Shown here: positions 1-64,000 of the stretch, piece after piece | Layout of the letters: the number at the start of each line of letters is the position of its first letter | Numbering within the stretch: position 1 is the stretch's first letter | Assembly: GCA_964374105.1 (NCBI GenBank) | Contig: CAYJXI010000001.1 | Location: 7,743 to 71,742 of the forward strand | Direction of reading: 5' to 3' | DNA length: 64,000 nucleotides | Source of the DNA: an uncultured Planctomycetales bacterium | GTDB taxonomy: Bacteria > Omnitrophota > Gorgyraeia > Zapsychrales > JANLHA01 | Position numbers and translations under genes: made by a program | The notes under the pieces: model-generated | The model's input: the letters and a program-made list of their open reading frames with translations, nothing else | What the model was told of the DNA's origin: nothing | Databases searched by the model: none

Positions 1-1
1 T

Positions 2-660
2 GGGAAGGTCGCTGTGGAGACTGCCGTCATCATCGCCGGGCTAATGCTGGTCAACAAACATCTGCACAATAGATATGCTTTACAATTCATTTCGCTCGCC
101 GCCTTGACGCTGGCCATCTCCTTGATCCTGCACGGCGGTAATGTGATAATTCAGTTTGGTCAATTTGGGGATGTGTTGATTTGGAGAGTCCTTTCCGTCT
201 TTACCGGCACATTGATTTCCAGCCTGCTTTATGAGAAAGACAAGACTTTAGGTCAAAAGATTCTCTCCTCAATCCGCTGGACAGCGGCCATCAGCATTTT
301 GAGCGGGTACTACTTGTACTTTACATTTATTCCGTTCATTGGCGAGAGCTTCTCTGTGGAACGTTTCGGGGCAATCGCTTCCTACCTCAAATCGGCCTTC
401 GACCTGACGATCGGAAGTTTATTAACGATTCCGTTACAGGTCGCCTTTGGCGCGGCTTTGGGTGAGAAAAAGAATATTGTGACCCAGTGGGAAGAATTCA
501 AGACAACCGTCATAACGATTTATCCCATCAACTTCCTCTTCTGGTATCCGATGATGGTCATTGGTTGGTCCTTGTTCCCGGATGCATTCATTTTCAAGAA
601 TTATCATGCGGTTTTGGTGACCTTCTGGATGGGCATCCTTTCCCGCATTGTTAAGGTGTC
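2..660 (+). other. Cluster of ~6-7 predicted transmembrane helices
   Basis: Hydrophobic stretches such as VAVETAVIIAGLMLV, LQFISLAALTLAISLIL, VLIWRVLSVFTGTLISSLL, AAISILSGYYLYFTFIPFIG, ITIYPINFLFWYPMMVIGWSLF, AVLVTFWMGIL. Confidence 0.6.
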
Positions 661-3600
661 ATTCGGACAGCTTAATATTCGCGGTTCTTCGGACAGAACA
701 AGGCATTCCCAGCCGGCGCCGTACAAACCGCTGGCAGAGCTTACCGCGGCTTATCGAGGCAAAGTCTTCGAGGGCCGAGCCGTTATTAAGGACAACGATG
801 TTGAGCTCATGATGGTGAAAGGCGTCAAGACCGCCGAACAAGAAAAGGCATTAAAAGACCTTTTTGCAAAGGTCGGGTATCTTTCCAAAGCCCCGCCGGT
901 TGTGGTCACTGCCGATTTCAAGAAGACTCAAGGTTCTATCGCTGCTTATAACGCCAAGACAAAAGTCCTTTACATCCACCTCGCTGTTCTCGACCAGCTC
1001 GCCCGAATCGCCAAGCTTGCCAATAACGAAAAAGAAATTTACCTTTTATTCCTCAAGGCTGTATTTGAGGGGCATGAAGAATTCCATATCCAGGGTGCCA
1101 ACGAAAAAGAGGCCCGTCAACGGACCTTAGAGTACCTTAGAAATTATGCCTTTACCCATGCGTCAGTCCTCAACCCATTCGATGCCACTCTGATTGTCTT
1201 GTCTAATCCGCAAATTTACGGCATCAAAGCTGAAAAGACATTTGCGAAGTCAATGTTGTCCATGGCTGGCCTCAAATCCCTCGAACCGGCTGAGTATATT
1301 AGAGAATTTGTCCAATACCTGTCGTGGTTACGGTTAAAGAAAGGCGGCGATAGTGCGGCTGCGATTCTGGGCAACTGGCTTAACTTTATCGATGAAGATA
1401 AACACAACCGACCGCCGGAAGCCCTAATCCATACCTTAAGACAGATTTTTGGTTTAAGCCAAGAGGTGATCGATAGTCTCATTGACCTATCCAAGGCGCA
1501 GTATCAGTTACCGGTGGTCGAAGGAATTAGCCCGCGCGGTCCGCCGTCTTATGAAGAACAGCTCTTAACAAGAAATATCTACGGTCAGCGAGATTCGAAA
1601 CACATTGAGCTCTATTTATCAAGGATCAAGACAATCAATGTTGCTGAACTTAAAAATTGGCTTACCAAGATGCTAAGGCAAAAGACCAAGGGCCGGGGAA
1701 AAGTCCTTAGCATTGTTATTTACGGCAGTTATCCTTACGGATTCCGCGTCAGTCCTTCTGACCTCGATATCGTTGCGGTCGTGGATGCGCCGTTAGCAAA
1801 AGAGACAAAGGACGCCTTGCCGACAACCTACCGCAACATTCCTCAGAAAATATTTAGTTCTGCTTATGCCCGCGATACTAAACATGCGGACGTGGTCTTT
1901 ATGACACCAGAGACGTTAAAACAGAGCGCCATGATAGGAACAAAGATTGCCCATGTCGGCATTGTCTTGCAGGGAGAAGGGCTCTTCGATATCGATATTC
2001 ATCGGCATTCGCTGGTCAATCGTTTGAGCTGGATTAAGTCCCTGCTAGAAAACGCAAGTTTCATGATCTCAGTGCGAGGTGCCAAGAACAAAAAGGGCGA
2101 GGAGATTAAAGACGAATATTTCTTAAGCAAGGCCATGCGCCGGATCCTTGAGGCCAACCTCCTTATCAAAGATATTGATGTGACTAAGGCTGTGCCGGAA
2201 AAGATTATCGATGAATACGTTGAAAATCTTGCCTATTACTTAGAAGGCGGCCTTGAGACCGAGGCCATGAGAAATCTGCTTCTAGGATTACAGGAAAGGA
2301 TAAGGGAAGCTTATCAGCAAGCGAGGATCACGGTCCTTAAGATCATTCTGGCGAACAAAGAGCGTCAGGAAAAACCAAAGGCGTCGTCCGCAAAACAAAC
2401 GACCAAGATAGTCTGGGATTATGAATTTAGAGGACAGATTACCCGGGATGATTTAGAGGATCAAAGCTATGCCTTCCGGAGAAGCGGGGCCGTTGATATT
2501 AAACTTGAGCGAATTACCCACGAGATCTTCTCAAGATTCAGAGAATTAGGTTTTGAATCTATTTACCTTAAAGAAACTACTTTTGAAGATAAGAGACCCA
2601 CTCTTATTATGGGCAATCATTGGTACGGCGTTTTAGAGTTTATATACCGGGAATTGAGAAAGAATATCGCTCATGCCTTTGCCAAAAAGGCGGAAAGTAT
2701 AGTGTTGCGTGTAGCCGTAAGAAGTATTAAGACACAGGATGAACAAGGACTTGAATTCGTTTTCGAAGACAATGGTGTGGGTTACAAACTGGATGAATCG
2801 ATCTTTAAGAAGAGCAAACGTCTAGGCAGGGGCTTTGGCCTGTTCTTAAGCAAATCTCTGATTTTAGCCAATGATATGGGTTCCTTCACCATCGAATCCC
2901 GCGGGAAGAGATATACGTTTGATTCAAGAAGGCCTGCTGAAACAGTTGAGGGAGATCTCACCGAAAGTGATTTTGTCAGCGGGATGCGGTTTACGCTGCG
3001 TCTCGTTAAACGCACCCTTCATGAACAAAAGGTGACTGTCCGTCTTCGTCCCGCAGACATTATGCGGGACTCCGCCGGACTATCCGCCGAAGCTAAAGAA
3101 GAAAGTCCTTTAGCGAAGGCGGATGTCGCCAATCCCGCCCGGGTGTCTTGGGAGAATATCCGCGCTGAATTAGAGACGCTTCATCCGGGAATCGCGGGGG
3201 TGAAGGAAGGGTATTTTGCCAGACTCTACCAGACCTTAAAAGAAACCTTGGCCTCGCTGGCTCAAAAGATCGATCAAGGAATCATTCATCCCGATCTCCT
3301 CATAAATACATCGGTCGGCGCAACCGAAAAGACCAAGATCACCGACCGACCCATCCGCGTCTTATTGCAGGGCTTCTCGGCCAATCCGATTCACTTAAGC
3401 CACATCGCCTTTGTCCTGATGGCCATGAATGCGCTTAACGCTGATTTAGCCGTGTATCTGGTGCATGGCGAGATCAAACACAAGACCTTGAAGGAAGATG
3501 AAATCGTTTTGGTTTCTGACCGCCACCAGATGGTTAAGGATTCAATTGAGGATATTCCCCTCATTCATTACACGGATGTTGGCTTAGATAACGCCGATGT

Positions 3601-6600
3601 CAGCGAATACAACATTCATCGATTACTGAACCTCAATCCGGATCAGAGAATTGAACTCATTGTCCTCTACAGCAGTGAAACAAAGACAAGGGCAGAATTC
3701 ATTGTAAGAAGCCTCTTAGAAGGGGCAAGACAATATAACTTTGGTGTCAATCCCCATCACCAGATTCATTTGGCGATGGTGCCGGTGGGGACATTTGGTA
3801 AAGAGGAGTTGACTGACGAGGTGCTGGCGAAGATGGTTGAAAAAGAATCCCTCCCCACCGATACATTCAAGATCACCTCATCTGTCATTCTCAAAGATTA
3901 TGCCCTCGAGGCCCATTCGGTTCAATATCGTCAGGGCAATCGTATGTTGGTCAGAAAAGTCGTGGATGATTTTGCCAAGGCCAAAGGCTATTACGGTTAT
4001 CCCAAAGAACGAAATGACAAGTCACAAGTTAACGGTACGATTCAACCGGAAAATCTGTCTGACGGACAGACAGGCCTTCCTTATCCCGCCATCCTTCCAA
4101 CAAGCAATGAACCTGATAGATCACCAATAAAAGAAGAATTAGAAACAATCCTCCCTGCCCTTGGCGGGCAAAAGGCCTTGGCCAAAAAGGGCCTAAGGAT
4201 GACAGATGATAATATCGTGATCAGCCCATCCTTAGCCGCACCGGCGGAGGTCAAGAACCGCATCCTCTTTGTCAATCCCAACATCCTGCGCGGCCCGCCG
4301 GTAGAGTTAAGAATTATCTTCGAAGGCCACGAACTCTTCCATCTCTTGGGCCATGACGAACAAGAAGCCCGCCGCCTGACCATTCGCTATCTTAAAGTTC
4401 ATAAACTTTTAGTTAGCCATATTGGATTCTTGGAGAACAACCGATTAGGCTTGATTGCCGACAAGGCATGGATTGACATATTGAAACAAACAGCGCAAAA
4501 GTCGATCGCCGTCATTCAAACGAATAGGCACGTCTCTGCCATTTATAACCGTTTCTTCGCCTCATTCCTAGAGTCGCCTTTTGCTCTCATTGTCGGACTT
4601 GTTTCCGGCCTTGTCATTCCCTATGGCATGACGTTCACTATGAGAAGGGTGTTTAGCAGTAAAAACGTATTTATGTGGGTTGCCGAGGGATTGGCTATTT
4701 TGACGTTTATTGCCTTGAATCTTTTCATCGTGTATTTGGTTAGTGCCAGCCTCTTTGATTTCATTCAAAACAAATTGCATAAGAAAATCTACAGCAAATA
4801 CGAGTCGAAATTCGATTTGGTAAGGGAGGGAATCACTTTGATGGCCTTGACCAGTGGCCTGTTGTTGACCATTGAGATTTTATACGGTGTACCTTTCTGG
4901 TTCTTAATTCTCACGGGTGTTTGGGGAATCCCGGTACTCATCTGGCAGCACCGCCGCGTTCTCTTGGAAATTATCAAGCAGGAAACGCCTCTAAGTCCGG
5001 TTCCTGCCCGCAGTCAAATCAAAGGCTTTGATTTAATTGAGCTTGTCATCGAAGATTTGCAAAACAAGAGAATCAGCGAAGAAGGGGCGGTGGAAGAACT
5101 GATGAGGATTGGCAGGGAGTTTGGCAAAGATGATCAAACCGTATGGGGTATGATTTCCATCCTGATGTTCGACCGTGGTTATCAGGTTGACTCGGAGTCG
5201 GTGCATTTGGCGGCGGTCAAGATTTTGGCCGGTCGCTTAACACCCGTGGCTAAAGAGGAAAGACAAGAGACGTTGATCATCCGCGGGCTCATCTCCGGAT
5301 ATCTCTTGAGTCCTTACATCAGCGTTCCTATGGCCATTGCCATGGCCTTAAATGCGATTCAAGACGATGAACTCATTAAGCAGGCGGTCAGGGAGGAGAA
5401 CGAAATCAAGAATATCGCTCGTCCCCCGCAGCATCGCTGGTTGATAAAGTTGAAAGAGAAGTTGATTCAGATTATCGATACCGGGTCGCAAGGGGTGAGG
5501 ACTTCCTTTGAATTATCCCAGGCCGTTCGGCTATTGGGATTAGTCGGTGAGCTTTTACGGTCAGTGAATTTGGCTGAGCCAGCGGGCGAGGTTCTATTAC
5601 AGCTAAAAGAATACCGCACCACAACGGCTGTCCGTTTAGGAAACGATTTTACGCAGAGCTTAGAACGGGAAATTCAAAAGTTGTCTGCTGAAAATTCACA
5701 AAAGAGGGAAGAGGCAGGCGACACCTATCCCGCCACCATGCCGGTAAGCAATGAACCTGATCGGGCGCCGACTCAGAAAGAGTTCGAACAGATTATTGCC
5801 TCGCTGGGCGGGCAAAAGGCCTTGGTCGAGAAGGGCATTACGATGGTTGTCAGCCATATCGTGATCAGCCCCTCCTTAGCCGCGCCGGCCGAGGTCAAGA
5901 ACGGCATCCTCTTTGTCAACCTCAACATCCTGCGCGGCCCGCCGTCCCAGAATCAAAAATCAAAAGAAGAATATGAGAAACAACTTAAAGTCATCTTCGA
6001 AGGCCACGAACTCTTCCATCTCTTAGGTCACAATGAAGCAGAAGCCCGCGACCTCACCGTTCAGTATCTTTTGACCCATTATCGGTTAACAGAGCATATC
6101 GAATTCCTAAAGAACAATAACCTTGGTTTGGTAGCCGAACAATCCTGGTTGTCTTTATTAGAGAAGGCCGTTTCTTATCCGAACCGCTCATTTGTCAACA
6201 AACTTATTGTTGTCTTAGTGTGGAGCTTACTGGGAGCAGGATTAATTGTGGGAGTTTACTTAACTGGTTATCTGAATTGGTACATTGCCTTGAAGCAATC
6301 TTTATTAGGGAAGACATTGTTGAGTTTACCTGTGGCTGGTTTGGATATATTAACCGGGGCTATCATCTGGGGAGTTGCTGATATCATCGGTCAATACTTA
6401 GCCAAACAAACATCCCGTATTGATTGGAGACAGACAGCCTTAGTGGCAGTGTTTGGTATTCTGGGTGGACTCGGAACACATATTCTGCTCAATATTCCTG
6501 ACGCCTTGTTGCCTGTCTTACAAAACAAATTACTTAATCAAATCTTCCGTGCCTTCGTGGTTCTTGTGGGTGGTTTGGCCTTAACGCTTGTGTTTACGAA

Positions 6601-9600
6601 GGCGGAATCACTCGCGCGAAAGCTCTTCCATATCGAAACCTTTCAAGTGAGAACAGAGAGGCTTAAGACAGCGGATGTGTTGTTTGTGAAACTGCTTTTG
6701 GCTCCATTAAAAACATTTGTGGTGATCAATCTCCTGCCTGTTGCCGCAAGAGTTATTGCCGAACAACTCTGGGATTACTTTATGACAATGTTTTCCGCTT
6801 ATTTTATGAATCGTGATCGGTCAATACTCTTAGAACCAATTAACAAATTTATTCAATCATTTTTGAAGGAAAGAAATGAATCCAAAGGAAATCAACCCGC
6901 ACCTTACCTGCCTACCAAGGAACAAAAGGCCAAATACGAAGGCAGGGTTTATTCCGGCAAAGTGGTTGTTGAGGGTAAGGAAGTTAAAATTGTCAAACAA
7001 ACCGGCGTTCGACTCAATGTCCAACAGAAGAAGGCCTTGAAGGATCTCTACGCGGTTGTTCCTTACTTAGCCCAGGCACCGCCGGTGGTCGTGACCTCGG
7101 ATTTTGGTAAGACCGAAGGGTCGATTACCGCTTACAATCCTGCCGAAGGCATTCTCTACATTCACCTCTTTGTGCTCGATAAACTCGTTGAATTCGCCAA
7201 AGGTGACAGTCACCAAAAGGTGACAGTCACCTTTGTAAACTTCCTCAGAGGCGTCATCGAAGGTCATGAACGATTCCATGTTGAGGGTGCCAACGAAGCA
7301 GATGCCCGCCTAAAAACGATTGAATATCTTCAGGGGAATTTGGAAGTCTTACAGGCGACTAGGCAAATCCTTTCCTATCCAGATATCTTTGGAATCACAG
7401 CCGAGTCCCAGTTCGCTAAAATCCTCAATCAAGAAAAAGAATTCTTCAACGTAACAAGAAAAGAAGATGTTGAAACACAACCAACAGAATCTGGCCTTCA
7501 AGAGGAAGACTTAAGATCCCTTGATCAAATCACTGGCTTACGAGTTCGGATAGCGCATACGGTGACACCTTACGCGGCCAAATATCGTCAAGAATCCATG
7601 GAGCAGAGAAGGCGTCTCACCGGCCAGATGACCTATGATGAATTATTCTTCAACAAGATCTTACCCAGATTTATTGAACGCTATATCCGATACATCTCCT
7701 CTGATCAGCCGCAAGGCCTCATTGATATGCTTCTTATTTCCGGTGAGGGTGGTGGTGGCAAGTCTAGTATTACCGAAGAATTTGTCAGCAAGACAGGGGA
7801 GGTCATAGAGGACTTAAGTCTCAAACTTGGCAAGCCGTTAAGACAGATTATCCTTGCGATTATTTTTGATGATTATATTTTGCAAAAGAGCGACCGTGTG
7901 ATTGATCCCAAGACCCGAAAGACTACAGAGAATCCGCTTTTGAAATTCCAAGTTGAACGCTTTGTCAGTGATATGAAGAAGCTCCTGGAAGGCAAGACGA
8001 TCTATAAACCAATCTTTGATTCATTGACAAGGGGTCGAATCAAGATCGGGCTTGACAAAAATGATCGTCTGGCGGTTATTGCCGGTGGCCATTCAGTTCC
8101 CATTGAGATGGATGCGGCATCCGGCCAACCCTTTATCGTAGTGGAAAAATTGAAAGTCTCAGAGTTTACTTTGGGTAAAACAGCGATTTCTGTGTCGGCC
8201 AACCCAGCCGGCGGAATCCTCCTTAAGATAAGAAATACAGCTCATCACCTGACAAGAGATAAAGATCAAAATTGGGTCTTACACGTTCCGCAGAAAGGTG
8301 AGGTTGCGGTCTCTGATCAACCCATCGAGGCTTGGGAAGAGATCAATCCCAATGGCAAGATTATTATCGTGGAAGGGATATTGACCTTGTTTGATGAGAA
8401 TTTAGCGAAAGATGAAAGGGTGATCTCGATGTTTGTGGATGCCCATTTTGAGGCCAGGCTCCTCAGGATGCTGATTCGCTTCCAGGCTGAGGCTGCGGCG
8501 CGTGGGGAATCGGCCGCGGAATTTGAAGCAAGACGGAGATTGCTCAGATTGGAGGAAGAGGTTCCTTATATTTTACCGACCCGCCAAAACGCCCAATACA
8601 TTGTCACAAGCTTAAGCCGTTCTGAGATGATTTATGTTCTCTACTTACGGGGGAGATTGTTTAGTTCTCTTAAAGAGGTAAGAAGAACGATAACAGAACT
8701 GAAGATCAATCCGGTTGAATTGATCCGCCGTTTGAATAGGATTCCTAGAATAGTCATCATGGAAAGATTAGCCGGGACCAATAATATTATTCATCACATC
8801 CAAGGGACTTCCTTTGTGACCTTCTATGGCGAGGAATCCGGCCAGATTGTTTACAAGGCACCTCGGGAGAACTTTAAGAATTACTTTGAAACGAAGTTTA
8901 TTGAGTTTTATCGAACGGTCTTAAAGAAACGGCTGGGAGGCCTCATGGTGCCGAGTGGACTATTCAATCTTAAGACAATGGGATTAGAAATTTATCGCAG
9001 TATTGACAAGAGGCTGGTTCGATTGAGTAAGGTCCTTATCCAGAATCGAGTTGAAACATTAAAGGAGAGATTGAATAAACTGATTAAAGAAGGAGAAATC
9101 GAGAAGGCTAAGAGATGGATTGATCAATACTTTGAGATCCAAAAAGCCCTTTGGAGTGTTGGAGTCATCGATATGGATCCTAAGATGCTTGAGAAGTATG
9201 GGATTATGGTCATGGAGGATGGGCGAGAAAAGGTGGTTGTTATTGGCATTGATCGATTGTTTGCTACTCAAGAACGATTCGAGCGGGCCGTTTATCTCAA
9301 AGAGGGAGTCCGACCAAGTCAACAGGATCTTCCGAAAGAATTCGTGGATTATTACGATCAAAAGGTCGATGAGGAGATCCCTGATTTTGAGGGATTCCTC
9401 AAGATTTTTGGAAGCAGGATCCCTGAAGCCCACGGGGTGGCTAACATCGCTGATACAGAGATTCGTAGAAAACAAATGGAAACAATCGTCAAAGAAGTCA
9501 TAACCGCCACGATGTTCAGACTGGGTCAATTCTTAAACCAGATGATGAGAGAAAACAAGGAGGTTGTTGATTTTCCGTTTATCTATTGGCTGGCCCTTTA

Positions 9601-12600
9601 TCGCGAAACCATTCATACTTACGCGACTTTGCAGTACACATTGGTTGACCATGTCTATCAGCGGGTTATCAATGATCAAGAGGTTTACCGAAGATTGAGG
9701 GACCTCAGCCAAAAGAAAGATCGATTTGAGGACTTTAATCAAGAGATCATTAAACTCGTTCATGAGGTGGTCAAGGAACTGAAATTAGGGATCACAAAGC
9801 GTGAGATTTACAATATCGCGGAAGATCTCTTCAGCTACGAAACGTATATGAGAAGAGAAAAAGGCCGCACTGATTCTGGAGCGAACCCCGCCCCATTTGA
9901 ACCAACACAAGACGAGAAGTCTAGGTATGAACCTTTAAGATTTTCCATGAAAGTCATTGATGGGGAAAAAGGCGAGGTCTCAGTTATAGAAGACGTTGTC
10001 CGATATTGGACACAAAAACATGCGGATGTCTTAAAAGACCTTTATGAACGAGTCGCTTATCTCGCCTTGGCTCCACCGGTTATTATTACCTCTGACTTTG
10101 ATAAGACAAGAGGTTCAATTGCCGCCTATAATTCCGCCGAAGGTGTCCTCTATATTCATCTTTTTGTCTTCGATAAGCTGGTTTCCATTAAGCATCTCAA
10201 CCTTATCGGTCGGTTTGGTCAACTCAATCATGAATATAAATCCGCCTTCTTAATGTTTTTAAAAGGAGTTATTGAAGGCCACGAGCGGTTCCATATCGAG
10301 GGCATTTTAGACGAAGGGTTAACCCGGCAAAAGACCATTCAATATCTCAGTCAATGGGAACATCGAGAGGTTCTTTTGGCCACTCGTCAAATTTTAATGG
10401 CTAAGAATATCTTTGGTGTTGAGACACAGGAAGATTTCTTTGTTACTATTCATGAGCTGGATGATTTCAGCCTTACCCGTCTGACGATTTTCGATAGTAC
10501 TCTAAGCGACTCCATCCACTGGGATTTCAGTCTGGAACTCCTGGCACAGAGAGAAGGCATCCCGGTTACCCATCTTAAGCAGAGGCTTAATGGCAAGACC
10601 ATAATGCTGGTTGGTATTAATAGTAACAGCATGATTGTTAACTTGGCGCGTCTATTGCCAGCGAGCTCAATCATTGTTGTCAACCCCGACAGCTCAATTA
10701 TTTCTGGTGAGGTCGCAAACGTCCGGTATATTCATGATGGCGTTGAAAACATCGCCCGGTACTCAGTTAACGGGGTTGATCTCATCTTCTCCTCCGGGCT
10801 CTTTAATGAGGATTATCCCGGGATCAAGCCGCAGCAATATCCGGCCTTTGCAAAGGCTATGAAGGAAAGTCTTGCTGCTAAGGGACTCATGCTCATTGGC
10901 ACTGGTCTTACGGGTAATGAAGTATTTGAGAAAGTTTTACGGACAGAAGATTTATTCGTAGAAAAATTATCTGAGATAGGAAGCTGGATATATCTGGTTA
11001 CAAAGCAAGATACAAGTGACAGTCACTCCCGCCAAGGCGGGATGACTGTCCTGCCTGCCGGCAGGCAGGTCACTTCTGGAACTCGAGTGGCATTTAAATT
11101 TATTAAAGGGCTGTTGCAGGCTTCGCTTGCTGTCATGCATGTTTTGGGGCAAGCGGTTCAACCAATGCGTCACCTACCGTGGCTGGTGAGGCGCATTGTC
11201 AAGAGTTATTCTGTAACAGCCCTTCCATCTATATTTAAGTTCTTAGCCAAGATGGCGGGTGTATTAGCCATACAAATAGTTGGCATGGGCGGCGGGAATA
11301 TCGGGGTGGTTTTGGTTATTACCACGCTGACATTCATTGTGCTTTGGGGAGGCTATAAAATTTCCAAGAATGTTAAACAATTCGTTGATCAGGAACGCCA
11401 ATACTTAACCAGACTCAAAGAATTGGCTGAAAGACTGAAAGAAATTGGTCAACGGATTCCTGAACTGGAAGAAAAAGCCAAGCGATTGTCCCCGGAAGCC
11501 CGAGATGCGGTGAAACAAGGACAGGAGAAAGTCTTAGCGGCCGTTGCCGGCGATCATTTTGAAGAGGCGTATGAGCTTCTTGAGCATTTATGGCAGACAA
11601 TCGAAGGTTATATGAACAATCTCATCGGCATTCCGGATGAATTGAAATATTTATTAAAGGAGCAGGAAGCGATTAACCAAAAAGGCAAGGCTATTGAGAA
11701 ACAACTTGTTTCCTTACGTAGCAGGGTTTCACGGTTCGTTGAATTCCTCTCTAGTCGCCTCCATAAACAACTGCGCCAGGAAGAGTCTGACCTTATTGTC
11801 AGCTGTTGTTATGCAACACTAACTTTTGATTTCGCGGTCCATGAAGCGGAATATCAAGCCGAAAGTACTTTGCGTGATATGACCTATGTTTTGAATTATC
11901 TTATCAGCGAATACACCCATGTCTTGAGAGAGAAAATGGAAGAAAGGAATGAGGTCGCTGTACTTTCCCCTGAGCAGATTGCACTCTATCACGAGCAGTA
12001 TATCGAGAAAAATATAAGACCAAAGATTGCCAGAGAAATCACGAGAGAAAAAATCAGTCCACAGAAGATTGACCAGCTTTTGGCCTATTTGAATGAATCG
12101 GCCGATCATATGGTCGAGGTTATGCCTCGAGGGGCGCCGGAAGAGGTACTTAAGAAAGCCAAAGAATTAAAGGCCAAGAGGAGCGCCATAGACAATTACA
12201 CATTAGAGGAAATTGCCCGAAGATTCGATTTCTGTAAGGCCTGCGCCCCCAATCAGGTTTATGGAAGGATCATCGCGGCGTCAGAACGGGTGGGTCAGTT
12301 TGAGAGAATTGTTCGCTTCAACCAGAGACTCTATGACTTAAGCGAAAAGATTGAATATATCGGCACAAAGGTCGGTGTTGATGTAAACCTTAAGCGTGGT
12401 TTTTCCAATCTTGAGCATACCTTCGGTTTGACGTCACCCCTGGAAGGCCTGGCCCGAGAAATTCTTTCCATAGATGATATTAAGCGCTGGAGGATTGTCA
12501 GAGACAGCGAACTGGCCAAGAAACGTTTTGGCGGGGAATTTTTAAGTCAAGTCAACGAGGCTTTGTTTAAGTTAATTGTCCATGACATCTTTGCCGAATC

Positions 12601-15600
12601 CGGCCACGATTCCTGGGAAAAGACCGCACGGGTAAGCCACTTGGGCGATTTACAGCATCCGGAGAGTATCGGTGCGTTATATTTGGTTTCCCTGCAGGGC
12701 GGGCACACCGCGGCCCACGCCATGGGGGTGTTATATGACCTATTAAGGGATGAGGAGTTCTTAAAAGTCCTGCCGGTGGCCATAAAAGAAAAGGTTCAGC
12801 CTTTGATCGATCGTTTTGCTCAAGCCGAACCGTTAGACCATTTTGACTTCTATACGATTGGCTGGAAGTATTTTGGTCTTGCCGAGGCGGCAGTTGTGCA
12901 GGGCTTAAGAAGCGATGACGCTAACTACCGTAAGCAGGCGATCGGCGCGGCTGAGGTTGCCCCGTATGAAGCTGATCTGCCTGAGCTCTTGAGTGAGGTT
13001 CGACGTCTTTTAAAGGAAGGATATGTTACCGATTTGACAAGATTCTTAGAGGATCGGATGGCTTCTCCCGTGGGTCCTGTGGTTGACATTGTTCGTCATT
13101 ATGTTCGTGATCAAAATGAGTTTAATGTCCATATTAGGCAGATCATTGAGATTGTGGCCTCGGCGGTCAACCGCTTCCGGGACACGCTCGAAAATCATCC
13201 CGAGATTCATAAGATGCACTTGGAAGAAAAACCAGACTATGTTGGTGTCATTGAGGAAAGAGAACAATTACAGAAAGAGTTAAACAAATATGTACCAGCT
13301 GTCATCAATCTTACTCCAGAACAGGCAGTGGTCCTTGATTTATCTTATGAGGAGGTTATGAAGACAACCGCTTCACTTCTTGTTTTGGGCAACGATGAGC
13401 GCTGCCGCAGTTGTCTTTTCGCCAACCTTGAATCAGGGGACTTATTTAAGAAAGAGGCCGCGGCCAAGGCGGTTGTGATGCCCCATAACCGAAAGATTGT
13501 TGGGCCAAAGGCCATGCTCCCGATCTTGAGAATTAAAGGTCAGACACAGGATCTTGAATTAGAGGGAGATATCCGTCTCTATCTGTCTGATGTCATCGAA
13601 GAGAACGAAGATTTTGCTCAAGAAGCAAGGCGTTATCTTAAAGAGACATATTTTGCCGGTTATCCGCCAGTGGCTGGATTTATCAATGCACTTGAAAATA
13701 GAAAGGCCTTAGTGAGGATCCTCGATGTCTTAGAAACGATGGGCGCGGAATCGTTCGTACAAATGGCTCTCAACCAAGAGAGGCTGGTGGAATGGTTGAG
13801 TCAGCAACTGGATTTATGGCTCGGGTTAATGGAGTTCAACACGATTTTGGGTGTCGTTTTGGGTAAGGAGGCGGCCTTAAATATCATTGAAGATATTATC
13901 AATGATATGAGGACATTTGCCGTTACCAGCTTGAAAGAAGTTCCTTATCGTCTGTTTATTATCCGTGAAGACAGACCGAATTTCTTTGTCTCGCTCATTG
14001 ACTATATCAGGGTGAGATTAACCCCGCGTAATCAAATAGTCGTGTTAAGAGAGCTAGGCCGATCGGCAGAGATGGTGATTAACATGGATACGACACCTGA
14101 TCAGCAGATTGTTCGCCAGAACTTTCATTTGGCGATTGTTATTTCTAAGATGTCAGCTTTGGCGTTTGGTGCCCAGTTTGTAGTGAATAGTGTCAAGGAG
14201 GCCACCGAACCCTTAGAGCGCTTGTTTGGTAAGGATGAAAAAGCCTCTCTGGTTGAATTACTGAAGGTCCTGCGTGAGATCCTGGAGAGATTGGATAAGG
14301 GAATCTATGCGGCTATCAATGAATTCATAGCCGATGTCCAAAGAGCGGTAGAGATTAGAGATGGTCTGTTGAAAGCCATTCAAGAATTACCCGCTGTGCG
14401 TGCGGCCCAGCAGCGCCGCAAGACCCTCGGCCAAGAGATCGGTCAACTGCGTAAGAGAATGAAAGAATTAAAAGAAGAAGGCCAGAAGCAAGAGTTAGAA
14501 AAGCAAATGGCTGGTTTGATTGACGAGCAGCGTTCCCATCAGGAAATTACCGATCAAGTAAATGCTGTCAATAAGGCTATAGATTTGACTTACCTTAGTT
14601 CTTTGAGTAATCAGCTGAAACAGAAATCTTCGTCGCTCGCCCAACAGGTTGAAAAAGAAGGTGTCTTAAGCATTAAGGGACGATTAGAGCAATATTTTGA
14701 ACTCTATCAAACCGAGGTCTTATTAAAAGAGTTGAGGGACGTCAATAGAAAGGTCATTACAACCTTCTTAAGTGAAGGGCAAGCAATACCTGTTGAATTA
14801 CCAAAAGATTATATCATCACCAATGAACTGAATAATCTGATTTTTGGCGCTTACCGGGCCAGAGAGGCCGAGGTCATTAGAGGAATCGTCCGGCCGATGG
14901 TGTGGACTTATATCTTTGAAGGACCGGCGGCCGTAGCAGAAAAGCTTTATTCACCACAAACCTTGGCACAACTTAAGGCTCTGGGTTATCAGAATCCGGA
15001 AGTCCTCAAAGAAGGATTAAGGATAAGAGGCGAGGTTGAGCCACCGGCTGATTTGTTGGCCGTCCGTCAGCACCGTTTGAATCTGGAAAAAGAAGAACTC
15101 CGTACACTTTTTGCCCAACTGCCGGTAGAGCTTGTCGAGTTGGCGAAAGAGGCTGGTGTAGAACTGGCTGAAGGCGAGGGAGTGGATCACTTTGCCCAGT
15201 TAGAGAGTGGTAGCTTGGAAAAGATTTATGCGGTTCTTAAGCCGTCAGAATTTACCGATTCTTACCAAGATGTCTTAGCTGATATTGAGACCCATATCGA
15301 GGCCATGAAACGCATCGAGGCAGAAATCGGTACGGCCACAGAAACCCGGCAGCCAGTGGATGTTATCGTTAGCAGCGATGTGGTGGAGAAGGTTAACATG
15401 GGTGTTGGGTTTGCTTCGTGTCTGTGCGTCTTAACCGGCGGCAACCGCCACAGCGCCTTTGTCAATGCCTTTGAACCCAATAAACTGGTCTTTTATGCAG
15501 TCAATAATAAGGGAACAAGGATCGGCCGGCTCTTAGTGATTCTCACCGATCAAGGATTGCTTGTCCACCGCGAATATAAGAGCACCACCTTGAATCTGGG

Positions 15601-18600
15601 ACCGGTCTGGTTTGAATTACTTACTCTCTTGGCGCAGAGATTGGGCAAGCAGGTATTGATCCCTGTTAAGGTGGCAGGCATGATCTTTGGTATAACAGAA
15701 AGTTTACAGGCTCAGCATATTCGGCCAATTGAATTGCCTGCTGAATTAAGCGTACTGCGTGTAGAGATGTTTAGATTTCCATCCAGGCTCTGGTATGACG
15801 ATCTTGGATTTACAAAGATTGATCTAGCTCAATCGTTTGAGCTGGAAGTATCCGGACAATTCTATATCTTCCCAGCGAAAAGGGATGATCAGCGCGAAGA
15901 TAATCCTGTGACTCCTGAGCCCACCGCCACAAGGTCGGGTGAACCGCTTTCAACAGAACAAGAAGACAAACTTCGGGAATACCTTAAACTCAAGGTAGGG
16001 CAGTTCAGCAGTTATGCGGACATTAAGGTAGACCAGATTGAGGCAACCATCAAGGCCTTGCGTGAGGCGGGCTTGAAAGCCTTGGCGAAGCGGCTGGAAG
16101 AACTCAAAGAAGCTCGTAAAATCCGCGCTGGGCCCAATGATGTTTTTGAGGAATTAAAGAATTTCGGCATTGATCTCTTGGCCTTCAACTTTAAAGACTG
16201 GATCATCATCCATCCGGAATTAGTAGAAACCCCCCATCGCATTCGCTTGCATCAAATCCTCACCCATGAGACAGCAGCAGTCCTTGGCTTCTCACATAAG
16301 ATTAACCTCATGTTTGAGAAGGTCATCACCAAAGAATTCACACAACAAGAACCAGGGTTTATTGATTTAGGTGAAAGAGAAAAGGTGTCTATCCCCGTTT
16401 CTGTAGTTGACAAAGTCGAGACTATCACTTTTAGAACTCAACCAGTTGGTTATCAAATCAAGAACAGACAGGTCATTCGGTTAGAGAATAGATTAAACCC
16501 GGATTTTGCATTGGCAAAATCCGCCCGAAGGGCCGCTACGGCATCCCGCCATGGCGGGACGCCTAGCGGGGTTAACCCCGCCAAAGGCGGCCGAAGGCAA
16601 AATTTGCAAAGCACTTTTCTGTATAGAAACAATCAACGAGGTCAAAGTCCTATTGCAAATTTTGGGTTAAAAGGCGATATGGCTAATGCTGTTCTCGGCA
16701 GAGGCAAGGGAGTCACTTTGTGGGAGGGCGGGGCTATCCAATGCAATTATTGTGTAATTTGGGATAGTTCAAGACGACAAGGGGCGATCATCCACACGAA
16801 TTATCTCCAATCCAAAGACATGATGGTGTCTTTCTTGAGAAATATTTTAGAGATATTAGGAATTCCATTAGAGGATAAGAGCTATTTAAGAGATCACGTT
16901 TTGACAATGATAGCTAATGCTCCTCACCAATCGGTCTTTGTCAGTGAGATGTCAAAGAGAATCGAAACCGTGCTGGCTGACAGCTTGGATGAATTAGGAT
17001 TGCCTCGGCTTAGGACGGATACCAGCGTTGCCTGGTATGTTACTCATATTCAATTTTTCGTAGATAAAGGAATAATACGATCAAGCTATAAGATTAACGA
17101 AAGGCAATTTTATCAAGTGGACTTAAAAGAATTGTCTAGATTGCGAAAAATGGGAAAAATGGGGACTGTCCCCATTTTTGAAGCCTCCGCGCCAATCTTC
17201 CGTGCCCTGCCTGCCGGCATAACAGGACCGCTTGAAGCCTTCGCTCCAATCTCCCGTGGCTCCCTGTACCACGTAGGGTACAGGGCCATGAACCCAACGT
17301 GGTTCATGGGGGTCATGAGAATTGTTTCCCAAACGACAGCGGCCCTTTTAAAATCTTCCGTGGCAGGCCCCGTAGAGAAACTTTACGGGGCAGGGAGGTC
17401 GCCGCAGATACCACTTGCACAAATCAAGGGACCGGTTATGCCTCACCATCCGTGGCAGGTGACGAGCATTCACCAGGGCCCATCTGCGGCGGCCTCTTCT
17501 TATCACAAGTCACAAGACATCCTTCGACTTCGCTTGGGACAAGCAAGTCAGCCCGCCCTGGTCTTCGCAACTGGCGGGCCAGGGAGGTCAGCCCGCCCCG
17601 GTCTTCGCAACTGGCGGGCCGGGGAGGTCAGCCCGCCCCGGTCTTCGCAACTGGCGGGCCGGGGAAGTCAGAAGACCCAAGATTCAGGACGCACAACGCA
17701 GAACACAGAACCCAAGACTCTGAACTCATTTGCACCTATCGTGATTGTGGGTTTAGGGATTGCAACGGTTGTCATCATCATGACGATCAAGGCTAAGAAT
17801 CGACTCATGAAGATAACCAAAGACTTTTTAAGTATTGCGACATTGATGGCCGTTGTTGGAAGTCTTTGGACGATTTGGATAAATCGTGAAAAAGAAGTTG
17901 AAGTGATTCCAAATACTCTTGATTCCCTCCCCCTTGTGGGGAGGGTTAGGGAGGGGGTGAGGTTACAGTCTTCACCCTCCCCTAGCCCCTCCCATCAATG
18001 GAGGGGAAATACAGGATTGGGAGAACAGGACGATTCAGCAAGAATTGTTTCGAGTGTCGGCCCAGAATTCTACAGAAGTGTCAGTGCCATACTCAACAAT
18101 TGGTTAGAGGAGAGAATGAAATATATTGTGATTGAATTAGCACCCAGAATGAGTCAAGAACAAACACGGAACCTCTTTCATCTCCTGAGGGCCATGCAGG
18201 AGGTCACAGAAACAAGTGGCTTGAATACACCTCTGCTGGGTGTAGATCGTATGGCCGTTGGCTTCCACGAAAGTGATCGTTTCAAAGCGAATCGTCAGTA
18301 TCGAGGGCCTGCCCGCGGGTGGCTGCAGGTGGAGAAGAATACCATTAAGCATGTGGTGGAAAATTTAATGCCTCGATATCCAACTCTTATTCCCATCGTT
18401 GTGAAAGAAGCCGCAGATTATCATAAGAGGGCAATGACCTTTAAAGATATTCAAAGATTAACGCCAGATGAACTCGGGGTGTTAGTCAGACAAAGGATTA
18501 AATTTGATGTGGCGGTTCATCTTGCTTACTTTATAGAGGAAATGAGTTTAGGTGTCAGGAGGTTAGCCACTCAACATGGTCTTCTCTTGGATCGAGAAAA

Positions 18601-21600
18601 TATTCCTGATTTCGAGGAAGGGTTGATCGAACGAGAAATCCGACAGTTAGTTAATGATAGCAACAATCCGCAAATCATAGACAAGATCTTGGAGGAAATG
18701 ACTAACCTGTGGCTTAACCAATGGAATCGAAAGCCGGGCGTCTTACAAAATCGGATTAATGAACAATCTCGATTGTCTCAAGAGATCCCATCTCTCAAAG
18801 AGAAGTTGGCAGATACGTTGAAAGACAAAAAAGATTTATTGATGCTTCGACCAGGCTCAGCATCAATCCTGAGCGAAGTCGAAGGATTGAGACTCTTTAA
18901 GACTCAAGCAACAAGCCCGAAAGAATTCTTATCATTCGCTGAACAGTTAATTCAACTGACTAAGGCTTCGGATGAACGTATTTCCCAATTACCCAGTGCG
19001 ATTAAGAAAGCCATCCGAACGATCATTAAAAAGGAAGAACGATTGAGCGAATTACCTGCCGAAATGGAAGAACTGAGAACCGAGATTAAGGCCTCCCAAG
19101 AGAAGTTTAGAAAAGAGATGAATGAACTTAAGCCGATCTTTAGATACATCTACATCGCGATGAGATTGCAGGTGATTTACAGCAAAGCTGTCCTTGCCTT
19201 GGAGAAGGATTCTCATCAATCCAATGCTACAAGCCAGGAGAAAAAGTCAGATAGCATCATTAGAGAAAAAATAAAATCTCAACCTAAGCCAGTTACAAAG
19301 AAAACCAATCGAAAAGGAAGATCATCCCTGAAGGCCATAAGTGAGGTTTATGGTCTAGTGCTTGTCGTAGGGCTTGTGATTTTAGGTGTGATAGAGCTCA
19401 TGCGACAAATCCAAGAGTCGCAATGGACCTTGGGTGAGCGGTTAAGACAAGTTCATCAAACAATAAAGAGACTCTTGCCTTTCCGTTGGATGGAAGTTGC
19501 AGGTTCAGGTGGCCTTTCTTTCCCGATGTTTATGGAAGGTATTTTAAACAGAGGAATAGGTGATAATCCATTTTTGATTCATGGCCGAGATGAACGATTA
19601 ATGCTGCCGGTATTTGAACAAATGGCGGATGCGCTTGAAGAACAATTGCTGGTAGCAAGTACAGATTTTCAATATTTGATTCACATTGTACAGAATGGGA
19701 AGAATAAAGAGAACCGTTTAAGGGCCTTAAAGACCTTGATTAAGATCCTGCTTGATCCCAACAAAGAACCTGCTTTGTTAAAGGCTGAGGGTCATCTCAA
19801 TGATAATGACAAACAAGCCTTAATCTCCACAAGGATTCATCAGGCCCTCTTTACTGTTATCAATACTGAAACTGATAAGGAAATTCAAAGATTGGCTTTG
19901 GAGGCGTGGGTTATTAATTCAATTGAATTGCTTGTGGAAAATCGTCATCAGGGGGATTCAGGGATTGTTCTCAATAGAATGTTACGCGAGGTCCTTGCCT
20001 TGAAGGTCGCCCGTTCTCAACAAGCCAATCTTGTCATGGAAGTCCTTGATGCCAAGATAAAACAATCCCCAGATAAGGACTCTCAAGAAGTTATTGAAAT
20101 GATGGATTGGCTAGAGAAGATCATCGAAAGAATCGATGATCTAGAAGAAGATGATGATATTGAATATCGAGGGTCATCGGGACTTAAGGCTTTTGGAACT
20201 GTCAGTATGATCATCCTTTTGGTGGGTTTAGGGACAATTTGGATTTACAAGAAATTTGCCCAAAACAAACACCCGGTGTTTGGCGGTGAACAAAACATAA
20301 GAGGTGAAGAAGTTTCTCGGAGAAAGGTATTCAAATGGATAGGATTAACCGCGGTAGCCATTGTTCTCAACTGCACAGGATGTTCACTAATCTGGCCACC
20401 CAAAGCACAGGATTTTGTACTTGTTAATTATGCGGTTGAGCCTCTCAACTGGGCTAAGATTACGGGGGATGCCCGAGTTGTCTTTTTGGGAGAGACCGAG
20501 CACTTTTCTTCAACCGATAAATATCTTGTTGCCAGATCTCTCAAAGAATTGAAGACATTAGGAATCACCCATTTGGCTCTGGAGAATTTGGAAGTTCATA
20601 CTCAGGATATTGTTGATGCGTATTTAAGAAAGGAAATTCCGTTATCCGAAATGGAGGAAAGGATCAGATCAAACCGGCTCCAAAGACCTAATGGGGAAAT
20701 TGTTTTACCGGCGATTTATCTGCCAGGATACAGAGAGATCTTCCAAAATGCCCAAGCATTAGGGATTAAAGTCATTGCCTTAGATAAACCTAAATATGAA
20801 GAACACACTATCCGGGAGCGTAATCTTCAGTGGGTAGAAATTATTTTGTCTATCCTTAAGAATGACAATAAGGCCAGGCTTTTAGTCATTAACGGCAATG
20901 CCCATTCGAATTATCAATATAGATTCCTAAGAAGAACAAACGCCTTTTATGCCATCCCCCAAGAGTTAACGCCAGTTGTCCCCGAGGCCATTCAAAACGA
21001 AGGCTTCCCAGTGGTCGTAACACAAATGGCAGGTATTGACGGCTCGGACCTCCCAAGCTATAGACATCTTATTATTGAGGCGGTAAAGAGATATGCTCAA
21101 GATGATAAGCGAGTAAAACTTGACCAGCCGCAGATGATGATTCCCCGCGAAGGGTTTGTTGATGAAATTTGCGATTGTTACATTTACGCCCCAGCCGTAA
21201 CGACTCTTAAAGCCTTTGACCCGGTGATCGGTTTGATTATGTTCCTTGGTATTGCCGGGTTGAGTTTATTGAAGAGGTCAAAGGTGAGGTCAAAGGTGAC
21301 TGTCACCTTTGGTGACAGTCACCTTTGGGCAAGGCGCTCGTTCCTAAGGACAGTCTTCGGGCTAGGGACAGCTTTAGGATTAATGCCATTTGCTCCAAAG
21401 AAAGCTCACGCAGAATTAACCGTTGATCAAAACCTGCCACCTGATCTGCGCCAGTTGTTTGAAATGGTAATCCCGATCGCACAAATCATGTTGACTAGGG
21501 AAATAAAAACAGAGGACCAGGAACTTAAAGAGCTCTCGAGAATTTCCCATCGATTCCTCTTAGAACCCGGCGTCAAGGTGACCTTTACCGTAGGTGATCT

Positions 21601-24600
21601 TAACCAAATCATCGCTAGTCAATCGAAAAACGAAGACGATGAGTATAGAAGAGAACTCATGAACCGACCCGATGCTGCCGCGCGGGCCATGGTGACCAGC
21701 TTAGGGGCCAATCGTTATGTTGTGACCTACGACTTTAGGATGATCAAGGCAGGGATGGCAGCCTTGATTACCGGGCTTGCTCATGAACTTATTGCTCACA
21801 CTTATATCATGGAGAATATGAAAGAAAAATTATCACCTCTGGAAGAGGAGAGACTCGCTTTTGCTTTGGAGATCAAATATATTGAGGTGCTGTTAGCCGA
21901 CCGCGATCTGGTTGAACAGATTACCTTGGGCGGCAGGAATTTAACGATCTACAACGATTTTAGAAATCTATTGGAATTTGAAAAAGCCACCCTGGCTTGG
22001 ATTGAAAAGGAAATAAAACAACAGAAGGCCGCGCAATTAAAGAAGACAATCGCCATCATTGGTGCAACAGCACTGACAGCGGGAGCAGGCGTCTTAGGGA
22101 CTTTACAGGTCATCAAGTTAAGAAGATTCAAGCGCGTTCGTCTCGTCTTTGATGCAATCAAGGGTCAAGGGGCATTTGCTCAATTGGATAAGCTTTTACG
22201 AAAACAATTAGTCGCCCAGTTTACAAAAGGTAATCGTTTCGAACGTGCGACCTTAAAGCAGGCCGGGCTGTCCACAACCCAGAGAGAAGAATTTAAAAAG
22301 AATTTATCCCGGATGATGAGTGAAGAGGAGGAAGACGAAGGGAATGAAGGCGGAGTGATGCTGGGAAGCGGGAGAGGCTTAAGTGCAGTGCAGGAGAAGA
22401 TGGTGAATCAGGCGCTGGTAGAGAGCGAGGTGAAGGAGGTCAGTGAGGAGGAGTACCGAACATTGGATGCGGGAGGCGAACTAAAGTCCGAAGGGGTGGT
22501 GATCCATAAGGTGAGCGGGTTGAATGCGAAGATCGAAGAGATCGGGCAAAGAGAACATACGATGTTTGGGGATGAGGTGGTGACGTATGCGAAGGTGAAG
22601 GAAGATGGGAGCAAGCATTTGTACTTGGATGAGCGGGAGATGTATGTGGTGATGAATCTGAGTGAGAGGTTAAGGAGGCAGTGGGGAAGTCATGAGTTAT
22701 TGCACTTAAAGCAGCCGATGCTGAGTGAAGAGCTGGTGCAGTTGCAGGTGCCAGTGGATGAGGTGTTAGAGGCGAGGGCGAAGTATCTGGGGTATGAGAC
22801 AGGAGAGGTGAAGGCCTTGGCTATAGTGAGGAAGGAAGGGGTGAAGGAGAAGGAAGTGAGTAGTGCGATGGCGGTGGCGAAGGAATATGGGGTAGTGCCA
22901 TCAAAGGTATTGGCGTTATCGAAGAAGCATGGACTGCCGGTGGTATTGACGGGCGAGGCGATGGGGCTTGCACAGAGGTATAAGACGACGATGAGTCAAG
23001 TAGCGTTGTGGGGCAAGAAGTATGTGGGGATTTTGAATAAGGCGGGGTTGAGCCGGGAAGAGATCGATGAGATCTGGCGGACGTTAGGGTATGAGCAGAA
23101 GGAAGAGGTGTTAGATGCGATCGAGAAGATATTAGAGATTCATCAGGAGATCGAAGAGAGTGAAGTAAAGTTTTCGATGAGTGTGATAGAGCTGGTGCGA
23201 GCGTATCGGGTGGTAGGGGATATGGATGAGCTGCGGGAGCTGGTGCGGATTGCGATCGAGCATCCGATGAGCGGGCGGGGATATGGGCAGGTAAAGCAGC
23301 GGTTCCCCGAGTATGCGAGATTTAAGAAGCTCTTGGAGATATGGGAGGAGTATGTGGAAGCGGGTCATCCGATCAGTGCCGAGATCATAGAACAGATGTT
23401 TGATAAGAAAGGGCGATCGCGGTGGGTGAGTGAGGAGGAGGAAGGTGAGGAAGAGGAATGGCATGAGGGCGGGGTGATGCTGGGAAGCGGGAGAGGCTTA
23501 AGTGCAGTGCAGGAGAAGATGGTGATGCAGGCGCTGGTAGAGAGCGAGGTGAAAGAGGTCAGTGAAGAGGAGTATGCTGCGTTGGATGTGGGAGGAGAGT
23601 TGAAGTCCGAAGGAGTGGTGATCCATAAGGTGAGCGGGTTGAATGCGAAGATCGAAGAGGTTGCCCAAAGGGAATGGACATCGTTTGGAGATCGGTTGAT
23701 CACGTATGCAAGAGTAGAAAAGGATGGCAGTAAGCACCTGTACCTGGATGAACGAGAACTGAACGTGATTATGTATTTACCATCCCGCATCCGTCAGCAA
23801 TGGGGCAAACATGAAATGGGTCATCTTAATCAACCATCTTTACCTGAAGAAAGGATACAGAAGGACGCTCCCATTGAGGAAGTCCTTAATTCACTAATCC
23901 ATCCAACTGAACCTATTGTCAAAGTATATGATGAACTCGGCGGGTTGAAGATATCAAGGAAAGATCAACTCTTTAAAGATAAAGAAGGAAAGAAGAGGCC
24001 GTATACCCGCAAGGGCCAGGTGTTACACACCTTCCATCTTGCTGTCCAAGAAGATTTGAAAGCAGTTATTGATCAGAAGATTCTACCTGCTCTCACTACA
24101 AAGAAAGCAAAAGCGAAGATAGAAGAAAATCTTCAGCTGATATTTAGACAGACCGGGGAATTTGGGAATATTAAAACGATCAGTATTTCCAACGGGATGT
24201 TGACCCCACTTTTCTTTGAAGAAGACCGCACTTACGTAGATGTGAGCCTGTTATTGATGCCTTCCGCTCCCTTTAAGGAATTATTGAGATTGGGTTCTGC
24301 CCATGCCTTTGAGAAGAGCCGAATATATCGGGTTCAGACGAGTAAAGGAAGCTTTATTGATGAGTATAAGGCCGATAGTGTGAGTGTGTTTGAAGTGGCT
24401 TTAAGTCTTCTAGCGGCGGATGAAAAAGTGCTTAAGCAACTGGAAGAGGCATTCAAGAATTTAAGCAAAGCTAATTGGGAACTTTCAGTTTATCAAGAGC
24501 TTATCGATGCCCTGCGGTATTTAAGAAGCCGCTTTGTCGTACAAAAGTATTTGTTAAAGGCACATAACATTTATGACATTTACGATTGGGAAATAGATCC

Positions 24601-27600
24601 ATTTCGGGATCGGTATGTGTTGAGTCAACAAAGAAAAGAGATATTAACCCGGGCGATCAAACTAAGAGAATCCTTACGAGATATTGTCGTAAGAAGAAAG
24701 AACATTATTTTGAGATTATTAGCCAATGATCCAAGATACATTGAAAAGAACAAAGAGAAAGAGAAAAAGAAAGAAAAAGAAAAGCGAAAAGCCATCAAAG
24801 AGCTTGCCCGCAGGAAATTCCTCTTACCCAGAAAAGCCGAGGTTGACCGGATAGCTCATCTGTGGGAAAGGCCGTATGAACAAATCGGCCAGGCCTTGAT
24901 TTCCTCAAGAAATCATCATTACTTGCAAATTATCCGATTAGTGCCCGCAGAGTTCATGCGGCTTTTGGGCATTCTTATCGATGCACGTTCTTTATCCAGT
25001 CATCTTCTTAAGAGCGGTTATACAAGGAAAGAGTTAAGCCAAGGATTTGGGATCTTCTTTAACCAAGTTGGAACAAGTCATGTCTCCATTGAAAGTCGGT
25101 ATAACGAGATGATGGCAGCCCTCATTTTATATCGCGGGGCTTTTAGCGAAGATCTCTTTAAGGAAATCTTTGCCCAACTGGAGGTTGCCGAAAGAAAGCA
25201 ATTGACGTCTTATTTAGGAGAACAGGTTTCGCGGGTCATTAACTATGAGAGAACTTATATGGGAATCATCAAATATCTTGCGATGTTCCCAGGAGCAACG
25301 GTAAAAGATTTGAAGGCTCAAGGATTATTTGCGGAATTGTTCGATCTGTTTATTAAGATTCACACAATGACCGTCCAGAAAGAAGAAGTCATTGAGCTGA
25401 CAGTCAAGGAAATGCGAATCAAGGCAAAGAAAGTCTTGATGACAAGACTTCTCTCCCGTTATGGTTGGGCCTTAGGGTTATTTTTAGCTCCGGGATCAAG
25501 GGTTGATAGAAACCAAGTGATCTCTTTTATTGGATATTACAAAGAACAAATTCACAGGATTGTCGATTTTTATCTTGACGGAACATTAGTGATGGATGAA
25601 ATGGTTTTAGAATCCATCAGTCATTTATTGCCTTACCTAGCCCTGGAAGGTTATGACAAGCGATTAGGGGTGGTGAGAAAGAAAGTCAAAGATTTTGGAT
25701 CACTTGAACGATTGTTTAGCGTGCCGTTGGAGTCCCCAAGTGAAACTTTAGCTGTAGAAAGGGCAGCGGTAAAAGCCATGTTAACCGCAGGGGATGAAGA
25801 GACGTTACGAAGGGTATTTAATGACTTGAAGAACTTCTATCAGACCCAGCGTAAACCAAAAGAAATCATTGCTGATTCCGCCATCGATTATGCCTTGGCC
25901 CTTATTCAGGGGGTACAAAAACTTTTACAAAAACCTGTCACTCAAGAACAACGGCAAATGGTCGCATCGATGGTAAAGGAGATTGCCTCTCATCTGATTC
26001 ATAAAGAGTTAACGATTACTTCAATACAAACTTCCATGGAAGAAAAGGCCAAACGGATCATCACCTCCATTCAGAATCTCCCTCAAGAGATTTTAACGGA
26101 AGCGCTGAAAGTGTTGACCGATCATACCATTCTTGATTTTATATTTTTCCGTGATGAAATGGCGGTTATCCGAACCGATGTGCTTAAAGTTGTTGATGCA
26201 GAAACCTTAAGTAATTATTTTTCAACCAAGAGCGAACGGGAGGTGACTTCAAGTCTTGCTCCTATCAAAGATAATATCTTGAAAAAGAAGGTTTTGGCTG
26301 CCATGAAGGCTACAGAAGTGGGTAAGATGCCCGCGATGGCCAAACATGTTTTAAGACGGGAAATTTACCTCAGGGAGACTATTCATTTACCCAAAGAGCT
26401 GACCGCTTATTCAGGGGAGGCTGTCCCGAATTATTACGCTATCTTAGGAGTTCCCATGAAAGCCACACCTTTGATGATAGACCGATCATTCAAGGCGCTT
26501 TCCTTCTTGTATCATCCTGACCGGGCTCAACCTTCTGAGAAGGCCAAGGCCGAAGAGGAGTTCAAACGGATCAATGAGGCTTACCAAGCGCTCTCTGATC
26601 CGCAGAGAAGGAAGGAATACGATGAGAGTATACCCAAGTATGCTTACTACTATCCGTCCAAGCCATGGTTAGAGTCGGATGTGGATCTGGATGCTCTCAT
26701 AGCCGAATCCGTGGTTTCGGAAAAGAAAGAAAAAGAAACGCCAAGCGAAGGTCAATACAAAACCAGTCCGTATCTTCCAGTCCGCTTGAGTGATCTTAAA
26801 AAATGGTCGAAAGCCTTGAGTGAAGATTTAGAAAAAGAAACTGGAGAAGCAAAAGAGCCCAAGAAAAACGAACCCCAAGGTCAAGGAGGGGCGATCCTTG
26901 CTTCAGGAAAGAGTTTGAGTGCTAAACAAGACTCGATTATCCGCAGGGTATTGAAGGAAGCTGAAATTGAGGGTACCGATATCATCGCATTTCGTATCCT
27001 TATTACCGAAAGTCCATTATCTGGAATGAATGTCAGAATCCAGGCCATCAAAGATTTCAATCTTAAGATCCGCCAATTGGCTGAGGAAGAGCAAGTGCCA
27101 TTTAAGGACAGAGTCGTGACCTACGCTTATGTAGATAAGTCAGGCGTAAAATATCTCTATTTAGATAAAATGGAGAGGGAGATGATCATTCATCTTCCTA
27201 AACATTTGCGTGATCAATGGGCAGAGCATGAAATGCTGCATCTTGAAAACCCAAGATTAACGGAAGAAGCAGTGCAAAAACGAGCTCCTATTGAAGAATT
27301 CTTGCGCGCCCTCTATCCTCCCGAAGAACCTACCATTAAAGTTTATGATCAGTTGGGAGGGTTGAAAATCACAAAGGTGTCATCGACGTTTACTGATATT
27401 GAAGGTGTAACGAAGGATGTTTCCTTCAAGGGTGAGGAGATCAGCACTTATCATGTTTCCTTAAGGCCAGATGATGCGAGGCATTTAACGAGAGACTTTG
27501 AGAAGATTTTACATCGTCGAATTAATAAACCCAGTTCGGAGAAGATAGGATGGAATTTTAATTTCTTGACGGGGGAGATCAGCCGGTTTGGTGCGATAGA

Positions 27601-30600
27601 CAATATCACAATCGCTTACGGAATGAAAACTCCGTTCTATTTGGAAGAAAGTCATATTTATATTGATTTTAGTGTGCTCTTTCTTACATCGGCAAATCTT
27701 AAGGCATTGTTCAGATGGTCTTGGCTTCATGCCTTTGAGAAAGCCCAAGTCTTCACCCAAGATGAATATTGGGCTGATGCGGTTGGTATCTTTGAGACTG
27801 CCTTAAAGCTCCTACAGGAAGAAAAATTAGAATCGTTAACATTCATAAAGCGGGCTCTCCGTGAATTGAAGATGATGGGCTGGGAGGTCACTGCCTATCA
27901 AAAATTATTTAGGGCGATTACTAATTTGAGAAAACGGGAAGATATCAAACAATACCTGTCCCTCCCCGCACATTTCAATCTCGGGGAATTGATCCCGCTT
28001 AATTTGTACCAATTGGCAAAGATTGAGAGGGCGAGTAGGTCCCAAGGAGAGCCTATTGTTCGAGCCGATAATTTAAGGAAAGCGTTAAACGAGATCCTGA
28101 AGAAACAAAATATCCTGTTGCCCTTGCTGGATCAGGATCCCAGATACACCAAGAGACCGCTCGAAGAAAAGGAGAAGATTTTAGGCCAACTCGCCGAACG
28201 GAAATTCCTGTGGCCTCGCAAGGCGGAAGGTTATTATCTATCTTCCCTTTTGGATCGGCCTTACGCAGAAACAGGACGAGCCTTGACCGCCACGGTTAAC
28301 ATCAACGTTCTTTGGACTGTCCGGATGGTTCCTTTAGAGTATCTGCGTCTGGGAGTTCATTTAAGAGAGGGTTCCCAAGTCGGCCAAGAACTCGTCAAAA
28401 TCAGTTCTACTCGATATGAGATTAACCAGTTCTTAAAAATTTTCTTTGTTGAGTCTAGTAAAAATTATCTGGTTTTCCCCGGGCATCACCGTTTTCATAT
28501 GAATAGTTTGGTGTTATTGAAGTCGGCGTTTGGAGAGGATATTGTGGATGAAATATTCGCCAAAAGAGATTTGAAACAGAGAATGGATTTACTCAAATTC
28601 TTTGAAGAATATCTTTTCATGATGCTTGTTGGCGATGAGAAGAAATACCTTAAGATCTTGCTTTATCTGTATGACAATCCGGGCATTGAATTTAAATATC
28701 TTCTAACGATTTTTGATGGGCGTCTAACACTTAAGTCATTGTTTGAACTCTTCAGTAGGCTTAACAATTCCGCTTTATCAACCGAATTTTCAACGGGAGG
28801 AAGTATCATCGCAACCGCAAGCCGCATTTTATTAAACAGGCTTATTTTCCGATACGGTTTAATTTTTAGTCATTATCTGACTACGGATATTGAGGTGGAT
28901 AAAAATGAGCTCAAGTTCATCTTGAGGAAAAACATTCCAGAATTCCGGCAGCTTCTTGAGTATTACCTTACAATGACAACTAGGGAGGACGAGACGACTA
29001 GGGAGGCCGTCAACAAGTTAGTGAACCTCTTATTGATCGAACCGGATTCATGGCTATTGGAAGAAGTGCGAGGAAGACTCAAACAGACACTGGATTTCAC
29101 CTCTGACTTTAGCCGAGTGTTTGCCATTTCCCTTGAAAGTACGGAACCGTTTTTAGGTTCTGAAAGGGCAGCGATCAAAACTCTGTTGGAGCTGGGAGAT
29201 TATGAAATGATAGTCACGATGTCAAGCAGATTGGAGAATTTTTACAGCATTCATCGACAGACAGCTCAACGTATTTCCGATCATGCAATTGATTATGCCC
29301 TCGCCCTTGTGGTGGGAGCTGTTCAATTGCTTAAGATTACAAAAGATAAGGCAAGGCGGTTAGTTGTCGAAGAAATCTTAAAACAAACAGTTTTGAATTT
29401 GGTGAATTATGAACTGAGCGAAGAAACAGTTTATGGACAAATAGCAGAGCGGGCTCAACGAATCATTAGAATTTTACAATTCATACCAGAAAAGGTATTC
29501 CAAGAAGCCCTCAAGGCATTGGCCCAGATGAGGATCTTAGATGTGATTTTCTTCCGTAAGGAAATGGCATCAGTCAGGGCCGATGTGCTTCGCATTTTAG
29601 ACGCGCAAGTCTTAAGCGCTTATTTCAGTCAAAAGAGCGAGAGGGAGGTTTATGCCAGCCTTACCGAGGTTAAAGATGCTCAATTAAAGCAGCGGGTATT
29701 GGCAGCGATGAGAAAGACAACGGGGGGAGGCATAAAGACCATGACCACTCATGTGCTAAGAAGAGAGATCTATATTAAGGCGATGATCGGCTTACCCAGA
29801 GAAATCACTAATTATTTTGGGGAAAAAGTTCCAAACTATTATGTTATTTTGGGTGTCCCGAGGCAAGCCACTTCAAAAGACATTGATCGATCTTTCAAGG
29901 CATTGGCCATGCTCTATCATCCTGACCGCGCCCCGGAACCGGAAAGGGCCCAGGCTCATCAGGAATTTAAAGTCATTAACGAGGCCTATCAAGTCCTATC
30001 TGATGCAGAGAAAAGACAGGATTATGAAAATAGCATACCCAAGTACGCCCATAGGTATCCCGCCAGTCCTTGGCTATCCGCGGATGTTGATTTGGACGCC
30101 ATTCTAGCCGAGGCAGAAGCTCTCATTAAACCCAAAGAGAAACCCGCTGAAGTTCAAAAAGAAAAGATAGAACAAAAGCCAATCGAGTATCCTCTTGTCT
30201 TAAGAAGCGATTTTTTAAGATGGCAAGACAGTTTGCGTTTCCTTAAAGAGGAAAAAGAAGAAAAGAAAGAAAAAGATACCGAAAACCAGACGCCGGGCCT
30301 ACCCGCAGGACAGGCAGGCACCAAGGGGACACAAAAAGGTGATCTGCCTGCCTCGAATAAGGCTGCGCCATTTACCGGGCCTGCCGGCCAGCAGGAAAGT
30401 CATCGAAAAGATGATTCTACCGCCACCCGCAGCGGTGAGCCGATGAGTGAAGAACAAGAAGGGAACTTCCGAAAATATCTTTCCGCAAAGGTCAAGGGAT
30501 TTAGCGGCTATAAAATTGTTGAGGAAGGTCACATTGAGGCAGTGATCAAGGCCCTGGCCGATGTTAGGCTGGAAGTCTTAGCCGATCGGTTAGGGCAGCT

Positions 30601-33600
30601 CAAAGAAACCCGAAAGATCCGCGCCGGGCCAGTTGAGATCTTTGTTGATCTTAAATCCCAAGGAATTGATTTACTGGCCTTTAATTATGAAGGCTGGATC
30701 GTTATCCATCCGGAATTGATTGAGGCCCCAGACCACCTCTACTTGGACCAAGTCCTCATTCACGAGACAGGTGCCGTCTATGGCCTTAAGCATAACATCA
30801 ATCTCATTTTACAGAAAGTCGTCACTGAGAGACTGACGGAAGAAGAATTCCAAATGATCGATAAGGCCATTAAAGAAAAAGAGAAAAAAGGTACTGACTA
30901 CGAGGGGGTTGCAAATCAAGATTATGCCAGGATGGCCCAGCAACTTAAGATGGCTCGGAATTCCTTAACCGCTCAGTTCCCCGAAGAATTCAAAGTAACG
31001 ATTCCGGGACTCAATGTCCAAGAAAGAGAAGCCTTCTATTCTAAGGCCCGCAGTAAGACATACGATGGATTTAGATATCTTACGCACGGGTTAACATGGA
31101 TAACCTTTGAACATGAACAATTCCCGCATCTTCTCTTTCATGTCTATAAGACAGATTATAATCTCGCCTTTATCTCTTCCATTCTTCGAATTAAACTAGC
31201 CCTTTATCTTTTAGGACAAAGGCAGGTTAAGGTTGACGGGATTGAGATGTTAGAGTTTACTGGCGAAGACTATCAATATGCTTTCTTCGATCAAGTGGTA
31301 ATAACGAAAAAACCAAGCACTATCGGTGACTTTGGAGAAGGGGTTACCGATTATGTGTCTTTGAAGCCGATTATCGATAATTTCCTGAAGGCTGCTGAGG
31401 CAAGGATGTTAAGAAAAATTGAGCCTCTGATGTTCGATGAGGCGGCAATCCGTAAAGTATTAGAAGACTATTTTGAGGTGAATTTCCCCGATACGAGTTC
31501 ATTGTATTTTGTTCTTCCAGCGGTCTATCAACAAGCGAAGGAAAACTGGGAAACCGAGGAAGAGGCTTTATTAAAGGTCTTAATGGCGGAGAAGTATCTG
31601 CAAGAGCAAAGTAAGAGACTCTATGTTCCATCCATCGATGAATCTGAAGCCGTCGCTAGTGAAGGAGAAACAGCAGAAAACGAAGAACATTTACCAAAGA
31701 TAGAAGAAGCCGTTCAACAGGAAATCGATCGGATGGATATTGAGAAAGGATTAAGTGAACAAGAGGCACAGAGATTGGTGGAAATTTTAAGGCAGTATCA
31801 CCATATCTCTATTAAGGCAGCAGAAAATGAGTTGGTTACATTCGGTTATTATGAAGATAAAGAAAAAAGTGGATTGAGGTTGGTGCGCACGATTATATCC
31901 CTTCAAGGACGCAGGGTAGGAGTTATCGATTTTATGATCGATCATGATGGAAGTCTTGCCAAAGCCGATTATGGATTCAAGCCACATTTTAAGAAGATGG
32001 AGCGGGATATGAGGCTTGAGGAGGTTCCGGAAAATCAGGATCTTGCTATTTATGTTGAACCAAGGTATCAAGGTTTAGGCATTGGCCGCACTCTGATGGG
32101 TCTGGCTTTAAGGATAGCGAGGCAATTAGGGGTTAAGGAATTCTCGTTACGAGATGTGTCCGTAGGTTTCGAGCCGAAAGCCGAGAAAATGGGTTTCAAG
32201 AAAAATGAACATTCGGGTCGTCTCAACGAATATTTCTGGCCTTTTGAAGAAAGAGAACTGCCTAGGATTCAGATGAAAATAAGCGGCAGGTCCCAGGCCC
32301 AGGGATTTGAGCCCAAGGGATCTATTCGCTCAAAACATCGCGGGGAAGTGGATTTAAGTGAAGAAGAGATGTCGAGGATCATGGCTAACCCACAGACTAA
32401 GGTCACCCAGAGATATAACAGAGAGTGGATTTTAAGAGTCATGGGTGCCTTGGAGGCCTTTGGCGGACAAACAACAGTTAACGGGGAACAGTTATTGAAT
32501 CGGATAAAGAAACGTATCGAAGAGGCGATACTGTTCTATGAGAAAGAGCGAGATCAATGGCAGAGGCAGTATGAGGCTACGATGGATCGAAGACAACGGG
32601 GATTGTATTTTAAGTATATGACAACCGCGGAAGGGATGATCAAAGAGCAAAGGGAACAAAAAGAGTTGTTAAAAGGCTTGTTTGCTGATGTCAGGAGTAT
32701 TTATCAAGTGGTCATCGACACCATTGGGAAGTTTAAGATTCATTCGGTGATATTACCGGAATCGGAACAATCTAAATTGATTAAAGGTCTTGATAGATAC
32801 ATCGTCATGTGGGTGAATCCTGGGGAAGATTCTATCGCTGAAATAGCCGGCCTTTTGGATTATTTAAGAACTCAGCCCCAGGGGATCCTGCTTGTCAGTG
32901 CAGCCTTAGGGCATGAGGCATTAGAATTTTATTTAAGAAAACAAGGGATCGAGGCTGATTTAGCCCATGCCTTGGCGGAAGATTTTGAGCGTATGATTCT
33001 TAAGGAAGACCTAGATACCCCCAAGAGTCAGTATGATTTGGCCATTGAAAGATTTTTGAATGAGAAAATATTGGGTGTTGTTGAGGTAGGGGCACGGCAT
33101 GCCGTGCCCCTACCTTTGACCAAGTCTGTAATTGCTGGGGATAGCTCGCCTCGTGCCGAGGACATCGGCGCTGTCATCGAACCAAAGACAGCCGAAGGTG
33201 AAGTAGTTATTGTGGAACCAGTTACTGCGGAAACGAAAATTGAAGAGAGGCCAAAGGAAGAAGCCGTTGAACAAAAGGCCTTAGAGGCAGAAGCAATTGA
33301 AGAACGAATTGAAAAGCCGGCTGTTACTGTTGAAGCCCCAACTCAAGAGCCAATCAAACCAAGTCATCAGCGCAAAGGGATTACTGAGGAGAGATTCTTA
33401 GAGGTTGCCTTGAATCATTTGGAGGATGAGAATCCGCGCGAGACCATTGCTCTTGAACTCGGGATTAATATTCAAACAGTTTCTTATTGGTTAAAGAAGC
33501 TGGGATTAGCTGGGGAAGTTATTGCAAAACGATTCAAGAAATCTGTAGCCGAGAAGGGAGAGAAGAAAGAACAGAAGAAGGAAGACCAGAAGGAAGGGGC

Positions 33601-36600
33601 GGCGATCCCTGAAGTTAAGGAAGAGGCAGCGACCGGTGAGGTCGTGAAAGAAATTTCGATACTAGCTTTTGAAGAAGTTAAGATCAAAGCGCCAAGCGTG
33701 ACTGAAGAACAGAAAGAGTTAACCGCGGAAGAATTGTTTGATTCCGTAATTCAAGAAATGGTTGAGAATATGCAAGTTTATATTGAATTAGAAGCTGATT
33801 TTGATGATTTCTGGACCGAAGTGACATCTGGGAAAAAGATTTCTTCTGAGGTGGCGCAAGCTGTCCGCCGGCGGTTGATTAAGGAGTTTGACGTGCATGA
33901 TCCTCAGCAATTTTTCAGTGTACTTATGGCCAGTCATGGCAAAAAGTATGGTTCTTATAAAGAGTTGTTTGAAGCCACAAATGTAAAGACAAAGGTGATA
34001 CGAAGAATTGATCGTGCTTATAAGCGCTTAACGGGCTTAAGTTTGATTGAAGCGACACAAGGTGGGGCAGAGGGAGAGGATCAAGAAGAGCAAACCCAAG
34101 AGCGACTTCCCAATTACTATCATCTTATTGGTATGAATACCCGAGGCCGCGCTGAGGCGCCGACACAGGGCGATGTTCATCGGTTCCTCTTAGGCAAGAA
34201 GCGGCTGACAGGTGAGTTAAAGGGACTAGCCAAATGGCTCGAAGGTCATCTTCCGACTTATCAAGGCGATACATTAGAAGATTATCGCAGAGAATGGACC
34301 AGGGTTTACGGTAAAGAAAAAGGTTCACCCAATCGTTCTGAACCAACCGCCACCCGTTCGGGTGAGCCGTTGAGTGAAGAGCAGAAGCGTCAGCTGAGGG
34401 AATATCTTAAACTCAAGGTTGGGCAATTCAGCAGTTATGCGGTTGTCGAAGACACGGCCATTGATACAACTATTAAAGCCCTAGGTGAGGTTGCCTTTGA
34501 AGTCTTGGCGAGTCGCTTAGAGCAACTCAAAGAAACCCGTAAAATCCGCGCCGGGCCGAATGAGATCTTTAGTGAACTTCAAGCTCTCGGCATTGCCTTG
34601 TTAGCATTCAATTATGAAGAATACGTCATTGTCCATCCGGAATTACTCGCCGCAGAAAAGCAAACCCGTCTAAGGCAGATTCTTGCTCATGAAACTGGTG
34701 CGATTTATGGTCTGGAACATCAAACCAATCGATTATTAGAAAAAGTCATCACTCAAGAATTGACGGCTGAAGAAAGGGAAGCGATCCACAACGAAATTGT
34801 TAGTTTGGCTCAGCCAGAGGAAGAACAGTTAAGATCCTTCCGCGAGCTTATCTTAACGAAGATCACCAGTGACGCCATTAGGCAAAAGGCAAAGCAGATA
34901 TTAACCAAGGCGCGATTAAGGGCCCTCTTACAGCCATCAGCTAAGCATTACACCAATGAATTTAAGCCCATTAAAGATATTTTTGAAAATTCACGATACG
35001 GAGAAACTATTAGATTAGTCAAAGAGGATACTAAAGCTATTGTTGAGGCCGTCAAAGAGATGAAACACATCTTGGCAGTTAATCCACAGAGCCATCTGTT
35101 TGACATCGAACAATGGGATGAAAGGGTCTATGCTCCTTCCATGAGAGGAATGTTCGATCAATTTGAGAAGAAATCACTGACCATTGAGGGACTTAAAAGA
35201 CAGATGCAGAAAATAGTAGAGCCATTTAGTGTAGCCTTTGATCTTACGGAATTCATTAAAGAAAGCGAGGAGCTCGAATTCTATCATTTGGTTGAGATCG
35301 GCGCTTGGGTTTTAGCCAAGATCATTATTCCGCATGGGTTGGTGATTCAGGTTTCTCCATTTGAATCCAACAAGCTGATTAAGGGCCGGGTCCTTAAGGA
35401 TCGAACCGAATTGATTACAACACATGGGGCAGGATTCTCAAGGCAGATTCCGGTTTATACCGTTGATGCTAAGATTTCCGAATTTGGTTCAGGTATTGCT
35501 AGGCCAGATTACATTGTCATGCCATTGAATCTCCAGCATGAAGAACCCCTTATTCATTATCAAAAGCTCTTTAAGGCCTATAGGGAAGGCCGTTATCGTC
35601 CTAAACCGTTTGATATTGACCCGCACGGCTTTTTGCTGGATTGGGTGATGATCAACCTGGTTGGATCCAAGACGACAAGTGAGGTACAGCAACTGCTTAG
35701 AAAAGAGGCACTTCAAGAAGAGATCGCCCATTCCGATACCTTTGCCTTTGTGGAAACCCTCTGGGACAGGAAATATCATTACTTTATGAGGAGTGAAACT
35801 ATCCAATTTGTCCATACGATTTTAGAACCCTCGGGCTGGTTAAGAGAGATGTTCAATCAGCATAAAGAGAAGCCTGCTCTTCACTCACTCACTGCTGATG
35901 CGATTATTGAAGTAGAGGCCAAATTGCAATCTTTGATGAAATCACCTTACCCAGCCCATACGGTCTTGGAGTTCTTGTTAGCCAGTCTCTTCCCTGAAAC
36001 TGCCAAACTTGAAAAGCCCCAATACAAGGTTGCCTATAACACGCTGACTGTTTTGTTGGCCGTCGAACTTTTGAATAAGCCAACCATTGAACTTAAAGAC
36101 TGGTTTGATTTCCTCAAAGAGGTTTACCGGGATCTTGATTTGTTCAACAAACTCCTACCGGAAACTGCAAAGGAAATTTACGAACGGCATTTCTACAGTC
36201 AAGAAGAACGAGTAGCAATTCTAAAAGGAAAAGGTAACAGTCACAAAGAAGCTGGCAGGTCCCTTAAGGATTCTAAGGAAGGGCCGCAGACACTCGCCGC
36301 GTTTGAACCGCTGACATTCATTGCCTTGTTAGCGGGTTTTGGGATTTTAGGAGTTTATATGACCAGATGGGTTGCCGGCAGATTCAAGATCAAAGGGTCT
36401 GATCAACAACACATGCACCGGCGTGGATTTATAAAATTAAGTTTAGGAACTATGGGCTTGGCGGCATTCGCTCCGTTATTGACATGCTGCTCTTTAATTC
36501 CAGGTTCATCGCCGCGTAAAATTAACTCAGATCATTTGATTCTCATCGGTATGGAACACAATGTGTTCGGGGATCCGCAACATCCCGCGAGTGTCTTGCA

Positions 36601-39600
36601 GAGACAGCTTGCTATGGCAGCCAGCCAAGGCGAAATCGTCTTAGGAATTGAGGAAGTTGTCCGAAACGATGCCTTTGAAGAAGAATTTATTAAAGGCCAG
36701 TACGGCTTCAAGAAAGGATTGATCTTTGGATTCGATGAGGAATTCCCTAAGCATTATATTCACACACTCCTCAACTTCGGTCTCCTAGCTATTGGTACGG
36801 GGGGAACGGCAACGGATGAATCTGAAAAAATCATTTTAAGAAGAATAACAACCTCGGCGAGGGTGTATTTACCAATTTTTATAAAGACAAGCTCAGTCGT
36901 TAGAGAATTCTGGAAAGAGCTACCCCGCCAGTTACCGAAAGATGAGGACGGTTCGCTCATAAGAGAATTATATGAAAAGATTGATCGTTTTGTGGCCTCT
37001 GAGAAGGATTCCAACCTTAGAGATTTTCAGACAAAGGCCTTTAAGGAGTTTGAAACTTTTGGTTCCAATATCCTTTGGTCTCGAATTTATAAGATTATGG
37101 CTTCTGCCATGACCGAGGAGGCTATGAAGCATTACAAAGAAATCCACTATCTTAAGGAAAAAATAAATGATTTCCTCAAGAATCCTGTTGAAGAGGAGAA
37201 CCAACGAATTATCATGGAAGAGTTAAATCACTACTGGCGTGAATCCTTTATTATCAAAAATATGAAGGCCATCGCGGATATCGCTATTGAAAAAAGGCTC
37301 CCTGTCTATTTCCTCATCGGATTTAATCATGTTAAGAAAATTGAGGAAGCTTTAGGGCAAAATTATCGGAATCTGAAGATTTTAACTTTTGAACATTTTG
37401 AACAATTCCCACAAAGGCTTTTACCCAGAATCCCAGAACGTGTTTCGGATGCGTTAAACAAACACCGGGTGTTTGGAGAATCATCCGGGCCTCAAGATGC
37501 CAACGAAAACGGCTTGCCGCGAGAGGTTGTTGATTTAGCGGTGTTGTTGACAGAAAGGATCACTAAGCAGCCGATTCAAGACTGGGCCGCAGTTAAGGTT
37601 GATTCTAAGAAAGTCCGACAGGCCATGGTCCTCTTAGGGAATGAAAATAAATTAAGACAGCGGTTGGCTGAAAGCGGGGTTCATTTTGTCCGCGCTCCTC
37701 CCAAGGTTAACATCCTTTGGGATGCTGTTGGGGTAGCAAACTACCGAGATCCCTCTGGCCGTCTTTTTGTCATTCTCCCGCAGAAGACAACCACCGAGGC
37801 GATTGCCCATGATCTTTGGGCGGTTATGAATCCTTCCCTGCCTCACTCCATCAATCCGATCAAGATTTCAAAAGAAGAATTAGACACAGAGACACTTGTT
37901 GAACTGATTGTTGAGACGACCCAAGATACCAAGGATATCTTAAGCCTGCTTGAACATCCGGGCCTGTCGGTTGAAGGCAAGGCCTATATGCTTATCGCCC
38001 TAATTCGCATTGGCCTACAGAATTCTATGCAAACCATCAGCCTCCAATTAGAAAACGAACCCTCCTCACCACAGGACTTGCTGGGTATGCTTGCAAATGT
38101 GCTGGGCCCGGTCTTAGCAAATCTCTTGAGCGGATCCTCCACATCCTTGCTGGAGAAAATCGAAAAGGATTTGGCTAATAGAGGGGACCAGATCATTCCT
38201 GTCTTTGAACGCGCCTTGGAGCTTTTTAAGACGGTGGAAGACCAACGGCAGCGGTGGTTTATTTACAGCGTCTTGAGTGAGATGAAAGAAAAGGGTCTCG
38301 CCGAGCTCATGCGCTATTTTGATAATCCGCCTAACCCTGCCGACCAGGAGTTCATTGTCTACGAGATCACTCAAATGGGTCCGCCTACGTCCATTGAGTT
38401 TGCTCAAAGTCATAAGTTGAAGGACTCGTATGAAACCGTCTTGAACTTTATTATTCAAGCCTTCACCCGATTTGTGCCGCCGATGTTAATGAGATACATA
38501 TTGCTTATGATAGCTAATGAAGGCGAGAAAGAGATTGTCGCTGATATCGTGCGTAAGATGGCGGAAAGCGATAAATCGTATTTTAATAAAATTTTGGAAT
38601 TCCTTAAGGCACAAGGCTCTCCTGATGTTGTGGAAAAATTAAACAAATATCTAGCCAAGGCTGAGGAGACGGGAGAGCAGGAATTCCACTTACCTAAGCT
38701 CAACGTGAATGAACTTAAGATAAGTGCATTTAAGAGTAGGGTAAAGAGGACGATTAAGGGAATCAAGGGCCTTGAGGATCTCCACACCCGGTTTGAGGAA
38801 GGGTTATTGGTGGCCAACGGTGAGCTCAATGATCTTAAGCGCGTGGTTATTCACGGAAAATATGCCGAAAATCGAAAAGCCGCAATTAAGGCTATTGAGG
38901 AAATCCTTCAAGTTGTAGCTAAGACCAAGTTGGCGGGAGGGCAAGTGAGGGTTAAGGGACAAATGATCACCAATGAGGAAGTGTTCCTGCTTCTCATGAC
39001 CCTTTTCCAAGTTCTTGATGAAGATCCAGAAGAAGTTGTTTATAAGGAATCGGCAAGGGCAGCGGTTGCGGTCATCCTCTTATTTATCACGATTGAGGAT
39101 GAGGATTTCCGCTGGGGTTATAAAGAGCGCTATCAATCGTATTTGGATAAACTGCTTAAGTCGCCGCGTATTGATTCGGTAATTGATGCCTTGATTGCCA
39201 TCCGCACCGATAAAGAAAAGGATGACAGGGTCTTGAAGGCTGCAAGGGCTATGCTTACCGATATTGTCAAGGCCCGCGGTCAGGGACCGGATAGCCTCAA
39301 GAAGAATAGGGAAAATGGAGACAGCGCCCAATTCCCTGAAGATTCTACCGCCACTCGTTCGGGTGAACCGTTGACAGAGGAAAAAGAACGGCAATTGAGG
39401 CAATACCTCAAACTGAAAGTTAAAGACTTCTCTGGTTATGGGGTGGTTAATGATACCGCGGTGGATAAAGTCATCACGGCCCTGGGTGAGTCCGGATTTG
39501 AGGTACTGGCGAAGCGGCTGGAAGAACTCAAAGAAACCCTCAAGGTCCGTGCTGGACCGAAGGCGATTTTCGATGAACTCAAGGCCCAAGGCATTGACCT

Positions 39601-42600
39601 GTTGGCCTTCAATTTCGATGTATGGTTGGTTGTCCATCCAGAGTTGCTTAACCCCGCCGAGCAAACCAAACTTCAAGAGATTCTTGCCCACGAGACCGGT
39701 GCGATTTTCGGTTTACCACACGAAGTCAATCGACTTCTAGAAAAAGTCACGACCCAACAACTCACTCAAGAAGAAATCCAGGATCTTTTTGATGCCGCCC
39801 AGGAGATCCTTAAATCACAAAAGATGACTCCCAGAAGTCCTGCTGGCCGACAGGAAAACGGAGCCTATCCTGCCTCAGAGAAGATCGCAAAAGAAGATAT
39901 CATCATCTCAGTGCCGTTGTTCTTCCTGGAAGGGACGGCGTACAATTCCATCCGGAAGTACTCTCTTCGACTAGAGAAGCTCAGAGGGATTGGTCCTCTC
40001 ATAAGAAGTGGACGATTCTTTATCTCTAAGTACTTCCTGCCAGAACTTATTGGTGTGGCTAGAAAATTACAAGAGCGGAAGGCGAATGCCATTCATTTTG
40101 ATGTTCAACAAAAAGAGGGAATACAAAGATTGGGAGTCCTCGGACAGGATATCACTAGGATCTATAATCCCAAATTAATCCGGCGGTTACGCCAAAACGG
40201 CGTGACCCTTCCCATCGAGGTACATCTTATGTATTGGCAACCCTCTTCCCGGTATTTGAGGGCTTACAGGCAAGCGGGGTTAGGTTCCCAAGATACCATT
40301 TTCATTCATCATAACGCTTACGAAGATCCTAAGGAATTAGTTGAAAAATTGGCGCTGATCCGCACCCTGGGGATAAGAGCGGGTATTGCCTTGAGTCTCC
40401 AATACGGCACTGAGGAATTGACCGAAGAGATGTTGATTTCTGCTGATGCCATTCTCTTGTCGGCGGTAATGGAAGGAACACGTGGAGGGACATTTGATTC
40501 CCTGGTGGCTCAGAAGTCGAAAGAAATTTTATCTAGAAATTTCCAGGGAAGGATCCACATCCAAGGCGGGATTAATAAAGAGACTATTGGAATTGCTGCC
40601 TCAGGTGGGGCAACGGCTTTCGTCTCCGGTACGTTTGTGACCCAATCACCGGATATGACAAAGGCCATGGGGATCTTAAGAGAAGAGGCAAGGAAAGGAT
40701 ACAAACAAATAACTGCCGGATACCAGGCTGTGCGTAGCGAGGGGATGGATAAGGTGTCTAGTCTTAATTTTGAGGTTCTGGCGGGCAAGACTGTCTTAGT
40801 AACAGGGGGCGCTGGCTATATCGCCGCTGGTGTTATCCATGATCTATTGAAGGTGAATACCGAGGTGGTCATTTACGACAACTCTATGCGGGATCGGGAA
40901 GAAATCACCAAAATGCAAGGTATCACGATAGTGGAAGGGGATTTGAGCGATCAGACATTACTTGAAAGAACGCTTAAGGAGCAAAGAGTTGCGGCTGTTG
41001 TCCACTTGGGGGCCTATATTGCCGCAGGGAACTCTGTGAAGAATCCTGGGAAATATTTCTTTAATAATGTTGTCAACACCCTGACCCTGTTGGATAGCAT
41101 GGACAGGGCAGGGGTCAAATACCTTGTGTTTGCCTCCAGCGCCGGTGTCTATAGCGGAACCCTATTCAATGAATCAGGATTATTGGATGAGAACATTACC
41201 CCGGATCCGCAGAATCCTTACGGTGAAACCAAATATCTGATGGAACGCCTGATGCAGGATTATACAACAAAGAAAGGGATCCGGTTTGTGGCTTTGCGTT
41301 TCTTCAACGTCGCCGGGGCGTTTGAGTGGCAAGGAAGATGGTTCGGCGAAAACCATGAAGGGCCTGAGACTCATCTTATCCCACGGGCGATTAAATCTTA
41401 TTTATATGGGAATGAATTGATCCCATTTGAGCTTTTTGGTACAGATTACCAGACACGTGACGGGACGACAATCCGAGACTACATTCATCTTTTGGATTTG
41501 GCTGATGCCCATATCCGGGCTTTGATTCATCTTTTTAATGGGGGATTGAGTTTCATATTGAATCTAGGGACTGGTCAAGGGTCGACTGTTCGGGAAGTCG
41601 TTGAGGGGGTAGCTAAGATTATTAAACTGGAAGAAAACAAGGAGTTCCGAGTTAAAGAGGGGCCACGGCGTGCAGGAGACCCGCCCATCTTGCAGGCCAG
41701 TAGCCAGAAGGCCTTAAAGCAGTTGGGCTGGCAGGTTAAGAGAGATTTACAACAAATTTTGGAGGATGCCTGGGTTTTCCATAATCTAGAGAAACAACAC
41801 GGCTGGTGGAATTTGAAGACCATCGCCCCCGAAGATCGCCTGACCACAACTGAGGCTGAGTTTAGAACAATGGTGACTAAGGAGTTGAAAGCGAATGCGG
41901 TCATCACACCGCAAACCCGGTTTGAAATTCTCTTTAGGTTGTTGATTGATTCGCTGGTTGAAGGAGTTAACGATTCTACATTTAAGTCTTCAGCACAATC
42001 CAGGGCGTTAGTCGAAGGAGCCAGAGGACTCAAATCCCAGCCGGGCGAGTTGATGGAAGTCATCCACAGCAACGAGAAATTCTTTGCTGATTTTGAGAAG
42101 TTCTTAGAATCCCAATTTGTTTCAACGGATCCCTCCCGCCTAGAAATCATATCTCAACTTAAAGAAGACCTTTCCTCAACAACTCTTGGCGGGGAATCCA
42201 ATCTAGCGGACGTGAGCGGTCATCGTGGAAGCCCAATCCCCAGCCGATTGGCCGAGATGAGGAAGAAAGGGAAGGGAAAAGAGGATCATCATCCTGAAAG
42301 AAAGATAGATCCGAGGGAAGGGCCCAATGGTCTTTCTGCGTATGAACCGTTAGTTATGCTTGTCTTGTTGGCGGGAGTGGGAATCTTAGGAATTTATAAG
42401 AAAAGGTGGTTTGCCAAGAGATCGGCTATCTTTGAAGGGCGTGTTGATCATCAAAGAGAATTTGAGATTATCGATCGGATTTATTCTTATGTCTTATCTG
42501 GTATTGCTCGATTCCAAACCACGTCAGTACTATTATTAACAATAACAACATTCCTAGTGCCATTTCCAACATTTTACTTGTCTCCATTGTTCTTGCCAGG

Positions 42601-45600
42601 CTGGATGATGATGCCCGCGATAATCATCCCTGTGGCTATCGTTACAATAATCAATTTTCTGGCTACAGTGAGCTTGAATATTTCTGATGTTCCTAGGGCG
42701 CCAAATGCGAGAATTGATAGATTAGAAAATATTTTTGCTAAATATTCCCTACGAGAATTATTCCAGAAGATGACTTCTTTCATCGTTAGTATACCCCTTT
42801 CCTTTAGAGAATTCAATGTCAGATTTAGCTGGGGTAGAAAATTTGAAGGGAATAGAAAAGGGAAACCAGAGGTTTCAGAAAAACAGACGAATTATAACAC
42901 GGCCCGTAATGTTCCATCAAGATTAACGAGCCAAGGCGAAAGAGGTGACAGTGATCTCTTTAGCTTTGATCAAGACGAGCGCCTTGGCAAAAATTATCCT
43001 GGGAGTCTTTTGATATCCAAGGAACTAAGACGAAAAGCAAAAGACAAGATTCGGCTATTAAAGGAATATGTTCAGAATGCCTTTAGGTCCTTAGATTTGA
43101 TTCAGCACGACTTGCATGTTCATTACGAAGATCGTAAAGGGAACACAGTTGCCGAATATCTGGGAGAAAGAAGAATTGCGCTTGATCTTGGGCTAGCGGC
43201 CGTAGCTCCATTATTGGATTCAGATATTACCTCGGTCCTTCGCTTCCAATCCTTGATCAGTGACATCATCCGTCATGAATCCAATCATTGGAGGAATGAA
43301 TATCAGAGGCTCGATGAGGGCTGGGATGAAATGCAGGTGCGGCTTTCTACTTATATGGAATTAGAAAAACCAGAGAATCAAGAGGAGTTGGTTGAGATCA
43401 TGGAGGCCTTCAAACAATTCCATATCATCGTAGACTCCTCCTATCTAGCGGGGTTAAGTACAAAATACAGGATTACCGTACCAAAACGATCAGAATTAGA
43501 TAGAAGCCTCGATCTTCTTAAGTCACCCCATGCCTGGCAGCGCCAGATTGCCGCAAGGGCCTTAAGGGTCATGGAACTGCCGCTTGAGAATACCGGCAAG
43601 ATAATCTTCATTATTGATTCCCTCTCTACCCGCGTAAAGAACTGGGAGGAAAAGGATGAAGATGTCCGTCTCTCTAGTATTGAATCGCTCGGCCGGATCG
43701 TTGAGAAGCTTGTCGTAACCAAAGGTATTCATGAAATTTATAACGCTTTGATTGCTGTCACAGCAGAACTAGGGATGGCCCTAAGGGTTGGGGGGAAAAC
43801 TAAGAACCGTCTGGCTATTGTCAGGACCTTGAGTGTTATTGGGGTTAAGACAGATTTTCTCATTCACGTTTTGCCTAGTCTCATTTATGCCCTTATTGAA
43901 GATACCGGAGTTGATGTCCGTCGCGAGGCATTGAAAGGTATCTTGGTAATCTTACGTCATCGACCTAAGGCGGTTAAGGAGGCCGTTAAATATATTGATG
44001 CAACTGGACAGGTGAGAACAACCTTTATGCACATTGCCTTTGATATGGGTAAATTTAAGGAACTGCGCAGTGTTCGGCAAAAGCTATTTGTCTATTGGAT
44101 GTTAGGGTTATCCCAAGATCAAAATATCAGAAAGGCCGGACTTAACGAAACGAATCGTAAATTTGCTCAAGGACAATTGGATAATCCCGATGAAGAAATC
44201 AAATGGCTGGCCAACGAATTCTTGAAATTGTTTGAGAATCAATCCAACCACAAACCTGAAGAAAAGTCAGGGGCGATCGGCGAAGGAAAGGCCTTTAAAG
44301 AGCGCGGTGAGATCAACGTAACTGGTTTAGATGAAAGGGAGCTTAAGATTGCCCGAAAGGGGATTAAAGAACTTAAAAAGAGAATTGAGTCGAGGAAGGA
44401 GCGGTTGTCAGCCGAAGATTACACCCAAGCCCAGGCGGTTGTAGCGACATTGATTAAGACTATCAACGAACCTTTTGGATTCAGGGCGTTTGCGGCCATT
44501 GTCAACGACGAACACGATTACCTCTTGGCCTTTAGCGATCTGGGCTTCATTGTTCTCACGGACGCGGTGTTTACAAAAGAAATGAGACCCTATTTAACTC
44601 GGATCCTTTTCCACGAAGGGTATGTGGCAACCTTTGGCGAAGGGTCATTGACTGATGAGGCGGTGCGCTTAAAGGCCCATAACGAGATTGTCCACGGTAT
44701 TGAAGACAGGATTTTTGGCGAGACAGAGAAGTATATCGCCAAACTTGAGGATTATATCCGCCGGCATATTTCTGCCATAGCTCCGTTTACGGATGGAGAA
44801 GAGAAACAAGAAGATCTTGAGGTGATTTTTGAGGACGATGATGAGTTGTTAGAAGGTTTAGGAAAATTTGCTGTAGAACCAGTTATGTCAGAAAGGCAAG
44901 CTAAACAAATCATTCCGCAGAAGATCACGAGTAGCAGCGACATCGGCGGCCGGCCAGAACAGCAGGATCGCTATGGGATTATTCCAATGAATTTAGAAGG
45001 CATTCCAAACGGCCGCGGCCTGCTTATGGCGATTGCCGATGGGCATGGGAAGCGGGGCGCTGAAATAGCCAAAAAAGTCATCAATAACCTGCCGGTTTAT
45101 TTTGCCGAAGCCTTGATCCAGCAGGGCGGCGATGTCAAGGAGGCCTTCCTCGATGCCTTTATTGACTTTGTTGAAGATACAAAAGATGAAGATAAAGGTG
45201 GAACAACATTATCAGTTGCCTATATCTCAGAGGGCGAGGAAAAGGTTTACGCGGCCTTTATCGGGGATTCTCTCATCTGGATTAGAAACCGCGATGGCGT
45301 GGTGGTAAGAAGACTCGGACACAGCGTAGGTGAAAATATTAAAGAGCGTGAGGCAGCCATTGCCCGCGGCGCGGTTTATAAAGAGTACGAAGGTGTTGGT
45401 TATATCAGACCATCGGATAAGACGAAAGTTGGGGAACTCATGATGAGCCGTTCCTTGGGAGATAAGAATTTTGATTCGATTCTTGACCGCATCCCAGAGA
45501 TATTCGAAGAATTTTTAAATGAAGAGAGCTTTATGGTGGTGGGCAGTGACGGCATTATACCGTTTACGATTAAAGCAGAAGAGGAAAAGGATCAGTACAT

Positions 45601-48600
45601 AGCAGAAAAGGTTTCAGCCGGTCTCAATGCTGAGGATATTGTCAATGACACCACAACCAGCGCCGAAGTTGCGGCTCTGGCTTTTAGCAAACACCCGTGG
45701 ATTGTCGATAATGTTACCGCCATTGTCTGGCGTGCCAGCAGAAAACAAAGAAAAGAGCATGTCCTCAATACAAGGCCACAACTCCTGTTAGAGGCACCGC
45801 CACAGCGAAAACTCTTGCCACGACCGGCACCGAGAGGGCTAAACGAAAAACGCATTTTTGAAGAATTAGAAAAATTAAAGGTGACTGTCACCCAAGGCGA
45901 TAATCACCTTTTTGTGGAACGATTGCAAAATGCAGAAGATAATGCCGATCGCATCAAGATATTGTTAGAAGCATATCCACTGGAAGGCGTCAACATCGAG
46001 GTTGCCTCACCCAGAGGATTTTTAAGTTTTAGGGGAGTCGGTCGAACCGAAAGAAAAGGTCCACATCATTATCAGATCACCTTGATAGGGGTATCAGGAG
46101 ATGTCGAGATTTATCTTCTGTTCCATGAATTTTTGCATGTGTACTTAGAAGAAAAAGGCTTGACCTTTAATCCGGTCGTTGAAGATGAATCCTTAAGTCA
46201 GTATCTCTTTAAGTTAAAGAACTTGATTAACGATTATATTATTGAGAAAGAAAACAAGAGACGATTTGGCAATCGTTTTGTTCATATCACCCGAGATTTA
46301 CGAGATCGAGATGTCAGAGGTAATCTTATGGGTATGGGGTTGGGCACAAATCTGGAAATCTTTATGCTTGCGTTAACTGCCAAAGTGACAACTTCCCTGT
46401 ATCCCGAACTAGCCGACTCCTTCTCTCAACAATTTATTGGCAAGGCGGTTGAGTACAAACCTCTAGATAACGTCCTCAAAGAGCTTCAAGGTGTCTCTAT
46501 CGCAAGTAGCCCAGAGGAATACAGAAGAACAATCACAAGACTCCAGGAGTTAATGACGAAAAGTTCTCTTACCTTTGAAAATGATCGGCCAGTTGTTTCT
46601 CTTAAGGAAACTAAGAAATTCATCGAAGAGATTGAAGCAGATATCCGCAGATTAATGAACTTAATTAGCGGTCAAGAGAGAGGCACGGCAAGTGAGGAGA
46701 AATTGAACACTTATTCCGAATTGCCCGTAACAGCAGAAGATCATAAACGGGCGGTTGATCAGTATTCTTTAGGTCAACAAAAAGAAATTGTTCATACCCA
46801 ATTGGCTTTGACTGAGGAAGGTCTTCAACTCGAAGTTGTTTCTGGTTCATTAATAAGTGATGGGGAGAAAACACTCAAACAGGATCTTAACAAACTTCTT
46901 GAGGAGATCCGTGGGCCGCCCGAGGTACTGAAGGACATCATTGATGTGAAACTTGTGATCACCACCCAACCCACCCAGTTAAGAGACGGCAATAGATACA
47001 CTATCTACATTTCCTCTGTCAATATCATTCGAAGGACAGTTTATCTCCATCCACAGTACTTCTCAATCAGTGATCAGAGATTAAGGCTGGATATTCTTTA
47101 TCATGAATTGGTCAGTCATCTCTTTAAACGCATCAGAGACGAACAGATGGCGATGGCTGATACCAAGGCCTTCCGGCAAAGACTGATTCAGAAAATCCAA
47201 GAAGATCTGGCCGTGTATCCTAGGATCTTCTTACATGAAATCACTAGAAACCTCAAACAAAAATTGGATCAGCAAATCTTTTCTATGGCAAGAACCCTCA
47301 ACCAAGGATTAGCGGAATATCCATTTATCAAGATCATTGACAGTATGAATGAATTCTTATCACAGATTGCGGAGAGATTAACTCATCCGGATGAAAAGAT
47401 GAGGATTTATCCTAAGGTGGTTGTCAGGACTCATGAAACCGATGCCCGTCATACCGAAGTTCCCATCACTCACCGCCAGGCGAGAGTGGCGGTCTTCCCA
47501 GTGGCGGGCAATCCCTTGCACTGGGCGCATATTTTGATCGGACTTAAAGTCATAGCCCAATTTGGCATCGACAGAGTTATTTATCGTATTCAGGGTTTAG
47601 ATGATCGCAAACCTGATCTTGAAATCAATGAGAAACTCCGCCATCACATTGATGAACAAATGATGAAAGTCTTTGCCCCGCTTTTTGACTATTCCCCATC
47701 CGGAAAAGGTTCCACCTTTGACGGCGAGACTGATTTTGACCGATACTATGGCTTTAATGCGGGGGTGAAACTGGATCTGTATTATGTGGTTGGTGCTGAT
47801 CATTATCACCGTGAGGTCAACGGTAAGGTAGATACCATAGGCAAGTTGGAAAATTTTGCTGTCAAGGCCGGTCGGGAAATCCAGGATACCTTTGTCATCT
47901 TTATTAAGCGAGGCGAGCTAAAGCACAAGGTTGAGACAGAGCTTAACGTCAATTTTGTGGATGAGATCACCTTTGAGGCCTCCTCGTCCATGGCGAGATC
48001 CGGCAATGTCGCTATCATTCCGTACCTGATTTATCGATATGCACAGAAACATCACCTCTGGTGGTTTACTCAATTTTCTACGCATACCATGACTGAGAAA
48101 ATTAAAAGATCGCTCAGATATGAGATTCATAAAATTGCAAAGGTGCTTAACCGCGGTTTAGAAGATCATCCATTTAATAAAATGTTACCAACAATTGATA
48201 AACTGTCTGCCAAGATCGCCACCCGATTGCACAATGACAATATCAATCCTCAGGTTGTGATCCGAACCCACGAAAAGGATGAACGAGAAATCAATTTATT
48301 CGGCAAACAAAGAATAAGGATTGCTGTCTTCCCGATCTCAGGGAATCCAATCAGTTTAGGCGATCTCATTGTCGCCTTAGGAGCCATGGCTGATTGGGGG
48401 GCAGATAAAGTCATCTTTGTTCCGGCCGGGCAAGAAAAGGACAAGGATTTTGTGGTCGCAGAAGAATACCGACATAGAATCGCAGAAGAGCTTTTGAAGA
48501 GATTGGCTCCCTTCTTTGAATATTCCCCGATTGCCAAGGGAACAACGGATGATGGTGAGACACTTTTCTTAAAATTCTTTAAGTTGAATCAAGGACAGAC

Positions 48601-51600
48601 CATTGAGTTTATGTATATCGCTGGAGCAGAGCATTACAATCGTGAAAAAGATGGAGAATTAGACACTATTGGTAAACTCGAGAAATTCCTTCCCGAGGCT
48701 GGGGTCGATTTTAAATTTGTCAAGGCCATCTTCCATCAGATGGAAGAATACCCAGTCACCCAAAAAATAGAAAAGATTCTGAGGGTCATGTTTATGCCAG
48801 CCTTTGAATTTCTGGCCTCCGCTCGACAGGCTAGAAAAGGAGATTTAAGCGCCGTTCCATTTACAGTTTATCGATTTGCTAAAGAAAATCAATTGAATTG
48901 GTTTGGATTAGAAAAACCGCAAGCTATCTCCACCTCACCTAAGGTTTCTGACATGGCGGGCAGTACTCAGCCGACAGCTACCCCACCGGTTATACCACCG
49001 GCAACCGAGGCCCCCCGCAGCGATAACAGCATCCGCAATGGACAAGGCGGCGGAGAAGATCAGCAAAAAGATCCCAGACGTAGTGTGCCGGGAGAATCGG
49101 TATTATCAGCCGAGGAGGTCAAAGGCGAAGTGGAAGATCGATTAAAAGAAGTCGAGGGAGATATCACCCGCTTCAAAGATATCCGCTCACTCAATCCCGG
49201 TGCTGTTCAATTAGCCTTGAATTCATTACCGATGGTGGAATCGGGGAAACCCGGCCAGATGATGGCCGGTCTCTTGGAGGTGTTCATTAAAGCCGGACGT
49301 GTCCGGGCCGGGCCTTTCAAAGAATTTTTAGCAACAGCCTATAAACACACCGATCAACAAGCCCGCCTGCCCCGTACAAGTTCCTCCGGGACTCTACGGG
49401 GCCTGCCGGACGGGCAGGAATATATCCTTCTTTCCACCCTTTATCCGGAGTACTTCAACAAACTGCAAATCGCTGCTTCCCTCATCCACGAAATTGGCGC
49501 TGTGTCCACATTCAATAAGTCAGAAGATGAAAATATCAAACGCCATGAGGCTTTCTTAAAACTTTCTGATAACCTCATGCGATATTCAGGTCCAATTGTT
49601 TTGGATCAACGCTTGTTTGAAATGTTAAGCCGCATGCAGTCCACCGGGAAACCGGTCATTACCGATCTTTCCTTAGAGGCCTTCTTACCCGAATTGAAAG
49701 GCGAAGCGCAAATGAGTCTTGCCAGTGGTGGGTTAGGCTTCCTCACCGGTGAGACCTGGGGTGCCTACCATCATTTAGAACAATTCCATGGAATAGGGGT
49801 GATGCCGCTTTATGCCCATTACTTCAATTCCTCAGGACAGTGGGTGAAGATTGATTGGCTAAATACCGAAGGGATTAAACCGGTCATGGTTAGAGATGCA
49901 CAAGGTAACGAAAAGATCCTTAGTTTCGATGTGGTTTATAATCGTCATCATTCCTATAAAGTGGAAATCTTCTGGATCAATCGAAATGGGATTCCGGTCT
50001 TCTTGATTTACGCTCCCCCAATTTTTAATCGTCTGTATCCGGGGGATGATCATCAGATCACCCAATTTACTTTCTTTGCCAGAACCTATGTCGAATTGAT
50101 GAAGAGACTGGGAATCCATCCGGATGTCGTGAGATTAAATGAACCCCAGCTTGTATTCGTGGCTTCCGCTATCAAGAACGATATTGATTGGTTCAATGAA
50201 TATCGAAAACAATCCCAGAGGGAAATCTACAGTAACTTTGAAGGTTCGCTCATTGTTACTACCATTCATACTCCCGAAAACGTGGCTATTCCCAGATGGT
50301 CGGCGGATTGGCTGAAAAATCATATTGGAGAGGATCTGGTGAGAGACTGGGACGGCGCTCGCGAGGCAATTGTCTATGAAGACTGGATAAAGAAAGTCCA
50401 TTCGGCGGTAGGGGTGGCGCGAGTCTCGGAGATCATCAATGCCGTCTCAGAGGAACATGCAGAAGTCACCAGGCTCGTTGTCCTGCCGCAATATAGAGAT
50501 AAGATTGTAGGGATTCAAAACGGCTCTGATCCAAGGTTGTGGTACTCACCGCAATTACAAGCAAAGGTTGATTCAGTGATCTCGCAGGAAGACATTACCG
50601 GAAAAGAATTATTTGACATTGGTCAGGCTCAGAAGGTTGCCCTCAATGAATATCTAGAAAAGAAATTTGGACCAGAGTTTAAATTCAGTGATTTACAAAG
50701 ACCATTGATTGGCCTGGTCAGACGGCTCGTGGCTTATAAGGAACAGAATATTTTGATTCCACTTATTCATTGGATTGTGGGTGATCGAAATCAATCCTAT
50801 GAAACTCCGTGGGGATTGCAGAATGGTCTGGAGGCTAATTTACTCATTGGCGGACATGCCCGGGATAGTTTTGGTGGTGAGTGGGTCAAAATATTTAAGG
50901 AATTGATGTATGACCAAAGAGTGAAAGGTAAATTCATCTTTGTCAATGATACCGGTATTGAATTGATGCGCTATGCCACCTCGGCCTCGGATATCTGGGT
51001 GAGTATCCCAAGAGCGACCCGTGAGGCCTCAGGCACAAGTGATCAGCGCGCCGCCCTCAATGGCCATTACAATATCGCCACCGCCACCGGCGGGCCGTTG
51101 GCTTATATTCAACACGGAGTAACAGGTTGGTTCATCGATGCCTTTAAAGACTGGAATTTTGAGGAAGTTGTTTATCGCTTTGACCGATTCGATCCGCAGA
51201 TTATTCAAATCTTCCAGCAGCAGGCGGCATTGCAGTTACATCTGTATTTAAAGGAGGCCGTGCAAAGATATTATGCCTATGTTGAAAACAGTGATCAAGC
51301 CTGGCTTGAGGGGATGCGGCAGGCCTTCCTCATGGCTCACCAAGAAGTGGCGATCAAGGTCATGATCGAAAAGTATGGATTGCTTTTTGAAAGCGCCTTA
51401 GATCAAACCGGGGCTCAGGGGTATCTTAAAAAGTACGATATATGGAAGAGGTTAAAGTCACAAGTCACAAGTCAGAAGTCATCCCTCGCTATCGCTCCCC
51501 GGCCCGCCAATCACAAGAGCCGGGGCGGGCAGGACAGGCAAGTCACAGGTCACATGTCAGATGACATCCCTCGACAAGGCTCGGGACAGGCAAGCCACCC

Positions 51601-54600
51601 CGGCCCGACAGAGCCGCAAGGCGGGGCGGGCATGCCACATGACACAAAGGAGGGTGACAGTCACCTTCCTTCGGCCATTGGCAAGGGAAGGGCGGTGGAA
51701 GAAGCCAAGAGTATCGCTCTTGAACCGCTTAAAGACCAATACCTTGAGGCCATTAATCGGGCAAGGAATGTCTTAGAAAGATTGGCGAAAGATCAAACGA
51801 TTCCTTTGGATGACCGGGAGTTTCTCATTCGCCTCCTTGGTTATCTTGAGGCCATGGGGCTGTTGTTAAATCAGGGAATCGTCACTATTGGGACATTTAA
51901 GGCGATCATTCGAGCGGTTGATGATTATCTGTTAGGATTCGGCGAACACCAGCCCATGCGGGTGACATTATCCATTGAGGTATTGGATGCAATCTTGAAG
52001 GATTCTTCTTTAAATCCAGAGCACATGGATCTTTTGATTGCCGAATATCTCTTCCATGAGGTTTATGCCTCCTTTGCACCGGAAGTGGATACCAAAGGTC
52101 AGCGTGATGAAGAGGAACACAAACGACGTTACGAAGGGATTCAGCGCCGGCTCTTTGGCAAAGAAAATATATTGGCTAAGTATTTGCGGGGTGTCCTTGA
52201 AAGTCATCTTTCACAGCCTGAAGTGGTTTCAAAAGCCCTCGATTCCCTCCCCCTTGTGGGGAGGGTTAGGGAGGGGGTGGAATCACAGTCTTCACCCTCC
52301 CCTAGCCCCTCCCATCAAGGGAGGGGAAGTGAAGAAGAAGCTGTAGAGAAAGTTACTAAGCCATTGACACGTGAAGGAGAGGATGAGCTGGCGGGATCAA
52401 ATATCCTGGATGTCATGAAGGAAGAAATCGAAAAGTTGCAAAATCATGTGATAACCCAGCGTCTTAAGAAAATGGAACTCCCGAAAGAGATTTTAGGATT
52501 TATTGGGGAAATAGATCAGTTATTGATGAAACTTAAGACCTCCACACGTAAAAATAAATTCAGTTTGATTCTCCAAATTTTGATTGCCATGAGCCGATTG
52601 CTTAAGGATATATCGCTAGGTGGAATGGACTTGGAAAAGAGACTTGTTGGATCAGAGTTTACTAATGAGCTAATGGGGCAATTTGAACGCCTTGGGATCA
52701 AAGGAAATCTGCAAATCATAGGCCTTGGTGATTTTTCTAGTGCCGGTAAAATCAACGAGGCCGTGGGATATATAAAGGCTTATGTCACCCTTCTTCAGAT
52801 AACCACCCGAGTTATCTCCCTTAAGGCCATGCGCTCTGGGCTAGAATTTGTCCTCAAAGGACCAGAAACCGATCAATTCTTTTTTACTCCCCTCTTTGGC
52901 CCCTCGAAACAAATTCGGGAAAAAGTGACCTGGAAACAAACAGGGGAGATCAGGCCATTATCGGATGTGGATTTGTTTGTTGAACAGTTGCGGTCATTGT
53001 TAAAGCGTCTCAATGAATTAGAAGCCATCCATGATAAAGCGGATCGGGAAACGATTGGGGAGATCTACCGTGATCTTCTCAAAGAAGGGGAAGATTTGCT
53101 TTCTCAAGAGAAGGGATACAAGGCTCCCACAGCCGATGGCAAGGCAGGATTGACCGGTGAGTTTAGGACTCAATTAGAAATATTCTTCCTTAAGATGACA
53201 ACAACGATCAATTGGGATATCCAGGTATTTTCAGATAGGTATTCGCAAACGTTTAAGTCAAGTATGTTTAAGTCGCTGGGCTTTGTTCAGCATTATTTTG
53301 GGAACATCATAAGACTCATGGGGATTGAGGAAGTAAGGGTATCAAAACTATTTAGTAATTTTGAGTTTAGAGCGGAATTAGCTAAAGAACCAGGAATGAT
53401 CACTCTGGATAAGGAAGAATCATTCGTGTTTGAGATGCAAACCTTGTCTTCCTTTGTTGAGGACAAATTAAGAAGACGTCCCGAGGCCCGTAAATATTTT
53501 GATTTTATGAATCAATTGAGTAAGAAATTCAAGGGTCAACTATCAAAAGTTCTATTTGAAGTAACGGTTTCGGCGATATCGATCAATGTCCTCTCAGAAG
53601 TACTCAAACTCTATTATTCCACAACAAAGATTAAAGACCAACAAAGCCAGCTGAAGCAATCATTAACCAAGTTCTTTGATAATTCGAGGATTCTAAGTGA
53701 GAAGACCGATGCGAAAGAAAAGGATCAATTGAGGGAGACCTTAGTCGATTTGATAAATCTTTTTGATCGAGTTGGGAGTGATGATGAGATAAGAGAGATC
53801 TTCATCAAGATGGCCCAATTCCGAGGCATTATGGATGCCTTAAGTTTTGATGAAACAAAAGCTCCAAAGATAGATCTGCCGGTTAATCAGCACTTGACTG
53901 ATCCTAACATAGATCAAATGGAGTATGTGATCCTTCAGCCCGGGATTGAGGCCTCCTTATACCTTCCCACAATAAAGGCCTTAAAGAAACGCAAGTTTAC
54001 GATTGTAGAAAATGATTTGTTCGCAAGGGAGTACTTAAAGAAGCTCATCGAGGTCATGGGTCTTGAATCAAGGGTAAAGATCAAAGAGATGGATTTAACT
54101 CGCCTTAAGGATGAATTTAAAGAAGAGAGCATCTCTACCTTAAGAATCAAAGAGGACGCGATTGCCTGGGATGAACTCCCAGAGGAGTGGTTTAAGACAT
54201 TGCCTTCCCTTATTGCCAAAGGCGGCGATATTCAGATTGCCCTCAAACCGCAAGGGTCAGAATCCAAAGTGATTCAATTGAAGGAAGTCCTGGAATCAGA
54301 AAAGGATAGACCTGAGGTTAAATTGATCCAGATGCTTTATCAGCACTTGGTTATTGAAAACAAATGGTCATTAGAATTTGGTCGCATGGGTAAGGGTAAA
54401 TTAGCCACGATGAAGACTGGCTTTGAGCGGAATGATATATATTTCGAGACGTTATTTATCTTTACCAAACCATACCCCGTTAAAAAGGAAGAGGCGAAAG
54501 CAGCAGAAGAAGTTGAATCTCAAGAACCCGAAGAAAGCGAGGAGCCAACTCTGCCGCAAGAAGAGACCATAAAACCAGACACAATCGTCTTGCCGGCAGA

Positions 54601-57600
54601 TCATGCAAAGTATGACGAAAGACTTTTTGCCGGGGACGCCAAGGCAGCGGAAGATATTTTCTTTGAGATCATCAGCGAAATATTGATCCAGAGAGAAGAA
54701 GCGAAAGAACTGCGGTCTGTTGTCATCAGGGCGAAAGTCAACAACGAAGGTGTGAGAGGCGCCTTTATGAGGCTGGGGATGATTGAGGTCAGGGAAGATG
54801 AAGACCGAGGCCTTTCCTTTGAAGAACTCCTCTTATCCTTAATCAAGCAGCAGGCAATCAGTTCAATAGAAGGCAAGAAAGTCAATGGCATCATTCACTT
54901 GATAGTGACGTGGGAGGAGCCAATTAAGGGAATTGAAAAAACCACCTTTCGTTTAGACCCGACTTACAAATTCAGTGAAACCTTCCGGTCCTTATGGAAA
55001 GAAGAAGGCGATTCTGTTGTCATCAATCCAAAGGCCGTAAGATCAAATAGGGTCGCAGAGACTTTTGTCCAATACTTGAGGAATGGCCTGCTGATATTGG
55101 ATGAGTTAAACCCGATCCCAGAAATGACCTTTGGCTTTACAACACAACTGGTCAATAAATTCCTCGATCAATTCAACGAACCTGCTTGGCTTGATCGGTG
55201 GTGGCCTGAAGAACACTATGAAGAATATCAAAAAGAGTTAAGACAGAGAGCGGTTGTCAAAGCTCAAGAAGACCAAGAGGCCAGAAAAGAAAAACTAAAA
55301 AAGAAAGAAAAGAAACCCGAAGGTGAACCCGAACATTACCCATTATCCCGGCAACTCAAAGAAATCTTTGCAAAGGAAATAGAAAAATTACAAAACCATC
55401 ATCTGGTCAAAATCCTTAAGACGTTGCCTCAACCGGAAGAGATTAGAAGGCACTTAAAAGAGGTTGAGGAAGTTATCAATGAGATCAACCAACTAAGCCG
55501 ACATGCCTTGCCTAAGAGATACCAGGGTATCCTTCAAAAACTGGGAACACTCATTAGTCAACTGGCCATGTCCGCCGTAAAAGCGGCTGTTGGTACGTGG
55601 ATGGAAGCTAAATTTAGCCAGTCGATGGGGTATATCAACAGTTACGTTATCGTCTTAACCAATACTTATCGTTCTATCAATATTAGAAGTAAACGAGCAG
55701 GCCTTGATATTGAATTAATAGTCTCTGAAGAAATTTTGGGACTTTTGAAAATTGATTCCCTGATTTTTGCTAGCGAACGGTTAGCTATTGAAGACTTAAC
55801 TCAATATTTTGGTTACCTTATGGAAATTTTGGATATCCTTGAATCCGTCAATGACCATTACAAAGAACTTCCTGAATTAAGGGAGACCTATGCAGAAAAT
55901 CTTAAAGATCTCATTGAGGAAGGGAAGGAAATGTCTCATCAAGCCATGCTTATTTTGCAAGATCAAACCAGCCCAACCGATTCAATCTTGGACCTGAAAT
56001 CTGAACATTTGATCCAATTGGAAATTTTTATCGCTCATCTAGTGAGTCTTTTAACCTTGACGCATGAATTGGTTTGGCCGGTCAGCCGTGAGAAACGCAT
56101 CAAACATCGTTTGGAATCATTTGGTCAATTGCAACAGAAGCTGATGGCTCTCTTGAAGGCCATAGGCGAGAAGGATCTTAATTCCAATAGGATTTTTGGT
56201 TATGACTATCGAGAATTTGCTCTTGCCTTGCCCGGCGCAGTCATGACAAGTCAGGATGAACATATTCTGGTTGAGAAAATTAATTTGATTCAAGAAATCC
56301 TTCAGAAATTTGAAACGCAGGCCGAAACAAAGAGGTTCCTTGATTTCTTTAGGAATCTAATAACGCAACTGATTGACTGGGGGATCTATGACGCCCTGGA
56401 AAGTTATCCTGCCAGGGATTTAGTTACCTTGATGGCGGCTGACTTCTTGAAGCGATTCTATTCAACGCCTCAGACCGCATCACTAAGGGAGCGAATTTTA
56501 ACGGCCTATCAAGCTCATCTCGAGGCCAATACAGATCAGATGGCAGTGATTCTTTTCTCGCGCGGTCAGCCGCCCCTTAATGAATACACGGTGCTGGTGA
56601 ATCTTGCCCAGAACGCTCAGAACGATCCATCGGCCGCCGGCCTCATAAGTTTATTAGCCAAATATCAACTCATAGTTGATTTATTAAAATTGCATAGAAC
56701 AAAGTATCAAACGAGACCCATGCCAGACAAGATTGATCCCAAGAATCCTAACGTCAATCAGTTCCCTTATGTCGATTTGGAAACAGGATTTGACGGTCTT
56801 TATAATCTCGTAGAACTTGAAAAAATAAAGGAGCGTCAGTTTATCTTGACCGATAATCCTTTGTTTGTCACTGAGTATCTTAAGAAGGCCGTTGAAATTC
56901 ATGGGTTAACCGGTCATGTCAAAGTGAAGAGTGTGGATGTTTTCGCTATTCAAAATGCCTTTGAGAAAGAGAGTATTGGCTCTTTAAGGATCCGCAGGCG
57001 AGTCCTTGAAAAGTCATCAATAAAAATTCAGAGTCCAGTCCTCCAAGAGATGACCGGGCTAAAAGAGGCAGTGACACTGCCTACCGATTGGTATTTGAGA
57101 TTGGCAGAACTCCTTGTAGAAGGCGGTCAGATGATCATTGATTTTAGTATACCAATGACCCAATCTAATACTCTTCTTGAAGTCCTCTCGAAATCAGGGG
57201 TTAGCTATCAAGACCATCCTTTAGTTCAAAAGATCGGGGTACTAATCATTAAATTCATAAGGCAGATTTATCAAGACTTGGTTACTCATCGGGGATGGGA
57301 ATTCCATGTCAAATTTGGCGGCTATAACAAAGAGGGAGAGTTTGTTAGTTTCACGGAACTTAAGGAGTCCAGCGAAACCCAGGAACAAGTTGTTATTATT
57401 ACCTTCACTAAACTCTCTAAGGGTGGTGAGCCCAAAGAGCCGCCTCAAGAAACTAAATCCAAAGAAGAAAAGCCCCTCACCCTTGAGGAACTCCTTAAAG
57501 TTAACCTTCTTTCTCGATTCAAAGACCAGTTGCGGAAATTAGAAGAACATCCTATCGTTAAACGCCTACAACGTGAACGCTTGAAACAATTTGAAGTCTA

Positions 57601-60600
57601 TAGGAAACCTCTGGAAGCCATAACACAAAAGATTCAGGCGGTGTCAGGGAGTGAAATCAAAGATGAGGTCTTTGCGGTGGTCCTAAAGAAACTGGAAGAG
57701 ACCGTTAATAAGATAATGAAAGAAGCCCGTGAGGCAGATGATTCCTTGAGATCTTATGCAGTCTTGTTGTTGTTGGCTTACTTGGATCTTTCTGTTCGAA
57801 CGTTGAGAGCTGGCATGGGATTTGAACTTTCCCGCGACTACATTCCTTTCTTTGGTCAGTCGATAAATGGTCAATGGAAGATCGATGATCGAAAAACACC
57901 GCTTAAATTTGGCGTTGAACAGTTTAAGAAAGATTTCACAGGATTAAGAAATGCCTTGGCGGATTATGAAAAGGAACAACACCTGCATAAAGCTTCCAAT
58001 GAAACTTTGGGCGAGAGGATAAGAGACATTTTAAAAGAAGCGGATTCCTTCATGGCGGATGAATCCCGTTACAAGGATGGATTGATCCCTGACTTTAGGA
58101 CTGACATGGAAAGCCTGATTCTGCGTTATGCCGAACTCATCAATTGGGATAAAGAAAAACTCTTTACGGAATCAACCAAACGCTTGAACCTTCAGGTCCG
58201 GGCTTGGATCAGCCATTACACCGGAAATATCTTAAGGAATATGGGTGTGGAGAGGATCACCATCCGGCAGCTGTTTAGGTATAACGATTTAAGAGACCAA
58301 TTGTTCAAAGAAAAGGATTTAGATATCTTAGATGAGGACGAACAGCTTATATTCGATCAAAAGCGGCTCGCGCGGACAATTGTTAAACAGATGGAACAGC
58401 TGGATGAGTTTAAGGAATTGATTCGTTTTATTGATCGAATGAGCGAAAAAATGAAACAAAGGGCAGAAGAAGCGGATTATCCAGTTGTTCTCTTAGGTGG
58501 CCTGGAAGCTATCAAAGAAGATTCTATCGTGAATTCAGCCGCCGGCCTCCTTAAAGGTTATTTCAATAGCTCGGAGAGTGACATCAGGGCAAAACGAGTT
58601 GGGGAAGCGATTGCAATAGCCGCTTCCGTAAAGAGTGGTGCCTTTCACCTTATAGATAGAGGAAGTGATCCAGGAAAGCCTACGCAAGAAGTCCTTGACT
58701 CGGTGGATGCGGTCTTACCTGTCATCGAATTGGCAGAAAGGTATACCTCTTTGGATGATTCTTCGGATCCGAGGGCCGTGATTCTAAGAAACCTCGCTGA
58801 TTATCAGGCCATGGAGGATAACAAGCCTATCTATTCTCAGTGGAAGAGACATGAGTCCATGCTTATCATTAAACACAGAGATTATCCTAAGATTGATGAG
58901 AAGCCATATTTAGAAATTGCCTCTGGGTTTTATAACGCCTTGTACTTACCCACGCTCCTTAAATCCGATGAACGTAACATTATCTTTGTCGAGAAACATG
59001 CCTTTGTTCGAAGATACTTATCGAGGTTGATTGAGCTTTACAGTCTTCAAGATCGCCTCCAAGTCCATCATCCGGAAGTGGAGTATGGACCCGAGGCCAT
59101 AAGGACGTTTAGATTAAAAGAAGTCATTGGCAAAATGGGAGGGGTTCTACCCAACTGGCATCTGCAATTGGCTCGGGTACTTGCTTCTGGCGGAGAGATT
59201 ATCTTAGGGCTTGAACCTTGGGGCGAGAGAGAAGAACGATTGGCTCTCAAAGAGATTTACCGTCAATTGGGCGATAAACCAGAGGCGAAATTTATTAGAA
59301 CCATGTTTGAAGATCTGGTCAAGAAAGGGAACTTCACCTTAGAGATGGGGCATATGGATGAGAGGGGTGAGTTTGTTTCAACGATGTCAGGATATAAACG
59401 AGATGGTTTGCTGGATATAGAAACACTGCTTATCTTCCGAAAGCCCTATGTGAAGAAAGAGGCGACTCAAATTCCTCCTCAGAAAGGCTATTTTATTAAG
59501 GACGATCAATTGCAAGATGAGTTAAAGAAGATCTTCTCAGAGGAATTGACTTGGGTCCTTGAGCACAAGATCACCCAGCGTGTTAAAGAGAGAGTTCCGG
59601 TGAAAGAAATTGGGGAACTGCTGGGTAAGATTAATAAAGTTATTGAAAAATTAGAAACCATGCCTTCGAAGGCTGACCCCTCTGAAGCTTTTGAAGGGCT
59701 TCTCCTAATCATTACCGATTTATTTGCAAGACTCATAACAATGGGAGAGGGCTTAGAGACGCAAATCAGGCAGAAAGATTTGGTGAATGCTTTACTCACC
59801 CAGCCGGGCGGATTTGAGGGATTTAAAGTCACATTAGAGGATATTCAAGGAGAAAAAGTGAAGCGATATGAAGATCTTCTGTCAGAAGAAGACAGGAAGG
59901 TCTTAAGCAGTCCAGAAAATATCGAATACTTCAAAGGCCTGGCCCTGGTCATAGATATCGCCATGAATCTCATCAAGTTAAGAGGTCTAAGGGCAGGTTA
60001 TAAAACCCATTTCAATCAATATGAGGTGATGCTCGTCTTTGATTCGAAACAAAAAGATCACCGCTTAACCGATGAAACCCGCAATATCCCGCAACTAGAA
60101 ATCTTTAAGAAAGAAATGCAGGCGTTGCGAGATCGGTTGCAGGAGAAGATTGATCAATATCAAAAAATTCTTACCCTTGATGAAACGATTCATGAGATCT
60201 ACGGAGAGCTGATTGTTGAGATTAACACAATTTTGGCCTCGGTTGAATCTCTTAAGGAAGGTCAATCAGAAATCCTGACCCCTGCCTTAAGACTTAAAGT
60301 AGAGATCTTAATCAACCAACTTTCGATTGCAAACGGATGGGATATGACGATAATCTCCGAGAAACATCCCCAAGTCTCTAAATTTTATCTTAAGAGAAAT
60401 ACCGGATGGATTCATCATCACGTGGCGAATATCATCCGGGCGTTAGGGATTGAAGATCTTCGCCTTGCCCATCTTTTTGGCGGGCATGATGAACGGTCCT
60501 ACGTGGAATACGAAGAGAAAGAAACGCTAGCCCTCGATCCCGAAGTTTCCCTGATCATCCGCTTAAGAGGTCTTCATAAAGAGATTGTGCAACTGATGCA

Positions 60601-63600
60601 GGATATCGATGAAACAAAACAGATCGACGCATTTTTTACCAGCAGATTCAAATATAAAGATGACTCTCCTGATAAACCCTATGAAAAAGAATTGCAGGAA
60701 GAGAACATTGTGAAATTATTTACACACTTTGTCAAAGCCTATTTGAGTGTATTCCCTGACCGCAAAAGACAATCTTTTGAAGATGTTAATAGAAAATTAG
60801 CCTCACATGATCCCGCATACTTAACTGATCCAAAGGCCCTAGAGACTGACCAGATTGTGAGGAAAATCGGTTCCACCCAAATGAACCTCATCGGCTTGAT
60901 CGACAAGTACGAGACCGATCCTAAGGTAAGGGTCTTATTGAATAAGATGGCAGAGTACCTGGGCTTAAAGGACGGTTTGAGCCAAGGATTGCTGGAAAAA
61001 CACAAGCAGTTGATCTCGCTGAATTTTTATCCTGAACGACCGGAATTCAGCGACTATCCTTATGTTGAACTGATAGCAGGAATAAAGACAGTCCATTATC
61101 TCTTTTATCTTTTCAATATCCCAGAACTCTTAAAGATCAAGACTCGAAAGATTATCTTAAATCATCCTCATCGATTTGTAAGAATCTATCTTCAAGAAGC
61201 GATCAAGGCGATGAATAAACAAAACGAAGTTGAAATTACCTCCTTCTCCATAAATGAGTTCATCGAAAAATTCAAGTCTGAGTCCATCTCGACCTTAGTC
61301 ATGCGAGAAGGCTTAGAAAGATTGGGCGAGGTTCCACCGAATTTGCATCATATATTAAGCCAAATGATGATTCCGGGTGGTGAGATCATGGTGGCCGTGC
61401 ATTTAGATTACGCAAAACCCACCCCCATTCGGATGAAAGACATCTTAACTTCCGATGCATCCAAACAGGAAATAAGACTGATTCAGAATCTCCTCCATGA
61501 TTATGTCAAGGCAACCAATCCTTGGGAATTAGAATTCGGGTTTATGGATATTGAGAAAGAGGAATTTATCAAAGAACAATCCGGATATTCCCCTGGTCCC
61601 GACCTTGAATTATCCACTTGGGTGATCTTAAGGAAACCCTACCTCAAGAAAGAGATGCCCATTAAGGCCGAGGTCAAGGCTGAGGAACGCCTGAAGACAG
61701 AATTAAAAGCTATTTTTGAAGAAGAACTTACTGGGTTTCAAGAACATAAGATCACCAAACATCTCAAGATCATGGAAGTCCCGCCAGCGATCGTAAATCT
61801 GATAAAGCAGGTGAATCGGCTCATTGATCAAGTCATTCATCTTTCCGTTGAGAAAGCCCAACCTCAAACCTTTGTCGATATTATTTTTGAATTAATAAGT
61901 TTACAAGAGGAAATCGTTAAACAAGGGAAGAAATTTGAAAGACCTACGAAGGAATTAACCGGTGAGGCGAGAAAGAGAGCCTTGAAAGCCGCTGGCAAGG
62001 CAGAACAAAAGGGCAAGATCATGATAGTGGGAGAAAAGGAACCGTTTGTGGATTATCTGAAAGGGTATACCCTGCTTTTGACTGTTGTGTATCGCACCAT
62101 GATTTTAAGAAGTTTACGAGAAGGGTTAACCATACCTTCTCTCGGCCAAGACATTGTAACCATTCTCTGGCCATCTCAGCCGGTGCCTGCGGGAATTATC
62201 CCCTTAACGAGTCTGGTTGACTTTGAGAGAGAAATGAAGGCTTTACTTGAACATCTTAAGGCTCTAGAAGCCCGTCACCAGGAAAATGAAAGCCTCAATA
62301 AAACTATCGGCGAGGTCTATCGCGATCTTATGGGGGAAATAGAAAGATTGATTTCTGATCGAGAAGGATACGCAAACGGCTTAACTGCCAGTTATCAGAC
62401 CGAGCTAGAAATATTTCTCAACCGATTGGCTACCACGGTCAGATGGGATTATAACTCGTTCTCAAATTCTCATACGATTATCAGAAATCTGAAGGAGTAC
62501 AAGGCCCTGGCATGGATCCAGCATGATGTCGGCAATATCTTAAAGGTCATAGGAACAAAAGATCTGAGGATTTCCTTGTTCTTTATAATGTCCGATATGC
62601 GAGGCGCCTTATCTAAGGAGACAGGTCTTGTTTCCTTAGATAGAGAAGAGAGGTATTTCTTTGAGACGAGACAATTACAAGGAGAGATTGTTAAACTTTT
62701 GAGAAAACGACCTGAGGCACAAGGCTATCTTAATTATACCAATGAACACTTTAGAAAACATGAAGAATTCTCCTTTAGTGAGGAGGAAATGGAAGAGATC
62801 ATTTCAGAAATCCAGGTGGCGACTTTGGGTGATTTCCTTAAACTGTACGATTCCCAGGTCAAGAAACCTGATCAAGCTCAATTTATTCAATCTCATATGA
62901 GGATTCTCGCTGACAAAATAGGGCCTTGGGTGATGGGAACCTTAGAACCGGATATAGATTTATTTATTAAAGCGATGAAAGAATTATTGAATCTGCTTGA
63001 TCATCTTCAGTCCATTGAGGAGGCCAAACAACTGATAAAGCTTTTAGCCCGATACCAGGGGATTGTAGACATCTATGATGGTTATATTCCCAATGTGCCG
63101 CGGCGAATCATTCCTGCCATCGTTCATCATCCTCAGGTGCAGGCGTTCCCGATTGTCGAAATCGCTCCCGGGGTAGAGGGGATTTCATATCTGGTTTCCA
63201 TGAAGGCATTACAGAACCGAAAGTTCATCCTGATTCAAAACAATCTATTTGTGAGGGAGTATCTTAAGACAGCCGTTGAGGTCTTAGAGATGGAATCCCA
63301 AGTCGAAGTCAAAGAGACCGAACTTAAAGATCTTACCAAAGACTTTGAGAAAGAAAGTATTTCAACGGTAAGAATCAAAGAAGGGGCGTTGGATTATAGC
63401 CAGTTGCCAGAAGATTGGTATAAGTCATTGACAGAACTTGTTACTAAAAACGGTCATATCCAGATTGCCTTTAAACCCAGAGATCAAGGGGCTAAGCATA
63501 TTCAATTATCTCATCTGGCTTCTATCTTTGGGAATATTCCGGAAGTCCAATTGGTTTTGAAACTTCACCGCGATCTAGTGAAAGTCAAACAATGGAAGTT

Positions 63601-64000
63601 TATGTATGGCCGCCTGGACCGCGATCAAGGATTTGTCCATGAGAAGATGGGGATTGTGAAAGAAGGATGGCCGTATTTAGAGACATTGTTTATCTTTATC
63701 AAACCAGAACAAGAAAAAGAACAAGTAAAAGCATCCGAAGAAGTTGAAGAAAGGGCTGAAGAAGAAGCGCAAGAGCAAGAAGAAATTATCAAGCCTCTGA
63801 TCCTGACAATTCCTATCTCTGAATTGAATTATCCAGCAGAGATTCTCAAAGGCGATAAAGATGCCCTCTCTTTAGGACTTTTTGAATTTTTAAGTGTTCA
63901 GTTTAATAAGATCAAAGAAACGGATGAAGAAAGCAAAGTCGTCGTTAGATTAAAGGCCAATAAGAAAGGTCCCATGATCGCCGCAGAAACCCTCGGCTTA
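2..64000 (+). CDS. Internal fragment of a single giant ORF (>=21,333 codons, partial at both ends) encoding a membrane-anchored multidomain megaprotein
   Basis: Manual codon-by-codon translation in the phase starting at nt 2 found no stop codon across the window. Recognisable protein motifs stay in this phase throughout (GalE, J-domain, PP2C, Udk and others). The supplied ORF track lists no + strand ORF in this phase, which is the expected result if the phase is never interrupted. Every listed track ORF is antisense or out of phase. Confidence 0.85.
758..1140 (+). other. HExxH zincin-like module, family A copy 1 (…APPVVVTADFKKTQGSIAAYN…LYIHLAVLD…FEGHEEFHIQG…EARQRTLEYL)
   Basis: HEEFH encoded at 1073-1087. 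The same module architecture recurs at 6947-7330 and 9953-10345. Confidence 0.5.
1680..2050 (+). other. Pol-beta-type (minimal) nucleotidyltransferase-like domain
   Basis: Motif VIYGSYPYGFRVSPSDLDIVAVVD (G-S at 1724-1729, then 10 residues, then D-L-D at 1760-1768) fits the hG[GS]x9-13Dh[DE]h signature. Confidence 0.45.
2500..2935 (+). other. GHKL / histidine-kinase-like ATPase (HATPase_c-like) domain
   Basis: FEDNGVGY (2764-2784) followed by GRGFGLFLSKSLI and GSFTIES…G.RYTF resembles the N, G1 and G2 boxes of HATPase_c. Confidence 0.45.
3350..3990 (+). other. HxGH nucleotidyltransferase-like (NadD/cytidylyltransferase-like) domain, copy 0
   Basis: RVLLQGFSANPIHLSHIAFVL aligns to the GGTFDPxHxGHL motif. 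Its architecture parallels the domains at 47470-48075 and 48305-48900. Confidence 0.4.
4140..4400 (+). other. HExxH zincin-like module, family A' copy 1 (…VISPSLAAPAEVKNRILFVNPNILRGPP…IFEGHELFHLLGHDEQEARRLTIRYL)
   Basis: HELFH encoded at 4327-4341. Near-identical peptide and DNA copy at 5795-6080. Confidence 0.5.
4577..4960 (+). other. Cluster of ~4 transmembrane helices
   Basis: FALIVGLVSGLVIPYGMTF, FMWVAEGLAILTFIALNLFIVYLVSASLF, ITLMALTSGLLLTIEILYGVPFWFLILTGVWGIPVLIW. Confidence 0.6.
5795..6080 (+). other. HExxH zincin-like module, family A' copy 2
   Basis: ASLGGQKALVEKG…VISPSLAAPAEVKNGILFVNLNILRGPP…VIFEGHELFHLLGHNEAEARDLTVQYL, with HELFH encoded at 6005-6019. Confidence 0.5.
6180..6800 (+). 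other. Cluster of ~6 transmembrane helices
   Basis: LIVVLVWSLLGAGLIVGVYLTGYL, LPVAGLDILTGAIIWGVADIIG, ALVAVFGILGGLGTHILL, IFRAFVVLVGGLALTLVF, LLAPLKTFVVINLLPVAARVI. Confidence 0.6.
6947..7330 (+). other. HExxH zincin-like module, family A copy 2
   Basis: …APPVVVTSDFGKTEGSITAYNPAEGILYIHLFVLDKL…VIEGHERFHVEGANEADARLKTIEYL, with HERFH encoded at 7265-7279. Confidence 0.5.
7199..7234. repeat. Two tandem copies of the 13-bp palindrome GGTGACAGTCACC (7202-7214 and 7219-7231), flanked by AAA…TTT
   Basis: Directly read: aaaGGTGACAGTCACCaaaaGGTGACAGTCACCttt. Copy 1 is translated as G-D-S-H and copy 2 as V-T-V-T, so the same DNA word is used in two codon phases. Confidence 0.9.
7720..8560 (+). other. 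Uridine kinase / phosphoribulokinase-family P-loop kinase-like domain
   Basis: Walker A ISGEGGGGKSS (7742-7765). IIFDDYIL aligns to the Udk D.YY motif. IIIVEGILTLFDENLAKDERVISMFVDAHFEARLLRMLIRF matches the Udk core VIILEGILLL…FVD…RL.RRI.RD. Confidence 0.55.
9953..10345 (+). other. HExxH zincin-like module, family A copy 3
   Basis: …APPVIITSDFDKTRGSIAAYNSAEGVLYIHLFVFDKL…VIEGHERFHIEG…QKTIQYL, with HERFH encoded at 10280-10294. Confidence 0.5.
10560..10960 (+). other. Possible Rossmann-fold (class I methyltransferase-like) domain
   Basis: GKTIMLVGINSN (beta1 plus loop), IIVVNPD (acidic end of beta2), VDLIFSSGLFNE (post-II motif). Confidence 0.3.
11015..11073. repeat. Cluster of three GC-rich palindromes in a G/P/R-rich linker
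   Basis: AGTGACAGTCACT (11015-11027), CCCGCCaaGGCGGG (11028-11041), and a perfect 20-bp palindrome CCTGCCTGCCGGCAGGCAGG (11050-11069). Confidence 0.85.
11218..11355 (+). other. Two transmembrane helices
   Basis: ALPSIFKFLAKMAGVLAIQIVGMGGGNIGVVLVITTLTFIVLWGG. Confidence 0.55.
15921..16340 (+). other. Family B module, copy 1 (PTATRSGEPLS…LREYLKLKVGQFSSYA…RKIRAGPN…GIDLLAFN…IIHPEL…HETAAVLGFSH)
   Basis: Conserved ~145-aa module present four times (here, 30415, 34341 and 39343). Motif HETAAVLGFSH encoded at 16265-16297. Confidence 0.5.
16545..16590. repeat. Three adjacent GC-rich palindromes
   Basis: CCCGCCATGGCGGG (16545-16558, perfect 14-mer), GCGGGGTTAACCCCGC (16566-16581, perfect 16-mer), CCGCCaaaGGCGG (16578-16590). 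Confidence 0.85.
17160..17700. repeat. GC-rich repetitive insert encoding a P/G/A/R-rich low-complexity linker
   Basis: ~29-bp direct repeats ttgaagcctccgcgccaatcttccgtgcc and ttgaagccttcgctccaatctcccgtggc. Inverted repeats ccatgaacc…ggttcatgg and ccccgta…tacgggg. The cacaagtcacaag motif. Local GC far above the flanking sequence. Confidence 0.8.
17547..17670. repeat. Tandem direct repeat of three 40-bp units (gtcaGCCCGCCccggtcttcgcaactGGCGGGCcggggag), each with an internal 7-bp inverted repeat
   Basis: Units at 17547-17586, 17587-17626 and 17627-17666, with 2-3 mismatches between units. The unit length is not a multiple of 3, so each copy is translated in a different phase (SQPALVFATGGPGR / SARPGLRNWRAGEV / SPPRSSQLAGRGS) without a stop. 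Confidence 0.9.
17710..17890 (+). other. Pair of transmembrane helices; the first has a PEP-CTERM-like layout (FAP, hydrophobic helix, KAKNR)
   Basis: SFAPIVIVGLGIATVVIIMTIKAKNRL and FLSIATLMAVVGSLWTIWI. Confidence 0.5.
17917..18009. repeat. ~90-bp triple-hairpin element, copy 1
   Basis: ccctcccccttgtggggaggg (8-bp stem); gggagggggtga…tcaccctcccc; cccctccatcaatggagggg. Second copy at 52237-52329 in the same codon phase, translated LDSLPLVGRVREGV…QSSPSPSPSHQ. Confidence 0.85.
20412..20930 (+). other. Possible ChaN / TraB / Tiki-superfamily domain
   Basis: VVFLGETEHFSSTDKYLVARSLKELKTLGITHLALE resembles the ChaN vLLGEqHdn motif. The C-terminal LLVINGNAHSNYQ resembles the GnaH motif. Confidence 0.3.
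21275..21326. repeat. 12-bp tandem duplication (aggtcaaaggtg x2) followed by the palindromes GGTGACTGTCACC (21295-21307) and GGTGACAGTCACC (21311-21323)
   Basis: Directly read. Translated …KVRSKVTVTFGDSHLW. The two copies of the palindrome are used in two phases (VTVT, then GDSH). Confidence 0.9.
22343..23460 (+). repeat. Partial upstream copy (R1) of the ~3.4-kb repeat unit; strongly purine-rich segment with G-ending codons; contains an HExxH (HELLH at 22691-22705)
   Basis: 22346-22670 is ~85-90% identical to 23467-23790 at the DNA level (EGGVMLGSGRGLSAVQEKMV…KHLYLDERE…). The plus strand here is almost entirely G/A-rich, which explains the long antisense ORFs in the track. Confidence 0.8.
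23461..26880 (+). repeat. ~3.4-kb repeat unit R2: an HExxH module (HEMGH at 23810-23824) through to a C-terminal J-domain
   Basis: Co-linear with R3 at the protein level along its whole length (…HEMxHL.NP…GGLKI…RKFLLPRKAE…DHAIDYALAL…VLRREIY…NYYAILGV…YHPDR…). Confidence 0.8.
26429..26630 (+). other. J-domain (DnaJ N-terminal domain-like), copy 1
   Basis: NYYAILGVPMKATPLMIDRSFKALSFLYHPDRAQPSEKAKAEEEFKRINEAYQALSDPQRRKEYDE has the HPD tripeptide and the canonical spacing. E. coli DnaJ itself reads YHPDRN. Confidence 0.75.
26881..30290 (+). repeat. ~3.4-kb repeat unit R3: an HExxH module (HEMLH at 27227-27241) through to a C-terminal J-domain
   Basis: Protein-level co-linearity with R2. The DNA has diverged, so this is not a recent duplication. 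Confidence 0.8.
29835..30030 (+). other. J-domain, copy 2
   Basis: NYYVILGVPRQATSKDIDRSFKALAMLYHPDRAPEPERAQAHQEFKVINEAYQVLSDAEKRQDYEN. Confidence 0.75.
30415..30860 (+). other. Family B module, copy 2
   Basis: STATRSGEPMSEEQ…RKIRAGPVEIF…GIDLLAFNYEGWIVIHPEL…LIHETGAVYGLKH (encoded at 30761-30793). Confidence 0.5.
31800..32250 (+). other. GNAT-fold N-acetyltransferase-like domain
   Basis: …LAIYVEPRYQGLGIGRTLMGLALRIARQLGVKEFSL… The R/Q.xGxG/A motif A with a downstream helix is typical of GNAT. Confidence 0.45.
33084..33115. repeat. Perfect 32-bp palindrome AGGTAGGGGCACGGCATGCCGTGCCCCTACCT
   Basis: Directly read and reverse-complemented. It lies in frame and encodes VEVGARHAVPLPLT. Confidence 0.9.
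33372..33510 (+). other. Helix-turn-helix motif resembling the IS3-family transposase N-terminal HTH (HTH_Tnp_1-like)
   Basis: RKGITEERFLEVALNHLEDENPRETIALELGINIQTVSYWLKKLGL, compared with the PF01527 pattern …EEFK.EAV.L…G.SV.EVARELGVS.STLYRWVK…. Confidence 0.4.
34341..34790 (+). other. Family B module, copy 3
   Basis: PTATRSGEPLSEEQKRQLREYLKLKVGQFSSYA…ILAHETGAIYGLEH (encoded at 34688-34720). The DNA is ~80% identical to copy 1 over the N-terminal ~100 nt. Confidence 0.5.
36302..36510 (+). other. Two transmembrane helices; the first is a PEP-CTERM-like anchor (FEPL, then a hydrophobic helix, then TRW)
   Basis: AAFEPLTFIALLAGFGILGVYMTRW and LGTMGLAAFAPLLTCCSLIPG. Confidence 0.5.
36530..37360 (+). 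other. Possible TraB / Tiki / ChaN-superfamily domain, second copy
   Basis: N-terminal LILIGMEHN… and C-terminal YFLIGFNHVKKIEEALG resemble the paired G.aH motifs of TraB/PrgY. Confidence 0.3.
39343..39790 (+). other. Family B module, copy 4
   Basis: STATRSGEPLTEEKERQLRQYLKLKVKDFSGYG…ILAHETGAIFGLPH (encoded at 39689-39721). Confidence 0.5.
39890..40700 (+). other. Ribulose-phosphate 3-epimerase family (TIM-barrel) -like domain
   Basis: NAIHFDVQQKEG (compare HvDvMDG), PIEVHLMYWQP (compare ldvHLMvenP), LIRTLGIRAGIALSL (compare lIkelGakaGvvlNP), ADAILLSAVMEGTRGGTFDS (compare vDlVLlMsVnPGFgGQkF), IHIQGGINKETIGIAASGGATAFVSGTFV (compare ieVDGGin.e.i.elaeAGAdvfVaGSaiF). Confidence 0.65.
40778..41815 (+). 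other. galE-like: UDP-glucose 4-epimerase (GalE) / NAD-dependent epimerase-dehydratase-like domain
   Basis: VLVTGGAGYIAAGVIHDLL (GxxGxxG Rossmann), VFASSAGVYSG, NPYGETKYLMERL (catalytic YxxxK), FVALRFFNVAGA, IRDYIHLLDLADAH. Co-linear with E. coli GalE over ~330 aa. Confidence 0.8.
42330..42700 (+). other. PEP-CTERM-like anchor (YEPL, hydrophobic helix, KKRW) plus a further ~3 transmembrane helices
   Basis: YEPLVMLVLLAGVGILGIYKKRWFAKR; VLLLTITTFLVPFPTFYLSPLFLPGWMMMPAIIIPVAIVTIINFLATVSL. Confidence 0.5.
43480..44000 (+). other. Possible HEAT / PBS-lyase-like alpha-helical repeats
   Basis: Repeated ~30-aa units with DxDVR..A…LG motifs (DEDVRLSSIESLGRI; DVRREALKGILVIL). Confidence 0.25.
44950..45735 (+). 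other. PP2C-family Ser/Thr protein phosphatase-like domain
   Basis: AIADGHGKRGAE (motif 1 DGHGG), GGTTLSVAYI, AAFIGDSLIWIRNRDG (GDSR), MMSRSLGDKNF, FMVVGSDGI. Confidence 0.65.
45880..45907. repeat. GGTGACTGTCACC palindrome (45880-45892) followed by a degenerate second copy GGCGATAATCACC, flanked by AAA…TTTTT
   Basis: Directly read; translated KVTVTQGDNHLF. Confidence 0.85.
45950..46200 (+). other. HExxH zincin-like module (HEFLH at 46124-46138)
   Basis: …HHYQITLIGVSGDVEIYLLFHEFLHVYLEE… follows the same aromatic…LY.h…HExxH layout as family A. Confidence 0.35.
47470..48075 (+). other. HxGH nucleotidyltransferase (NadD / NMNAT-like) domain, copy 1
   Basis: VAVFPVAGNPLHWAHILIG (compare FGGTFDPVHYGHL), VVGADHY (compare IIGxDsl), ASSSMARSGN (compare ISATIIRERL.NG). 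Confidence 0.5.
48305..48900 (+). other. HxGH nucleotidyltransferase-like domain, copy 2 (H-motif degenerate: NPISLGDL)
   Basis: IAVFPISGNPISLGDLIVALG…YIAGAEHY…ASARQARKGD is co-linear with copy 1 but has lost both motif histidines. Confidence 0.45.
49660..51420 (+). other. GT35 alpha-glucan / glycogen phosphorylase-like domain
   Basis: N-terminal LSLEAFLPELKGEAQMSLASGGLGFLTGETW (compare FSMEyGL…YSGGLGvLAGDhlKSA). C-terminal TREASGTSDQRAALNGHYNIATATGGPLAYI (compare EASGTSNMKfaLNGALTIGT.DGANVE). The expected PLP-binding Lys position reads Arg. Confidence 0.55.
51440..51670. repeat. GC-rich repetitive linker: (aagtcac)n heptamer run, gcccgcc…ggcgggc hairpins, and GGTGACAGTCACC at 51653-51665
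   Basis: aagtcacaagtcacaagtcagaagtca; ccggcccgccaatcacaagagccggggcgggc; translated KSQVTSQKSS…PRPANHKSRGGQDRQVTGHMSDD…EGDSHLPS. Confidence 0.85.
52237..52329. repeat. ~90-bp triple-hairpin element, copy 2
   Basis: Near-identical to 17917-18009 (about 5 mismatches) and in the same codon phase. Confidence 0.85.
53930..54480 (+). other. Rossmann / class I methyltransferase-like module of repeat unit 1
   Basis: ILQPGIEAS (motif I-like), FTIVEND (acidic end of beta2), ESISTLRI, LIAKGGDIQIAL (motif III LkpGG-like), LFIFTKPYP. Confidence 0.35.
56760..57440 (+). other. Rossmann / methyltransferase-like module of repeat unit 2
   Basis: YVDLETGFDGL, FILTDNPLFVTEYLKK, ESIGSLRIRR, LVEGGQMIIDF, VVIITFTK. 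Confidence 0.35.
58890..59460 (+). other. Rossmann / methyltransferase-like module of repeat unit 3
   Basis: YLEIASGFYNAL, IIFVEKHAFVRRYL, LASGGEIILGL, LLIFRKPYVKKE. Confidence 0.35.
61060..61650 (+). other. Rossmann / methyltransferase-like module of repeat unit 4
   Basis: YVELIAGIKT, IILNHPHRFVRIYL, ESISTLVMRE, MIPGGEIMVAV, WVILRKPYLKKE. Confidence 0.35.
63150..63720 (+). other. Rossmann / methyltransferase-like module of repeat unit 5
   Basis: IVEIAPGVEGISYL, FILIQNNLFVREYLK, ESISTVRIKE, VTKNGHIQIAF, LFIFIKPEQEKE. Confidence 0.35.

Follow-up and report, generated by a model that had tools for sequence, protein, structure and literature searches.

A stop-free 64-kb window as a probable internal slice of a giant, membrane-anchored, multi-domain bacterial gene of the Omnitrophota/PVC type

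RESULTS

One coding frame fills the window

The window, by which we mean the whole 64-kb stretch of DNA that was analyzed, is occupied by a single reading frame. Six-frame translation found no stop among the 21,333 codons of plus-strand frame 2 (nt 2 to 64000), versus 1,653, 1,368, 893, 921, and 1,491 stops in the other five frames. The longest stop-free runs in those five frames were 139 to 210 codons, and the longest start-to-stop ORF outside the main frame, on the minus strand at nt 39080 to 39691, was 203 aa. At a stop density of 4 to 8%, the chance of an open run of 21,333 codons is about e^-1000. Reassignment of a stop codon plays no part here, since the frame lacks all three. Its coding character extends over the whole length: G made up 0.31 to 0.37 of first and 0.11 to 0.18 of second codon positions in every 4-kb block, codon-position bias and composition were uniform from end to end of the window, and dN/dS among internal paralogues was 0.10 to 0.29.

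No RNA family (Rfam) and no tRNA or tmRNA (ARAGORN) was detected in the window. In nt 1 to 60000, promoter-like sites (26/28/25 versus 26.9/28.3/30.2 expected) and terminator-like sites (28/19/16 versus 20.4/21.0/20.4 expected) stood at the level of shuffled sequence, and Shine-Dalgarno-like motifs were not enriched before in-frame ATG or GTG codons (4.8% in frame versus 5.3% out of frame). These results bear out an earlier sequence-only reading, which had described one stop-free frame leaving the window at both edges, ORFs of at most 203 aa in the other frames, motifs in phase from the first to the last kilobase, and no RNA gene, ribosome-binding-site-plus-start pattern, or terminator. Its proposal, that the window was cut from within one gene of 21,333 codons or more, agrees with the uniform coding signal, with Pfam and NCBIfam domains that lie in phase throughout, and with purifying selection on the paralogues. 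We conclude that the window probably lies inside one real, translated giant gene of a bacterium, with a length of 21,333 codons or more; this gene would be membrane anchored, multi-domain, and of the Omnitrophota/PVC type.

TABLE 1 Features of the giant reading frame and of its DNA, in order along the window
Feature	Position (nt)	Strand	Residues	Basis
Continuous reading frame, 21,333 codons, open at both window edges	2..64000	+		Stops, codon bias, in-phase domains
First transmembrane-like cluster	74..460	+	25-153	Kyte-Doolittle
Further transmembrane-like clusters		+	1521-1647, 2068-2249, 3755-3785, 5911-5960, 6449-6467, 6728-6797	Kyte-Doolittle
Further transmembrane-like clusters		+	7069-7087, 7350-7368, 12098-12166, 14113-14225	Kyte-Doolittle
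HATPase_c-like stretch, sub-threshold	2642..2920	+	881-973	PF02518, E=2e-4, 22.2 bits vs cutoff 26.4
Cytidylyl/NMN-adenylyltransferase-like nucleotidyltransferase	3356..3634	+	1119-1211	Pfam CTP_transf_like, E=9e-5, 23.1 vs 21 bits
Double palindrome, GGTGAC-N-GTCACC twice	7198..7235	.		Inverted-repeat scan
Uridine-kinase/PRK-like P-loop kinase, C-terminal half only	8324..8629	+	2775-2876	Pfam PRK, E=9e-7, 29.3 vs 22 bits
R3 domain, copy 1	15878..16384	+		Self-BLAST
GC-rich 40-nt unit, 3.1 copies	17547..17671	+		Tandem Repeats Finder, period 40, 96% matches
Signal-like segment followed by ChaN/Tiki-superfamily domain	20312..20821	+	6771-6797, 6823-6940	Pfam Cofac_haem_bdg, E=1.2e-10, 42.2 vs 27.7 bits
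Further GGTGAC-N-GTCACC copies	21291-21327, 45880-45892, 51653-51665
Tandem segmental duplication, ~1,150 aa, 30-56% identity	23357..30322	+	7786-8964, 8916-10107	Self-BLAST
J-domain 1, HPD intact	26429..26623	+	8810-8874	Pfam DnaJ
J-domain 2, HPD intact	29834-30028	+	9945-10009	Pfam DnaJ
R3 domain, copies 2-4	30398-30991, 34325-34798, 39299-39925	+		Self-BLAST
GNAT acetyltransferase domain	31895..32206	+	10632-10735	Pfam Acetyltransf_1 (PF00583), E=7e-7, 30 vs 20.7 bits
Ribulose-phosphate 3-epimerase-like domain	40058..40687	+	13353-13562	Pfam Ribul_P_3_epim, E=3e-17, 63 vs 21.1 bits
UDP-glucose 4-epimerase GalE	40790..41788	+	13597-13929	NCBIfam TIGR01179, E=4e-93, 311.8 vs 262.3 bits
PP2C-type protein phosphatase	44900..45784	+	14967-15261	Pfam PP2C, E=1.2e-7, 32 vs 20.3 bits
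Tandem nucleotidyltransferase-like units	47207..48904	+	15736-16022, 16019-16301	Self-BLAST, 38% identity
GT-B glycan enzyme region, alpha-glucan phosphorylase/GT5/GT1-like	49706..51376	+	16569-17125	NCBIfam TIGR02094 and Pfam
Five tandem diverged modules, ~700-790 aa, array leaving window end	52415..64000	+		phmmer and alignment
Limits of the five modules	52415-54775, 55376-57499, 57500-59470, 59531-61702, 61712-64000	+

Enzyme and regulatory domains are sparse and heterogeneous

Recognizable domains cover about 17% of the protein in Pfam and NCBIfam searches. Most are enzymes of nucleotide, nucleotide-sugar, or glycan metabolism (GalE, the Rpe-like domain, the GT-B region, the nucleotidyltransferases, and the uridine-kinase-like stretch) or modifying enzymes (GNAT and five methyltransferase-fold domains); a PP2C phosphatase, two J-domains, and a ChaN/Tiki domain join them. 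The GalE domain keeps GGAGYIA at the Rossmann GxxGxxG motif, the catalytic Ser in SSAGVY, and YGETK (YxxxK), and it scores above the NCBIfam equivalog cutoff. The phosphatase retains the DGHG, GDS, GSDG, and DN.TA motifs of PP2C. Both domains could be expressed and assayed. The two J-domains matched Pfam DnaJ at E values of 1.5e-19 and 2.6e-16, and each stands at the end of one copy of the ~1,150-aa duplication.

Other assignments are more distant. The P-loop kinase stretch matched NCBIfam uridine kinase at E=2e-10, under the cutoff of that model, and the NCBIfam rpe model likewise scored under its cutoff on the ribulose-phosphate 3-epimerase-like domain. NCBIfam nicotinate mononucleotide (NaMN) adenylyltransferase models matched the region of residues 1119 to 1211 weakly and the tandem nucleotidyltransferase-like units in two stretches (E=1.2e-9); these units are distantly akin to residues 1059 to 1230. 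The GT-B region was aligned to positions 12 to 593 of the 600 in TIGR02094 (E=2e-26, under cutoff) and resembles starch synthase GT5, with Pfam Glyco_transf_5 (PF08323) at E=2e-7 and 31.2 versus 22.7 bits; matches to Phosphorylase and to Glycos_transf_1 (PF00534; E=7e-4) were weak. HEAT and HEAT_2 gave one marginal match (E=0.004 and 0.027), under cutoff.

Several domains were looked for in the slice and not found. SecA had no match at E≤0.1 and could sit beyond the window. The slice contains no C39 or S8 peptidase, NUDIX, or glycoside hydrolase domain, and Pfam returned no lytic transglycosylase, dockerin, TSP3, lectin, or adhesin repeat and no NHL, WD, or TPR repeat.

Hydrophobic segments and cysteine usage

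A crude Kyte-Doolittle scan (19-residue window, mean of at least 1.7) returned 30 windows representing about 25 distinct transmembrane-like segments (about 25 to 30), or roughly 2 to 3% of residues. One of these precedes the ChaN/Tiki domain, where a Tat-like SRRKVFK, the hydrophobic segment, and CTGC can be read by eye within residues 6771 to 6797. A second ChaN domain, suspected downstream of another signal-like segment (residue 12138), had no Pfam match and no BLASTP similarity to the first and was rejected.

Cysteine is nearly absent. The 21,333 residues include only 16, all in CC, CxC, or CxxC pairs, and cysteine depletion was also seen in several other long proteins.

The gene has grown partly by internal duplication

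The protein contains five ~700-aa tandem modules, one ~1,150-aa tandem duplication, four copies of an orphan domain that we call R3, and three R1 copies. Growth has occurred partly by internal segmental duplication, followed by divergence under purifying selection. The five-fold array is the only high-copy unit in the slice. In each module a class-I methyltransferase-fold domain comes after an orphan helical domain of ~460 aa, and the modules are 25 to 35% identical to one another by phmmer and alignment. An AlphaFold2 (AF2) model of a module (pLDDT 72.9, pTM 0.70) gave 124 Foldseek matches in the PDB at E≤1e-3, and the 50 matches listed were essentially all SAM-dependent methyltransferases.

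Two kinds of DNA element lie within the frame. Every copy of the GC-rich 40-nt unit falls in another codon phase, while three copies (120 nt) keep the frame. The GGTGAC-N-GTCACC 13-mer occurs in 6 exact copies versus 0.04 expected, in differing codon phases.

Relatives are few and lie in other long ORFs

Most of the protein is without detectable relatives in public collections. An exact 50-mer (nt 21 to 70) had 0 matches in GTDB representative genomes, JGI metagenome contigs, and IMG/VR, and residues 1 to 1200 had no homologue at E≤1e-3 in a search of 5.8 billion proteins. For the PP2C domain the same search returned two relatives, one of 4,004 and the other of 5,940 aa; both are fragments that span their contigs, and their labels are Omnitrophota and Elusimicrobia. 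Of the five PP2C genome loci, four fell inside long ORFs (4,011 to >6,369 aa; three of these ORFs leave the retrieved locus) on contigs labeled Omnitrophota, Elusimicrobia, Planctomycetales, and Planctomycetia; one PP2C relative was an ordinary Oceanospirillum PP2C. From the module, the methyltransferase-like part alone has relatives (32 among 1.84 billion representatives). About half of these are 1,500 to 7,556 aa long, one being an NCBI "Candidatus Omnitrophota" partial protein, and the domain also occurs in stand-alone proteins of 371 to 1,210 aa with N termini that look signal-peptide-like by eye. Across the nearest domain relatives, Omnitrophota, Elusimicrobia, and Planctomycetales/Planctomycetia account for two records each; distant domain relatives are 22 to 37% identical. 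The window contains no marker gene. Going by the labels of these relatives, not all of which are Omnitrophota, the host is more likely than not an Omnitrophota bacterium or a near relative in the PVC group. When the whole slice was compared with the retrieved long proteins and loci by BLASTP and tblastn, each shared only a single domain with it.

The missing 50-mer match and the orphan N-terminal 1,200 aa leave room for an assembly artefact, a chimera in which shorter paralogous or strain-variant long genes were joined in frame. The repeated modules in the protein would favor such joining, and both splitting and local misassembly have been published for giant genes (West-Roberts et al. 2023, bioRxiv 10.1101/2023.11.21.568195). 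Self-comparison of the DNA, however, found no long near-identical repeat that could mislead an assembler: the best pairs reach 81% identity across 346 nt and 90% across 110 nt, and the DNA of these old repeats has diverged. Neither composition nor codon bias shifts along the window, and each join would have to fall in homologous, in-phase sequence to spare the frame over 64 kb. We therefore consider a chimera extremely unlikely, and even a joined pair of long genes would still mean very long genes.

The orphan R3 domain and the question of cleavage

The four R3 copies are 44 to 68% identical to each other by self-BLAST (50 to 56% to the first copy by alignment) and invariant in TATRSGEP, RAGP, LLAFN, HPEL, and HET.A..G..H. 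Relatives were found neither at E≤1e-3 in the word-indexed search of 5.8 billion proteins nor in JGI metagenome contigs, and a profile search of PDB sequences gave nothing significant (best E=0.2). A by-eye likeness to two of the 40 retrieved proteins is not supported, as a local HMM search of R3 against all 40 gave only E=0.05. One of five AF2 models was confident (pLDDT 79.7), and Foldseek found no significant fold match (best E=0.26); the non-significant matches include the minimal metallopeptidases selecase and jannalysin, and BlaR1. Pfam Matrixin (M10) matched HET.A..G..H below threshold (E=3e-4, 21.1 bits versus a cutoff of 24). We do not assign R3 to the metzincins or other zincins: in HET[GA]A..G..H the second His of HExxH is replaced in all four copies, and the zincin fold is unmatched.

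These hints of a peptidase are one reason to consider a polyprotein, in which one chain is cut after translation into many proteins, some of them exported, by R3 or by peptidases encoded elsewhere. An invariant 8-residue motif lies at the N-terminal edge of all four R3 copies, and cleavage by C39 or S8 domains has been raised as a possibility for giant proteins by West-Roberts et al. (10.1101/2023.11.21.568195). The chain also contains gene-like cassettes: the Tat-like RR, hydrophobic segment, and paired Cys before the ChaN/Tiki domain, and a second stretch, M-HRRGFIKLSLG...LLTCC, that resembles the N terminus of a lipoprotein precursor. The stand-alone methyltransferase-like proteins with signal-like N termini fit the same picture. 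On the other side, R3 lacks the second His of HExxH, any significant fold or sequence match, and confidence in four of its five models; the slice has no recognized protease domain; the second "ChaN-like" cassette has no Pfam match at E≤0.1 and no BLASTP similarity to the first; and internal ribosome-binding-site-plus-start signals are not enriched. On balance we regard a polyprotein as quite improbable. A bolder version, a "stop-less operon" of dozens of once-independent genes (among them precursor-like cassettes with Tat- or lipoprotein-like signals) fused and then proteolyzed, perhaps at the TATRSGEP next to R3, into cytoplasmic and exported proteins, seems to us an equally long shot. If that version were true, the near-ban on cysteine might be a design rule that lets the chain fold without disulfide mispairing.

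DISCUSSION

J-domains act on cytoplasmic Hsp70. GalE and GT-B enzymes need nucleotide sugars, kinases and nucleotidyltransferases need ATP or CTP, GNAT enzymes need acetyl-CoA, and the methyltransferase fold needs SAM. We propose that helical hairpins anchor the polypeptide at many points in the cytoplasmic membrane and that the long stretches that appear free of transmembrane segments in the hydropathy scan, with their ATP-, CTP-, SAM-, or acetyl-CoA-using domains, face the cytoplasm, where they would form a tethered multi-enzyme scaffold. Through their intact HPD, the J-domains may recruit DnaK for the folding of so long a nascent chain. Exposure outside the cell would be limited to short loops and to domains, ChaN/Tiki for one, that come directly after a signal-like hydrophobic segment.

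An alternative hypothesis, the one first put forward for Archaeovorin, places the bulk of the chain on the cell exterior, as a machine for predation or attachment that binds and digests the cell wall of prey or host. We consider this unlikely. The enzymes of the slice need cytoplasmic cosubstrates, the J-domains need a cytoplasmic partner, and the slice contains no glycoside hydrolase, lytic transglycosylase, dockerin, lectin, or adhesin repeat. In its favor, the ChaN/Tiki domain stands behind a signal-like segment, and in our view a chain depleted of cysteine, with vicinal pairs only and no unpaired thiols, would suit an extracytoplasmic protein. An extracellular role is also the published reading of this class, drawn from TMHMM localization and glycan-active domains: in the predictions of West-Roberts et al. 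the majority of domains are extracellular, yet the authors doubted their own localizations, calling some "highly unlikely" (10.1101/2023.11.21.568195).

Few objects in bacterial genomes are understood as poorly as the giant genes of this class, and only one of them has expression evidence. The gene described here leaves the general picture as it was: genes of this kind exist, and they cluster in Omnitrophota-like bacteria. To that picture the slice adds embedded signal-like cassettes and two units almost without relatives, a module present five times and an orphan domain present four times, and its intact-HPD J-domains suggest built-in recruitment of DnaK.

Comparison with known giant proteins

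The sequence-only reading had called the locus very rare and unusual. Rarity holds per genome, but as a kind of gene it is now well documented in published catalogues. Nielsen and Lui (2026, bioRxiv 10.64898/2026.06.07.730766) list 3,650 proteins with 10,000 aa or more and 348 with 30,000 aa or more, up to a maximum of 147,155 aa, and West-Roberts et al. (10.1101/2023.11.21.568195) report 46 Omnitrophota genes of >90 kb. In the former corpus 80% of clusters are singletons, so that most long proteins are sequence-unique; the lack of homologues here matches that pattern. Omnitrophota long proteins carry about 2% transmembrane residues, with a mean of 22 helices at ≥10,000 aa (10.64898/2026.06.07.730766). 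The slice shows two general features of these proteins, a single ORF of at least 30 kb (here 64 kb) and, by hydropathy scan, numerous transmembrane-like segments (here about 2 to 3% of residues).

The Archaeovorin type takes its type sequence from the giant protein of Velamenicoccus archaeovorus. HEAT repeats are the most frequent domain in this type (length ≥30,000 aa) and SecA occurs in most members, and SecA-DEAD and C39 peptidase domains are typical of full-length giants (10.1101/2023.11.21.568195). Like Archaeovorin, the slice belongs to a stop-free gene of tens of kilobases with scattered transmembrane segments and long unannotated stretches, and it combines GT5/GT1-like, methyltransferase-fold, GNAT, and sugar-metabolism domains, divergent from ordinary homologues, with no dockerin or TSP3. 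Unlike Archaeovorin, it contains no SecA DEAD or preprotein-binding domain, C39 or S8 peptidase, NUDIX, or glycoside hydrolase, and HEAT is marginal at most; its J-domains and PP2C go unmentioned in the main text of the Archaeovorin paper. Beyond single domains, it has no detectable sequence similarity to any public giant.

The slice also resembles the Class 1 "multi-enzyme metabolic cluster" long proteins of the Omnitrophota class Gorgyraeia (10.64898/2026.06.07.730766), in which many distinct Pfams tile the chain and none is dominant. Both contain PF08323, PF00534, PF00583, and PF02518, with the methyltransferase present only as a fold here, and both have transmembrane segments at ~2% of residues, old duplications whose nucleotide identity has dissolved, and a unique sequence. 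The description of Class 1, in contrast, includes neither the five-fold module of helical domain plus methyltransferase fold nor the R3 domain, nor does it mention cysteine usage. A dockerin-type or tandem-repeat scaffold fits poorly, as repeats do not dominate the chain.

NRPS/PKS megasynthases and giant repeat adhesins are likewise very long single ORFs of repeated modules, a design the slice shares. We rejected both, since Pfam and NCBIfam found no condensation, adenylation, ketosynthase, acyl or peptidyl carrier, Ig-like, cadherin, or RTX domain; unlike theirs, the modules here are heterogeneous enzymes, forming neither an assembly line nor an adhesin stalk. The gene is a highly divergent addition to a known giant-protein class, and the sort of gene it represents has already been catalogued in thousands.

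An open frame under purifying selection

Six-frame translation bore out the central claim of the sequence-only reading, that one stop-free frame runs from nt 2 to 64000: + frame 2 holds 21,333 codons with zero TAA, TAG or TGA. The remaining five frames contained 893 to 1,653 stops, with longest stop-free runs of 139 to 210 codons, and none of them has an ORF, counted from start to stop codon, longer than 203 aa, exactly the ceiling previously given for those frames. At the stop density of these frames (4 to 8%), the chance of an open run of 21,333 codons is effectively zero. The coding signal extends along the entire frame: in every 4-kb block of the window, G made up 0.31 to 0.37 of codon position 1 and 0.11 to 0.18 of position 2, and GC content was steady (0.41 to 0.47). 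The reported absence of RNA genes, terminators and an RBS-plus-start pattern also held. Scans of the window returned no Rfam family and no tRNA or tmRNA, promoter-like and terminator-like matches in nt 1 to 60000 showed no excess over shuffled sequence, and Shine-Dalgarno-like motifs were not enriched before in-frame ATG/GTG codons (4.8%, versus 5.3% before out-of-frame ones).

The repeats in the window are old and diverged, and none is long and near-identical enough for a repeat-driven misjoin; the best nucleotide self-matches reach 81% identity across 346 nt and 90% across 110 nt. Internal protein paralogues had dN/dS values of 0.10 to 0.29 at high dS (Nei-Gojobori), so purifying selection has acted on the protein of the open frame since the duplications. 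Together, the open frame, the coding bias throughout, the in-phase domains and these dN/dS values support the view that the window is a slice of a giant gene, and we consider it probable that this gene encodes a multi-enzyme protein.

Domains, hydrophobic segments and internal duplications

Pfam and NCBIfam account for only about one-sixth of the chain. The GalE domain retains the Rossmann motif, the serine and YxxxK, the PP2C domain retains DGHG, GDS, GSDG and DN.TA, and HPD is intact in both J-domains. The J-domains suggest built-in Hsp70 recruitment; DnaJ domains are not mentioned in the main texts of the two key papers on giant proteins (West-Roberts et al. 2023, 10.1101/2023.11.21.568195; Nielsen & Lui 2026, 10.64898/2026.06.07.730766). 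A hydropathy scan of the 21,333 residues found about 25 distinct TM-like segments, in clusters separated by TM-free stretches of up to ~7,100 residues.

Features of the window (residue r of the + frame 2 protein corresponds to nt 3r-1 to 3r+1)
Feature	Residues	nt	Basis or description
TM-like clusters	25-153, 1521-1647, 2068-2249, 3755-3785, 5911-5960, 6449, 6728-6797, 7069, 7350, 12098-12166, 14113-14225		hydropathy scan
HATPase_c-like	881-973		Pfam, sub-threshold
Cytidylyl/NMN-adenylyltransferase-like	1119-1211		exceeds Pfam cutoff
Uridine-kinase/PRK-like	2775-2876		exceeds Pfam cutoff
ChaN/Tiki	6823-6940		E=1e-10
J-domains, two	8810-8874, 9945-10009	26429-26623, 29834-30028	E=1e-16 to 1e-19
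GNAT	10632-10735		exceeds Pfam cutoff
Ribulose-phosphate 3-epimerase-like	13353-13562		exceeds Pfam cutoff
GalE	13597-13929		TIGR01179, 311.8 bits vs cutoff 262.3
PP2C	14967-15261		exceeds Pfam cutoff
Nucleotidyltransferase-like units, two	15736-16301		weak; tandem pair by Self-BLAST
GT-B region (alpha-glucan phosphorylase, GT5, GT1)	16569-17125		TIGR02094 nearly full-length, below cutoff
R1 repeat			three copies, ~230 aa each, Self-BLAST
R3 repeat			four copies, ~170 aa each, 44-68% identity among copies, Self-BLAST
Tandem duplication			~1,150 aa, J-domain ending each copy, Self-BLAST
Five tandem modules, C-terminal side		52415-64000	700-790 aa, 25-35% identical, continuing past window end
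Signal-like segments		20312-20392, 36413-36499	judged by eye
Cys pairs	3935/3936, 4078/4081, 4468/4471, 5140/5142, 5581/5584, 6791/6794, 7057/7059, 12162/12163	~11804 to ~36490	CC, CxC or CxxC
GGTGAC-N-GTCACC sites		7198-7235, 21291-21327, 45880-45892, 51653-51665	palindrome
40-nt tandem repeat		17547-17671	3.1 copies, 96% identity
110-nt segment		17899-18008, 52219-52328	90% identical, 34 kb apart
32-nt palindrome		33084-33115	perfect, GC-rich

The repeats recovered by Self-BLAST show that the chain was enlarged by internal duplication. One of the C-terminal modules was modeled with AlphaFold (pLDDT 72.9, pTM 0.70) as a ~460-aa helical domain followed by an alpha/beta domain; a Foldseek search of the model against the PDB gave 124 matches at E<=1e-3, the best 50 of which were essentially all SAM-dependent methyltransferases. 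The R3 repeat carries the invariant motifs TATRSGEP, RAGP, LLAFN, HPEL and HET.A..G..H, the last a sub-threshold Matrixin match that lacks the second His of HExxH. A fold search with the R3 model found no structural neighbor at significance, and "orphan domain" is the most apt label for R3.

Two segments resemble Tat/lipoprotein signals, each directly preceded by a basic loop and a TM helix. The first, 'SRRKVFKWIGLTAVAIVLNCTGC', is followed by the ChaN/Tiki domain; the second, 'MHRRGFIKLSLGTMGLAAFAPLLTCC', has an in-frame ATG at its start, as if the start of a former gene had been absorbed.

Relatives in databases

With the module profile as query, HMMER recovered only 32 proteins in a full scan of 1.84 billion representatives, all aligning to the methyltransferase-like part alone and none to the helical part. 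About half were 1,500 to 7,556 aa long, and one is an NCBI partial protein of 'Candidatus Omnitrophota bacterium'. P0002 (1,210 aa), P0004 (881 aa) and P0003 (371 aa) are stand-alone relatives with the methyltransferase-like domain at the C terminus and N termini that, judged by eye, resemble signal peptides. Parts of the giant thus occur elsewhere as ordinary-sized, apparently secreted proteins.

Residues 12501 to 17400, used as a query, matched two proteins in total, both contig-filling fragments (5,940 aa, labelled Elusimicrobia; 4,004 aa, labelled Omnitrophota), in the PP2C domain only, at 32 to 36% identity. A PP2C alignment scanned against 185,579 species genomes identified five loci, one of which encodes an ordinary 299-aa PP2C. 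At the other four (an Omnitrophota SAG and Elusimicrobia, Planctomycetales and Planctomycetia MAGs), the domain lies inside an ORF of 4,011 to >6,369 aa, and three of these ORFs exceed the fetched locus. Those of Elusimicrobia MAG RA.bin80 (L003, 187-kb contig; >5,388 aa) and the Planctomycetia MAG (L004, 19-kb contig; >6,369 aa) both run past its edge, which indicates that giant-gene fragments are also found in MAGs without an Omnitrophota label.

Similarity between the slice and the fetched long proteins and loci was limited to one domain each. One exact 50-mer of the window, used as a query, had no match in GTDB representative genomes, JGI metagenomes or IMG/VR, and the first 1,200 residues had zero matches in a 5.8-billion-protein database. 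By these comparisons the slice is essentially sequence-unique, and its kin, where present, are mostly other very long ORFs of Omnitrophota/PVC-type uncultured bacteria.

In-frame DNA elements and cysteine usage

The 13-nt palindrome GGTGAC-N-GTCACC occurs in 6 copies, versus 0.04 expected, and two of its sites are 38-nt double palindromes; it was found at none of the five related loci. It is translated in differing codon phases, as GDSH or VTVT, which marks it as an in-frame element that acts at the level of the DNA or RNA rather than the protein. The period of the GC-rich 40-nt repeat is not divisible by 3, so that the phase shifts with each copy and the frame returns after exactly three copies (120 nt); the array resembles a DNA repeat that was inserted and could be tolerated since the ORF is preserved. 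The 110-nt segment encodes LDSLPLVGRVREGV..SSPSPSPSHQ, and its dN/dS of ~1.05, compared with 0.10 to 0.29 for every other internal paralogue, suggests that the DNA was copied recently and neutrally, or that gene conversion took place. The 32-nt palindrome (AGGTAGGGGCACGGCA and TGCCGTGCCCCTACCT as its halves) also lies within the coding frame. Both the palindromes and the tandem unit resemble insertions into the DNA that could persist only if the frame was kept, and this in turn is indirect evidence of selection on the frame.

Cysteine makes up 16 of the 21,333 residues, whereas base frequencies at the codon positions predict ~274. Every one of the 16 belongs to one of eight CC, CxC or CxxC pairs (never more than four cysteines were paired in 200,000 permutations), and the last 9,170 residues, beyond 12,163, have none. 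Neither West-Roberts et al. (2023) nor Nielsen & Lui (2026) mentions cysteine. Several fetched long proteins are also cysteine-poor (0 in 7,439 aa, 0 in 3,117, 3 in 6,369 and 5 in 5,940), without pairing; others are not depleted.

Proposed topology and alternatives

Kinase and nucleotidyltransferase domains require ATP, CTP or NMN, GNAT requires acetyl-CoA and the methyltransferase fold SAM; nucleotide sugars or glucans are the substrates of GT-B enzymes and GalE, and cytoplasmic Hsp70 is the target of J-domains. These cosubstrates and the Hsp70 partner favor a membrane-tethered, largely cytoplasm-facing multi-enzyme scaffold, a topology that we propose tentatively. The hydrophobic clusters would tether the scaffold with its bulk on the cytoplasmic side, the J-domains would bring DnaK to the chain during its synthesis, and ChaN/Tiki and other short exposed parts would be placed behind signal-like hairpins. 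The published alternative, a machine displayed outside the cell that degrades the wall of prey, is unlikely here: the slice contains no hydrolase, lectin or adhesin domain and hence lends it little support. We regard it as quite improbable that the chain is a polyprotein, cut into separate proteins after translation; two cassettes within the chain that resemble precursors ('SRRKVFK...CTGC', ahead of ChaN, and 'MHRRGFIKL...LLTCC') and the invariant TATRSGEP at the R3 edge would fit such processing, but the slice holds no significant evidence of a protease.

Comparison with published giant proteins

Among Omnitrophota, 46 genes of >90 kb have been described, reaching 85,804 aa, with many TM regions and very divergent domains, and two types are distinguished, dockerin-rich and 'Archaeovorin', the latter with glycosyltransferases (GT5, GT1), methyltransferases, GNAT, peptidases, NUDIX and HEAT (West-Roberts et al. 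2023, 10.1101/2023.11.21.568195). In a later corpus, 3,650 proteins have 10,000 aa or more and 348 have 30,000 aa or more, the longest reaching 147,155 aa (Nielsen & Lui 2026, 10.64898/2026.06.07.730766). The giant gene of the sequence-only reading stands, but its statement that such genes are very rare is outdated. In that corpus, TM helices make up ~2% of residues, singletons are 80% of sequence clusters, repeats are old with nucleotide identity dissolved, and the commonest Pfams include PF08323, PF00534, PF00583, PF02518 and methyltransferases. The slice agrees feature by feature with the first of its three classes, 'multi-enzyme metabolic clusters', whereas the SecA-DEAD, C39/S8 and clear HEAT domains of published giants are not present within the 64-kb window. 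The slice is therefore a very divergent new example of an already described type and not a new kind of protein, and what merits follow-up is its extreme divergence, cysteine pattern, J-domains and in-frame DNA elements.

Follow-up and report, generated by a model that had tools for sequence, protein, structure and literature searches.

Putative zincin-like metallopeptidase modules embedded in a giant Omnitrophota-type open reading frame, with a possible role in its self-processing

One reading frame through the whole window

The window, that is, the whole stretch of 64,000 nucleotides (64 kb) that was analysed, is read through by a single open reading frame. The plus strand frame beginning at nt 2 (2..64000) contains no stop in 21,333 codons and is open at both window ends; the other five frames hold 893-1,653 stops, and the longest opposite-strand ORF is at most 203 aa (ORFs of at least 150 aa were counted). 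Since no stop occurs anywhere in this frame, the polypeptide continues past both ends of the window, and the initial annotation was right in speaking of a single polypeptide. All features described below lie on the plus strand.

Pfam domains found in the encoded protein are PRK, CTP_transf_like, ChaN, three DnaJ, GNAT, Ribul_P_3_epim, NAD epimerase and GT5/GT1, and its named relatives are mostly from Omnitrophota. The giant proteins of this phylum are marked by a length above 10,000 aa, by numerous transmembrane segments, by metabolic Pfam domains scattered along the chain and by relatives in Omnitrophota, and the ORF is a fragment of such a giant, multi-enzyme, membrane-anchored protein. It resembles the Omnitrophota 'multi-enzyme metabolic cluster' giants (10.64898/2026.06.07.730766; West-Roberts et al. 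2023, 10.1101/2023.11.21.568195) in its size, which is far beyond that limit, and in its many transmembrane segments, and shares with them scattered GT5/GT1, GNAT and kinase domains as well as internal repeats.

Excess of HExxH sites

The ORF contains 10 HExxH sites, as compared with 0.94 expected from its composition; 500 shuffles gave a mean of 1.0 and a maximum of 5. In the first 3,500 aa there are 5 sites against 0.15 expected (aa 358, 1443, 2002, 2422 and 3427, corresponding to nt 1073, 4328, 6005, 7265 and 10280), and all five fall inside the intervals of the first 10 kb where they had been placed by the initial annotation. The further sites listed there, at nt 22691, 23810, 27227 and 46124, exist as well, but the one at nt 43274 (HESNH) had been overlooked, and the site at nt 46124, which had been grouped with the three HE(L/M)xHLxxP modules, reads HEFLH and is not one of them. 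This lone HEFLH (aa 15375, 46124..46138) has no repeat partner in the window and was not detected by the module profile. The window carries eight or more small zinc-protease-like domains that had not been described before.

It might be supposed that the HExxH sites are chance or compositional features of repeated sequence and have no function. Any motif is multiplied by internal duplication, and no outside homologues are available for families B and C or for the lone HEFLH at nt 46124; however, ten sites where about one is expected argue against this explanation, and the conservation described below contradicts it for A and A'.

Modules A and A'

Family A comprises aa 236-432, 2297-2496 and 3291-3500, with pairwise identities of 36-49% (BLASTP), and family A' comprises aa 1352-1510 and 1902-2066, which are 57.5% identical. 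The two match each other by BLASTP with E values of 1e-6 to 1e-8, so the proposed division into two sub-families of three and two copies holds; on clustering, A and A' form one family, the profile of which recovers exactly those five copies in the window.

Module A1 (707..1297) carries QPAPYKP at aa 237-243 and HEEFH at nt 1073-1087, followed by Glu368 (nt 1103-1105) as the candidate third ligand. In module A2 (6890..7489), the structure of which was modelled, the N-terminal motif is QPAPYLP, the site is HERFH (nt 7265-7279) and the corresponding residue is Glu2432. Module A3 (9872..10501) has NPAPFEP, HERFH (nt 10280-10294) and Glu3438, with a one-residue insertion before the Glu (HExxHxxGxxDE). 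Module A'1 (4055..4531) has the N-terminal motif YPAILPTSNEPDRSP and contains HELFH (nt 4328-4342) and Glu1453, and module A'2 (5705..6199) has the N-terminal motif YPATMPVSNEPDRAP, HELFH (nt 6005-6019) and Glu2012. The N-terminal motifs PAPYxP and YPAxxP, each specific to its family, occur only once per module, and the idea of free-standing motif copies serving as trans-cleavage sites is therefore unsupported.

Two details of the earlier description required correction. The distance from the aromatic strand to the HExxH, said to be always about 35 aa, is 35, 37 and 44 aa in the A copies and 21 and 32 aa in the A' copies. The two A' copies were described as nearly identical in DNA, which is true of a core of about 90 nt (90-93% identity), besides which an identical stretch of 32 nt runs over the HExxH, but their overall identity is 68%.

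Homologues and conservation of the motif

In a profile search with A/A' only 70 cluster representatives were recovered among 1.84 billion proteins, most of them fragments of Omnitrophota giant ORFs with at most 5 copies each. A word-indexed search with module A2 gave no match, the same type of search with the A/A' alignment gave four short A'-type fragments, and a pattern scan of metagenome contigs found no relatives. In these searches the A/A' modules occur almost only within Omnitrophota-type giant ORFs. Together with four Omnitrophota genome loci, at all four of which FEGHERFH lies in long open frames, and with the window, the 70 database proteins provided 94 module instances.

Over the aligned instances the motif residues are kept in 82/85 (H), 82/85 (E) and 83/87 (H) cases, and a Glu located 6-8 residues past the second His in 81/85, or about 95% at each position. 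Thus the positions that were to be conserved in orthologues are conserved, and the search for a third metal ligand yields a candidate Glu that is invariant in the window copies (HExxHxxGxxE). Only 53/88 instances have a Gly at +3, and in many A'-type relatives the sequence is HELFHLLNPxxSE, which places the Glu at +8. Among homologues that have only 25-60% identity, conservation is highest in the columns of the motif residues, so the H, E and H positions do not vary freely; with this and with the two structure models given below, a chance origin of the sites becomes extremely improbable.

The modules are usually found several per chain, at a spacing of roughly 400-2,000 aa: five in P0021 (5,669 aa), three in P0005 (2,304 aa) and five in the first 3,500 aa of the window. 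One giant resembles another only within the module, which therefore behaves like a cassette element that has been shuffled and is one of the few elements common to otherwise unrelated giant proteins.

Modules B, D and E

Module B1 (aa 7421-7640, 22262..22921; HELLHLKQPMLSEE), with its HExxH at nt 22691, begins 52 aa past a single transmembrane segment (aa 7350-7368), and its structure was modelled. Module B2 (aa 7796-8010, 23387..24031; HEMGHLNQPSLPEE; HExxH at nt 23810) is 74% identical to B1, and module B3 (aa 8921-9150, 26762..27451; HEMLHLENPRLTEE) has its HExxH at nt 27227. Putative module D (aa 14300-14540, 42899..43621) has the N-terminal motif NYPGS and the HESNH at nt 43274; two paralogous relatives at one Omnitrophota locus (L003) have HELLGH at the motif position. 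Putative module E (aa 15590-15745, 46769..47236) shows the family A layout (GPP...vITT...VYLHPQYF...) with the motif HELVSH, of the form HExxxH, which is kept in 7/7 aligned sequences.

No homologues of family B were found outside the window gene by word-indexed and further homologue searches. All three pairings of A, B and C gave hhalign probabilities below 5%, for which reason no homology in sequence is claimed between these families; what ties B to A is the fold and a motif resemblance only, HELxHLxxPxxSE being found also in A'-type relatives. The 94-sequence profile matches B3, D and E with E values of about 0.007-0.02, below significance, and the link of these three to the profile is suggestive. 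The three B modules are very probably small zincin-like metallopeptidase domains of the catalytic type.

The GC-skew spike at 22-24 kb coincides with Glu/Gly/Lys-rich coding sequence; a repeat array was rejected as its cause, only such coding sequence being present there.

Predicted fold and family assignment

Two independent models (A2 and B1) recover the zincin fold and are similar in three dimensions to solved zincins; Foldseek against the PDB gave no significant match. The A2 model consists of helix 44-56, strands 66-69, 80-83 and 88-92, and helices 109-131 and 136-149; residues 93-103 form an additional helix. The C-terminal end of a helix carries the motif in both models (helix 109-131 in A2, helix 135-150 in B1), and in A2 the downstream Glu is the first residue of the helix following the HExxH helix. 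The N-terminal motif appears as a short strand (6-8) in the A2 model; instead of being a cleavage site, it may simply be the strand with which the fold opens.

No peptidase family was matched by A, A', B, D or E in Pfam at E up to 10 or in NCBIfam at E up to 1, and a profile of 9 modules searched against all PDB sequences at E up to 10 gave chance-level matches only, none to a peptidase. The expected similarity to zincin families was thus borne out by the models and not by sequence. The A/A' modules are new sequence families of a known fold. An HExxH that is located on an α-helix and conserved in relatives agrees with the generic zincins (MEROPS clan MA), and we infer that the A/A' modules are small zincin-like metallopeptidase domains of the catalytic type, capable of zinc binding and peptidase activity.

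Assignment to the metzincins (HExxHxxGxxH with a Met-turn) was rejected: position +6 is Glu, the +3 Gly is as variable as given above, and A, A' and B have no Pfam match to M10 or other metzincins. The 'mini-zincin' Acel_2062 family of Asp-zincin-like proteins (HEXXHXXGXXD; PMC3890501) differs in the same Gly and in the +8 Glu of many A'-type relatives, and has no sequence match to the modules. The minigluzincins (MEROPS M95: proabylysin 4jiu, projannalysin 4jix, selecase 4qhf) are stand-alone archaeal proteins of about 100 residues, whereas the modules form part of a chain longer than 21,333 aa; the PDB profile search showed no similarity in sequence, and membership was rejected. Minigluzincins reportedly have a His as third ligand and achieve latency through C-terminal tails; the candidate ligand here is Glu.

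The modules could also be derived from zincins without being proteolytic, serving as structural or peptide-binding metal modules (clamps, partner recruitment) or hydrolysing non-peptide substrates, as YbeY does on this fold. However, the catalytic Glu in HExxH shows the same degree of conservation as the metal ligands (82/85), which is unexpected for a purely structural site, and the full HExxH plus Glu is kept in A, A' and B. We consider such a role quite unlikely.

Transmembrane blocks

Transmembrane blocks were called by a Kyte-Doolittle estimate. Block 1 (aa 3-221, 8..664; about 6 hydrophobic segments) is separated from module A1 by 15 aa; its counterpart in an Omnitrophota protein (P0008, RKY39133.1), at aa 850-1069, has 45% identity to it and is also followed directly by a module. 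Block 2 (aa 1521-1647, 4562..4942; 4 segments) lies about 10-20 aa after module A'1, block 3 (aa 2068-2244, 6203..6733; 5 segments) directly follows A'2, and a transmembrane hairpin (aa 3744-3785, 11231..11356) is situated 244 aa past A3. Three of the five modules are within 40 aa of a block, which random placement gives in about 0.4% of cases over the whole protein and in 2.5% within the first 4,000 aa.

In the homologues, 2/23 A-type and 2/46 A'-type modules have a transmembrane segment in the 80 aa upstream of them, and 1/22 and 8/44 have one in the same range downstream, against a background of 14%. The alternation of modules with membrane-spanning regions, as it had been described, is thus seen in this window but is at or near background in the homologues, and closeness to membrane blocks was rejected as a defining property.

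These values bear on the possibility that the modules are active zincin peptidases with other substrates, acting in membrane-proximal quality control or signalling like M48/M56 (HtpX, Ste24, BlaR1), or on prey or host proteins. The background-level closeness to the membrane in homologues speaks against it. Flanking or interrupting transmembrane helices, an M48/M56 trait, are no trait of the family, none being inserted into the module domain, and there is no match to Peptidase_M48 (PF01435; Ste24, HtpX, BepA, Oma1) or Peptidase_M56 (PF05569; BlaR1/MecR1) at E up to 10, so membership was rejected. One enzyme per cell would be enough for quality control, which makes many divergent copies per chain hard to explain. 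The domains between the modules need ATP, NAD, acetyl-CoA or DnaK, which points to the cytoplasm and not to prey contact. We regard this alternative as unlikely. Positive-inside charge counts around the blocks gave too weak a signal to fix the topology; since cofactor-dependent enzymes and DnaJ domains lie in the soluble stretches, a cytoplasmic location is plausible and the substrates would be intracellular.

Proposed self-processing of the giant protein

Bacterial genes as large as 30,000 to 147,000 codons have come to light only recently, and the papers describing them leave undecided whether the product stays one chain or is cut into pieces, with no cleavage points known. Cleavage of giants is already suspected in the field, neither the sites nor an in-line protease being known (10.1101/2023.11.21.568195). 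C39 and S8 peptidase domains have been proposed as possible processing enzymes, and a HExxH or zincin module is not mentioned (10.64898/2026.06.07.730766; 10.1101/2023.11.21.568195). As the module has no Pfam model and matches nothing in Pfam or NCBIfam, catalogues based on Pfam or InterProScan would not have named it. Its metallopeptidase signature is intact and strongly conserved.

We tentatively prefer the explanation that the main role of the zincin-like modules, embedded in line, is self-processing of the giant chain. The repeats, the H/E/H/E conservation and the similarity of fold are observed, and from them we infer zinc binding, peptidase activity, substrate and cleavage site. Each module, in which an N-terminal helix and a three-stranded sheet precede the HExxH helix and a further helix that opens with the candidate third-ligand Glu, would cleave the chain to which it belongs, either in cis or on neighbouring cassettes; the cuts would release or activate the enzyme cassettes lying between modules and membrane anchors.

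A bolder form of self-processing, possible but rather doubtful, is that the Omnitrophota giant genes encode true cellular polyproteins, in which every cassette has its in-line zincin releasing peptidase and is cut once, either within the conserved Pro-rich motif at the N-terminus of the module (PAPYxP or YPAxxPxxxxPDRxP) or close to it. If so, a single gene of more than 64 kb would do the work of an operon, with its products separated only after translation, the divergent families A, A', B, D and E would give each junction its own specificity, and both the missing protease and the missing cleavage sites would be supplied for the whole-or-pieces question. If the modules are inactive or aimed elsewhere, they are still a new family of about 150-200 aa, mostly of one phylum, for the domain databases.

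Comparison with in-line zincin-like domains

Releasing peptidases of polymorphic toxins, e.g. the PVC-metallopeptidase (HExxHxxQ-E), are likewise in-line zincin-like domains of very large proteins, for which autoproteolysis freeing the other domains has been proposed (Zhang et al. 2012, PMC3482391). They are usually present in one copy upstream of the C-terminal toxin in a secreted protein, whereas the window modules occur in many copies among metabolic enzyme domains, with no toxin/immunity context seen.

The nearest known counterparts of the modules are in-line zincin-like metallopeptidase domains to which the processing of polymorphic toxins and of the polyvalent proteins of phages and plasmids has been attributed as a proposed role. 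Those of the polyvalent proteins, which include the ArdC C-terminal domain, have a core in which an N-terminal helix and a three-stranded sheet are followed by two C-terminal helices, the first with HExxH and the second with Glu (Iyer et al. 2017, PMC5512222), and this layout is matched by the A2 model. Some polyvalent proteins with such domains stay uncleaved (PMC5512222). Unlike these domains, the modules have no Pfam match at E up to 10, and no relatives of them were found in phage or plasmid records (tblastn) or in viral contigs (pattern scan). The modules lie in a giant that is cellular, anchored in the membrane and longer than 21,000 aa, and the polyvalent-protein domains in an injected effector; self-processing by the modules would extend the theme of in-line zincin processing from phages, plasmids and toxins to cellular proteins. 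The modules have in addition a helix that follows strand 3 and precedes the HExxH helix, and their Pro-rich motif at the N-terminus is conserved.

HExxH modules in a single open frame

The frame read from nt 2 of the forward strand contained no stop among its 21,333 codons when the window was translated in six frames, against 893-1,653 stops in each of the other five, and no ORF longer than 203 aa lay wholly inside the window. Since this frame is without a stop and there is no other sizeable ORF, the window is an internal stretch of a gene of more than 64 kb; the single polypeptide of the initial annotation thus stands, one frame being open across the whole 64 kb. Using Pfam, a PRK/uridine kinase (aa 2775-2873), a cytidylyltransferase-like domain (aa 1127-1206), ChaN/Tiki, three DnaJ domains, GNAT, ribulose-phosphate 3-epimerase, NAD-dependent epimerase and a GT5/GT1 glycogen-synthase-like pair were found, all on the forward strand, while the C-terminal ~3,700-3,900 aa of the window frame had no Pfam match. 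Membrane-spanning segments were clustered along the chain in the hydropathy scan. In its scattered enzyme domains and membrane clusters the frame resembles the Omnitrophota 'multi-enzyme metabolic cluster' giants (10.64898/2026.06.07.730766; 10.1101/2023.11.21.568195).

HExxH occurred ten times in the frame, compared with 0.94 expected from the composition. Shuffled versions of the window protein (n=500) contained 1.0 on average and at most 5, and a chance origin of the motifs is hardly credible. The five early sites reported initially were all found in the first 3,500 aa with exact coordinates; the other listed sites were present as well, and one more was detected at nt 43274. The grouping of the HEFLH site at nt 46124 with the three HE(L/M)xHLxxP modules (family B, HExxH at nt 22691, 23810 and 27227) had to be abandoned, the site being unrelated to those three. 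The division of the early modules into two sub-families was borne out by alignment and self-BLAST. In family A (aa 236-432, 2297-2496 and 3291-3500) the identity was 36-49%, in family A' (aa 1352-1510 and 1902-2066) it was 57.5%, and matches between the two families had E values of 1e-6 to 1e-8. The distance from the aromatic strand to HExxH, thought to be constant at ~35 aa, was measured as 21-44 aa. Similarly, the A' pair, described as nearly identical in DNA, was 68% identical overall, and only a core of ~90 nt (approximately nt 4200-4290 and 5860-5950) reached 90-93%. Around the A' HExxH (approximately nt 4310-4345 and 5990-6025) 32 nt were identical including synonymous sites. This local identity suggests either gene conversion between intragenic copies or a constraint at the nucleotide level.

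Distribution and conservation of the modules

A genome scan with a degenerate pattern, covering one genome per GTDB species, gave four loci, all in Omnitrophota MAGs and 39-46% identical; FEGHERFH was kept at all four, each within a long open frame. In the nine aligned copies from the window and these loci, L, A, L, EGHExFHxxGxxE, T and YL were invariant. Among 1.84 billion cluster representatives, the module profile matched only 70 proteins (48 at <1e-10), up to 7,327 aa long and several with 2-5 module copies. The labels of ten of them were Omnitrophota/Omnitrophica in 6/10, 'bacterium' in 1/10 and Njordarchaeales in 2/10; the tenth, an ENA record, had no name. The two top-scoring homologues, P0005 (MHA1610176.1) and P0006 (MHA1608923.1), with three and two modules, respectively, are labelled as a 'Candidatus Njordarchaeales archaeon' MAG and come from contigs of 6.5-6.9 kb, each one partial ORF throughout; here Omnitrophota DNA was probably binned by mistake with an Asgard archaeon. 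Searches of JGI metagenome contigs, viral contigs, and phage and plasmid records gave no relatives. Whole-window BLAST against the matched proteins showed similarity mostly in the module families; beyond these it was seen in some enzyme domains and in a single transmembrane block common with the matched protein P0008. Since the similarity between the giants is largely limited to these families, the module behaves as a portable element among otherwise unlike giant proteins.

When 94 module instances were aligned to the profile, the first His of HExxH was conserved in 82/85, the Glu in 82/85, the second His in 83/87 and a Glu 6-8 residues downstream, the candidate third metal ligand, in 81/85. 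The positions on whose conservation in orthologues the zincin assignment had been staked beforehand were therefore retained. The TxxYL element after this Glu (Thr 72/83, Tyr/Phe 76/83) and the N-terminal motif Y-P-A-x-x-P (Pro 63/68, Ala 60/68) were conserved too, the N-terminal motifs being present exactly once per module. With the candidate ligand the window copies read HExxHxxGxxE, spaced as in the Asp-zincin motif HEXXHXXGXXD (PMC3890501); many A'-type relatives have HELFHLLNPxxSE instead.

Predicted fold

The second A module was modelled by AlphaFold2 from the nine aligned sequences (mean pLDDT 86.4, pTM 0.83). The model opens with strand 6-8, which is short, followed by a hairpin and helix 44-56; it continues with strands 66-69, 80-83 and 88-92 and helix 93-103, and has HExxH at 126-130 within helix 109-131, followed by a four-residue turn and helix 136-149, which opens with the conserved Glu. 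The short N-terminal strand corresponds to the conserved motif, PAPYLP in this copy, and may be either a docked substrate-like segment or the first strand of the core. The sequence-profile methods tied no module to any curated family, and Foldseek gave no significant match for this model. Its structural matches were projannalysin (score 6.5), selecase (6.2), proabylysin (5.7), BlaR1 (5.0), an M48 peptidase, PepO and ArdC (4.9 each), BepA (4.5), Wss1 and HtpX (4.4 each), Acel_2062 (4.1) and Spartan (4.0); about 20 of the best 30 were zincin-type hydrolases. Profile comparison did not connect family B with A. Its separate model, with only three sequences in it, had a core pLDDT of 84-91 and similar matches, namely BlaR1 (7.0), selecase (6.5), proabylysin (6.2), projannalysin (6.0), Ste24 (5.5), ZMPSTE24 (5.4), BepA (5.3) and HtpX (5.2). 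On the basis of these models, A, A' and B are very likely zincin-fold domains of new sequence families. Non-proteolytic derivatives of zincins would be compatible with such a fold, but the catalytic signature is intact and conserved, and we consider them improbable.

Further variants of the module

Family D (aa 14300-14540) appears to have the A-type layout, with HESNH in the window and HELLGH in two paralogues at one of the four Omnitrophota loci (L003). The layout of family E (nt 46769-47236, aa 15590-15745) also looks A-type: after a Pro-rich start come 'APP' with a strand, next the aromatic strand 'VYLHP', and then a helix ahead of the motif. This motif, HELVSH, is of the HExxxH type, and HEL[VI]SH was kept in 7/7 aligned sequences (the window, L003 aa 2691-2824, P0033, P0009, P0015, P0034 and P0023). 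HExxxH variants have been reported among the metallopeptidases of polyvalent proteins (PMC5512222), and the motif of family E is probably an active-site variant one residue longer, as in those enzymes. Ten modules with intact HExx(x)H, belonging to A, A', B, D and E, are thus spread from aa 236 to 15,745.

Proposed role in processing

Many divergent module copies are scattered between unrelated enzyme domains, and they occur almost only in giant ORFs. Zincin-like metallopeptidases of polyvalent proteins, interspersed in 1-5 copies, were proposed to process multidomain polypeptides (PMC5512222), and this is the known behaviour that best fits the window modules; the releasing peptidases of polymorphic toxins (PMC3482391) are similar in proposed behaviour. 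Because of this fit to in-line zincins, we favour the suggestion that the modules process the giant chain itself, although as a whole statement it is tentative, falling slightly short of probable. Peptidases acting in trans are an unlikely alternative, less so than the non-proteolytic one. The two giant-gene papers (10.64898/2026.06.07.730766; 10.1101/2023.11.21.568195) consider C39 and S8 domains for a possible role in processing and describe the cleavage points as unknown; HExxH, zincin or metallopeptidase modules are mentioned in neither. A full-text literature search with Omnitroph- plus metallopeptidase terms gave no Omnitrophota paper among the 12 best-ranked matches. Both the zincin fold and the notion that a zincin could act as an in-line processor have been described before; the novelty lies in the sequence families, in their being confined to giant cellular proteins, in how many copies there are and in the minimal motif of Glu type.

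Transmembrane blocks were located by the hydropathy scan at aa 3-221, 1521-1647, 2068-2244 and 3744-3785 (forward strand). The order in the window is a transmembrane block, A, enzymes, A', a transmembrane block, a segment, A', a transmembrane block, A, enzymes, A and, further on, a transmembrane block. The alternation of modules with membrane regions noted initially is therefore true of the window but is no family trait: in homologues a transmembrane segment lay within 80 aa upstream of 2/23 modules of type A and 2/46 of type A', and within 80 aa downstream of 1/22 and 8/44, respectively, the background being 14%. Given the order in the window, cuts at the modules could free soluble cassettes from their membrane anchors.

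Other features of the chain

Four copies of a further family, C, were found at nt 15692-16441, 30182-31021, 34142-34921 and 39122-39961 (aa 5231-5480, 10061-10340, 11381-11640 and 13041-13320), and none outside the window frame in the other sequences examined. They are 38-68% identical, with an invariant TATRSGEP ~95 aa upstream of HET[AG]AxxGxxH, which has metzincin-like spacing with Ala replacing the second His. The matches were weak, to M10 in Pfam (E 0.046 when scanned alone) and to an R3H-like entry in the PDB (E 0.53).

Cys is nearly missing from the whole ORF (nt 2-64000; 16/21,333 residues, 0.075%), a possible sign that the chain is exposed to an oxidising compartment, or that mis-paired disulfides are selected against in so large a protein. 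An internal duplication of ~1,150 aa (nt 23402-26893 and 26792-30322, aa 7801-8964 and 8931-10107) is 30-56% identical, and both duplicates have a B module at the start and a DnaJ domain at the end; the three DnaJ domains in the chain suggest built-in Hsp70 recruitment. Between nt 52334 and 64000 (aa 17445-21333) there are five to six divergent repeats of ~700 aa (20-39% identical). The cytidylyltransferase-like domain is present three times, at nt 3176-3691, 47252-48067 and 48101-48904 (aa 1059-1230, 15751-16022 and 16034-16301). The two tandem copies are 38% identical, and the third, 14,700 aa upstream, is 24-26% identical; re-use within the chain is thus not limited to the HExxH modules but extends to enzyme domains.

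Follow-up and report, generated by a model that had tools for sequence, protein, structure and literature searches.

Transposases of the RAYT class (REP-associated, Y1/HUH) bind and cut REP hairpins. In the REP/REPIN systems of E. coli and Pseudomonas, with their transposase TnpA-REP, the repeats are palindromes that fold into hairpins, and doublets of them form a longer hairpin (PMC3116915, PMC3337134, PMC3479197; for the REPIN concept, PMC3116915 and PMC3337134). Such repeats are multi-copy, dispersed and mostly found at gene 3' ends, and they border the gene of a Y1/HUH transposase, a protein with HxH and Tyr motifs. Described REPs are usually lineage-specific, and REP superfamilies have been defined by a GTAG or CGTC tag (PMC3733652). 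REPs inside genes have also been documented, and many of these are dimers that encode 20-30 aa (PMC3733652). Like the Rickettsia palindromic elements (RPE), they are in-frame palindromes that are translated as short extra peptides of proteins that are conserved in other respects, and a copy is retained only if the protein can accommodate it. Our results suggest that a further family of this kind is present in the stretch of 64,000 nucleotides analysed here (the window). It is quite probable that the palindromic 13-mer GGTGACWGTCACC forms the arm of a repeat of REP/REPIN type that belongs to a RAYT-like transposase, captured in frame and mostly in weakly coding linkers. What looked like an odd word read in two phases thus becomes a recognisable object, a repeat family of the REP/RAYT type.

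These palindromes lie in a portion of a giant gene of multi-enzyme, multi-transmembrane type. Its frame, on the + strand with codons from base 2, has no stops, compared with 893 to 1653 in the other five frames, and Pfam domains are dispersed along it (PRK, cytidylyltransferase, DnaJ twice, ChaN, GNAT, epimerase, Ribul_P_3_epim and glycosyltransferase). This domain set fits one class of the giant proteins described from Omnitrophota, the 'multi-enzyme metabolic cluster' (bioRxiv 10.64898/2026.06.07.730766), and would point to that phylum. The palindrome family has at least four loci in this gene, alongside palindromes of other kinds. All perfect copies of the 13-mer, and of its 11-nt core GTGACWGTCAC, lie within this single stop-free frame, and the features are as follows.

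2-64000, + strand: host ORF, 21,333 uninterrupted codons, open past both ends of the window
7199-7234: doublet A, AAA-GGTGACAGTCACC-AAAA-GGTGACAGTCACC-TTT, which reads K-GDSH-Q-KVTVT-F
11015-11052: decayed doublet, AGTGACAGTCACT with a nested GC hairpin CCCGCCAAGGCGGG and ATGACTGTCCT
17155-17179: half-site variant, AAAAAT-GGGGACTGTCCCC-ATTTTT, a perfect 25-nt palindrome
21291-21327: doublet B, CAAA-GGTGACTGTCACC-TTT-GGTGACAGTCACC-TTTG, which reads KVTVT-F-GDSH-LW
36233-36245: probably a decayed singlet (a weak assignment), AAA-GGTAACAGTCACA-AAG, GNSH, 1 mismatch to the core
42944-42956: possible decayed singlet (likewise a weak assignment), AGA-GGTGACAGTGATC-TCT, GDSD, 2 mismatches
45877-45911: doublet C, partly decayed, AAA-GGTGACTGTCACC-CAA-GGCGATAATCACC-TTT, which reads KVTVT-Q-GDNH-LF
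51647-51670: singlet D, AAGGAG-GGTGACAGTCACC-TTCCT, whose flanks lengthen the stem, which reads E-GDSH-L

The six perfect copies of GGTGACWGTCACC reported in an earlier note (7202, 7219, 21295, 21311, 45880 and 51653) were all recovered, as against none in 100 dinucleotide-preserving shuffles. The core has seven perfect copies, at the six 13-mer sites and at 11016, and eight sites match it with at most one mismatch where 0.26 are expected. The close pairs with AAA and TTT flanks that had been described are those of doublets A and B. The degenerate copies listed in the same note also exist, three of them at corrected positions (36233 not 36228, 42944 not 42943 and 45896 not 45895). The last of these is the second arm of doublet C, GGCGATAATCACC, which has 3 mismatches and is the partner of the copy at 45880; across 35 nt doublet C is 83% identical to doublet B (family D10). 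At 11015 the change in the arm is symmetric and the palindrome is preserved, and a perfect 20-nt palindrome (11050-11069) comes next after this decayed doublet. The same arm variant, AGTGAC/GTCACT, flanks RAYT genes in six loci of other genomes (L161-L166). A match at 58637 is probably due to chance. The half-site variant at 17161, GGGGACTGTCCCC, was absent from the earlier list. Its GGGGAC/GTCCCC arms are intermixed with GGTGAC/GTCACC arms beside a RAYT gene in locus L086, and they also occur as doublets in L158 and L094.

The elements of the window form hairpins with stems of 11-17 bp (13-17 bp for the pairs) and z-scores of -2.4 to -8. In doublet A the stem is 16 bp long and has a single A/A mismatch at its centre (-26.4 kcal/mol as RNA, z -6.95; -16.9 as ssDNA), and in doublet B it comprises 17 bp without any mismatch and is closed by a loop of 3 nt (-33.6 kcal/mol as RNA, z -7.4; -21.1 as ssDNA). 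Doublet C folds more weakly (-15.1 kcal/mol as RNA, z -3.2; -5.9 as ssDNA), while the values are -15.9 kcal/mol as RNA for singlet D, -39.9 kcal/mol (z -6.7) for 11008-11072 and -13.9 kcal/mol for 17155-17179. The two arms of such a repeat, a few bases apart, fold together as one long hairpin, whether as ssDNA or as RNA.

The family to which these copies belong is found in many other genomes. Among the matches listed, doublets occur at well over 119 genome loci, nearly always between genes, and these loci span no fewer than six phyla; the phyla with a doublet are Chloroflexota, Actinomycetota, Acidobacteriota, Bacteroidota, Pseudomonadota and Planctomycetota, with one Omnitrophota MAG. There are several doublet loci per MAG, and an additional 39 metagenome loci have the AAA/TTT-flanked form. 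Nearly all of these copies lie outside long open frames, between gene ends and typically at 3' ends. The idea that the element is specific to this gene is therefore not borne out by its dispersal. The alternative raised with it, that of a word spread generically through genomes, is right as to distribution but not as to nature, since this is a mobile repeat family and not a restriction-avoidance artefact. No match at gathering score was found in Rfam for 10 doublet-bearing loci.

In eight loci from five phyla, among the matches listed, doublets sit directly beside a gene whose product, about 190-230 aa long, matches Pfam Y1_Tnp. Its best NCBIfam match is NF047646, REP-associated tyrosine transposase, with scores of 76 and 66 bits that fall just under the equivalog cut-off of 80. 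The motifs H63 and H65 (HxH) and Y123-x3-N-P (Y..NP) are invariant. The best PDB match is 4ER8, the E. coli TnpA-REP (3.5e-11), compared with 6e-4 for the ISDra2 TnpA, so that by PDB matches the protein is closer to TnpA-REP than to the IS200/IS605 transposases. In a reciprocal search by protein alone, hairpin doublets containing the core GTGACWGTCAC flanked all six transposase homologues (6/6). No RAYT gene is encoded within the 64-kb window, and the 14 RAYT-flanked loci include none from Omnitrophota.

The family resembles REP/REPIN-RAYT systems in its hairpin palindromes and doublets and, in other genomes, in the dispersal of its copies at gene 3' ends and in its transposase, but it differs from them in several respects. 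It has neither superfamily tag: no more than 8 nt from the hairpin foot, GTAG/CTAC is found in 4 of 146 distinct doublets counted in other loci and CGTC/GACG in 9 of 146, and the doublet flanks are A-rich/T-rich in place of a tag. A different guide tetranucleotide may lie inside the arm. Each arm is itself palindromic, so the arms are direct as well as inverted repeats, and the spacer between them is just 2-28 nt across genomes. The transposases are only 26-63% identical, while the 11-nt core stays the same in at least five phyla. The window copies are also intragenic. In this they are like intragenic REPs, to which they are unrelated in sequence (PMC3733652), and like RPE, for which the likeness is functional only, that of an in-frame palindromic insert. 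The inserts here amount to 4-12 residues, as against 20-30 aa in intragenic REP dimers, and all of them lie in one giant multi-enzyme gene.

The two readings of the word follow from its letters. The third phase of the 13-mer, GG-TGA-C, is a stop codon on both strands, so that phases 0 and 2 are the sole options inside an uninterrupted ORF and there are exactly two readings, GDSH and (K)VTVT. The translations that had been given, KGDSHQKVTVTF and KVTVTFGDSHLW, are correct, and so is the view that the conserved unit is the DNA word and not a peptide, but reading in two phases is no special property; it is what is left after the TGA phase drops out. For pairs spaced 16 or 17 nt apart, one phase in three is open.

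Most copies lie where the coding signal is poor. For six of the seven core copies, a stretch belonging to the weakest 4.2% of coding signal (a threshold chosen post hoc) lies no more than 60 aa away, compared with 31% expected (P = 0.004). Doublet B is in the lowest 1.5%, between a C-terminal-anchor-like stretch upstream, FDPVIGLIMFLGIAGLSLLKRSK, and a signal-peptide-like (Tat/Sec-like) stretch downstream, RRSFLRTVFGLGTALGLMPFAPKKAHA. Singlet D lies in a low-complexity linker, with a minimum coding signal within 60 aa in the lowest 0.5%. Doublet A is in a conserved HExxH module, in the one loop there that is prone to indels, 9 residues ahead of the HExxH motif. In an AF2 model it takes in residues 102-105 of the loop and the first part of the HExxH helix, with a pLDDT of 63 in the doublet block versus 85 and 90 on its two sides; the loop has 12 aa compared with 10 and 20 aa in paralogues, with no clean net insertion. 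Copies inside the giant ORF are translated, and they can last only if the frame is kept and the third-phase TGA avoided; those that survive are mainly in linkers and loops tolerant of a 4-12-residue insert. The range from perfect (A and B) to decayed (C, 11015, 36233 and 42944) may reflect repeated arrival followed by drift. We infer that the copies were delivered by a RAYT of the source organism and that they are passengers in the giant gene, not selected signals, although the intactness of doublets A and B inside an ORF could be due to selection instead of youth. An orthologue of the giant gene, which might have shown an empty site, was looked for and none was found. There are in-frame precedents in other genomes: in locus L018 an MttB-family gene has its MTTB Pfam match interrupted by the family, which reads there as GDSHL repeats, and in L017 the family lies inside a metallophosphatase, read as SVTVTAVTVTA.

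The same REP identity is compatible with another route into the frame, by which neighbouring genes fused and the REPs or terminators of the old intergenic spacers were read through after stop loss. We consider this somewhat unlikely in general, but it could apply to some copies only. The position of doublet B, exactly between the anchor-like and signal-like segments and with so low a coding signal, is what a former gene boundary might look like, and the module past aa 2516 occurs elsewhere by itself, as a gene of 976 aa that has a signal peptide of its own. The region 16427-18121 resembles non-coding DNA held open, with dense hairpins and a 40-nt tandem repeat in three phases, and in other genomes the family is at gene 3' ends. 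Doublet A, however, is within a conserved domain close to its HExxH motif, with no junction; an old fusion predicts decayed hairpins, whereas A and B are perfect; and no in-frame ATG, GTG or TTG start remnant is present downstream of doublet B. In an extended form of this idea the hairpins would be part of how the giant gene was built, by fusion across REP-bearing spacers with their stops purged, the repeats then serving as in-frame junctions and as recombination substrates that shuffle or duplicate modules, and doublet B would be a seam; this we regard as unlikely. The hairpins might instead be retained for acting on the giant transcript, through transcription pausing or attenuation with lagging translation, a block to 3'-exonuclease, RNase III sites or inter-module ribosome pausing. 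The RNA hairpins are very stable, copies are concentrated at module boundaries, and RNA-level roles of REPs have been proposed (PMC3733652). The doublet of the Omnitrophota MAG JBAZKL01, which lies between convergent or tandem genes, has A8 and T7 runs and scores as a terminator on both strands, and intergenic copies in locus L068 have the GC-rich stem-loop and U tract of intrinsic terminators. Doublets A and B, by contrast, have AAA/TTT flanks only, with no U tract, and are not terminator-like in the scan (for doublet B because its T tail is too short); among window elements only the minus strands of doublet C and of 17155-17179 are. The decay of C, 11015, 36233 and 42944 argues against constraint and the ssDNA fold is equally good, which makes a selected RNA role quite unlikely. 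Identity as a bidirectional terminator would in any case leave the transposase association unexplained.

Of the roles suggested in the earlier note, the remnant of a mobile element and the structured DNA or RNA element both hold, as a REP/REPIN-type arm that flanks RAYT-like genes elsewhere, while an operator and a restriction site find no support. The matS sites bound by MatP have the form GTGAC-RNY-GTCAC. The 13-mer has perfect dyad symmetry and GTGAC/GTCAC half-sites like those of matS, and its central W need not pair between arms (A/A in doublet A), which would suit a duplex site bound by a dimeric protein, either an operator or a matS-like chromosome-organising site. Its half-sites are, however, 1 nt apart and not 3, so that the window sequence, with a single central base, does not match the 13-mer GTGAC-N3-GTCAC, and it differs from matS further in its hairpin doublets and its quite different taxonomic range. 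Arm spacing is too variable across genomes for such a site, and the transposase is the only neighbour gene in common. In a covariation analysis of 12 distinct doublets, the two arms still match one another as complements (at 5-6 of 6 outer positions) while the symmetry within each arm is lost. A duplex binding site is thus highly improbable. A peptide repeat, a restriction-site artefact or chance would have nothing but the recurrence itself in its favour, and we give these next to no credence: the word gives two peptides that are unrelated to each other, it is over-represented and not avoided, and it lies outside genes in other genomes, and no copies are expected by chance.

In-frame REPs are already known, and what is new here is a family without the GTAG or CGTC tag. 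Beyond the textbook picture, its core is constant despite divergent transposases and without the tags that define REP superfamilies. The in-frame copies in the giant, MttB-family and metallophosphatase genes show reading-frame selection filtering mobile hairpins. Such elements are unreported in the two papers describing giant Omnitrophota-type genes, and palindromes in giant-gene linkers bear on how these genes grow and on how the cell copes with a transcript longer than 64 kb. Annotators should treat the peptides GDSH and VTVT of such proteins as repeat-derived and not as motifs. The linkers of the host giant gene contain several kinds of strong palindrome.

The six perfect copies of the palindromic 13-mer GGTGACWGTCACC that had been reported in the giant gene were found at 7202, 7219, 21295, 21311, 45880 and 51653, and shuffled sequences give none. 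The degenerate copies reported with them also exist, at 11015 and at coordinates that we correct to 36233, 42944 and 45896. The 11-nt core of the word, GTGACWGTCAC, occurs in the window in seven perfect copies and in eight with at most one mismatch (expected 0.26). The principal copies, most of them doublets of two closely spaced 13-mers (arms), are as follows.

Copies of the 13-mer in the giant gene (window positions, forward strand)
7199-7234, doublet A, -26.4 kcal/mol as RNA
21291-21327, doublet B, perfect 17-bp stem, -33.6 kcal/mol as RNA
45877-45911, doublet C, 83% identical to B, -15.1 kcal/mol
51647-51670, singlet D, stem lengthened by its flanks, -15.9 kcal/mol
11015, decayed doublet whose loop contains a nested GC hairpin, -39.9 kcal/mol
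17161, half-site variant GGGGACTGTCCCC, from a scan of the window for degenerate copies

Since every arm is self-complementary, adjacent arms pair together. The hairpins of A to D have folding z-scores of -2.8 to -7.4, and for A and B the fold is equally good as single-stranded DNA. Neither A nor B qualified as terminator-like in a terminator scan, their T tails being short. In other loci, 12 distinct doublets with non-palindromic arms retain arm-to-arm complementarity, which indicates that the long hairpin is conserved rather than the palindromic symmetry of an individual 13-mer. The word might also mimic Shine-Dalgarno and anti-Shine-Dalgarno sequences (AGGTGA and TCACCT).

The whole window is a single stop-free frame on the forward strand, with codons counted from base 2 and at least 21,333 of them, while the remaining five frames have 893-1653 stops each. 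Translation of the word gives GDSH in phase 0 or (K)VTVT in phase 2, and the peptides predicted across repeat copies include KGDSHQKVTVTF and KVTVTFGDSHLW. In the third phase the word reads GG-TGA-C, a stop codon, and the opposite strand is equivalent since the word is palindromic. The two phases observed are therefore the only ones compatible with an unbroken ORF, and a pair at 16 or 17 nt spacing leaves one phase in three open. The two-phase reading described in the earlier note is thus a genuine pattern but not a special property of the element, being the outcome of a filter by reading frame. A 12-nt tandem duplication (AGGTCAAAGGTG twice, encoding RSKV RSKV) at 21275-21298 extends into the leading arm of doublet B and suggests local slippage at the edge of the element.

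When one genome per species was scanned for pairs of 13-mers no more than 30 nt apart, at least 119 doublet loci emerged; the source contig is not among the matches listed. These matches include Chloroflexota, Actinomycetota, Acidobacteriota, Bacteroidota, Burkholderiales and other Pseudomonadota, Planctomycetota, Spirochaetota and one Omnitrophota MAG, with multiple loci in several MAGs. The Chloroflexota doublets among them come from dozens of Anaerolineae MAGs and always have the form aGGTGACAGTCACCt-NNN-aGGTGACTGTCACCt. Outside the window doublets lie between genes, chiefly at the 3' end of a gene or where two genes converge, and the copies of the Omnitrophota MAG, flanked by A8/T7, are scored as terminators in both directions. 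A metagenome scan found the AAA/TTT-flanked form at 39 loci, about twenty of which are short contigs from a single sample (Ga0114945), as expected of a high-copy repeat that breaks assemblies. Loci from this sample are L121, L125-L127, L129, L134, L140, L150, L152-L155, L158 and L159; in many of its contigs the doublet is nested in an outer inverted repeat, GTCATTGCGAGG...CCTCGCAATGAC, an arrangement that is a longer composite palindromic element of high copy number. A phage element is ruled out, with one match in 2.9 million viral contigs. Ten doublet-bearing loci gave no family match in Rfam, and neither the 13-mer nor the 11-mer was found in the searchable literature, where the only matches were unrelated primer and eukaryotic sequences.

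When the neighbouring ORFs of all loci were clustered, a single family recurred, its sequences carrying HUH and Tyr motifs. In eight loci from five phyla, tblastn finds this gene immediately next to 13-mer copies or enclosed by them. The family belongs to Pfam Y1_Tnp and has invariant H-x-H and Y-x3-N-P motifs; its top NCBIfam model is the REP-associated tyrosine transposase (76 and 66 bits, slightly missing the cut-off of 80). A profile of seven members, searched against the PDB, matched E. coli TnpA-REP (4ER8) at 3.5e-11, far ahead of IS200/IS605 transposases; the profile was required, as a single sequence gave no PDB match. In the reciprocal test, all six homologues fetched by protein alone were flanked by hairpin doublets with the GTGACWGTCAC core, and some members of the homologue list carry the JGI label "REP element-mobilizing transposase RayT". 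At these six the outer G is often replaced by A (AGTGAC...GTCACT), the variant seen at window 11015. At another locus, L086, GGTGAC and GGGGAC arms are mixed, which ties the half-site variant at 17161 to the 13-mer family. None of the loci flanked by such a gene, whether found by motif (L001, L036, L037, L047, L058, L076, L086 and L098) or by homology (L161-L166), is from Omnitrophota. In two unrelated assemblies (L161 and L166, 2501-3097 in each) the gene and its flanking hairpins sit between hsdR and hsdM/hsdS of a type I restriction-modification operon. Upstream of a Bacteroidota member (L037, 1996-2210), the 13-mer alternates with GGTGACTGTCTCC in four tandem 56-nt units.

Judged from sequence, the 13-mer family shows the defining traits of the short palindromic repeats known as REP/REPIN elements and their associated Y1/HUH transposases (RAYTs). 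It differs from the known systems in that most doublets lack a GTAG or CGTC tag near the hairpin foot (4 and 9 of 146 are tagged), having A/T-rich flanks instead, and in its very short spacers. In addition, the core is constant over five phyla although identity among the associated transposases is only 26-63%, which could reflect constraint on recognition or horizontal spread. REPs within genes, often dimers encoding 20-30 aa, have been described in Opitutus terrae and Rickettsia (PMC3733652), so in-frame REPs are already documented, and the 13-mer family itself is in frame at two other loci. In an MttB-family gene (L018) a cluster of 33-nt period, read as GDSHL repeats, cuts the MTTB Pfam match in two, and in a metallophosphatase (L017) a doublet is read as SVTVTAVTVTA. 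A long open frame over the doublet at L027 looks like a spurious, arginine-rich antisense frame, and those over doublets in loci of 69-73% G+C are probably spurious. The feature is real, and these comparisons best explain it as a mobile repeat of known kind, a distinct variant, in an unusual host gene. Copies would have reached the giant gene repeatedly and then drifted, which fits the presence of perfect and decayed copies together.

Shuffle counts, the two readings of the word and its distribution elsewhere refute a peptide repeat, a restriction artefact and chance. For clustered copies such as those at L001, integron attC sites were dropped as there is no GTT core, and toxin-antitoxin operators because the sole recurrent neighbour is the transposase. 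A duplex-DNA operator is disfavoured, since arm spacing varies, the arms covary and no neighbouring gene is shared save the transposase. That the hairpins have a selected RNA role in pausing, stability or processing seems improbable, as the decaying copies speak against general constraint.

By a self-trained codon model, the weakest 4.2% of coding signal is no more than 60 aa away from six of the seven core copies, against 31% expected (P = 0.004, a value affected by the post hoc choice of the 4.2% threshold). Singlet D is in a low-complexity linker, and doublet B lies between a C-terminal-anchor-like and a Tat/Sec-signal-like segment. A less probable origin, which may hold for some copies, is that of fossil intergenic REPs at gene-fusion seams. 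The position of B fits a seam, as does the stand-alone homologue found for one module. The perfect state of A and B does not fit, nor does doublet A, the exception in location, which fills the one loop prone to indels in a conserved HExxH module. The regions around A and B have no close relative in a database of 5.8 billion proteins (best match 42% identical); the protein search found no homologue for the B region and, for the A region, one stand-alone gene, 42% identical, in which the site is not covered and the motif is absent.

The giant protein contains at least five copies of the HExxH module (APPVVVTxDF..GSIxAYN..LYIHL..EGHExFH..GANE), with 45-51% identity among those of one subtype.

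HExxH modules of the giant protein (forward strand)
aa 356, 2420 and 3425 (nt about 707-1249, 6899-7450 and 9914-10489), one subtype
aa 1441 and 2000, second subtype

In an AlphaFold model, with a mean pLDDT of 79.7, the GDSH of doublet A falls in a loop and KVTVTF opens the predicted HExxH helix, with a local dip in confidence. Foldseek found no significant PDB match to the module model. The module may be an embedded zinc-peptidase-like unit, in which case self-processing of the giant protein becomes a question. Scattered along the frame are Pfam domains for PRK, cytidylyltransferase, two DnaJ, ChaN, GNAT, sugar epimerase, ribulose-phosphate epimerase and glycosyltransferase. This combination of enzymes from unrelated pathways with many hydrophobic stretches matches the "multi-enzyme metabolic cluster" architecture described for giant Omnitrophota proteins (bioRxiv 10.64898/2026.06.07.730766), and on this ground the gene would be assigned to that phylum.

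The window holds other palindromes and repeats. The stretch 16427-18121, which has the weakest coding signal, the densest strong palindromes (16500, 16544, 16566, 17155, 17262, 17286 and 17925) and an R/S/P/G-rich translation, looks like non-coding DNA kept stop-free. At 17536-17671 is a GC-rich 40-nt tandem repeat in three copies (family D5); as its period is not a multiple of three, the reading phase changes from one copy to the next, and it is another DNA-level element held open in frame. A 110-nt repeat at 17899-18008 and 52219-52328, 90% identical, bears the hairpin CCCTCCCCCTTGTGGGGAGGG, and both copies encode ...LPLVGRVREGV.SQSSPSPSPSHQ.RG.... A perfect 32-nt palindrome, AGGTAGGGGCACGGCATGCCGTGCCCCTACCT, at 33084-33115 (-31.1 kcal/mol) starts with GTAG and ends with CTAC, in which it resembles the GTAG-tagged REPs known in the PVC superphylum (PMC3733652), and it may represent a second in-frame REP family.

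Follow-up and report, generated by a model that had tools for sequence, protein, structure and literature searches.

G+C-rich palindromic islands in a giant bacterial gene as probable in-frame copies of short selfish elements

The G+C-rich palindromic islands that punctuate a very long bacterial gene are probably copies or clusters of short selfish palindromes of the REP/REPIN/RPE type, which lie in frame and have been filtered by selection. In-frame selfish palindromes are already known from a few other bacteria; the host described here, at more than 21,000 codons, is an extreme one. It fills the window (the whole 64-kb stretch of DNA that was analysed) as one stop-free frame on the forward strand, 2 to 64000, of 21,333 codons and open at both window ends; an ORF scan found no stop codon in this frame and no other long stop-free stretch. 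The frame is probably an Omnitrophota-type multi-enzyme giant gene. Its Pfam matches comprise PRK, cytidylyltransferase, ChaN, two DnaJ, GNAT, Ribul_P_3_epim, NAD epimerase and GT5/GT1, and the gene is a mosaic of enzyme domains unrelated to each other; recognisable Pfam domains are absent from most of the protein. Hydrophobic 19-residue windows number 22, including two overlapping pairs, and thus correspond to about 20 segments. No close orthologue was found in the libraries searched, one of which holds 1.8 billion proteins. Such a gene has no intergenic space of its own, the setting in which DNA of this kind normally resides.

Palindromes are far in excess of expectation in the window. Perfect GC-rich hairpins with at least 6 G/C in the stem occur 16 times, against 1.6-2.0 in synonymous-codon and codon-block shuffles (shuffle maximum 6), and eight stems reach at least 10 bp compared with about one in the shuffles. 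An inverted-repeat scan of the window shows them to be clustered, with 18 of 23 GC-rich hairpins packed into 1,476 nt, or 2.3% of the sequence. An earlier note on this DNA had described GC-rich hairpin clusters that share short words. Those at 11015-11073 (including a perfect 20-bp palindrome), 16545-16590, 17160-17700 and 49360-49430 are real, whereas 30290-30410 and 51440-51670 are GC-rich and have words in common with other islands but fold no better than shuffles. The words themselves are enriched: CCTGCC/GGCAGG occurs 52 times in the window (25 expected) and GCCCGCC/GGCGGGC 23 times (4.3 expected). Additionally, GTGACWGTCAC occurs seven times where none is expected, in two reading frames that give KVTVT or GDSH. 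Predicted RNA folds of most islands have z scores of -3 to -7.6; those of 30290-30410 (z -1.0), 51446-51640 (z -0.5 and -1.3) and a 40-nt array (z -0.9) are no better than shuffles, and no island occurs in the last 11.6 kb (52.4-64 kb).

The islands are DNA-level repeats, not protein motifs. This is evident from words that recur in different frames, from a repeated 40-nt unit and from a lack of codon-position periodicity (0.386 in islands and 0.92 in the rest of the gene, with a null-distribution minimum of 0.58), yet the islands are kept open in the reading frame, with no stop in the host frame and 14 and 17 in the other two. The earlier note had read the encoded peptides as P/G/A/R-rich linkers. 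P, G, S, H and Q are over-represented in them, but the 30 aa flanking the islands on either side have average composition, so the P/G/S-rich "linker" character stems from the element itself.

Within the giant gene, the GGTGACWGTCACC family includes a head-to-tail doublet, AAAGGTGACAGTCACC, at 7197-7235, which is read as AKGDSHQKVTVTF and has a predicted fold of -26.4 kcal/mol (z -7.6). This element occupies a variable helix-loop-helix connection directly N-terminal of the HExxH motif in a domain that is present three times, and at the same position the loops of the two paralogous domains, 11 and 20 aa long, are unrelated. The structure prediction places it in the interior of a domain that is folded with confidence, not between domains, with pLDDT falling from about 90 to 68 at the element. 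It substitutes for a loop of similar length without adding any, so simple insertion would be insufficient without an accompanying deletion. An inverted doublet at 21291-21328 (17-bp stem, TTT loop; KVTVTFGDSHL; -33.6 kcal/mol, z -6.9) directly follows a hydrophobic segment at 21215-21271. A partly decayed doublet at 45877-45911 encodes KVTVTQGDNHL (fold z -4.5), and a single GGTGACAGTCACC at 51654-51664 follows tandem composite units. None of these GGTGACWGTCACC-family sites had been listed before.

Other islands are composite or clustered. At 11015-11073 (-39.9 kcal/mol, z -6.4), a 33-nt hairpin (GACAGTCACTCCCGCC AA GGCGGGATGACTGTC; 11017-11049) adjoins the perfect 20-bp palindrome CCTGCCTGCCGGCAGGCAGG (11050-11069), and both appear nested within GTGAC...GTCAC half-sites. 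Three hairpins make up the cluster at 16500-16600 (-59.1 kcal/mol, z -4.6), one with a 10-bp stem (16500-16523) and two that are the perfect palindromes TCCCGCCATGGCGGGA (16544-16559) and GCGGGGTTAACCCCGC (16566-16581); the cluster lies about 40 aa past copy A of a four-copy module, in a region that is unalignable among the paralogues. The largest island, at 17140-17700, spans 187 codons and contains at least five separate hairpins (including those at 17155-17179, 17262-17285, 17286-17309 and 17367-17391), a decayed CCTGCCTGCCGGCA at 17206-17219, a composite unit at 17496-17600 and 3.1 copies of the 40-nt unit at 17547-17671. Because 40 is not divisible by 3, every copy in this array is read in another frame. 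Copy 1 carries a paired change, with CCCTGG/CCAGGG in place of the CCCCGG/CCGGGG of the other copies. The largest island has no stop in the host frame and seven and two in the others, and two hydrophobic segments lie downstream at 17732-17881. No copies of several of its hairpins or of the 40-nt unit were found in the collections scanned.

Further along, degenerate CCTGCC/GGCAGG words characterize 30290-30410, a variable segment directly preceding copy B of the four-copy module, which starts TATRSGEP; alignments with paralogues and with remote homologues from the 1.8-billion-protein library start only past this segment. Two hairpins at 49361-49422 (GCCCCGTAC...CTACGGGGC and CCTGCCGGACGGGCAGG; fold z -3.1) lie about 170 nt upstream of a glycosyltransferase (GT5)/phosphorylase-like module on the forward strand (49595-51466). 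The interval 51446-51667 then holds a tandem pair of composite units, each about 95-110 nt long, with AAGTCAC heptamers followed by CATCCCTCG and a GCCCGCC...GGCGGGC arm. Together with the unit at 17496-17600, they form three copies of a sequence of about 100 nt with 72% mean column identity, and the reading frames of the two tandem copies differ. Homologues of the preceding module that stand alone (818-881 aa) terminate at the start of island 51440, the alignments running to residue 879 of 881 in P0001, 845 of 859 in P0002 and 814 of 818 in P0003. The earlier view that islands mark domain boundaries throughout the ORF is an over-generalisation for a protein most of which lacks recognisable domains. 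Among the only four islands whose placement relative to boundaries is documented, it suits 51440 and 30290 and, just past its module, 16500, but not 7197, which is predicted to be intra-domain. Elements in the giant gene sit in variable loops as well as at module junctions.

Two forward-strand copies of an 88-nt REPIN-like doublet are located at 17921-18008 (read as DSLPLVGRVREGVRLQSSPSPSPSHQWRG) and 52241-52328 (-61.2 kcal/mol, z -4.5). Each is made of two hairpin units in inverted arrangement that fold together into a long imperfect hairpin. The doublet is open in only one or two of the six frames (one in copy 1), and both copies use the same open frame. The copies are 94% identical to each other and have unrelated flanks. 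Host paralogues in the window are only 25-70% identical as proteins, so the elements are young relative to the architecture of the gene. A perfect 32-bp palindrome, AGGTAGGGGCACGGCATGCCGTGCCCCTACCT, lies at 33084-33115 (fold z -6.6), carries GTAG...CTAC and encodes EVGARHAVPLP. Its family is the only one here with the GTAG tag that is typical of REPs mobilised by RAYT. Neither the 88-nt pair nor this palindrome had been noted previously.

The element families occur elsewhere in intergenic DNA and as precise in-frame insertions. At least four of them (GGTGACWGTCACC, CCTGCCTGCCGGCAGGCAGG, GTAGGGGCACGGCATGCCGTGCCCCTAC and the 88-nt doublet) recur with exact identity in unrelated genomes and phage contigs. 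Outside copies are found in both orientations and are mostly intergenic; some are in frame within ordinary enzymes, and one is in a tRNA. The GGTGACWGTCACC doublet is present at no fewer than 120 genome loci in several phyla. At two loci in Omnitrophota MAGs (L019 and L045) it is intergenic, 3ʹ of genes, with terminator-like tails, and at a further locus (L083) it is covered by only a short stop-free frame. The exact CCTGCCTGCCGGCAGGCAGG 20-mer occurs at 35 IMG/VR loci with unrelated flanks, some contigs having multiple copies, and two intergenic copies with one mismatch occur at L051. Moreover, the 33-nt hairpin of 11015-11073 resembles an intergenic hairpin at L019. The 24-nt core of the 32-bp palindrome is found at five IMG/VR loci, four of them extended to GTAG...CTAC. 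The 88-nt element has a 22-mer core that recurs in at least 120 metagenome contigs, whose GC content ranges from 38 to 73%. Members of this 22-mer family lie in frame in four enzymes: one breaks up the Aminotran_3 profile at position 86/87 (L158), another splits Peptidase_M24 (L210), a third separates the two TrpE/PabB domains (L162) and a fourth lies within an amidohydrolase (L238). At L271, a copy of the 20-bp palindrome makes up the variable loop of a tRNA-Met.

Repeats read in multiple frames, dispersed families and paralogues without elements together best fit the suggestion, already made in the earlier note, of self-propagating elements tolerated in linkers. Such elements would be copied to new sites, for which a RAYT/Y1-like hairpin-recognising single-strand transposase is the obvious candidate. 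Selection would then retain insertions that preserve the frame and bring neither an in-frame stop nor a sense-strand terminator tail, and only where the fold tolerates 10-190 extra residues. Hairpins already present may attract or tolerate new insertions, allowing clusters to accumulate; the nested arrangement at 11015-11073 suggests such a stepwise build-up. Passive translation of G+C-rich palindromes would yield the observed peptide bias and hence the linker-like look. Paralogues of the HExxH domain and the TATRSGEP module that lack elements represent "empty sites," while no target-site duplication or conserved element end is definable. Terminator-like sites inside the giant gene number 21, against a background of 19.5, and no island has a sense-strand terminator-like tail, whereas intergenic copies of the GGTGACWGTCACC palindrome do carry them.

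Alternatively, the islands could be fusion scars, in which former intergenic spacers with terminator- and REP-type hairpins became coding by stop loss when genes were joined, an idea close to the recombination footprints of the earlier note. The mosaic of unrelated enzyme domains is consistent with this origin, as are the start of 51440-51680 at the end of three stand-alone homologues, the position of 30290-30410 directly before a module boundary, and the hairpin clusters in intergenic DNA of Omnitrophota MAGs, which look like the giant-gene islands. However, the 7197 element is predicted to sit inside a confidently folded domain, the 88-nt copies are young and have unrelated flanks, and ancient neutral relics would not keep perfect 20-32-bp palindromes. 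Furthermore, the neighbouring modules have no syntenic counterparts around the stand-alone homologues, and the same families are inserted in single-domain enzymes and a tRNA elsewhere. Fusion scars are therefore an unlikely general explanation, although recombination may have contributed at junctions such as 51440-51680.

Selection for nucleic-acid structures that aid a very long mRNA, by exonuclease protection, ribosome pausing (before membrane segments or between modules) or provision of processing sites, is improbable. The strong folds predicted at most islands, the one paired change in the 40-nt array, the lack of sense-strand terminator-like tails and the location of several islands within about 200 nt of hydrophobic segments would suit such a role, but unrelated families are mixed at irregular spacing, three islands are not significantly structured, 11.6 kb are island-free, and the elements have no Rfam match. 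Identical sequences also occur in unrelated genomes in either orientation and in non-coding, coding and tRNA contexts. That the islands are low-complexity linkers selected for flexibility, with incidental palindromy, is highly improbable despite the peptide enrichment and the placement of some islands at module junctions. This idea is largely refuted by the frame and shuffle tests: identical DNA words in different frames give different peptides, the 40-nt period and the missing codon periodicity do not accord with it, and hairpins are about eightfold above protein-preserving shuffles. Chimeric reads can yield palindromes, yet an assembly or sequencing artefact (adapters or chimeric joins) is scarcely credible given that no frame other than the gene's own is stop-free across the islands and that hundreds of assemblies, made independently in different projects, contain the same palindromes. 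The palindromes are not known to match any sequencing adapter.

Regarded as selfish palindromes, the islands are like RPE, which reportedly are palindromic selfish DNA lying in frame and translated at fold-compatible positions. RPE-1 is about 100-150 bp long, A+T-rich and confined to Rickettsia, whereas the elements here are shorter, G+C-rich and present in several phyla, and a sequence relationship is not expected. Omnitrophota are usually placed in the PVC group, as is the phylum of an intragenic-REP host. Like intrinsic bidirectional terminators, the GGTGACWGTCACC doublet at L019 and L045 is located 3ʹ of genes, flanked by an A run on one side and a T run on the other, and at L045 it has a terminator-like score on both strands; unlike them, the giant-gene copies have lost the T tail of the sense strand and do not score as terminator-like. 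The QMITEs of Coxiella burnetii are likewise non-autonomous palindromic elements that contribute coding sequence, their insertion into ORFs adding peptide segments (PMC5896051). MITEs, however, are IS derivatives with target-site duplications and defined terminal inverted repeats; for the islands, no duplication and no parent IS were found. REPINs, which are hairpin-forming REP doublets, lie outside genes, pass mostly by vertical inheritance and are linked to a RAYT present in a single copy (Bertels and Rainey 2011, PMC3116915). The 88-nt element similarly comprises two inverted hairpin units with a short spacer that form a long imperfect hairpin and exists in at least two near-identical copies, but both copies are coding, and its core spans contigs of 38-73% GC. 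Opitutus terrae, Rickettsia and Thauera are documented to have GTAG/CGTC-tagged REPs inside genes, most of them dimers or groups that encode 20-30 aa, with clusters of up to 82 aa (Di Nocera et al. 2013, PMC3733652); the same paper mentions Rickettsia palindromic elements (RPE). Its authors regard the intragenic REPs as neutral insertions at tolerant positions, with disruptive ones purged. The islands share with these REPs the presence of normally extragenic, short G+C-rich stem-loops in frame inside known genes, and the interpretation is the same. In contrast to them, only 33084-33115 has GTAG, while the other families here carry neither GTAG nor CGTC; several units have no loop at all and are perfect palindromes of 13-32 bp; and several unrelated families are combined in one island of up to 187 codons, the host being a single gene of more than 64 kb.

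The gene that hosts the palindromes occupies frame 2 of the plus strand, which runs without a stop from nt 2 to 64000 (21,333 codons) and is open at both ends of the window; in the other frames, the longest open stretch is about 630 nt. Within this ORF, Pfam recognizes scattered enzyme domains only: phosphoribulokinase/uridine kinase, cytidylyltransferase, ChaN, two DnaJ domains, GNAT, ribulose-phosphate 3-epimerase, NAD-dependent epimerase and a GT5/GT1/phosphorylase-like module. No transposase domain was found by Pfam in the 64-kb ORF, and four further protein segments searched against Pfam at E up to 1 yielded nothing credible. Along the protein, 22 hydrophobic 19-residue windows, including two overlapping pairs, correspond to about 20 segments. 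By its length, domain mix and these hydrophobic segments, the ORF is probably of the 'multi-enzyme' class of Omnitrophota giant proteins ('Archaeovorin'-type). Giant multi-enzyme genes of Omnitrophota have been described (West-Roberts et al. 2023; Nielsen and Lui 2026, the latter with 176 complete Omnitrophota genomes), and palindromes or hairpins are mentioned in neither paper.

No close relative turned up in very large protein libraries, whether searched by word index, where aa 5301-6300 gave no match, or exhaustively by HMMER, where aa 10059-11258 drew 12 remote matches, none of which spans the palindrome site at 33084. The best match is a stand-alone protein 54% identical to one module, and the best homologues of one module include proteins labelled Omnitrophota/Omnitrophica and also Elusimicrobia. 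The contigs of loci L124-L126 (1-8918; 64% GC, labelled Elusimicrobia), which carry the stand-alone GT-module homologue P0003, encode very long proteins of 8,393 aa (cut by the contig end) and 3,564 aa, and a PorV gene adjoins the genes for these proteins. Internal duplications are numerous in the giant protein, as revealed by self-BLAST in 400-aa pieces. A 3.4-kb block including a DnaJ domain is present in two copies (23393-26818 and 26783-30235) with 34-56% amino acid identity, and an E/V/K/G-rich domain is duplicated at 22355-22774 and 23474-23893 with 74% amino acid identity and 90% nucleotide identity over 213 nt; a GC skew of 0.44 over 2 kb (22001-24000) coincides with the latter. The last 11.6 kb (52400-64000), where palindromic islands are absent, contains five or more copies of a module of about 700 aa.

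The palindromes themselves greatly exceed chance. Counting perfect stems of at least 7 bp with at least 6 G/C and a loop of at most 12 nt, the window contains 16 GC-rich hairpins, compared with 1.6-2.0 in shuffles that preserve either the protein together with its codon usage or the local composition of codons, and stems of at least 10 bp number 8 versus about 1 expected. Shared words are likewise overrepresented: CCTGCC/GGCAGG occurs 52 times (25 expected), GCCCGCC/GGCGGGC 23 times (4.3 expected) and GTGACWGTCAC 7 times (0 expected). The hairpins are concentrated, with 18 of 23 GC-rich hairpins lying within 1,476 nt, or 2.3% of the window. The earlier note had quoted hairpin sequences that are indeed present at their positions and in excess. 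The stems measure 7-17 bp, and most islands fold far better than shuffles (z -3 to -7.6). Two islands of that note, 30290-30410 and 51446-51640, are GC-rich and contain the shared words, but their structure is not significant relative to shuffles, nor is that of the 40-nt array. Its list also missed the GGTGACWGTCACC family, a perfect 32-bp palindrome and both copies of an 88-nt element.

The repeats of the window include GGTGACWGTCACC, CCTGCCTGCCGGCAGGCAGG, GTAGGGGCACGGC..., an 88-nt doublet, a unit of 40 nt and a composite unit measuring about 100 nt; four families have 7, 2 (plus one decayed), 2 and 3 copies there. The GGTGACWGTCACC family, a GTGACWGTCAC-type palindrome, is found at 7197-7235, 21291-21328, 45877-45911 and 51654-51664, with half-sites at 11016. 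Directly before the 21291 palindrome, at 21274-21299, the 12-nt tandem repeat GAGGTCAAAGGT (2.2 copies) resembles a duplicate of part of the sequence flanking the palindrome on the left. A GTGACAGTCAC...TGACTGT|TCAC doublet at 11015-11073 seems to enclose, in nested fashion, a 16-nt hairpin and the 20-bp palindrome CCTGCCTGCCGGCAGGCAGG. The 32-bp palindrome (33084-33115) carries GTAG (GTAGGGGC...GCCCCTAC). The composite unit, located at 17496-17600 and as a tandem pair at 51446-51640, consists of AAGTCAC heptamers followed by CATCCCTCG and then a GCCCGCC...GGCGGGC arm. The two copies of the 88-nt element (17921-18008 and 52241-52328) are 94% identical within unrelated flanks. The element has inverted termini and a predicted folding energy of -61.2 kcal/mol (z -4.5), and it forms a single hairpin from end to end (cmscan), as a REPIN doublet does. 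Its 22-mer core GGGGAGGGTTAGGGAGGGGGTG (17943-17964 and 52263-52284; loci L127-L246) has four G tracts spaced 1-3 nt apart, a canonical motif for a putative G-quadruplex; each of the two window copies has it on the sense strand.

How these elements are read indicates that they are repeats of DNA; repeats at the protein level are ruled out by frame tests. Translation of the GGTGACWGTCACC word yields KVTVT in one frame and GDSH in another, and the third, which would give TGA, is never used. In the array at 17547-17671, the period of 40 nt places the three copies in three different reading frames, and the two tandem copies of the composite unit are also read in different frames. The codon-position periodicity index is 0.386 in the islands versus 0.92 in the rest of the ORF, and the minimum among 300 size-matched random samples was 0.58. 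Over the 1,476 nt of islands, there are no stops in the gene's frame, compared with 14 and 17 in the other two. Similarly, the 88-nt element is open in one of six frames in its first copy and two of six in its second, and the open frame in use is identical for the two. With their almost flat codon-position composition and lack of in-frame stops, the islands look like non-coding DNA filtered for readability.

The relationship of the islands to protein domains is more varied than the earlier note had proposed. Its claim that islands mark domain boundaries holds for a few, those at 51440, 30290 and 16500 lying at module edges, and is wrong for at least one, the doublet at 7197-7235, which lies inside a domain; the claim can be assessed for few islands, because most of the protein has no recognizable domains. 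The GT5/phosphorylase-like module (nt 49595-51466) has stand-alone homologues of 818-1909 aa with 39-54% identity. Three stand-alone homologues end 2-14 residues from the start of island 51440-51680, and the gene neighborhoods of such homologues are unrelated to the modules neighboring it in the giant gene. A second module, which starts with TATRSGEP(L/M)(S/T)EEQ and contains HETGAxxGxxH (HExxxxxGxxH), is present in four copies (15722-16384, 30398-30991, 34325-34798 and 39299-39925) and has only remote homologues in a library of 1.8 billion proteins; one copy weakly matches Peptidase_M10. Island 30290-30410 fills a variable segment directly preceding the second copy, and the remote homologues start aligning only past it. 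Island 16500-16600 lies about 40 aa past the first copy, and the remaining copies have unrelated sequence at the positions of both islands.

The 7197-7235 doublet is found within an HExxH domain of about 180 residues (EGHERFH), in the variable connection just before the HExxH motif. This domain is present in three copies (6866-7546, 590-1171 and 9746-10567; 38-52% identity), has no Pfam match, and its AlphaFold model has no significant fold match in the PDB. The other two copies carry loops at the doublet position that are unrelated, with lengths of 11 and 20 residues. In the model, built from a three-sequence alignment, the site is predicted to be a helix-loop-helix connection with a pLDDT of 68 in a core of 80-91. 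Whether insertions spare the fold is judged from this modelled case and the three islands at module edges. The island peptides are enriched in P/G/S/H/Q, which agrees in part with the P/G/A/R-rich linker character described in the earlier note, but the 30 residues on each side are of average composition, with a disorder-promoting fraction of 0.553 versus 0.552 in the null. The enrichment is therefore a property of the elements and not of pre-existing linkers.

Copies of the same families are present in other genomes and contigs, which hold several copies each, mostly in intergenic DNA. In a scan of one genome per species, with context loci chosen for carrying the palindromes, the GGTGACWGTCACC doublet was found at no fewer than 120 loci, mostly from Chloroflexota and Actinomycetota among the matches listed, and also in Acidobacteriota, Fibrobacteria, Spirochaetota, a Clostridium and three Omnitrophota loci. 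Two Omnitrophota MAG loci, L019 and L045, contain an intergenic doublet that lies just 3ʹ of genes and has an A run on one side and a T run on the other; the L045 copy is terminator-like on both strands. These doublets adjoin small hairpins, among them GCCCGCCA...TGGCGGGC and GTCATTCCCGC GAAA GCGGGAAT, similar to the window hairpins at 17547 and 11017. Doublets of Chloroflexota loci are placed either a short distance ahead of start codons or within spurious frames. The Anaerolineae loci (within L001-L120) have the fixed form AGGTGACAGTCACCT-NNN-AGGTGACTGTCACCT several times per genome, including four doublets within 1.6 kb of L001 (4173-5771), and the copies are often directly upstream of start codons, as in L118 and L079, which hints at a possible regulatory or protein-binding role.

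Exact copies of CCTGCCTGCCGGCAGGCAGG occupy at least 44 sites in at least 35 IMG/VR loci; the flanking sequences are unrelated, and two to six copies are present in each of several contigs. With one mismatch, the palindrome occurs twice in intergenic DNA of L051. No target-site duplication is visible around CCTGCCTGCCGGCAGGCAGG. In the viral contig of L271 (IMGVR_UViG_3300033148_008720, 2239-2330), it forms the variable loop of an otherwise ordinary tRNA-Met of 92 nt (ARAGORN). L248 has the same tRNA/CCTGCCTGCCGGCAGGCAGG junction with a truncated T arm, and in L278 the palindrome adjoins D-arm-like sequence. The core of the 32-bp palindrome was found in at least five IMG/VR loci, and four of five extend to GTAGGGGCACGGCATGCCGTGCCCCTAC, a GTAG-tagged stem-loop. 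Viral contigs gave no matches to the 40-nt unit or the 17155 hairpin, and the six matches to the 17262 hairpin pattern are not clearly above a rough chance estimate of 1-2. No relatives of islands 16500, 17140-17540, 30290 and 49350 were found by BLAST against all fetched loci.

The 88-nt element is also represented elsewhere by its core GGGGAGGGTTAGGGAGGGGGTG, carried by at least 120 metagenome contigs of 38-73% GC. Most of these copies are intergenic, but several interrupt ordinary enzymes precisely and in frame. Four such in-frame cases of the hairpin unit CCCCTCCCCC-loop-GGGGGAGGGTTAGGGAGGGGGTG are confirmed by Pfam, with the inserts adding about 10-40 residues (e.g., NTPSLTLPPRGGGQGWGGD): a class-III aminotransferase whose profile resumes at position 87 past the insert (L158), the linker of a TrpE/PabB-type enzyme (L162), an M24 peptidase split past profile position 123 (L210) and an amidohydrolase (L238). 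The host of the insert in L177 is HrpA-like by eye. A subset of the metagenome matches (L137, L138, L144, L145, L167, L169, L171, L176, L188, L200, L207 and others) shares a longer context, ...TTTACCCCCCACCCTCCCCTCCCCCTCAAGGGGGGAGGGTTAGGGAGGGGGTGATGTCACTTTATTTATTACGTTTGTATTAGT, which looks from its sequence like the end of a larger repeated element. The peptide encoded by the 88-nt doublet drew a single weak match of 44 aa. Rfam has no family matching the elements, only sub-threshold hairpin look-alikes, and in the searchable literature no description of the palindrome sequences was found, only primer coincidences.

The islands are probably selfish palindromes resembling REPs, REPINs and RPEs that entered the ORF. 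The hypothesis in the earlier note of self-propagating elements tolerated in linker regions is supported by the DNA-level repeats, the families in unrelated genomes and the in-frame enzyme inserts. Palindromes would persist only where the frame is kept, stops and a sense-strand terminator tail are absent and the structure is tolerant. Hairpins may also attract or tolerate further insertions, so that clusters would grow. By analogy with REPs, the mobilizer would be a hairpin-recognizing single-strand transposase. Intrinsic terminators on the sense strand were ruled out, because terminator-like sites between 5 and 25 kb of the window are at background (21 versus 19.5 expected) and the island-linked matches are mostly antisense (16523-16500, 17179-17155 and 11034-17 on the minus strand; one weak plus-strand match at 17298-17317). 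The GGTGAC copies in the window were not called terminator-like.

Other explanations account for parts of this evidence. Islands that are former intergenic spacers, left as scars of gene fusion, would fit the module junctions at 51440 and 30290 and the likeness to intergenic hairpin clusters in Omnitrophota MAGs, but one element is intradomain, the 88-nt copies are young, the palindromes are perfect and synteny is absent for the stand-alone homologues, making this origin unlikely. It is quite improbable that RNA or DNA structure was selected to protect the mRNA, to make ribosomes pause near membrane segments or to provide processing sites: the folds are strong and the 40-nt array has one paired change, but the families are mixed, identical copies lie in unrelated contexts and some islands are unstructured. 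Purely protein-level linkers, contradicted by both the frame and the shuffle tests, can hardly be entertained. Adapters or an assembly artefact can be dismissed with near certainty, since no frame but the gene's own is open through the islands and many independent assemblies contain the palindromes.

A broader reading is that the palindromes are undescribed, horizontally spreading, ultra-short mobile DNA, with units of 13-32 bp lacking recognizable ends or a transposase. In that case, giant genes would be sinks for them, as they have no intergenic space. This reading is rather unlikely; if true, nested insertions would build new disordered segments and perhaps recombination sites, aiding gene growth and module shuffling. 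Genes with tens of thousands of codons have been discovered only recently, and if the islands are in-frame selfish palindromes, they would be a cheap source of new linker and loop peptides in such genes, datable markers of recent change in gene parts, and possible substrates for the duplications frequent in this ORF. Annotators would also be warned that the 'P/G-rich linkers' here are by-products of DNA elements and not designed spacers. The occurrence of identical palindromes of 13-32 bp in several phyla, phage contigs, enzymes and a tRNA is a second observation worth separate study.

Among known systems, the window palindromes would work in the manner of RPEs and intragenic REPs. Like RPEs, they lie inside an ORF whose frame is kept open, here continuously over 64 kb, although no sequence match to the Rickettsia RPE families is expected. 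The intragenic REPs listed by Di Nocera et al. 2013 (PMC3733652) are for the most part dimers or groups, which contribute 20-30 aa, and the clusters contribute 43-82 aa. REPs are short imperfect palindromes of about 20-40 bp that form stem-loops; they are dispersed, mostly outside genes, in tens to hundreds of copies per genome and are mobilized by a RAYT (Y1 transposase) whose gene they flank. The window units likewise form stem-loops, and the doublet arrangement of REPINs is also present. However, the GTAG/CGTC tag of REPs is confined in the window to 33084-33115 (and is seen in four of five viral-contig copies of its core); GTAG is absent from the GGTGACWGTCACC, CCTGCC and 88-nt families. 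MITEs have terminal inverted repeats, a target-site duplication and a related autonomous IS. The 88-nt element has inverted termini, but it is not established as a MITE, as no target-site duplication is visible at either window copy or at CCTGCCTGCCGGCAGGCAGG and no parent IS was found. The GC-rich hairpin and U tract of an intrinsic terminator are found in the intergenic L045 copies and not in the window copies. Three features are new relative to these systems. The host gene exceeds 64 kb, several unrelated families are packed into islands of up to 187 codons, and very short palindromes recur exactly across Omnitrophota, Chloroflexota, Actinomycetota and other phyla, as well as in phage contigs, ordinary enzymes and a tRNA.

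Follow-up and report, generated by a model that had tools for sequence, protein, structure and literature searches.

We describe an unannotated family of protein domains of about 150 residues, found only in long or giant proteins of Candidatus Omnitrophota and in at least one protein of normal size. Four dispersed copies of this module, each bearing the signature HExxAxxGxxH, lie in the 64,000-nt stretch of DNA analysed here in full (the window). On the basis of a predicted structure, we judge the module to be a variant of the zincin fold that is new, is confined to this lineage and has a constrained site with two histidines, and the family may help to process or organize these enormous proteins.

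RESULTS

A giant reading frame hosts the four modules

One stop-free frame on the + strand spans the whole window (nt 2–64000; 21,333 codons) and is open at both ends; in no other frame of the window does an open stretch reach 300 aa. As the frame stays open across all 64,000 nt, the window is a fragment of a giant multi-enzyme gene of more than 64 kb, described here by an ORF scan, Pfam matches and hydrophobic segments. All four modules are in this frame and ORF, which rules out that they are separate genes. Pfam matches are sparse and amount to nine distinct annotated regions in the window (PRK, CTP_transf_like, ChaN/Tiki, two DnaJ, GNAT, Ribul_P_3_epim, NAD epimerase and GT5/GT1), accompanied by 20 hydrophobic transmembrane (TM)-like segments. 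Single hydrophobic segments part the stretch with GNAT and DnaJ from that with NAD epimerase and Ribul_P_3_epim, and an arrangement in which stretches of cofactor-dependent enzymes are parted in this way is more easily reconciled with cleavage into separate products. Besides the HExxA modules the ORF contains internal divergent repeats. The motif HExxH is enriched about 10-fold in the ORF (10 observed versus 0.9 expected) and occurs 21 times, versus 1.9 expected, in the proteins that bear homologues, with counts of 0–3 for scrambled control motifs; small zincin-type modules are therefore a recurrent building block of these giants.

The four copies

Copy 1 (aa 5306–5455; nt 15917–16366), copy 2 (aa 10137–10288; nt 30410–30865), copy 3 (aa 11447–11597; nt 34340–34792) and copy 4 (aa 13113–13263; nt 39338–39790), all on the + strand, have HMM scores of 261.5, 265.0, 266.5 and 262.8, respectively. 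Each is further supported by alignment, copies 1, 2 and 4 also by BLASTP and copy 3 by AlphaFold2. The HMM and the alignment confirm the four dispersed copies of the original prediction, made from the DNA sequence alone, with starts that were off by 1–4 nt only, and an HMM built from the four copies found no fifth in the window. In the frame starting at nt 2, all four begin with (E/D)(P/S)TATRSGEP(L/M)(S/T), of which TATRSGEP is invariant (nt 15923–15946, 30419–30442, 34346–34369 and 39347–39370, + strand). The HExxAxxGxxH site reads HETAAVLGFSH in copy 1 (nt 16265–16297), HETGAVYGLKH in copy 2 (nt 30761–30793), HETGAIYGLEH in copy 3 (nt 34688–34720) and HETGAIFGLPH in copy 4 (nt 39689–39721), again on the + strand. 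Residue numbers 1–151 used below are those of copy 3, the sequence that was modelled, in which the site comprises H117, E118, A121, G124 and H127. In the 21,333 residues of the ORF this motif occurs exactly four times, compared with 0.004 expected from composition. The central His is thus missing from every copy, as had been proposed; the proposal that it is replaced by Ala or Gly was right about Ala, which occupies position +4 throughout, whereas the Gly sits at +3 (in copies 2–4; Ala in copy 1).

Aligned over 146 aa from TATRSGEP, the copies are 53–67% identical in pairwise comparisons, and in the four-copy alignment that had been suggested as a check all keep the motif. BLASTP E-values between copies range from 2e-44 to 4e-55 (2e-44 to 2e-49 for copy 1 against the others). 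Overall nucleotide identity is 60–67%, but only 37–50% at codon position 3 compared with 70–77% at positions 1 and 2, from which we conclude that these are old duplications retained by selection at the protein level. Copies 1 and 3 share 72% identity over their first 102 nt, less than the approximately 80% originally given for the N-terminal 100 nt or so. A GC-rich 40-nt repeat lies near copy 1; it was considered as an RNA element and rejected, having no Rfam match and a folding energy no better than that of shuffled sequences.

Distribution and conservation of the family

Scanning 1.84 billion proteins in full with HMMER (E<1e-3) retrieved relatives of the module in 29 proteins, which are mostly very long and multi-enzyme, and 33 modules were aligned. 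For nine of ten relatives looked up the source names Candidatus Omnitrophota, the tenth (ENA) being without a name, and the four GTDB loci with the module are all from Omnitrophota; every relative whose organism is named by the source thus belongs to this group. Neither Pfam nor NCBIfam holds a model covering the module, and the 33-module set provides a seed alignment for the missing family. When 5.8 billion proteins were searched through a word index, neither the 4-copy nor the 33-sequence alignment gave a match within the limit of 8000 candidates, which was probably filled by common charged words.

Within the 33 aligned modules, H117 is conserved in 31, E118 in 32, A121 in 32, G124 in 29, H127 in 31 and N130 in 26. 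The Ala therefore defines the family and is not the decay of one copy, and none of the 33 keeps the middle His, a point on which the original prediction had asked for a check. The N-terminal peptide has the family consensus D-x-T-x-T-(R/K)-(D/S/N)-G-x-P-L. In one homologue H, E, A and the final H are all gone at once (RKAGLISGLPY), and in another, P0018, the last motif His is replaced by Glu, which is also a metal ligand; the joint loss and the swap fit a site whose residues work together.

One relative, P0012, is a 598-aa stand-alone glycosyltransferase-9 (GT9) protein with the module at its extreme N-terminus; its Met is preceded, 20 codons earlier, by a stop in the same frame. The module is therefore present in a protein of normal size, and polyprotein processing cannot be its sole role. 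No partner domain or TM segment was found consistently adjoining the module, and a constant juxtamembrane position was rejected, as a hydrophobic segment lies within 100 residues of a minority of modules only. The family alignment contains no conserved candidate cleavage motif besides the module's own N-terminal peptide.

Predicted fold

AlphaFold2 with the 33-sequence alignment gave a model of copy 3 with a pLDDT of 96.0 and a pTM of 0.90; a model from the four copies alone (pLDDT 57, motif region below 50) was discarded. The predicted module consists of the N-terminal peptide, of which residues 3–5 form a β strand, followed by three helices and a minimal zincin core. The core is made up of a strand (IRAGP, residues 69–71), a backing helix (74–82), a hairpin (AFNxxGWIII, strands 87–92 and 95–98), the H-E-x-G-A helix (105–123), which bears H117, E118 and A121, a Gly turn at G124 and a helix (127–138) opened by the last His, H127. 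Minigluzincins have the topology strand, backing helix, β hairpin, active-site helix and following helix, and the predicted β1-helix-β2-β3-helix(HExxA)-Gly turn-helix order of the module is this minimal zincin topology. The structure prediction that had been suggested as a check thus came out for a zincin-type order, and a purely helical scaffold was not found. In a Foldseek search against the PDB, the chains at ranks 1, 2, 7, 14 and 26 of 350,542 are selecase or projannalysin, although these matches are non-significant (E 0.7–4.6, TM 0.30–0.49); PprI is also among the PDB matches, and weak BFVD matches include proteins annotated as metalloprotease or SprT.

The best-ranked PDB neighbours belong to the minigluzincins (selecase, projannalysin, proabylysin), with which the module shares a core of about 85–100 residues and the order of elements. 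They represent a minimal soluble zincin scaffold related to the M48/M56 catalytic domains, to which WLM/SprT domains have been likened (PMC4559962). However, minigluzincins are free-standing and have a complete HEXXH, whereas the module has HExxA in all copies, matches them non-significantly, carries an additional N-terminal strand and three-helix extension and is embedded in giant proteins.

Comparison with metzincins

In sub-threshold matches the only recurrent Pfam families were metzincins, aligned on the motif: Reprolysin_2/4/5, M10 and M54 match 2–5 of the 33 members, all under the gathering scores, and the NCBIfam archaemetzincin model matches two of the 33 (E 0.066). A PDB profile search aligned the motif with 'HEIGHLLGLSHDD' of ADAMTS-5 at an E-value of 0.11, which is below significance, and gave non-significant matches to snapalysin (E 1.3) and stromelysin-3 (E 2). 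The likeness to the metzincins (M10, M12B adamalysins/ADAMTS, M54, snapalysin M7) lies in HE-x-G-[H>A]-x-(L/F)-G-L-x-H, compared with HEIGHLLGLSH in ADAMTS-5, and in the AlphaFold2 model, where the helix stops at a Gly and the last His comes after the turn. The module departs from the zinc-binding metzincin consensus HEXXHXXGXXH/D, which supplies three protein ligands, in the second His, which is Ala in 32 of 33 members; it retains H, E, G and the last H. In the family alignment no column up to 100 residues past the motif has Met in at least 30% of the sequences, so that a Met-turn, in which a conserved Met lies beneath the metal site, was not found, and the C-terminal part is much smaller than in metzincins. 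The original description of the module as zincin- or metzincin-like thus holds for the order of the predicted fold but not for membership of the metzincins, for which both the second His and the Met-turn are missing.

DISCUSSION

Considering the predicted fold together with the conservation of the site, we tentatively favour, at somewhat below an even chance, the idea that the module is a peptidase-like unit acting on the giant protein itself through a constrained two-histidine metal site. The site would then be a constrained functional centre rather than a decayed protease, in which the first His and the His at +10 hold a metal ion and the third ligand is supplied from elsewhere. This ligand might be the conserved Asp in position 1 of the N-terminal peptide or E134 on the following helix; H99 of 'VHPEL' was considered as a replacement third His and rejected, as family members have N, D or H there. 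The conserved Glu would serve as general base, and the small G120–A121 pair may leave room for a segment to pack where the second His usually lies. In the weakest step of the proposal, the module would cut or clamp linker peptides between the enzyme cassettes of the giant polypeptide.

This would be analogous to the peptidases for release or processing that are built into other very large multi-domain bacterial proteins, such as the MARTX cysteine protease domain and the releasing peptidases of polymorphic toxins (zincin-like, HINT and others). There too small peptidase-fold units lie between functional cassettes, much as the module is dispersed between enzyme regions; however, those peptidases have intact sites and demonstrated cleavage, whereas the site of the module is non-canonical, its cleavage is hypothetical, and the module occurs also in a protein of normal size. 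The absence of the second zinc-binding His from every member counts against the peptidase reading, as does the fact that all zincin matches are sub-significant (Foldseek E of at least 0.7 with TM 0.3–0.5, PDB profile E of at least 0.11, Pfam below the gathering cut-offs). The lack of a constant neighbour counts against it too, and the presence of the module in the stand-alone P0012 counts against processing as its sole role.

A role in binding peptides without catalysis is almost as probable as the peptidase-like one. It is a realistic possibility that the module is a pseudo-protease that has the zincin fold but neither binds metal nor cleaves, and whose conserved surface and N-terminal peptide form a peptide-binding or docking device that might fold or hold linkers, pair modules with one another or regulate a neighbouring enzyme cassette. 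Loss of the second His abolishes tight zinc binding in the HEXXH sites of classical zincins, and here the canonical second His is Ala in almost the entire family; the GT9 enzyme offers no polyprotein to cut, a conserved candidate cleavage motif other than the N-terminal peptide is absent, and the DnaJ domains in the same inter-TM stretch suggest chaperone-assisted assembly. However, a pure binding surface would have no need of the Glu and both His, which are the most conserved residues of the family (32 of 33 and 31 of 33 each). Moreover, the sole clearly degenerate member lost H, E, A and H at once, and the His-to-Glu change in P0018 is a typical ligand-for-ligand swap.

The reading of the module as a peptidase-like unit also has to be weighed against an active zincin-fold hydrolase whose substrate is external or not a protein, for example peptides of prey cell walls or the stem peptides of peptidoglycan, in place of the giant protein; this appears decidedly unlikely. 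It would agree with the predicted fold and the conserved Glu, and Omnitrophota giant proteins have been proposed to degrade prey envelopes (10.1101/2023.11.21.568195; PMC10066038). However, the modules in the window lie among cytoplasmic-type cofactor-dependent enzymes and DnaJ rather than beside adhesin or glycoside hydrolase domains, and they have neither a signal peptide nor a constant TM neighbour.

It is very improbable that HExxAxxGxxH is a chance look-alike on a fold with no kinship to zincins, for instance a helical scaffold or a nucleic-acid-binding domain of the R3H type: the only PDB sequence match of the 4-copy profile is indeed the R3H domain 1whr (H-R-V-A-A-Y-F-G-M-D-H, E 0.83), Pfam R3H weakly matches one of 33 members (E 0.15) and all zincin matches are sub-threshold, but the 50 Foldseek PDB matches listed include five minigluzincin chains and no R3H, the residue four before the His varies (Q, K, R, E, N, A) and is not the Arg of the conserved R3H R-x-x-x-H, R3H has a strand after GL where the model has a helix, and the β1-αA-β2-β3-αB order with a helix ending at Gly is that of zincins.

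The ORF of the window resembles the giant 'multi-enzyme metabolic cluster' ORFs of Omnitrophota (10.64898/2026.06.07.730766; 10.1101/2023.11.21.568195) in its length of more than 64 kb, its Pfam domains of sugar and nucleotide metabolism, DnaJ, TM segments and divergent repeats. It has the size (>20 kb), the many enzyme Pfams and the TM segments by which giant ORFs are recognized, and its link to Omnitrophota is through its homologues only, as scans of GTDB representatives and JGI metagenomes with peptides from the window did not turn up its contig. Both studies that catalogue the Omnitrophota giants treat their cleavage as an open question, one of them also as regards the cleavage points (10.1101/2023.11.21.568195), and C39 and S8 peptidase domains have been discussed as possible processing enzymes (10.64898/2026.06.07.730766; 10.1101/2023.11.21.568195). 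In these two reports the word 'zincin' is absent and the HExxA module family is not described. With tens of thousands of codons, such genes rank with the most poorly understood of all known coding sequences, and the module, which is small and expressible and has sharp boundaries, a conserved N-terminal peptide and a strongly constrained protease-like site, offers a concrete handle on whether their products are cut. If active, a zincin fold that always has Ala for the second His but retains the catalytic Glu and the remaining two motif residues would widen the range of known zincin metal sites.

A more far-reaching and rather unlikely proposal is that the modules represent a new class of two-histidine metallopeptidases with the Asp of the N-terminal peptide as third ligand. 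Alongside the B-type and C-type modules of this ORF, which bear HExxH, they would form a built-in machinery by which Omnitrophota giant polyproteins are cut at defined sites into individual enzymes. For homology between the module and repeat family C, which lies in the ORF too, there is no support (hhalign E 0.04, with two of 60 shuffles scoring as high). Repeat family B, a separate family in this ORF that retains HExxH, may be a distant paralogue of the module; the evidence for homology is only suggestive (hhalign E 0.03, with none of 60 shuffles scoring as high), and the B-type modules carry the motif HExFHxxGxxE.

Results

A single stop-free frame spans the window (2–64000, + strand, 21,333 codons) and is open at both ends; no other frame contains an open stretch of 300 codons. 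A frame without a stop across 64,000 nt means that the window lies inside a gene that is 21,333 codons long or longer (>64 kb), which is also why the ORF listing for this region is nearly empty. Four places along this frame had been named in the original prediction as copies of a module with a metzincin-like motif lacking the central histidine, and these indeed correspond to closely related segments of about 150 residues in one shared frame. Using an HMM trained on the four copies, they were placed on the + strand at aa 5306–5455 (nt 15917–16366, copy 1), aa 10137–10288 (nt 30410–30865, copy 2), aa 11447–11597 (nt 34340–34792, copy 3) and aa 13113–13263 (nt 39338–39790, copy 4). They score 261–267 bits with this HMM, built from the same four sequences, which found no fifth copy in the window. 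Copy-versus-copy BLASTP E values range from 2e-44 to 4e-55, 59 columns are invariant, and the motif HExxAxxGxxH occurs four times in the ORF versus 0.004 expected. The copies are 60–67% identical in nucleotide sequence; for the starts of copies 1 and 3, thought to be ~80% identical, we measured 72% over the first 102 nt. Identity at codon position 3 is near saturation (37–50%) versus 70–77% at positions 1 and 2, indicating old duplications in which selection has preserved the protein. The module is thus shown to be a genuine domain, present four times and kept under selection.

No match to the module was found in a word-indexed protein search. When 1.84 billion cluster representatives were scanned exhaustively with HMMER, 29 proteins passed E<1e-3, and seven of these had E values below 1e-10; the 29 are mostly long (up to 6,885 aa), many are truncated by contig ends, and five contain two modules. 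Of ten relatives looked up, nine carry the NCBI label Candidatus Omnitrophota/Omnitrophica or originate from JGI metagenomes, and the tenth is from ENA. A homologue sub-alignment, scanned against 185,579 species representatives, yielded four loci, all in Omnitrophota MAGs, one of which (L005) is a fully open 20.4-kb stretch on a 57-kb contig. In these searches the family is restricted to Omnitrophota, and H-E-x-x-A-x-x-G-x-x-H is its family-wide signature. One relative, P0012 (598 aa), opens with the module and continues into a Glyco_transf_9 domain; 20 codons before its Met lies an in-frame stop. The stand-alone 598-aa protein at locus L001 (67–1863, Logan SRR22387846), with an N-terminal module and then a glycosyltransferase-9 domain, has a strongly hydrophobic helix after its N-terminal peptide. 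About a dozen of the homologues P0002–P0029 carry R-(I/V)-G-x-(S/P)-(I/V)-D about 45–50 aa past the motif; the four window copies show this further sequence only weakly or not at all.

Conservation was counted in an alignment of 33 modules with the numbering of copy 3. Outside the motif, the best-conserved residues are D1, T5, P100 and N130 (26/33 each), G8, L11, G72 and N91 (27/33 each), R70 (23/33), P73 (31/33) and E134 (22/33, plus four Gln); within it, they are H117 and H127 (31/33 each), E118 and A121 (32/33 each), G120 (25/33) and G124 (29/33). The Ala at the position of the second zinc-binding His thus shares with E118 the highest conservation in the family. It had been asked whether homologues elsewhere keep this His, and it is present in none of the 33 aligned members. 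Since the Glu and both remaining His are most conserved, are lost together with the Ala in one member (P0023, RKAGLISGLPY), and in another show a swap of the last His to Glu (both copies of P0018), the site is probably functional. In P0005 the first His is replaced by Arg. H99 of 'VHPEL' was considered as a substitute ligand and rejected, as this position varies among N, D and H in the family.

AlphaFold2 was uninformative with the four copies as input (pLDDT 57), and with the 33-sequence alignment it gave a pLDDT of 96.0 and a pTM of 0.90, all five models reaching at least 95.0. The model comprises a strand (3–5), three helices (13–32, 38–50 and 54–65), a strand (69–71, the IRA of IRAGP), a helix (74–82), the AFNxxGWIII hairpin (strands 87–92 and 95–98), a short helix (100–103), a helix bearing H117, E118 and A121 (105–123), a turn at G124, a helix that H127 opens (127–138) and a last helix (143–150). 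The smallest zincins consist of a strand, a backing helix, a hairpin, the active-site helix and a next helix, and in the model the module follows the same order from residue 66 on; that the motif helix stops at a Gly is a metzincin-like trait. A Foldseek search against 350,542 PDB chains gave no significant match; among the matches listed (E 0.74–5.1, TM 0.19–0.49), the minigluzincins selecase or projannalysin hold ranks 1, 2, 7, 14 and 26 (TM 0.30–0.49, none significant), and the zincin PprI also appears. Among predicted viral structures, some of the weak matches carry the annotation metalloprotease, metallopeptidase domain or SprT. With the family profile, the top PDB sequence was ADAMTS-5 (E 0.11, liHEaGAlfGlsHeen aligned to VAHEIGHLLGLSHDDS), followed by snapalysin and stromelysin-3. 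NCBIfam and Pfam hold no model for the module, and Pfam scans of individual members stayed below threshold, with Reprolysin_2/4/5, Peptidase_M10 and M54 receiving most of the hits. These structural and sequence lines, each weak alone, jointly and consistently point to a zincin fold and argue against a purely helical scaffold; a minimal zincin-like fold is predicted with good confidence. The zincin part of the original prediction is retained, and the metzincin part is not, because two defining features fail: the second His is lacking, and the family alignment has no conserved Met within 100 residues past the motif that could form a Met-turn.

Complete HExxH motifs are also in excess, with ten in the window ORF versus 0.9 expected (scrambled control motifs, 0–3) and 21 in 28 non-redundant homologue-bearing proteins versus 1.9 expected (about 11-fold; controls, 0–3); P0009, P0010 and P0024 carry a canonical HExxHxxG elsewhere, besides their HExxAxxGxxH module. 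The ten lie mainly in two internal repeat families on the + strand. Family B has five copies with complete HExxH (698–1177, 4070–4405, 5714–6082, 6881–7348 and 9875–10372) and the pattern ...APPVVVT.DF.KT.GSI.AYN....ILYIHL.VL...EGHExFHxxGxxE..AR..T(I/L).YL; clusters of 3–4 hydrophobic segments lie within about 60 aa after its copies 2 and 3. Family C has three copies (22346–22777, 23465–23905 and 26882–27322) with the pattern ...SG+xLSA.Q...KHLYLD...R.QW..HE(L/M)xHL.(Q/N)P..., the N-terminal 'SG+xLSA.Q' of which is similar to 'SGEPLSEEQ' of the module. Searches of Pfam and of PDB sequences matched neither family. Profile–profile comparison (hhalign) of the module with family B gave E 0.03 and a score of 18.4, which none of 60 column-shuffled controls reached (10.7 ± 1.7), aligning IRAGP..F..L..GI.L.AFN..G.IIi.P.L with APPVVVTADF.KT.GSI.AYN.K..ILYIHL.VL.; the link to family C was not significant. 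The alignment with family B suggests that this family may be a paralogue of the module that retained the second His. The HExxH excess and the repeat families together make small zincin-type modules a recurrent ingredient of these giant proteins.

Discussion

We tentatively favour a putative role for the module as a peptidase-like unit whose substrate would be the giant protein that contains it, rating this below an even chance. A candidate metal site would consist of the two His and a ligand from elsewhere, for which D1 of the N-terminal peptide and E134 are candidates. The modules lie in hydrophilic linker surroundings; copies 2 and 3 share one stretch between TM-like segments with DnaJ and GNAT domains, and copy 4 lies about 90 residues before the ribulose-phosphate epimerase and NAD-dependent epimerase. 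Single hydrophobic segments divide the cofactor-dependent regions, an arrangement that is topologically awkward for one uncut polypeptide. The stand-alone P0012 implies that polyprotein processing cannot be the module's sole role. Ranked second, and still a realistic possibility, is a pseudo-protease with a docking or clamping role, for which the site would form a non-catalytic peptide-binding surface; the fixed Ala speaks for this, and the retained Glu and His sit less easily with it. An outward-directed hydrolase, also putative, we consider unlikely. That the module is a non-zincin look-alike would agree with the lack of a significant Foldseek match and is very improbable given the joint fold and sequence lines.

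Peptidases discussed for Omnitrophota giants are C39 and S8, and zincins are mentioned in neither giant-gene paper (10.1101/2023.11.21.568195; 10.64898/2026.06.07.730766). New here is a predicted zincin fold with an altered yet conserved site, rather than a new principle. The module offers a sharply delimited and testable entry point to the question whether giant bacterial proteins get processed, and how.

The window ORF fits both the 'multi-enzyme metabolic cluster' class described for Omnitrophota giant proteins (10.64898/2026.06.07.730766) and the giant genes reported by West-Roberts et al. (10.1101/2023.11.21.568195). Scans of the GTDB species representatives and of the JGI metagenome collection did not recover its source contig. 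Pfam matches along its 21,333 residues are scattered over only about nine regions: cytidylyltransferase-like, PRK/uridine kinase, ChaN/Tiki, two DnaJ, GNAT, ribulose-phosphate 3-epimerase, NAD-dependent epimerase/dehydratase and a GT5/GT1 glycosyltransferase. A hydropathy scan gave 20 TM-like segments, and self-comparison revealed many families of divergent internal repeats. A unit of ~1,150 aa is tandemly duplicated (23357–26818 and 26747–30235, +; aa 7786–8939 and 8916–10078; 35–45% identical), each closed by a DnaJ domain, and module copy 2 begins about 60 aa past the second unit. The last ~3,900 aa (52334–64000, +; aa 17445–21333) are divergent tandem repeats (21–39% identical) that recur at intervals of about 700 aa and multiples of that, reach past the window end and have no Pfam match. 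A hydrophobic repeat, L(A/S)A(F/Y)EPL....LLAG(F/V)GIL (36224–36391 and 42266–42430, +; 50% identical over 56 aa), flanks the stretch with module copy 4 and both epimerase domains; these segments may be single-pass anchors or cassette delimiters. Two segments of 33–37 aa lying 34 kb apart (17900–18010 and 52220–52330, +; aa 5967–6003 and 17407–17443) are 78–82% identical, much closer than the other internal repeats. Finally, a GC-rich 40-nt unit (GTCAGCCCGCCCCGGTCTTCGCAACTGGCGGGCCGGGGAG) with an inverted repeat inside each is repeated 3.1 times at 96% identity (17547–17671, +) in this 44%-GC ORF. It has no Rfam match and folds with no better energy than shuffled sequences. Although its period is not divisible by three, three units (120 nt) preserve the frame, and the repeat has the look of a small insertion or expanded element tolerated in frame.
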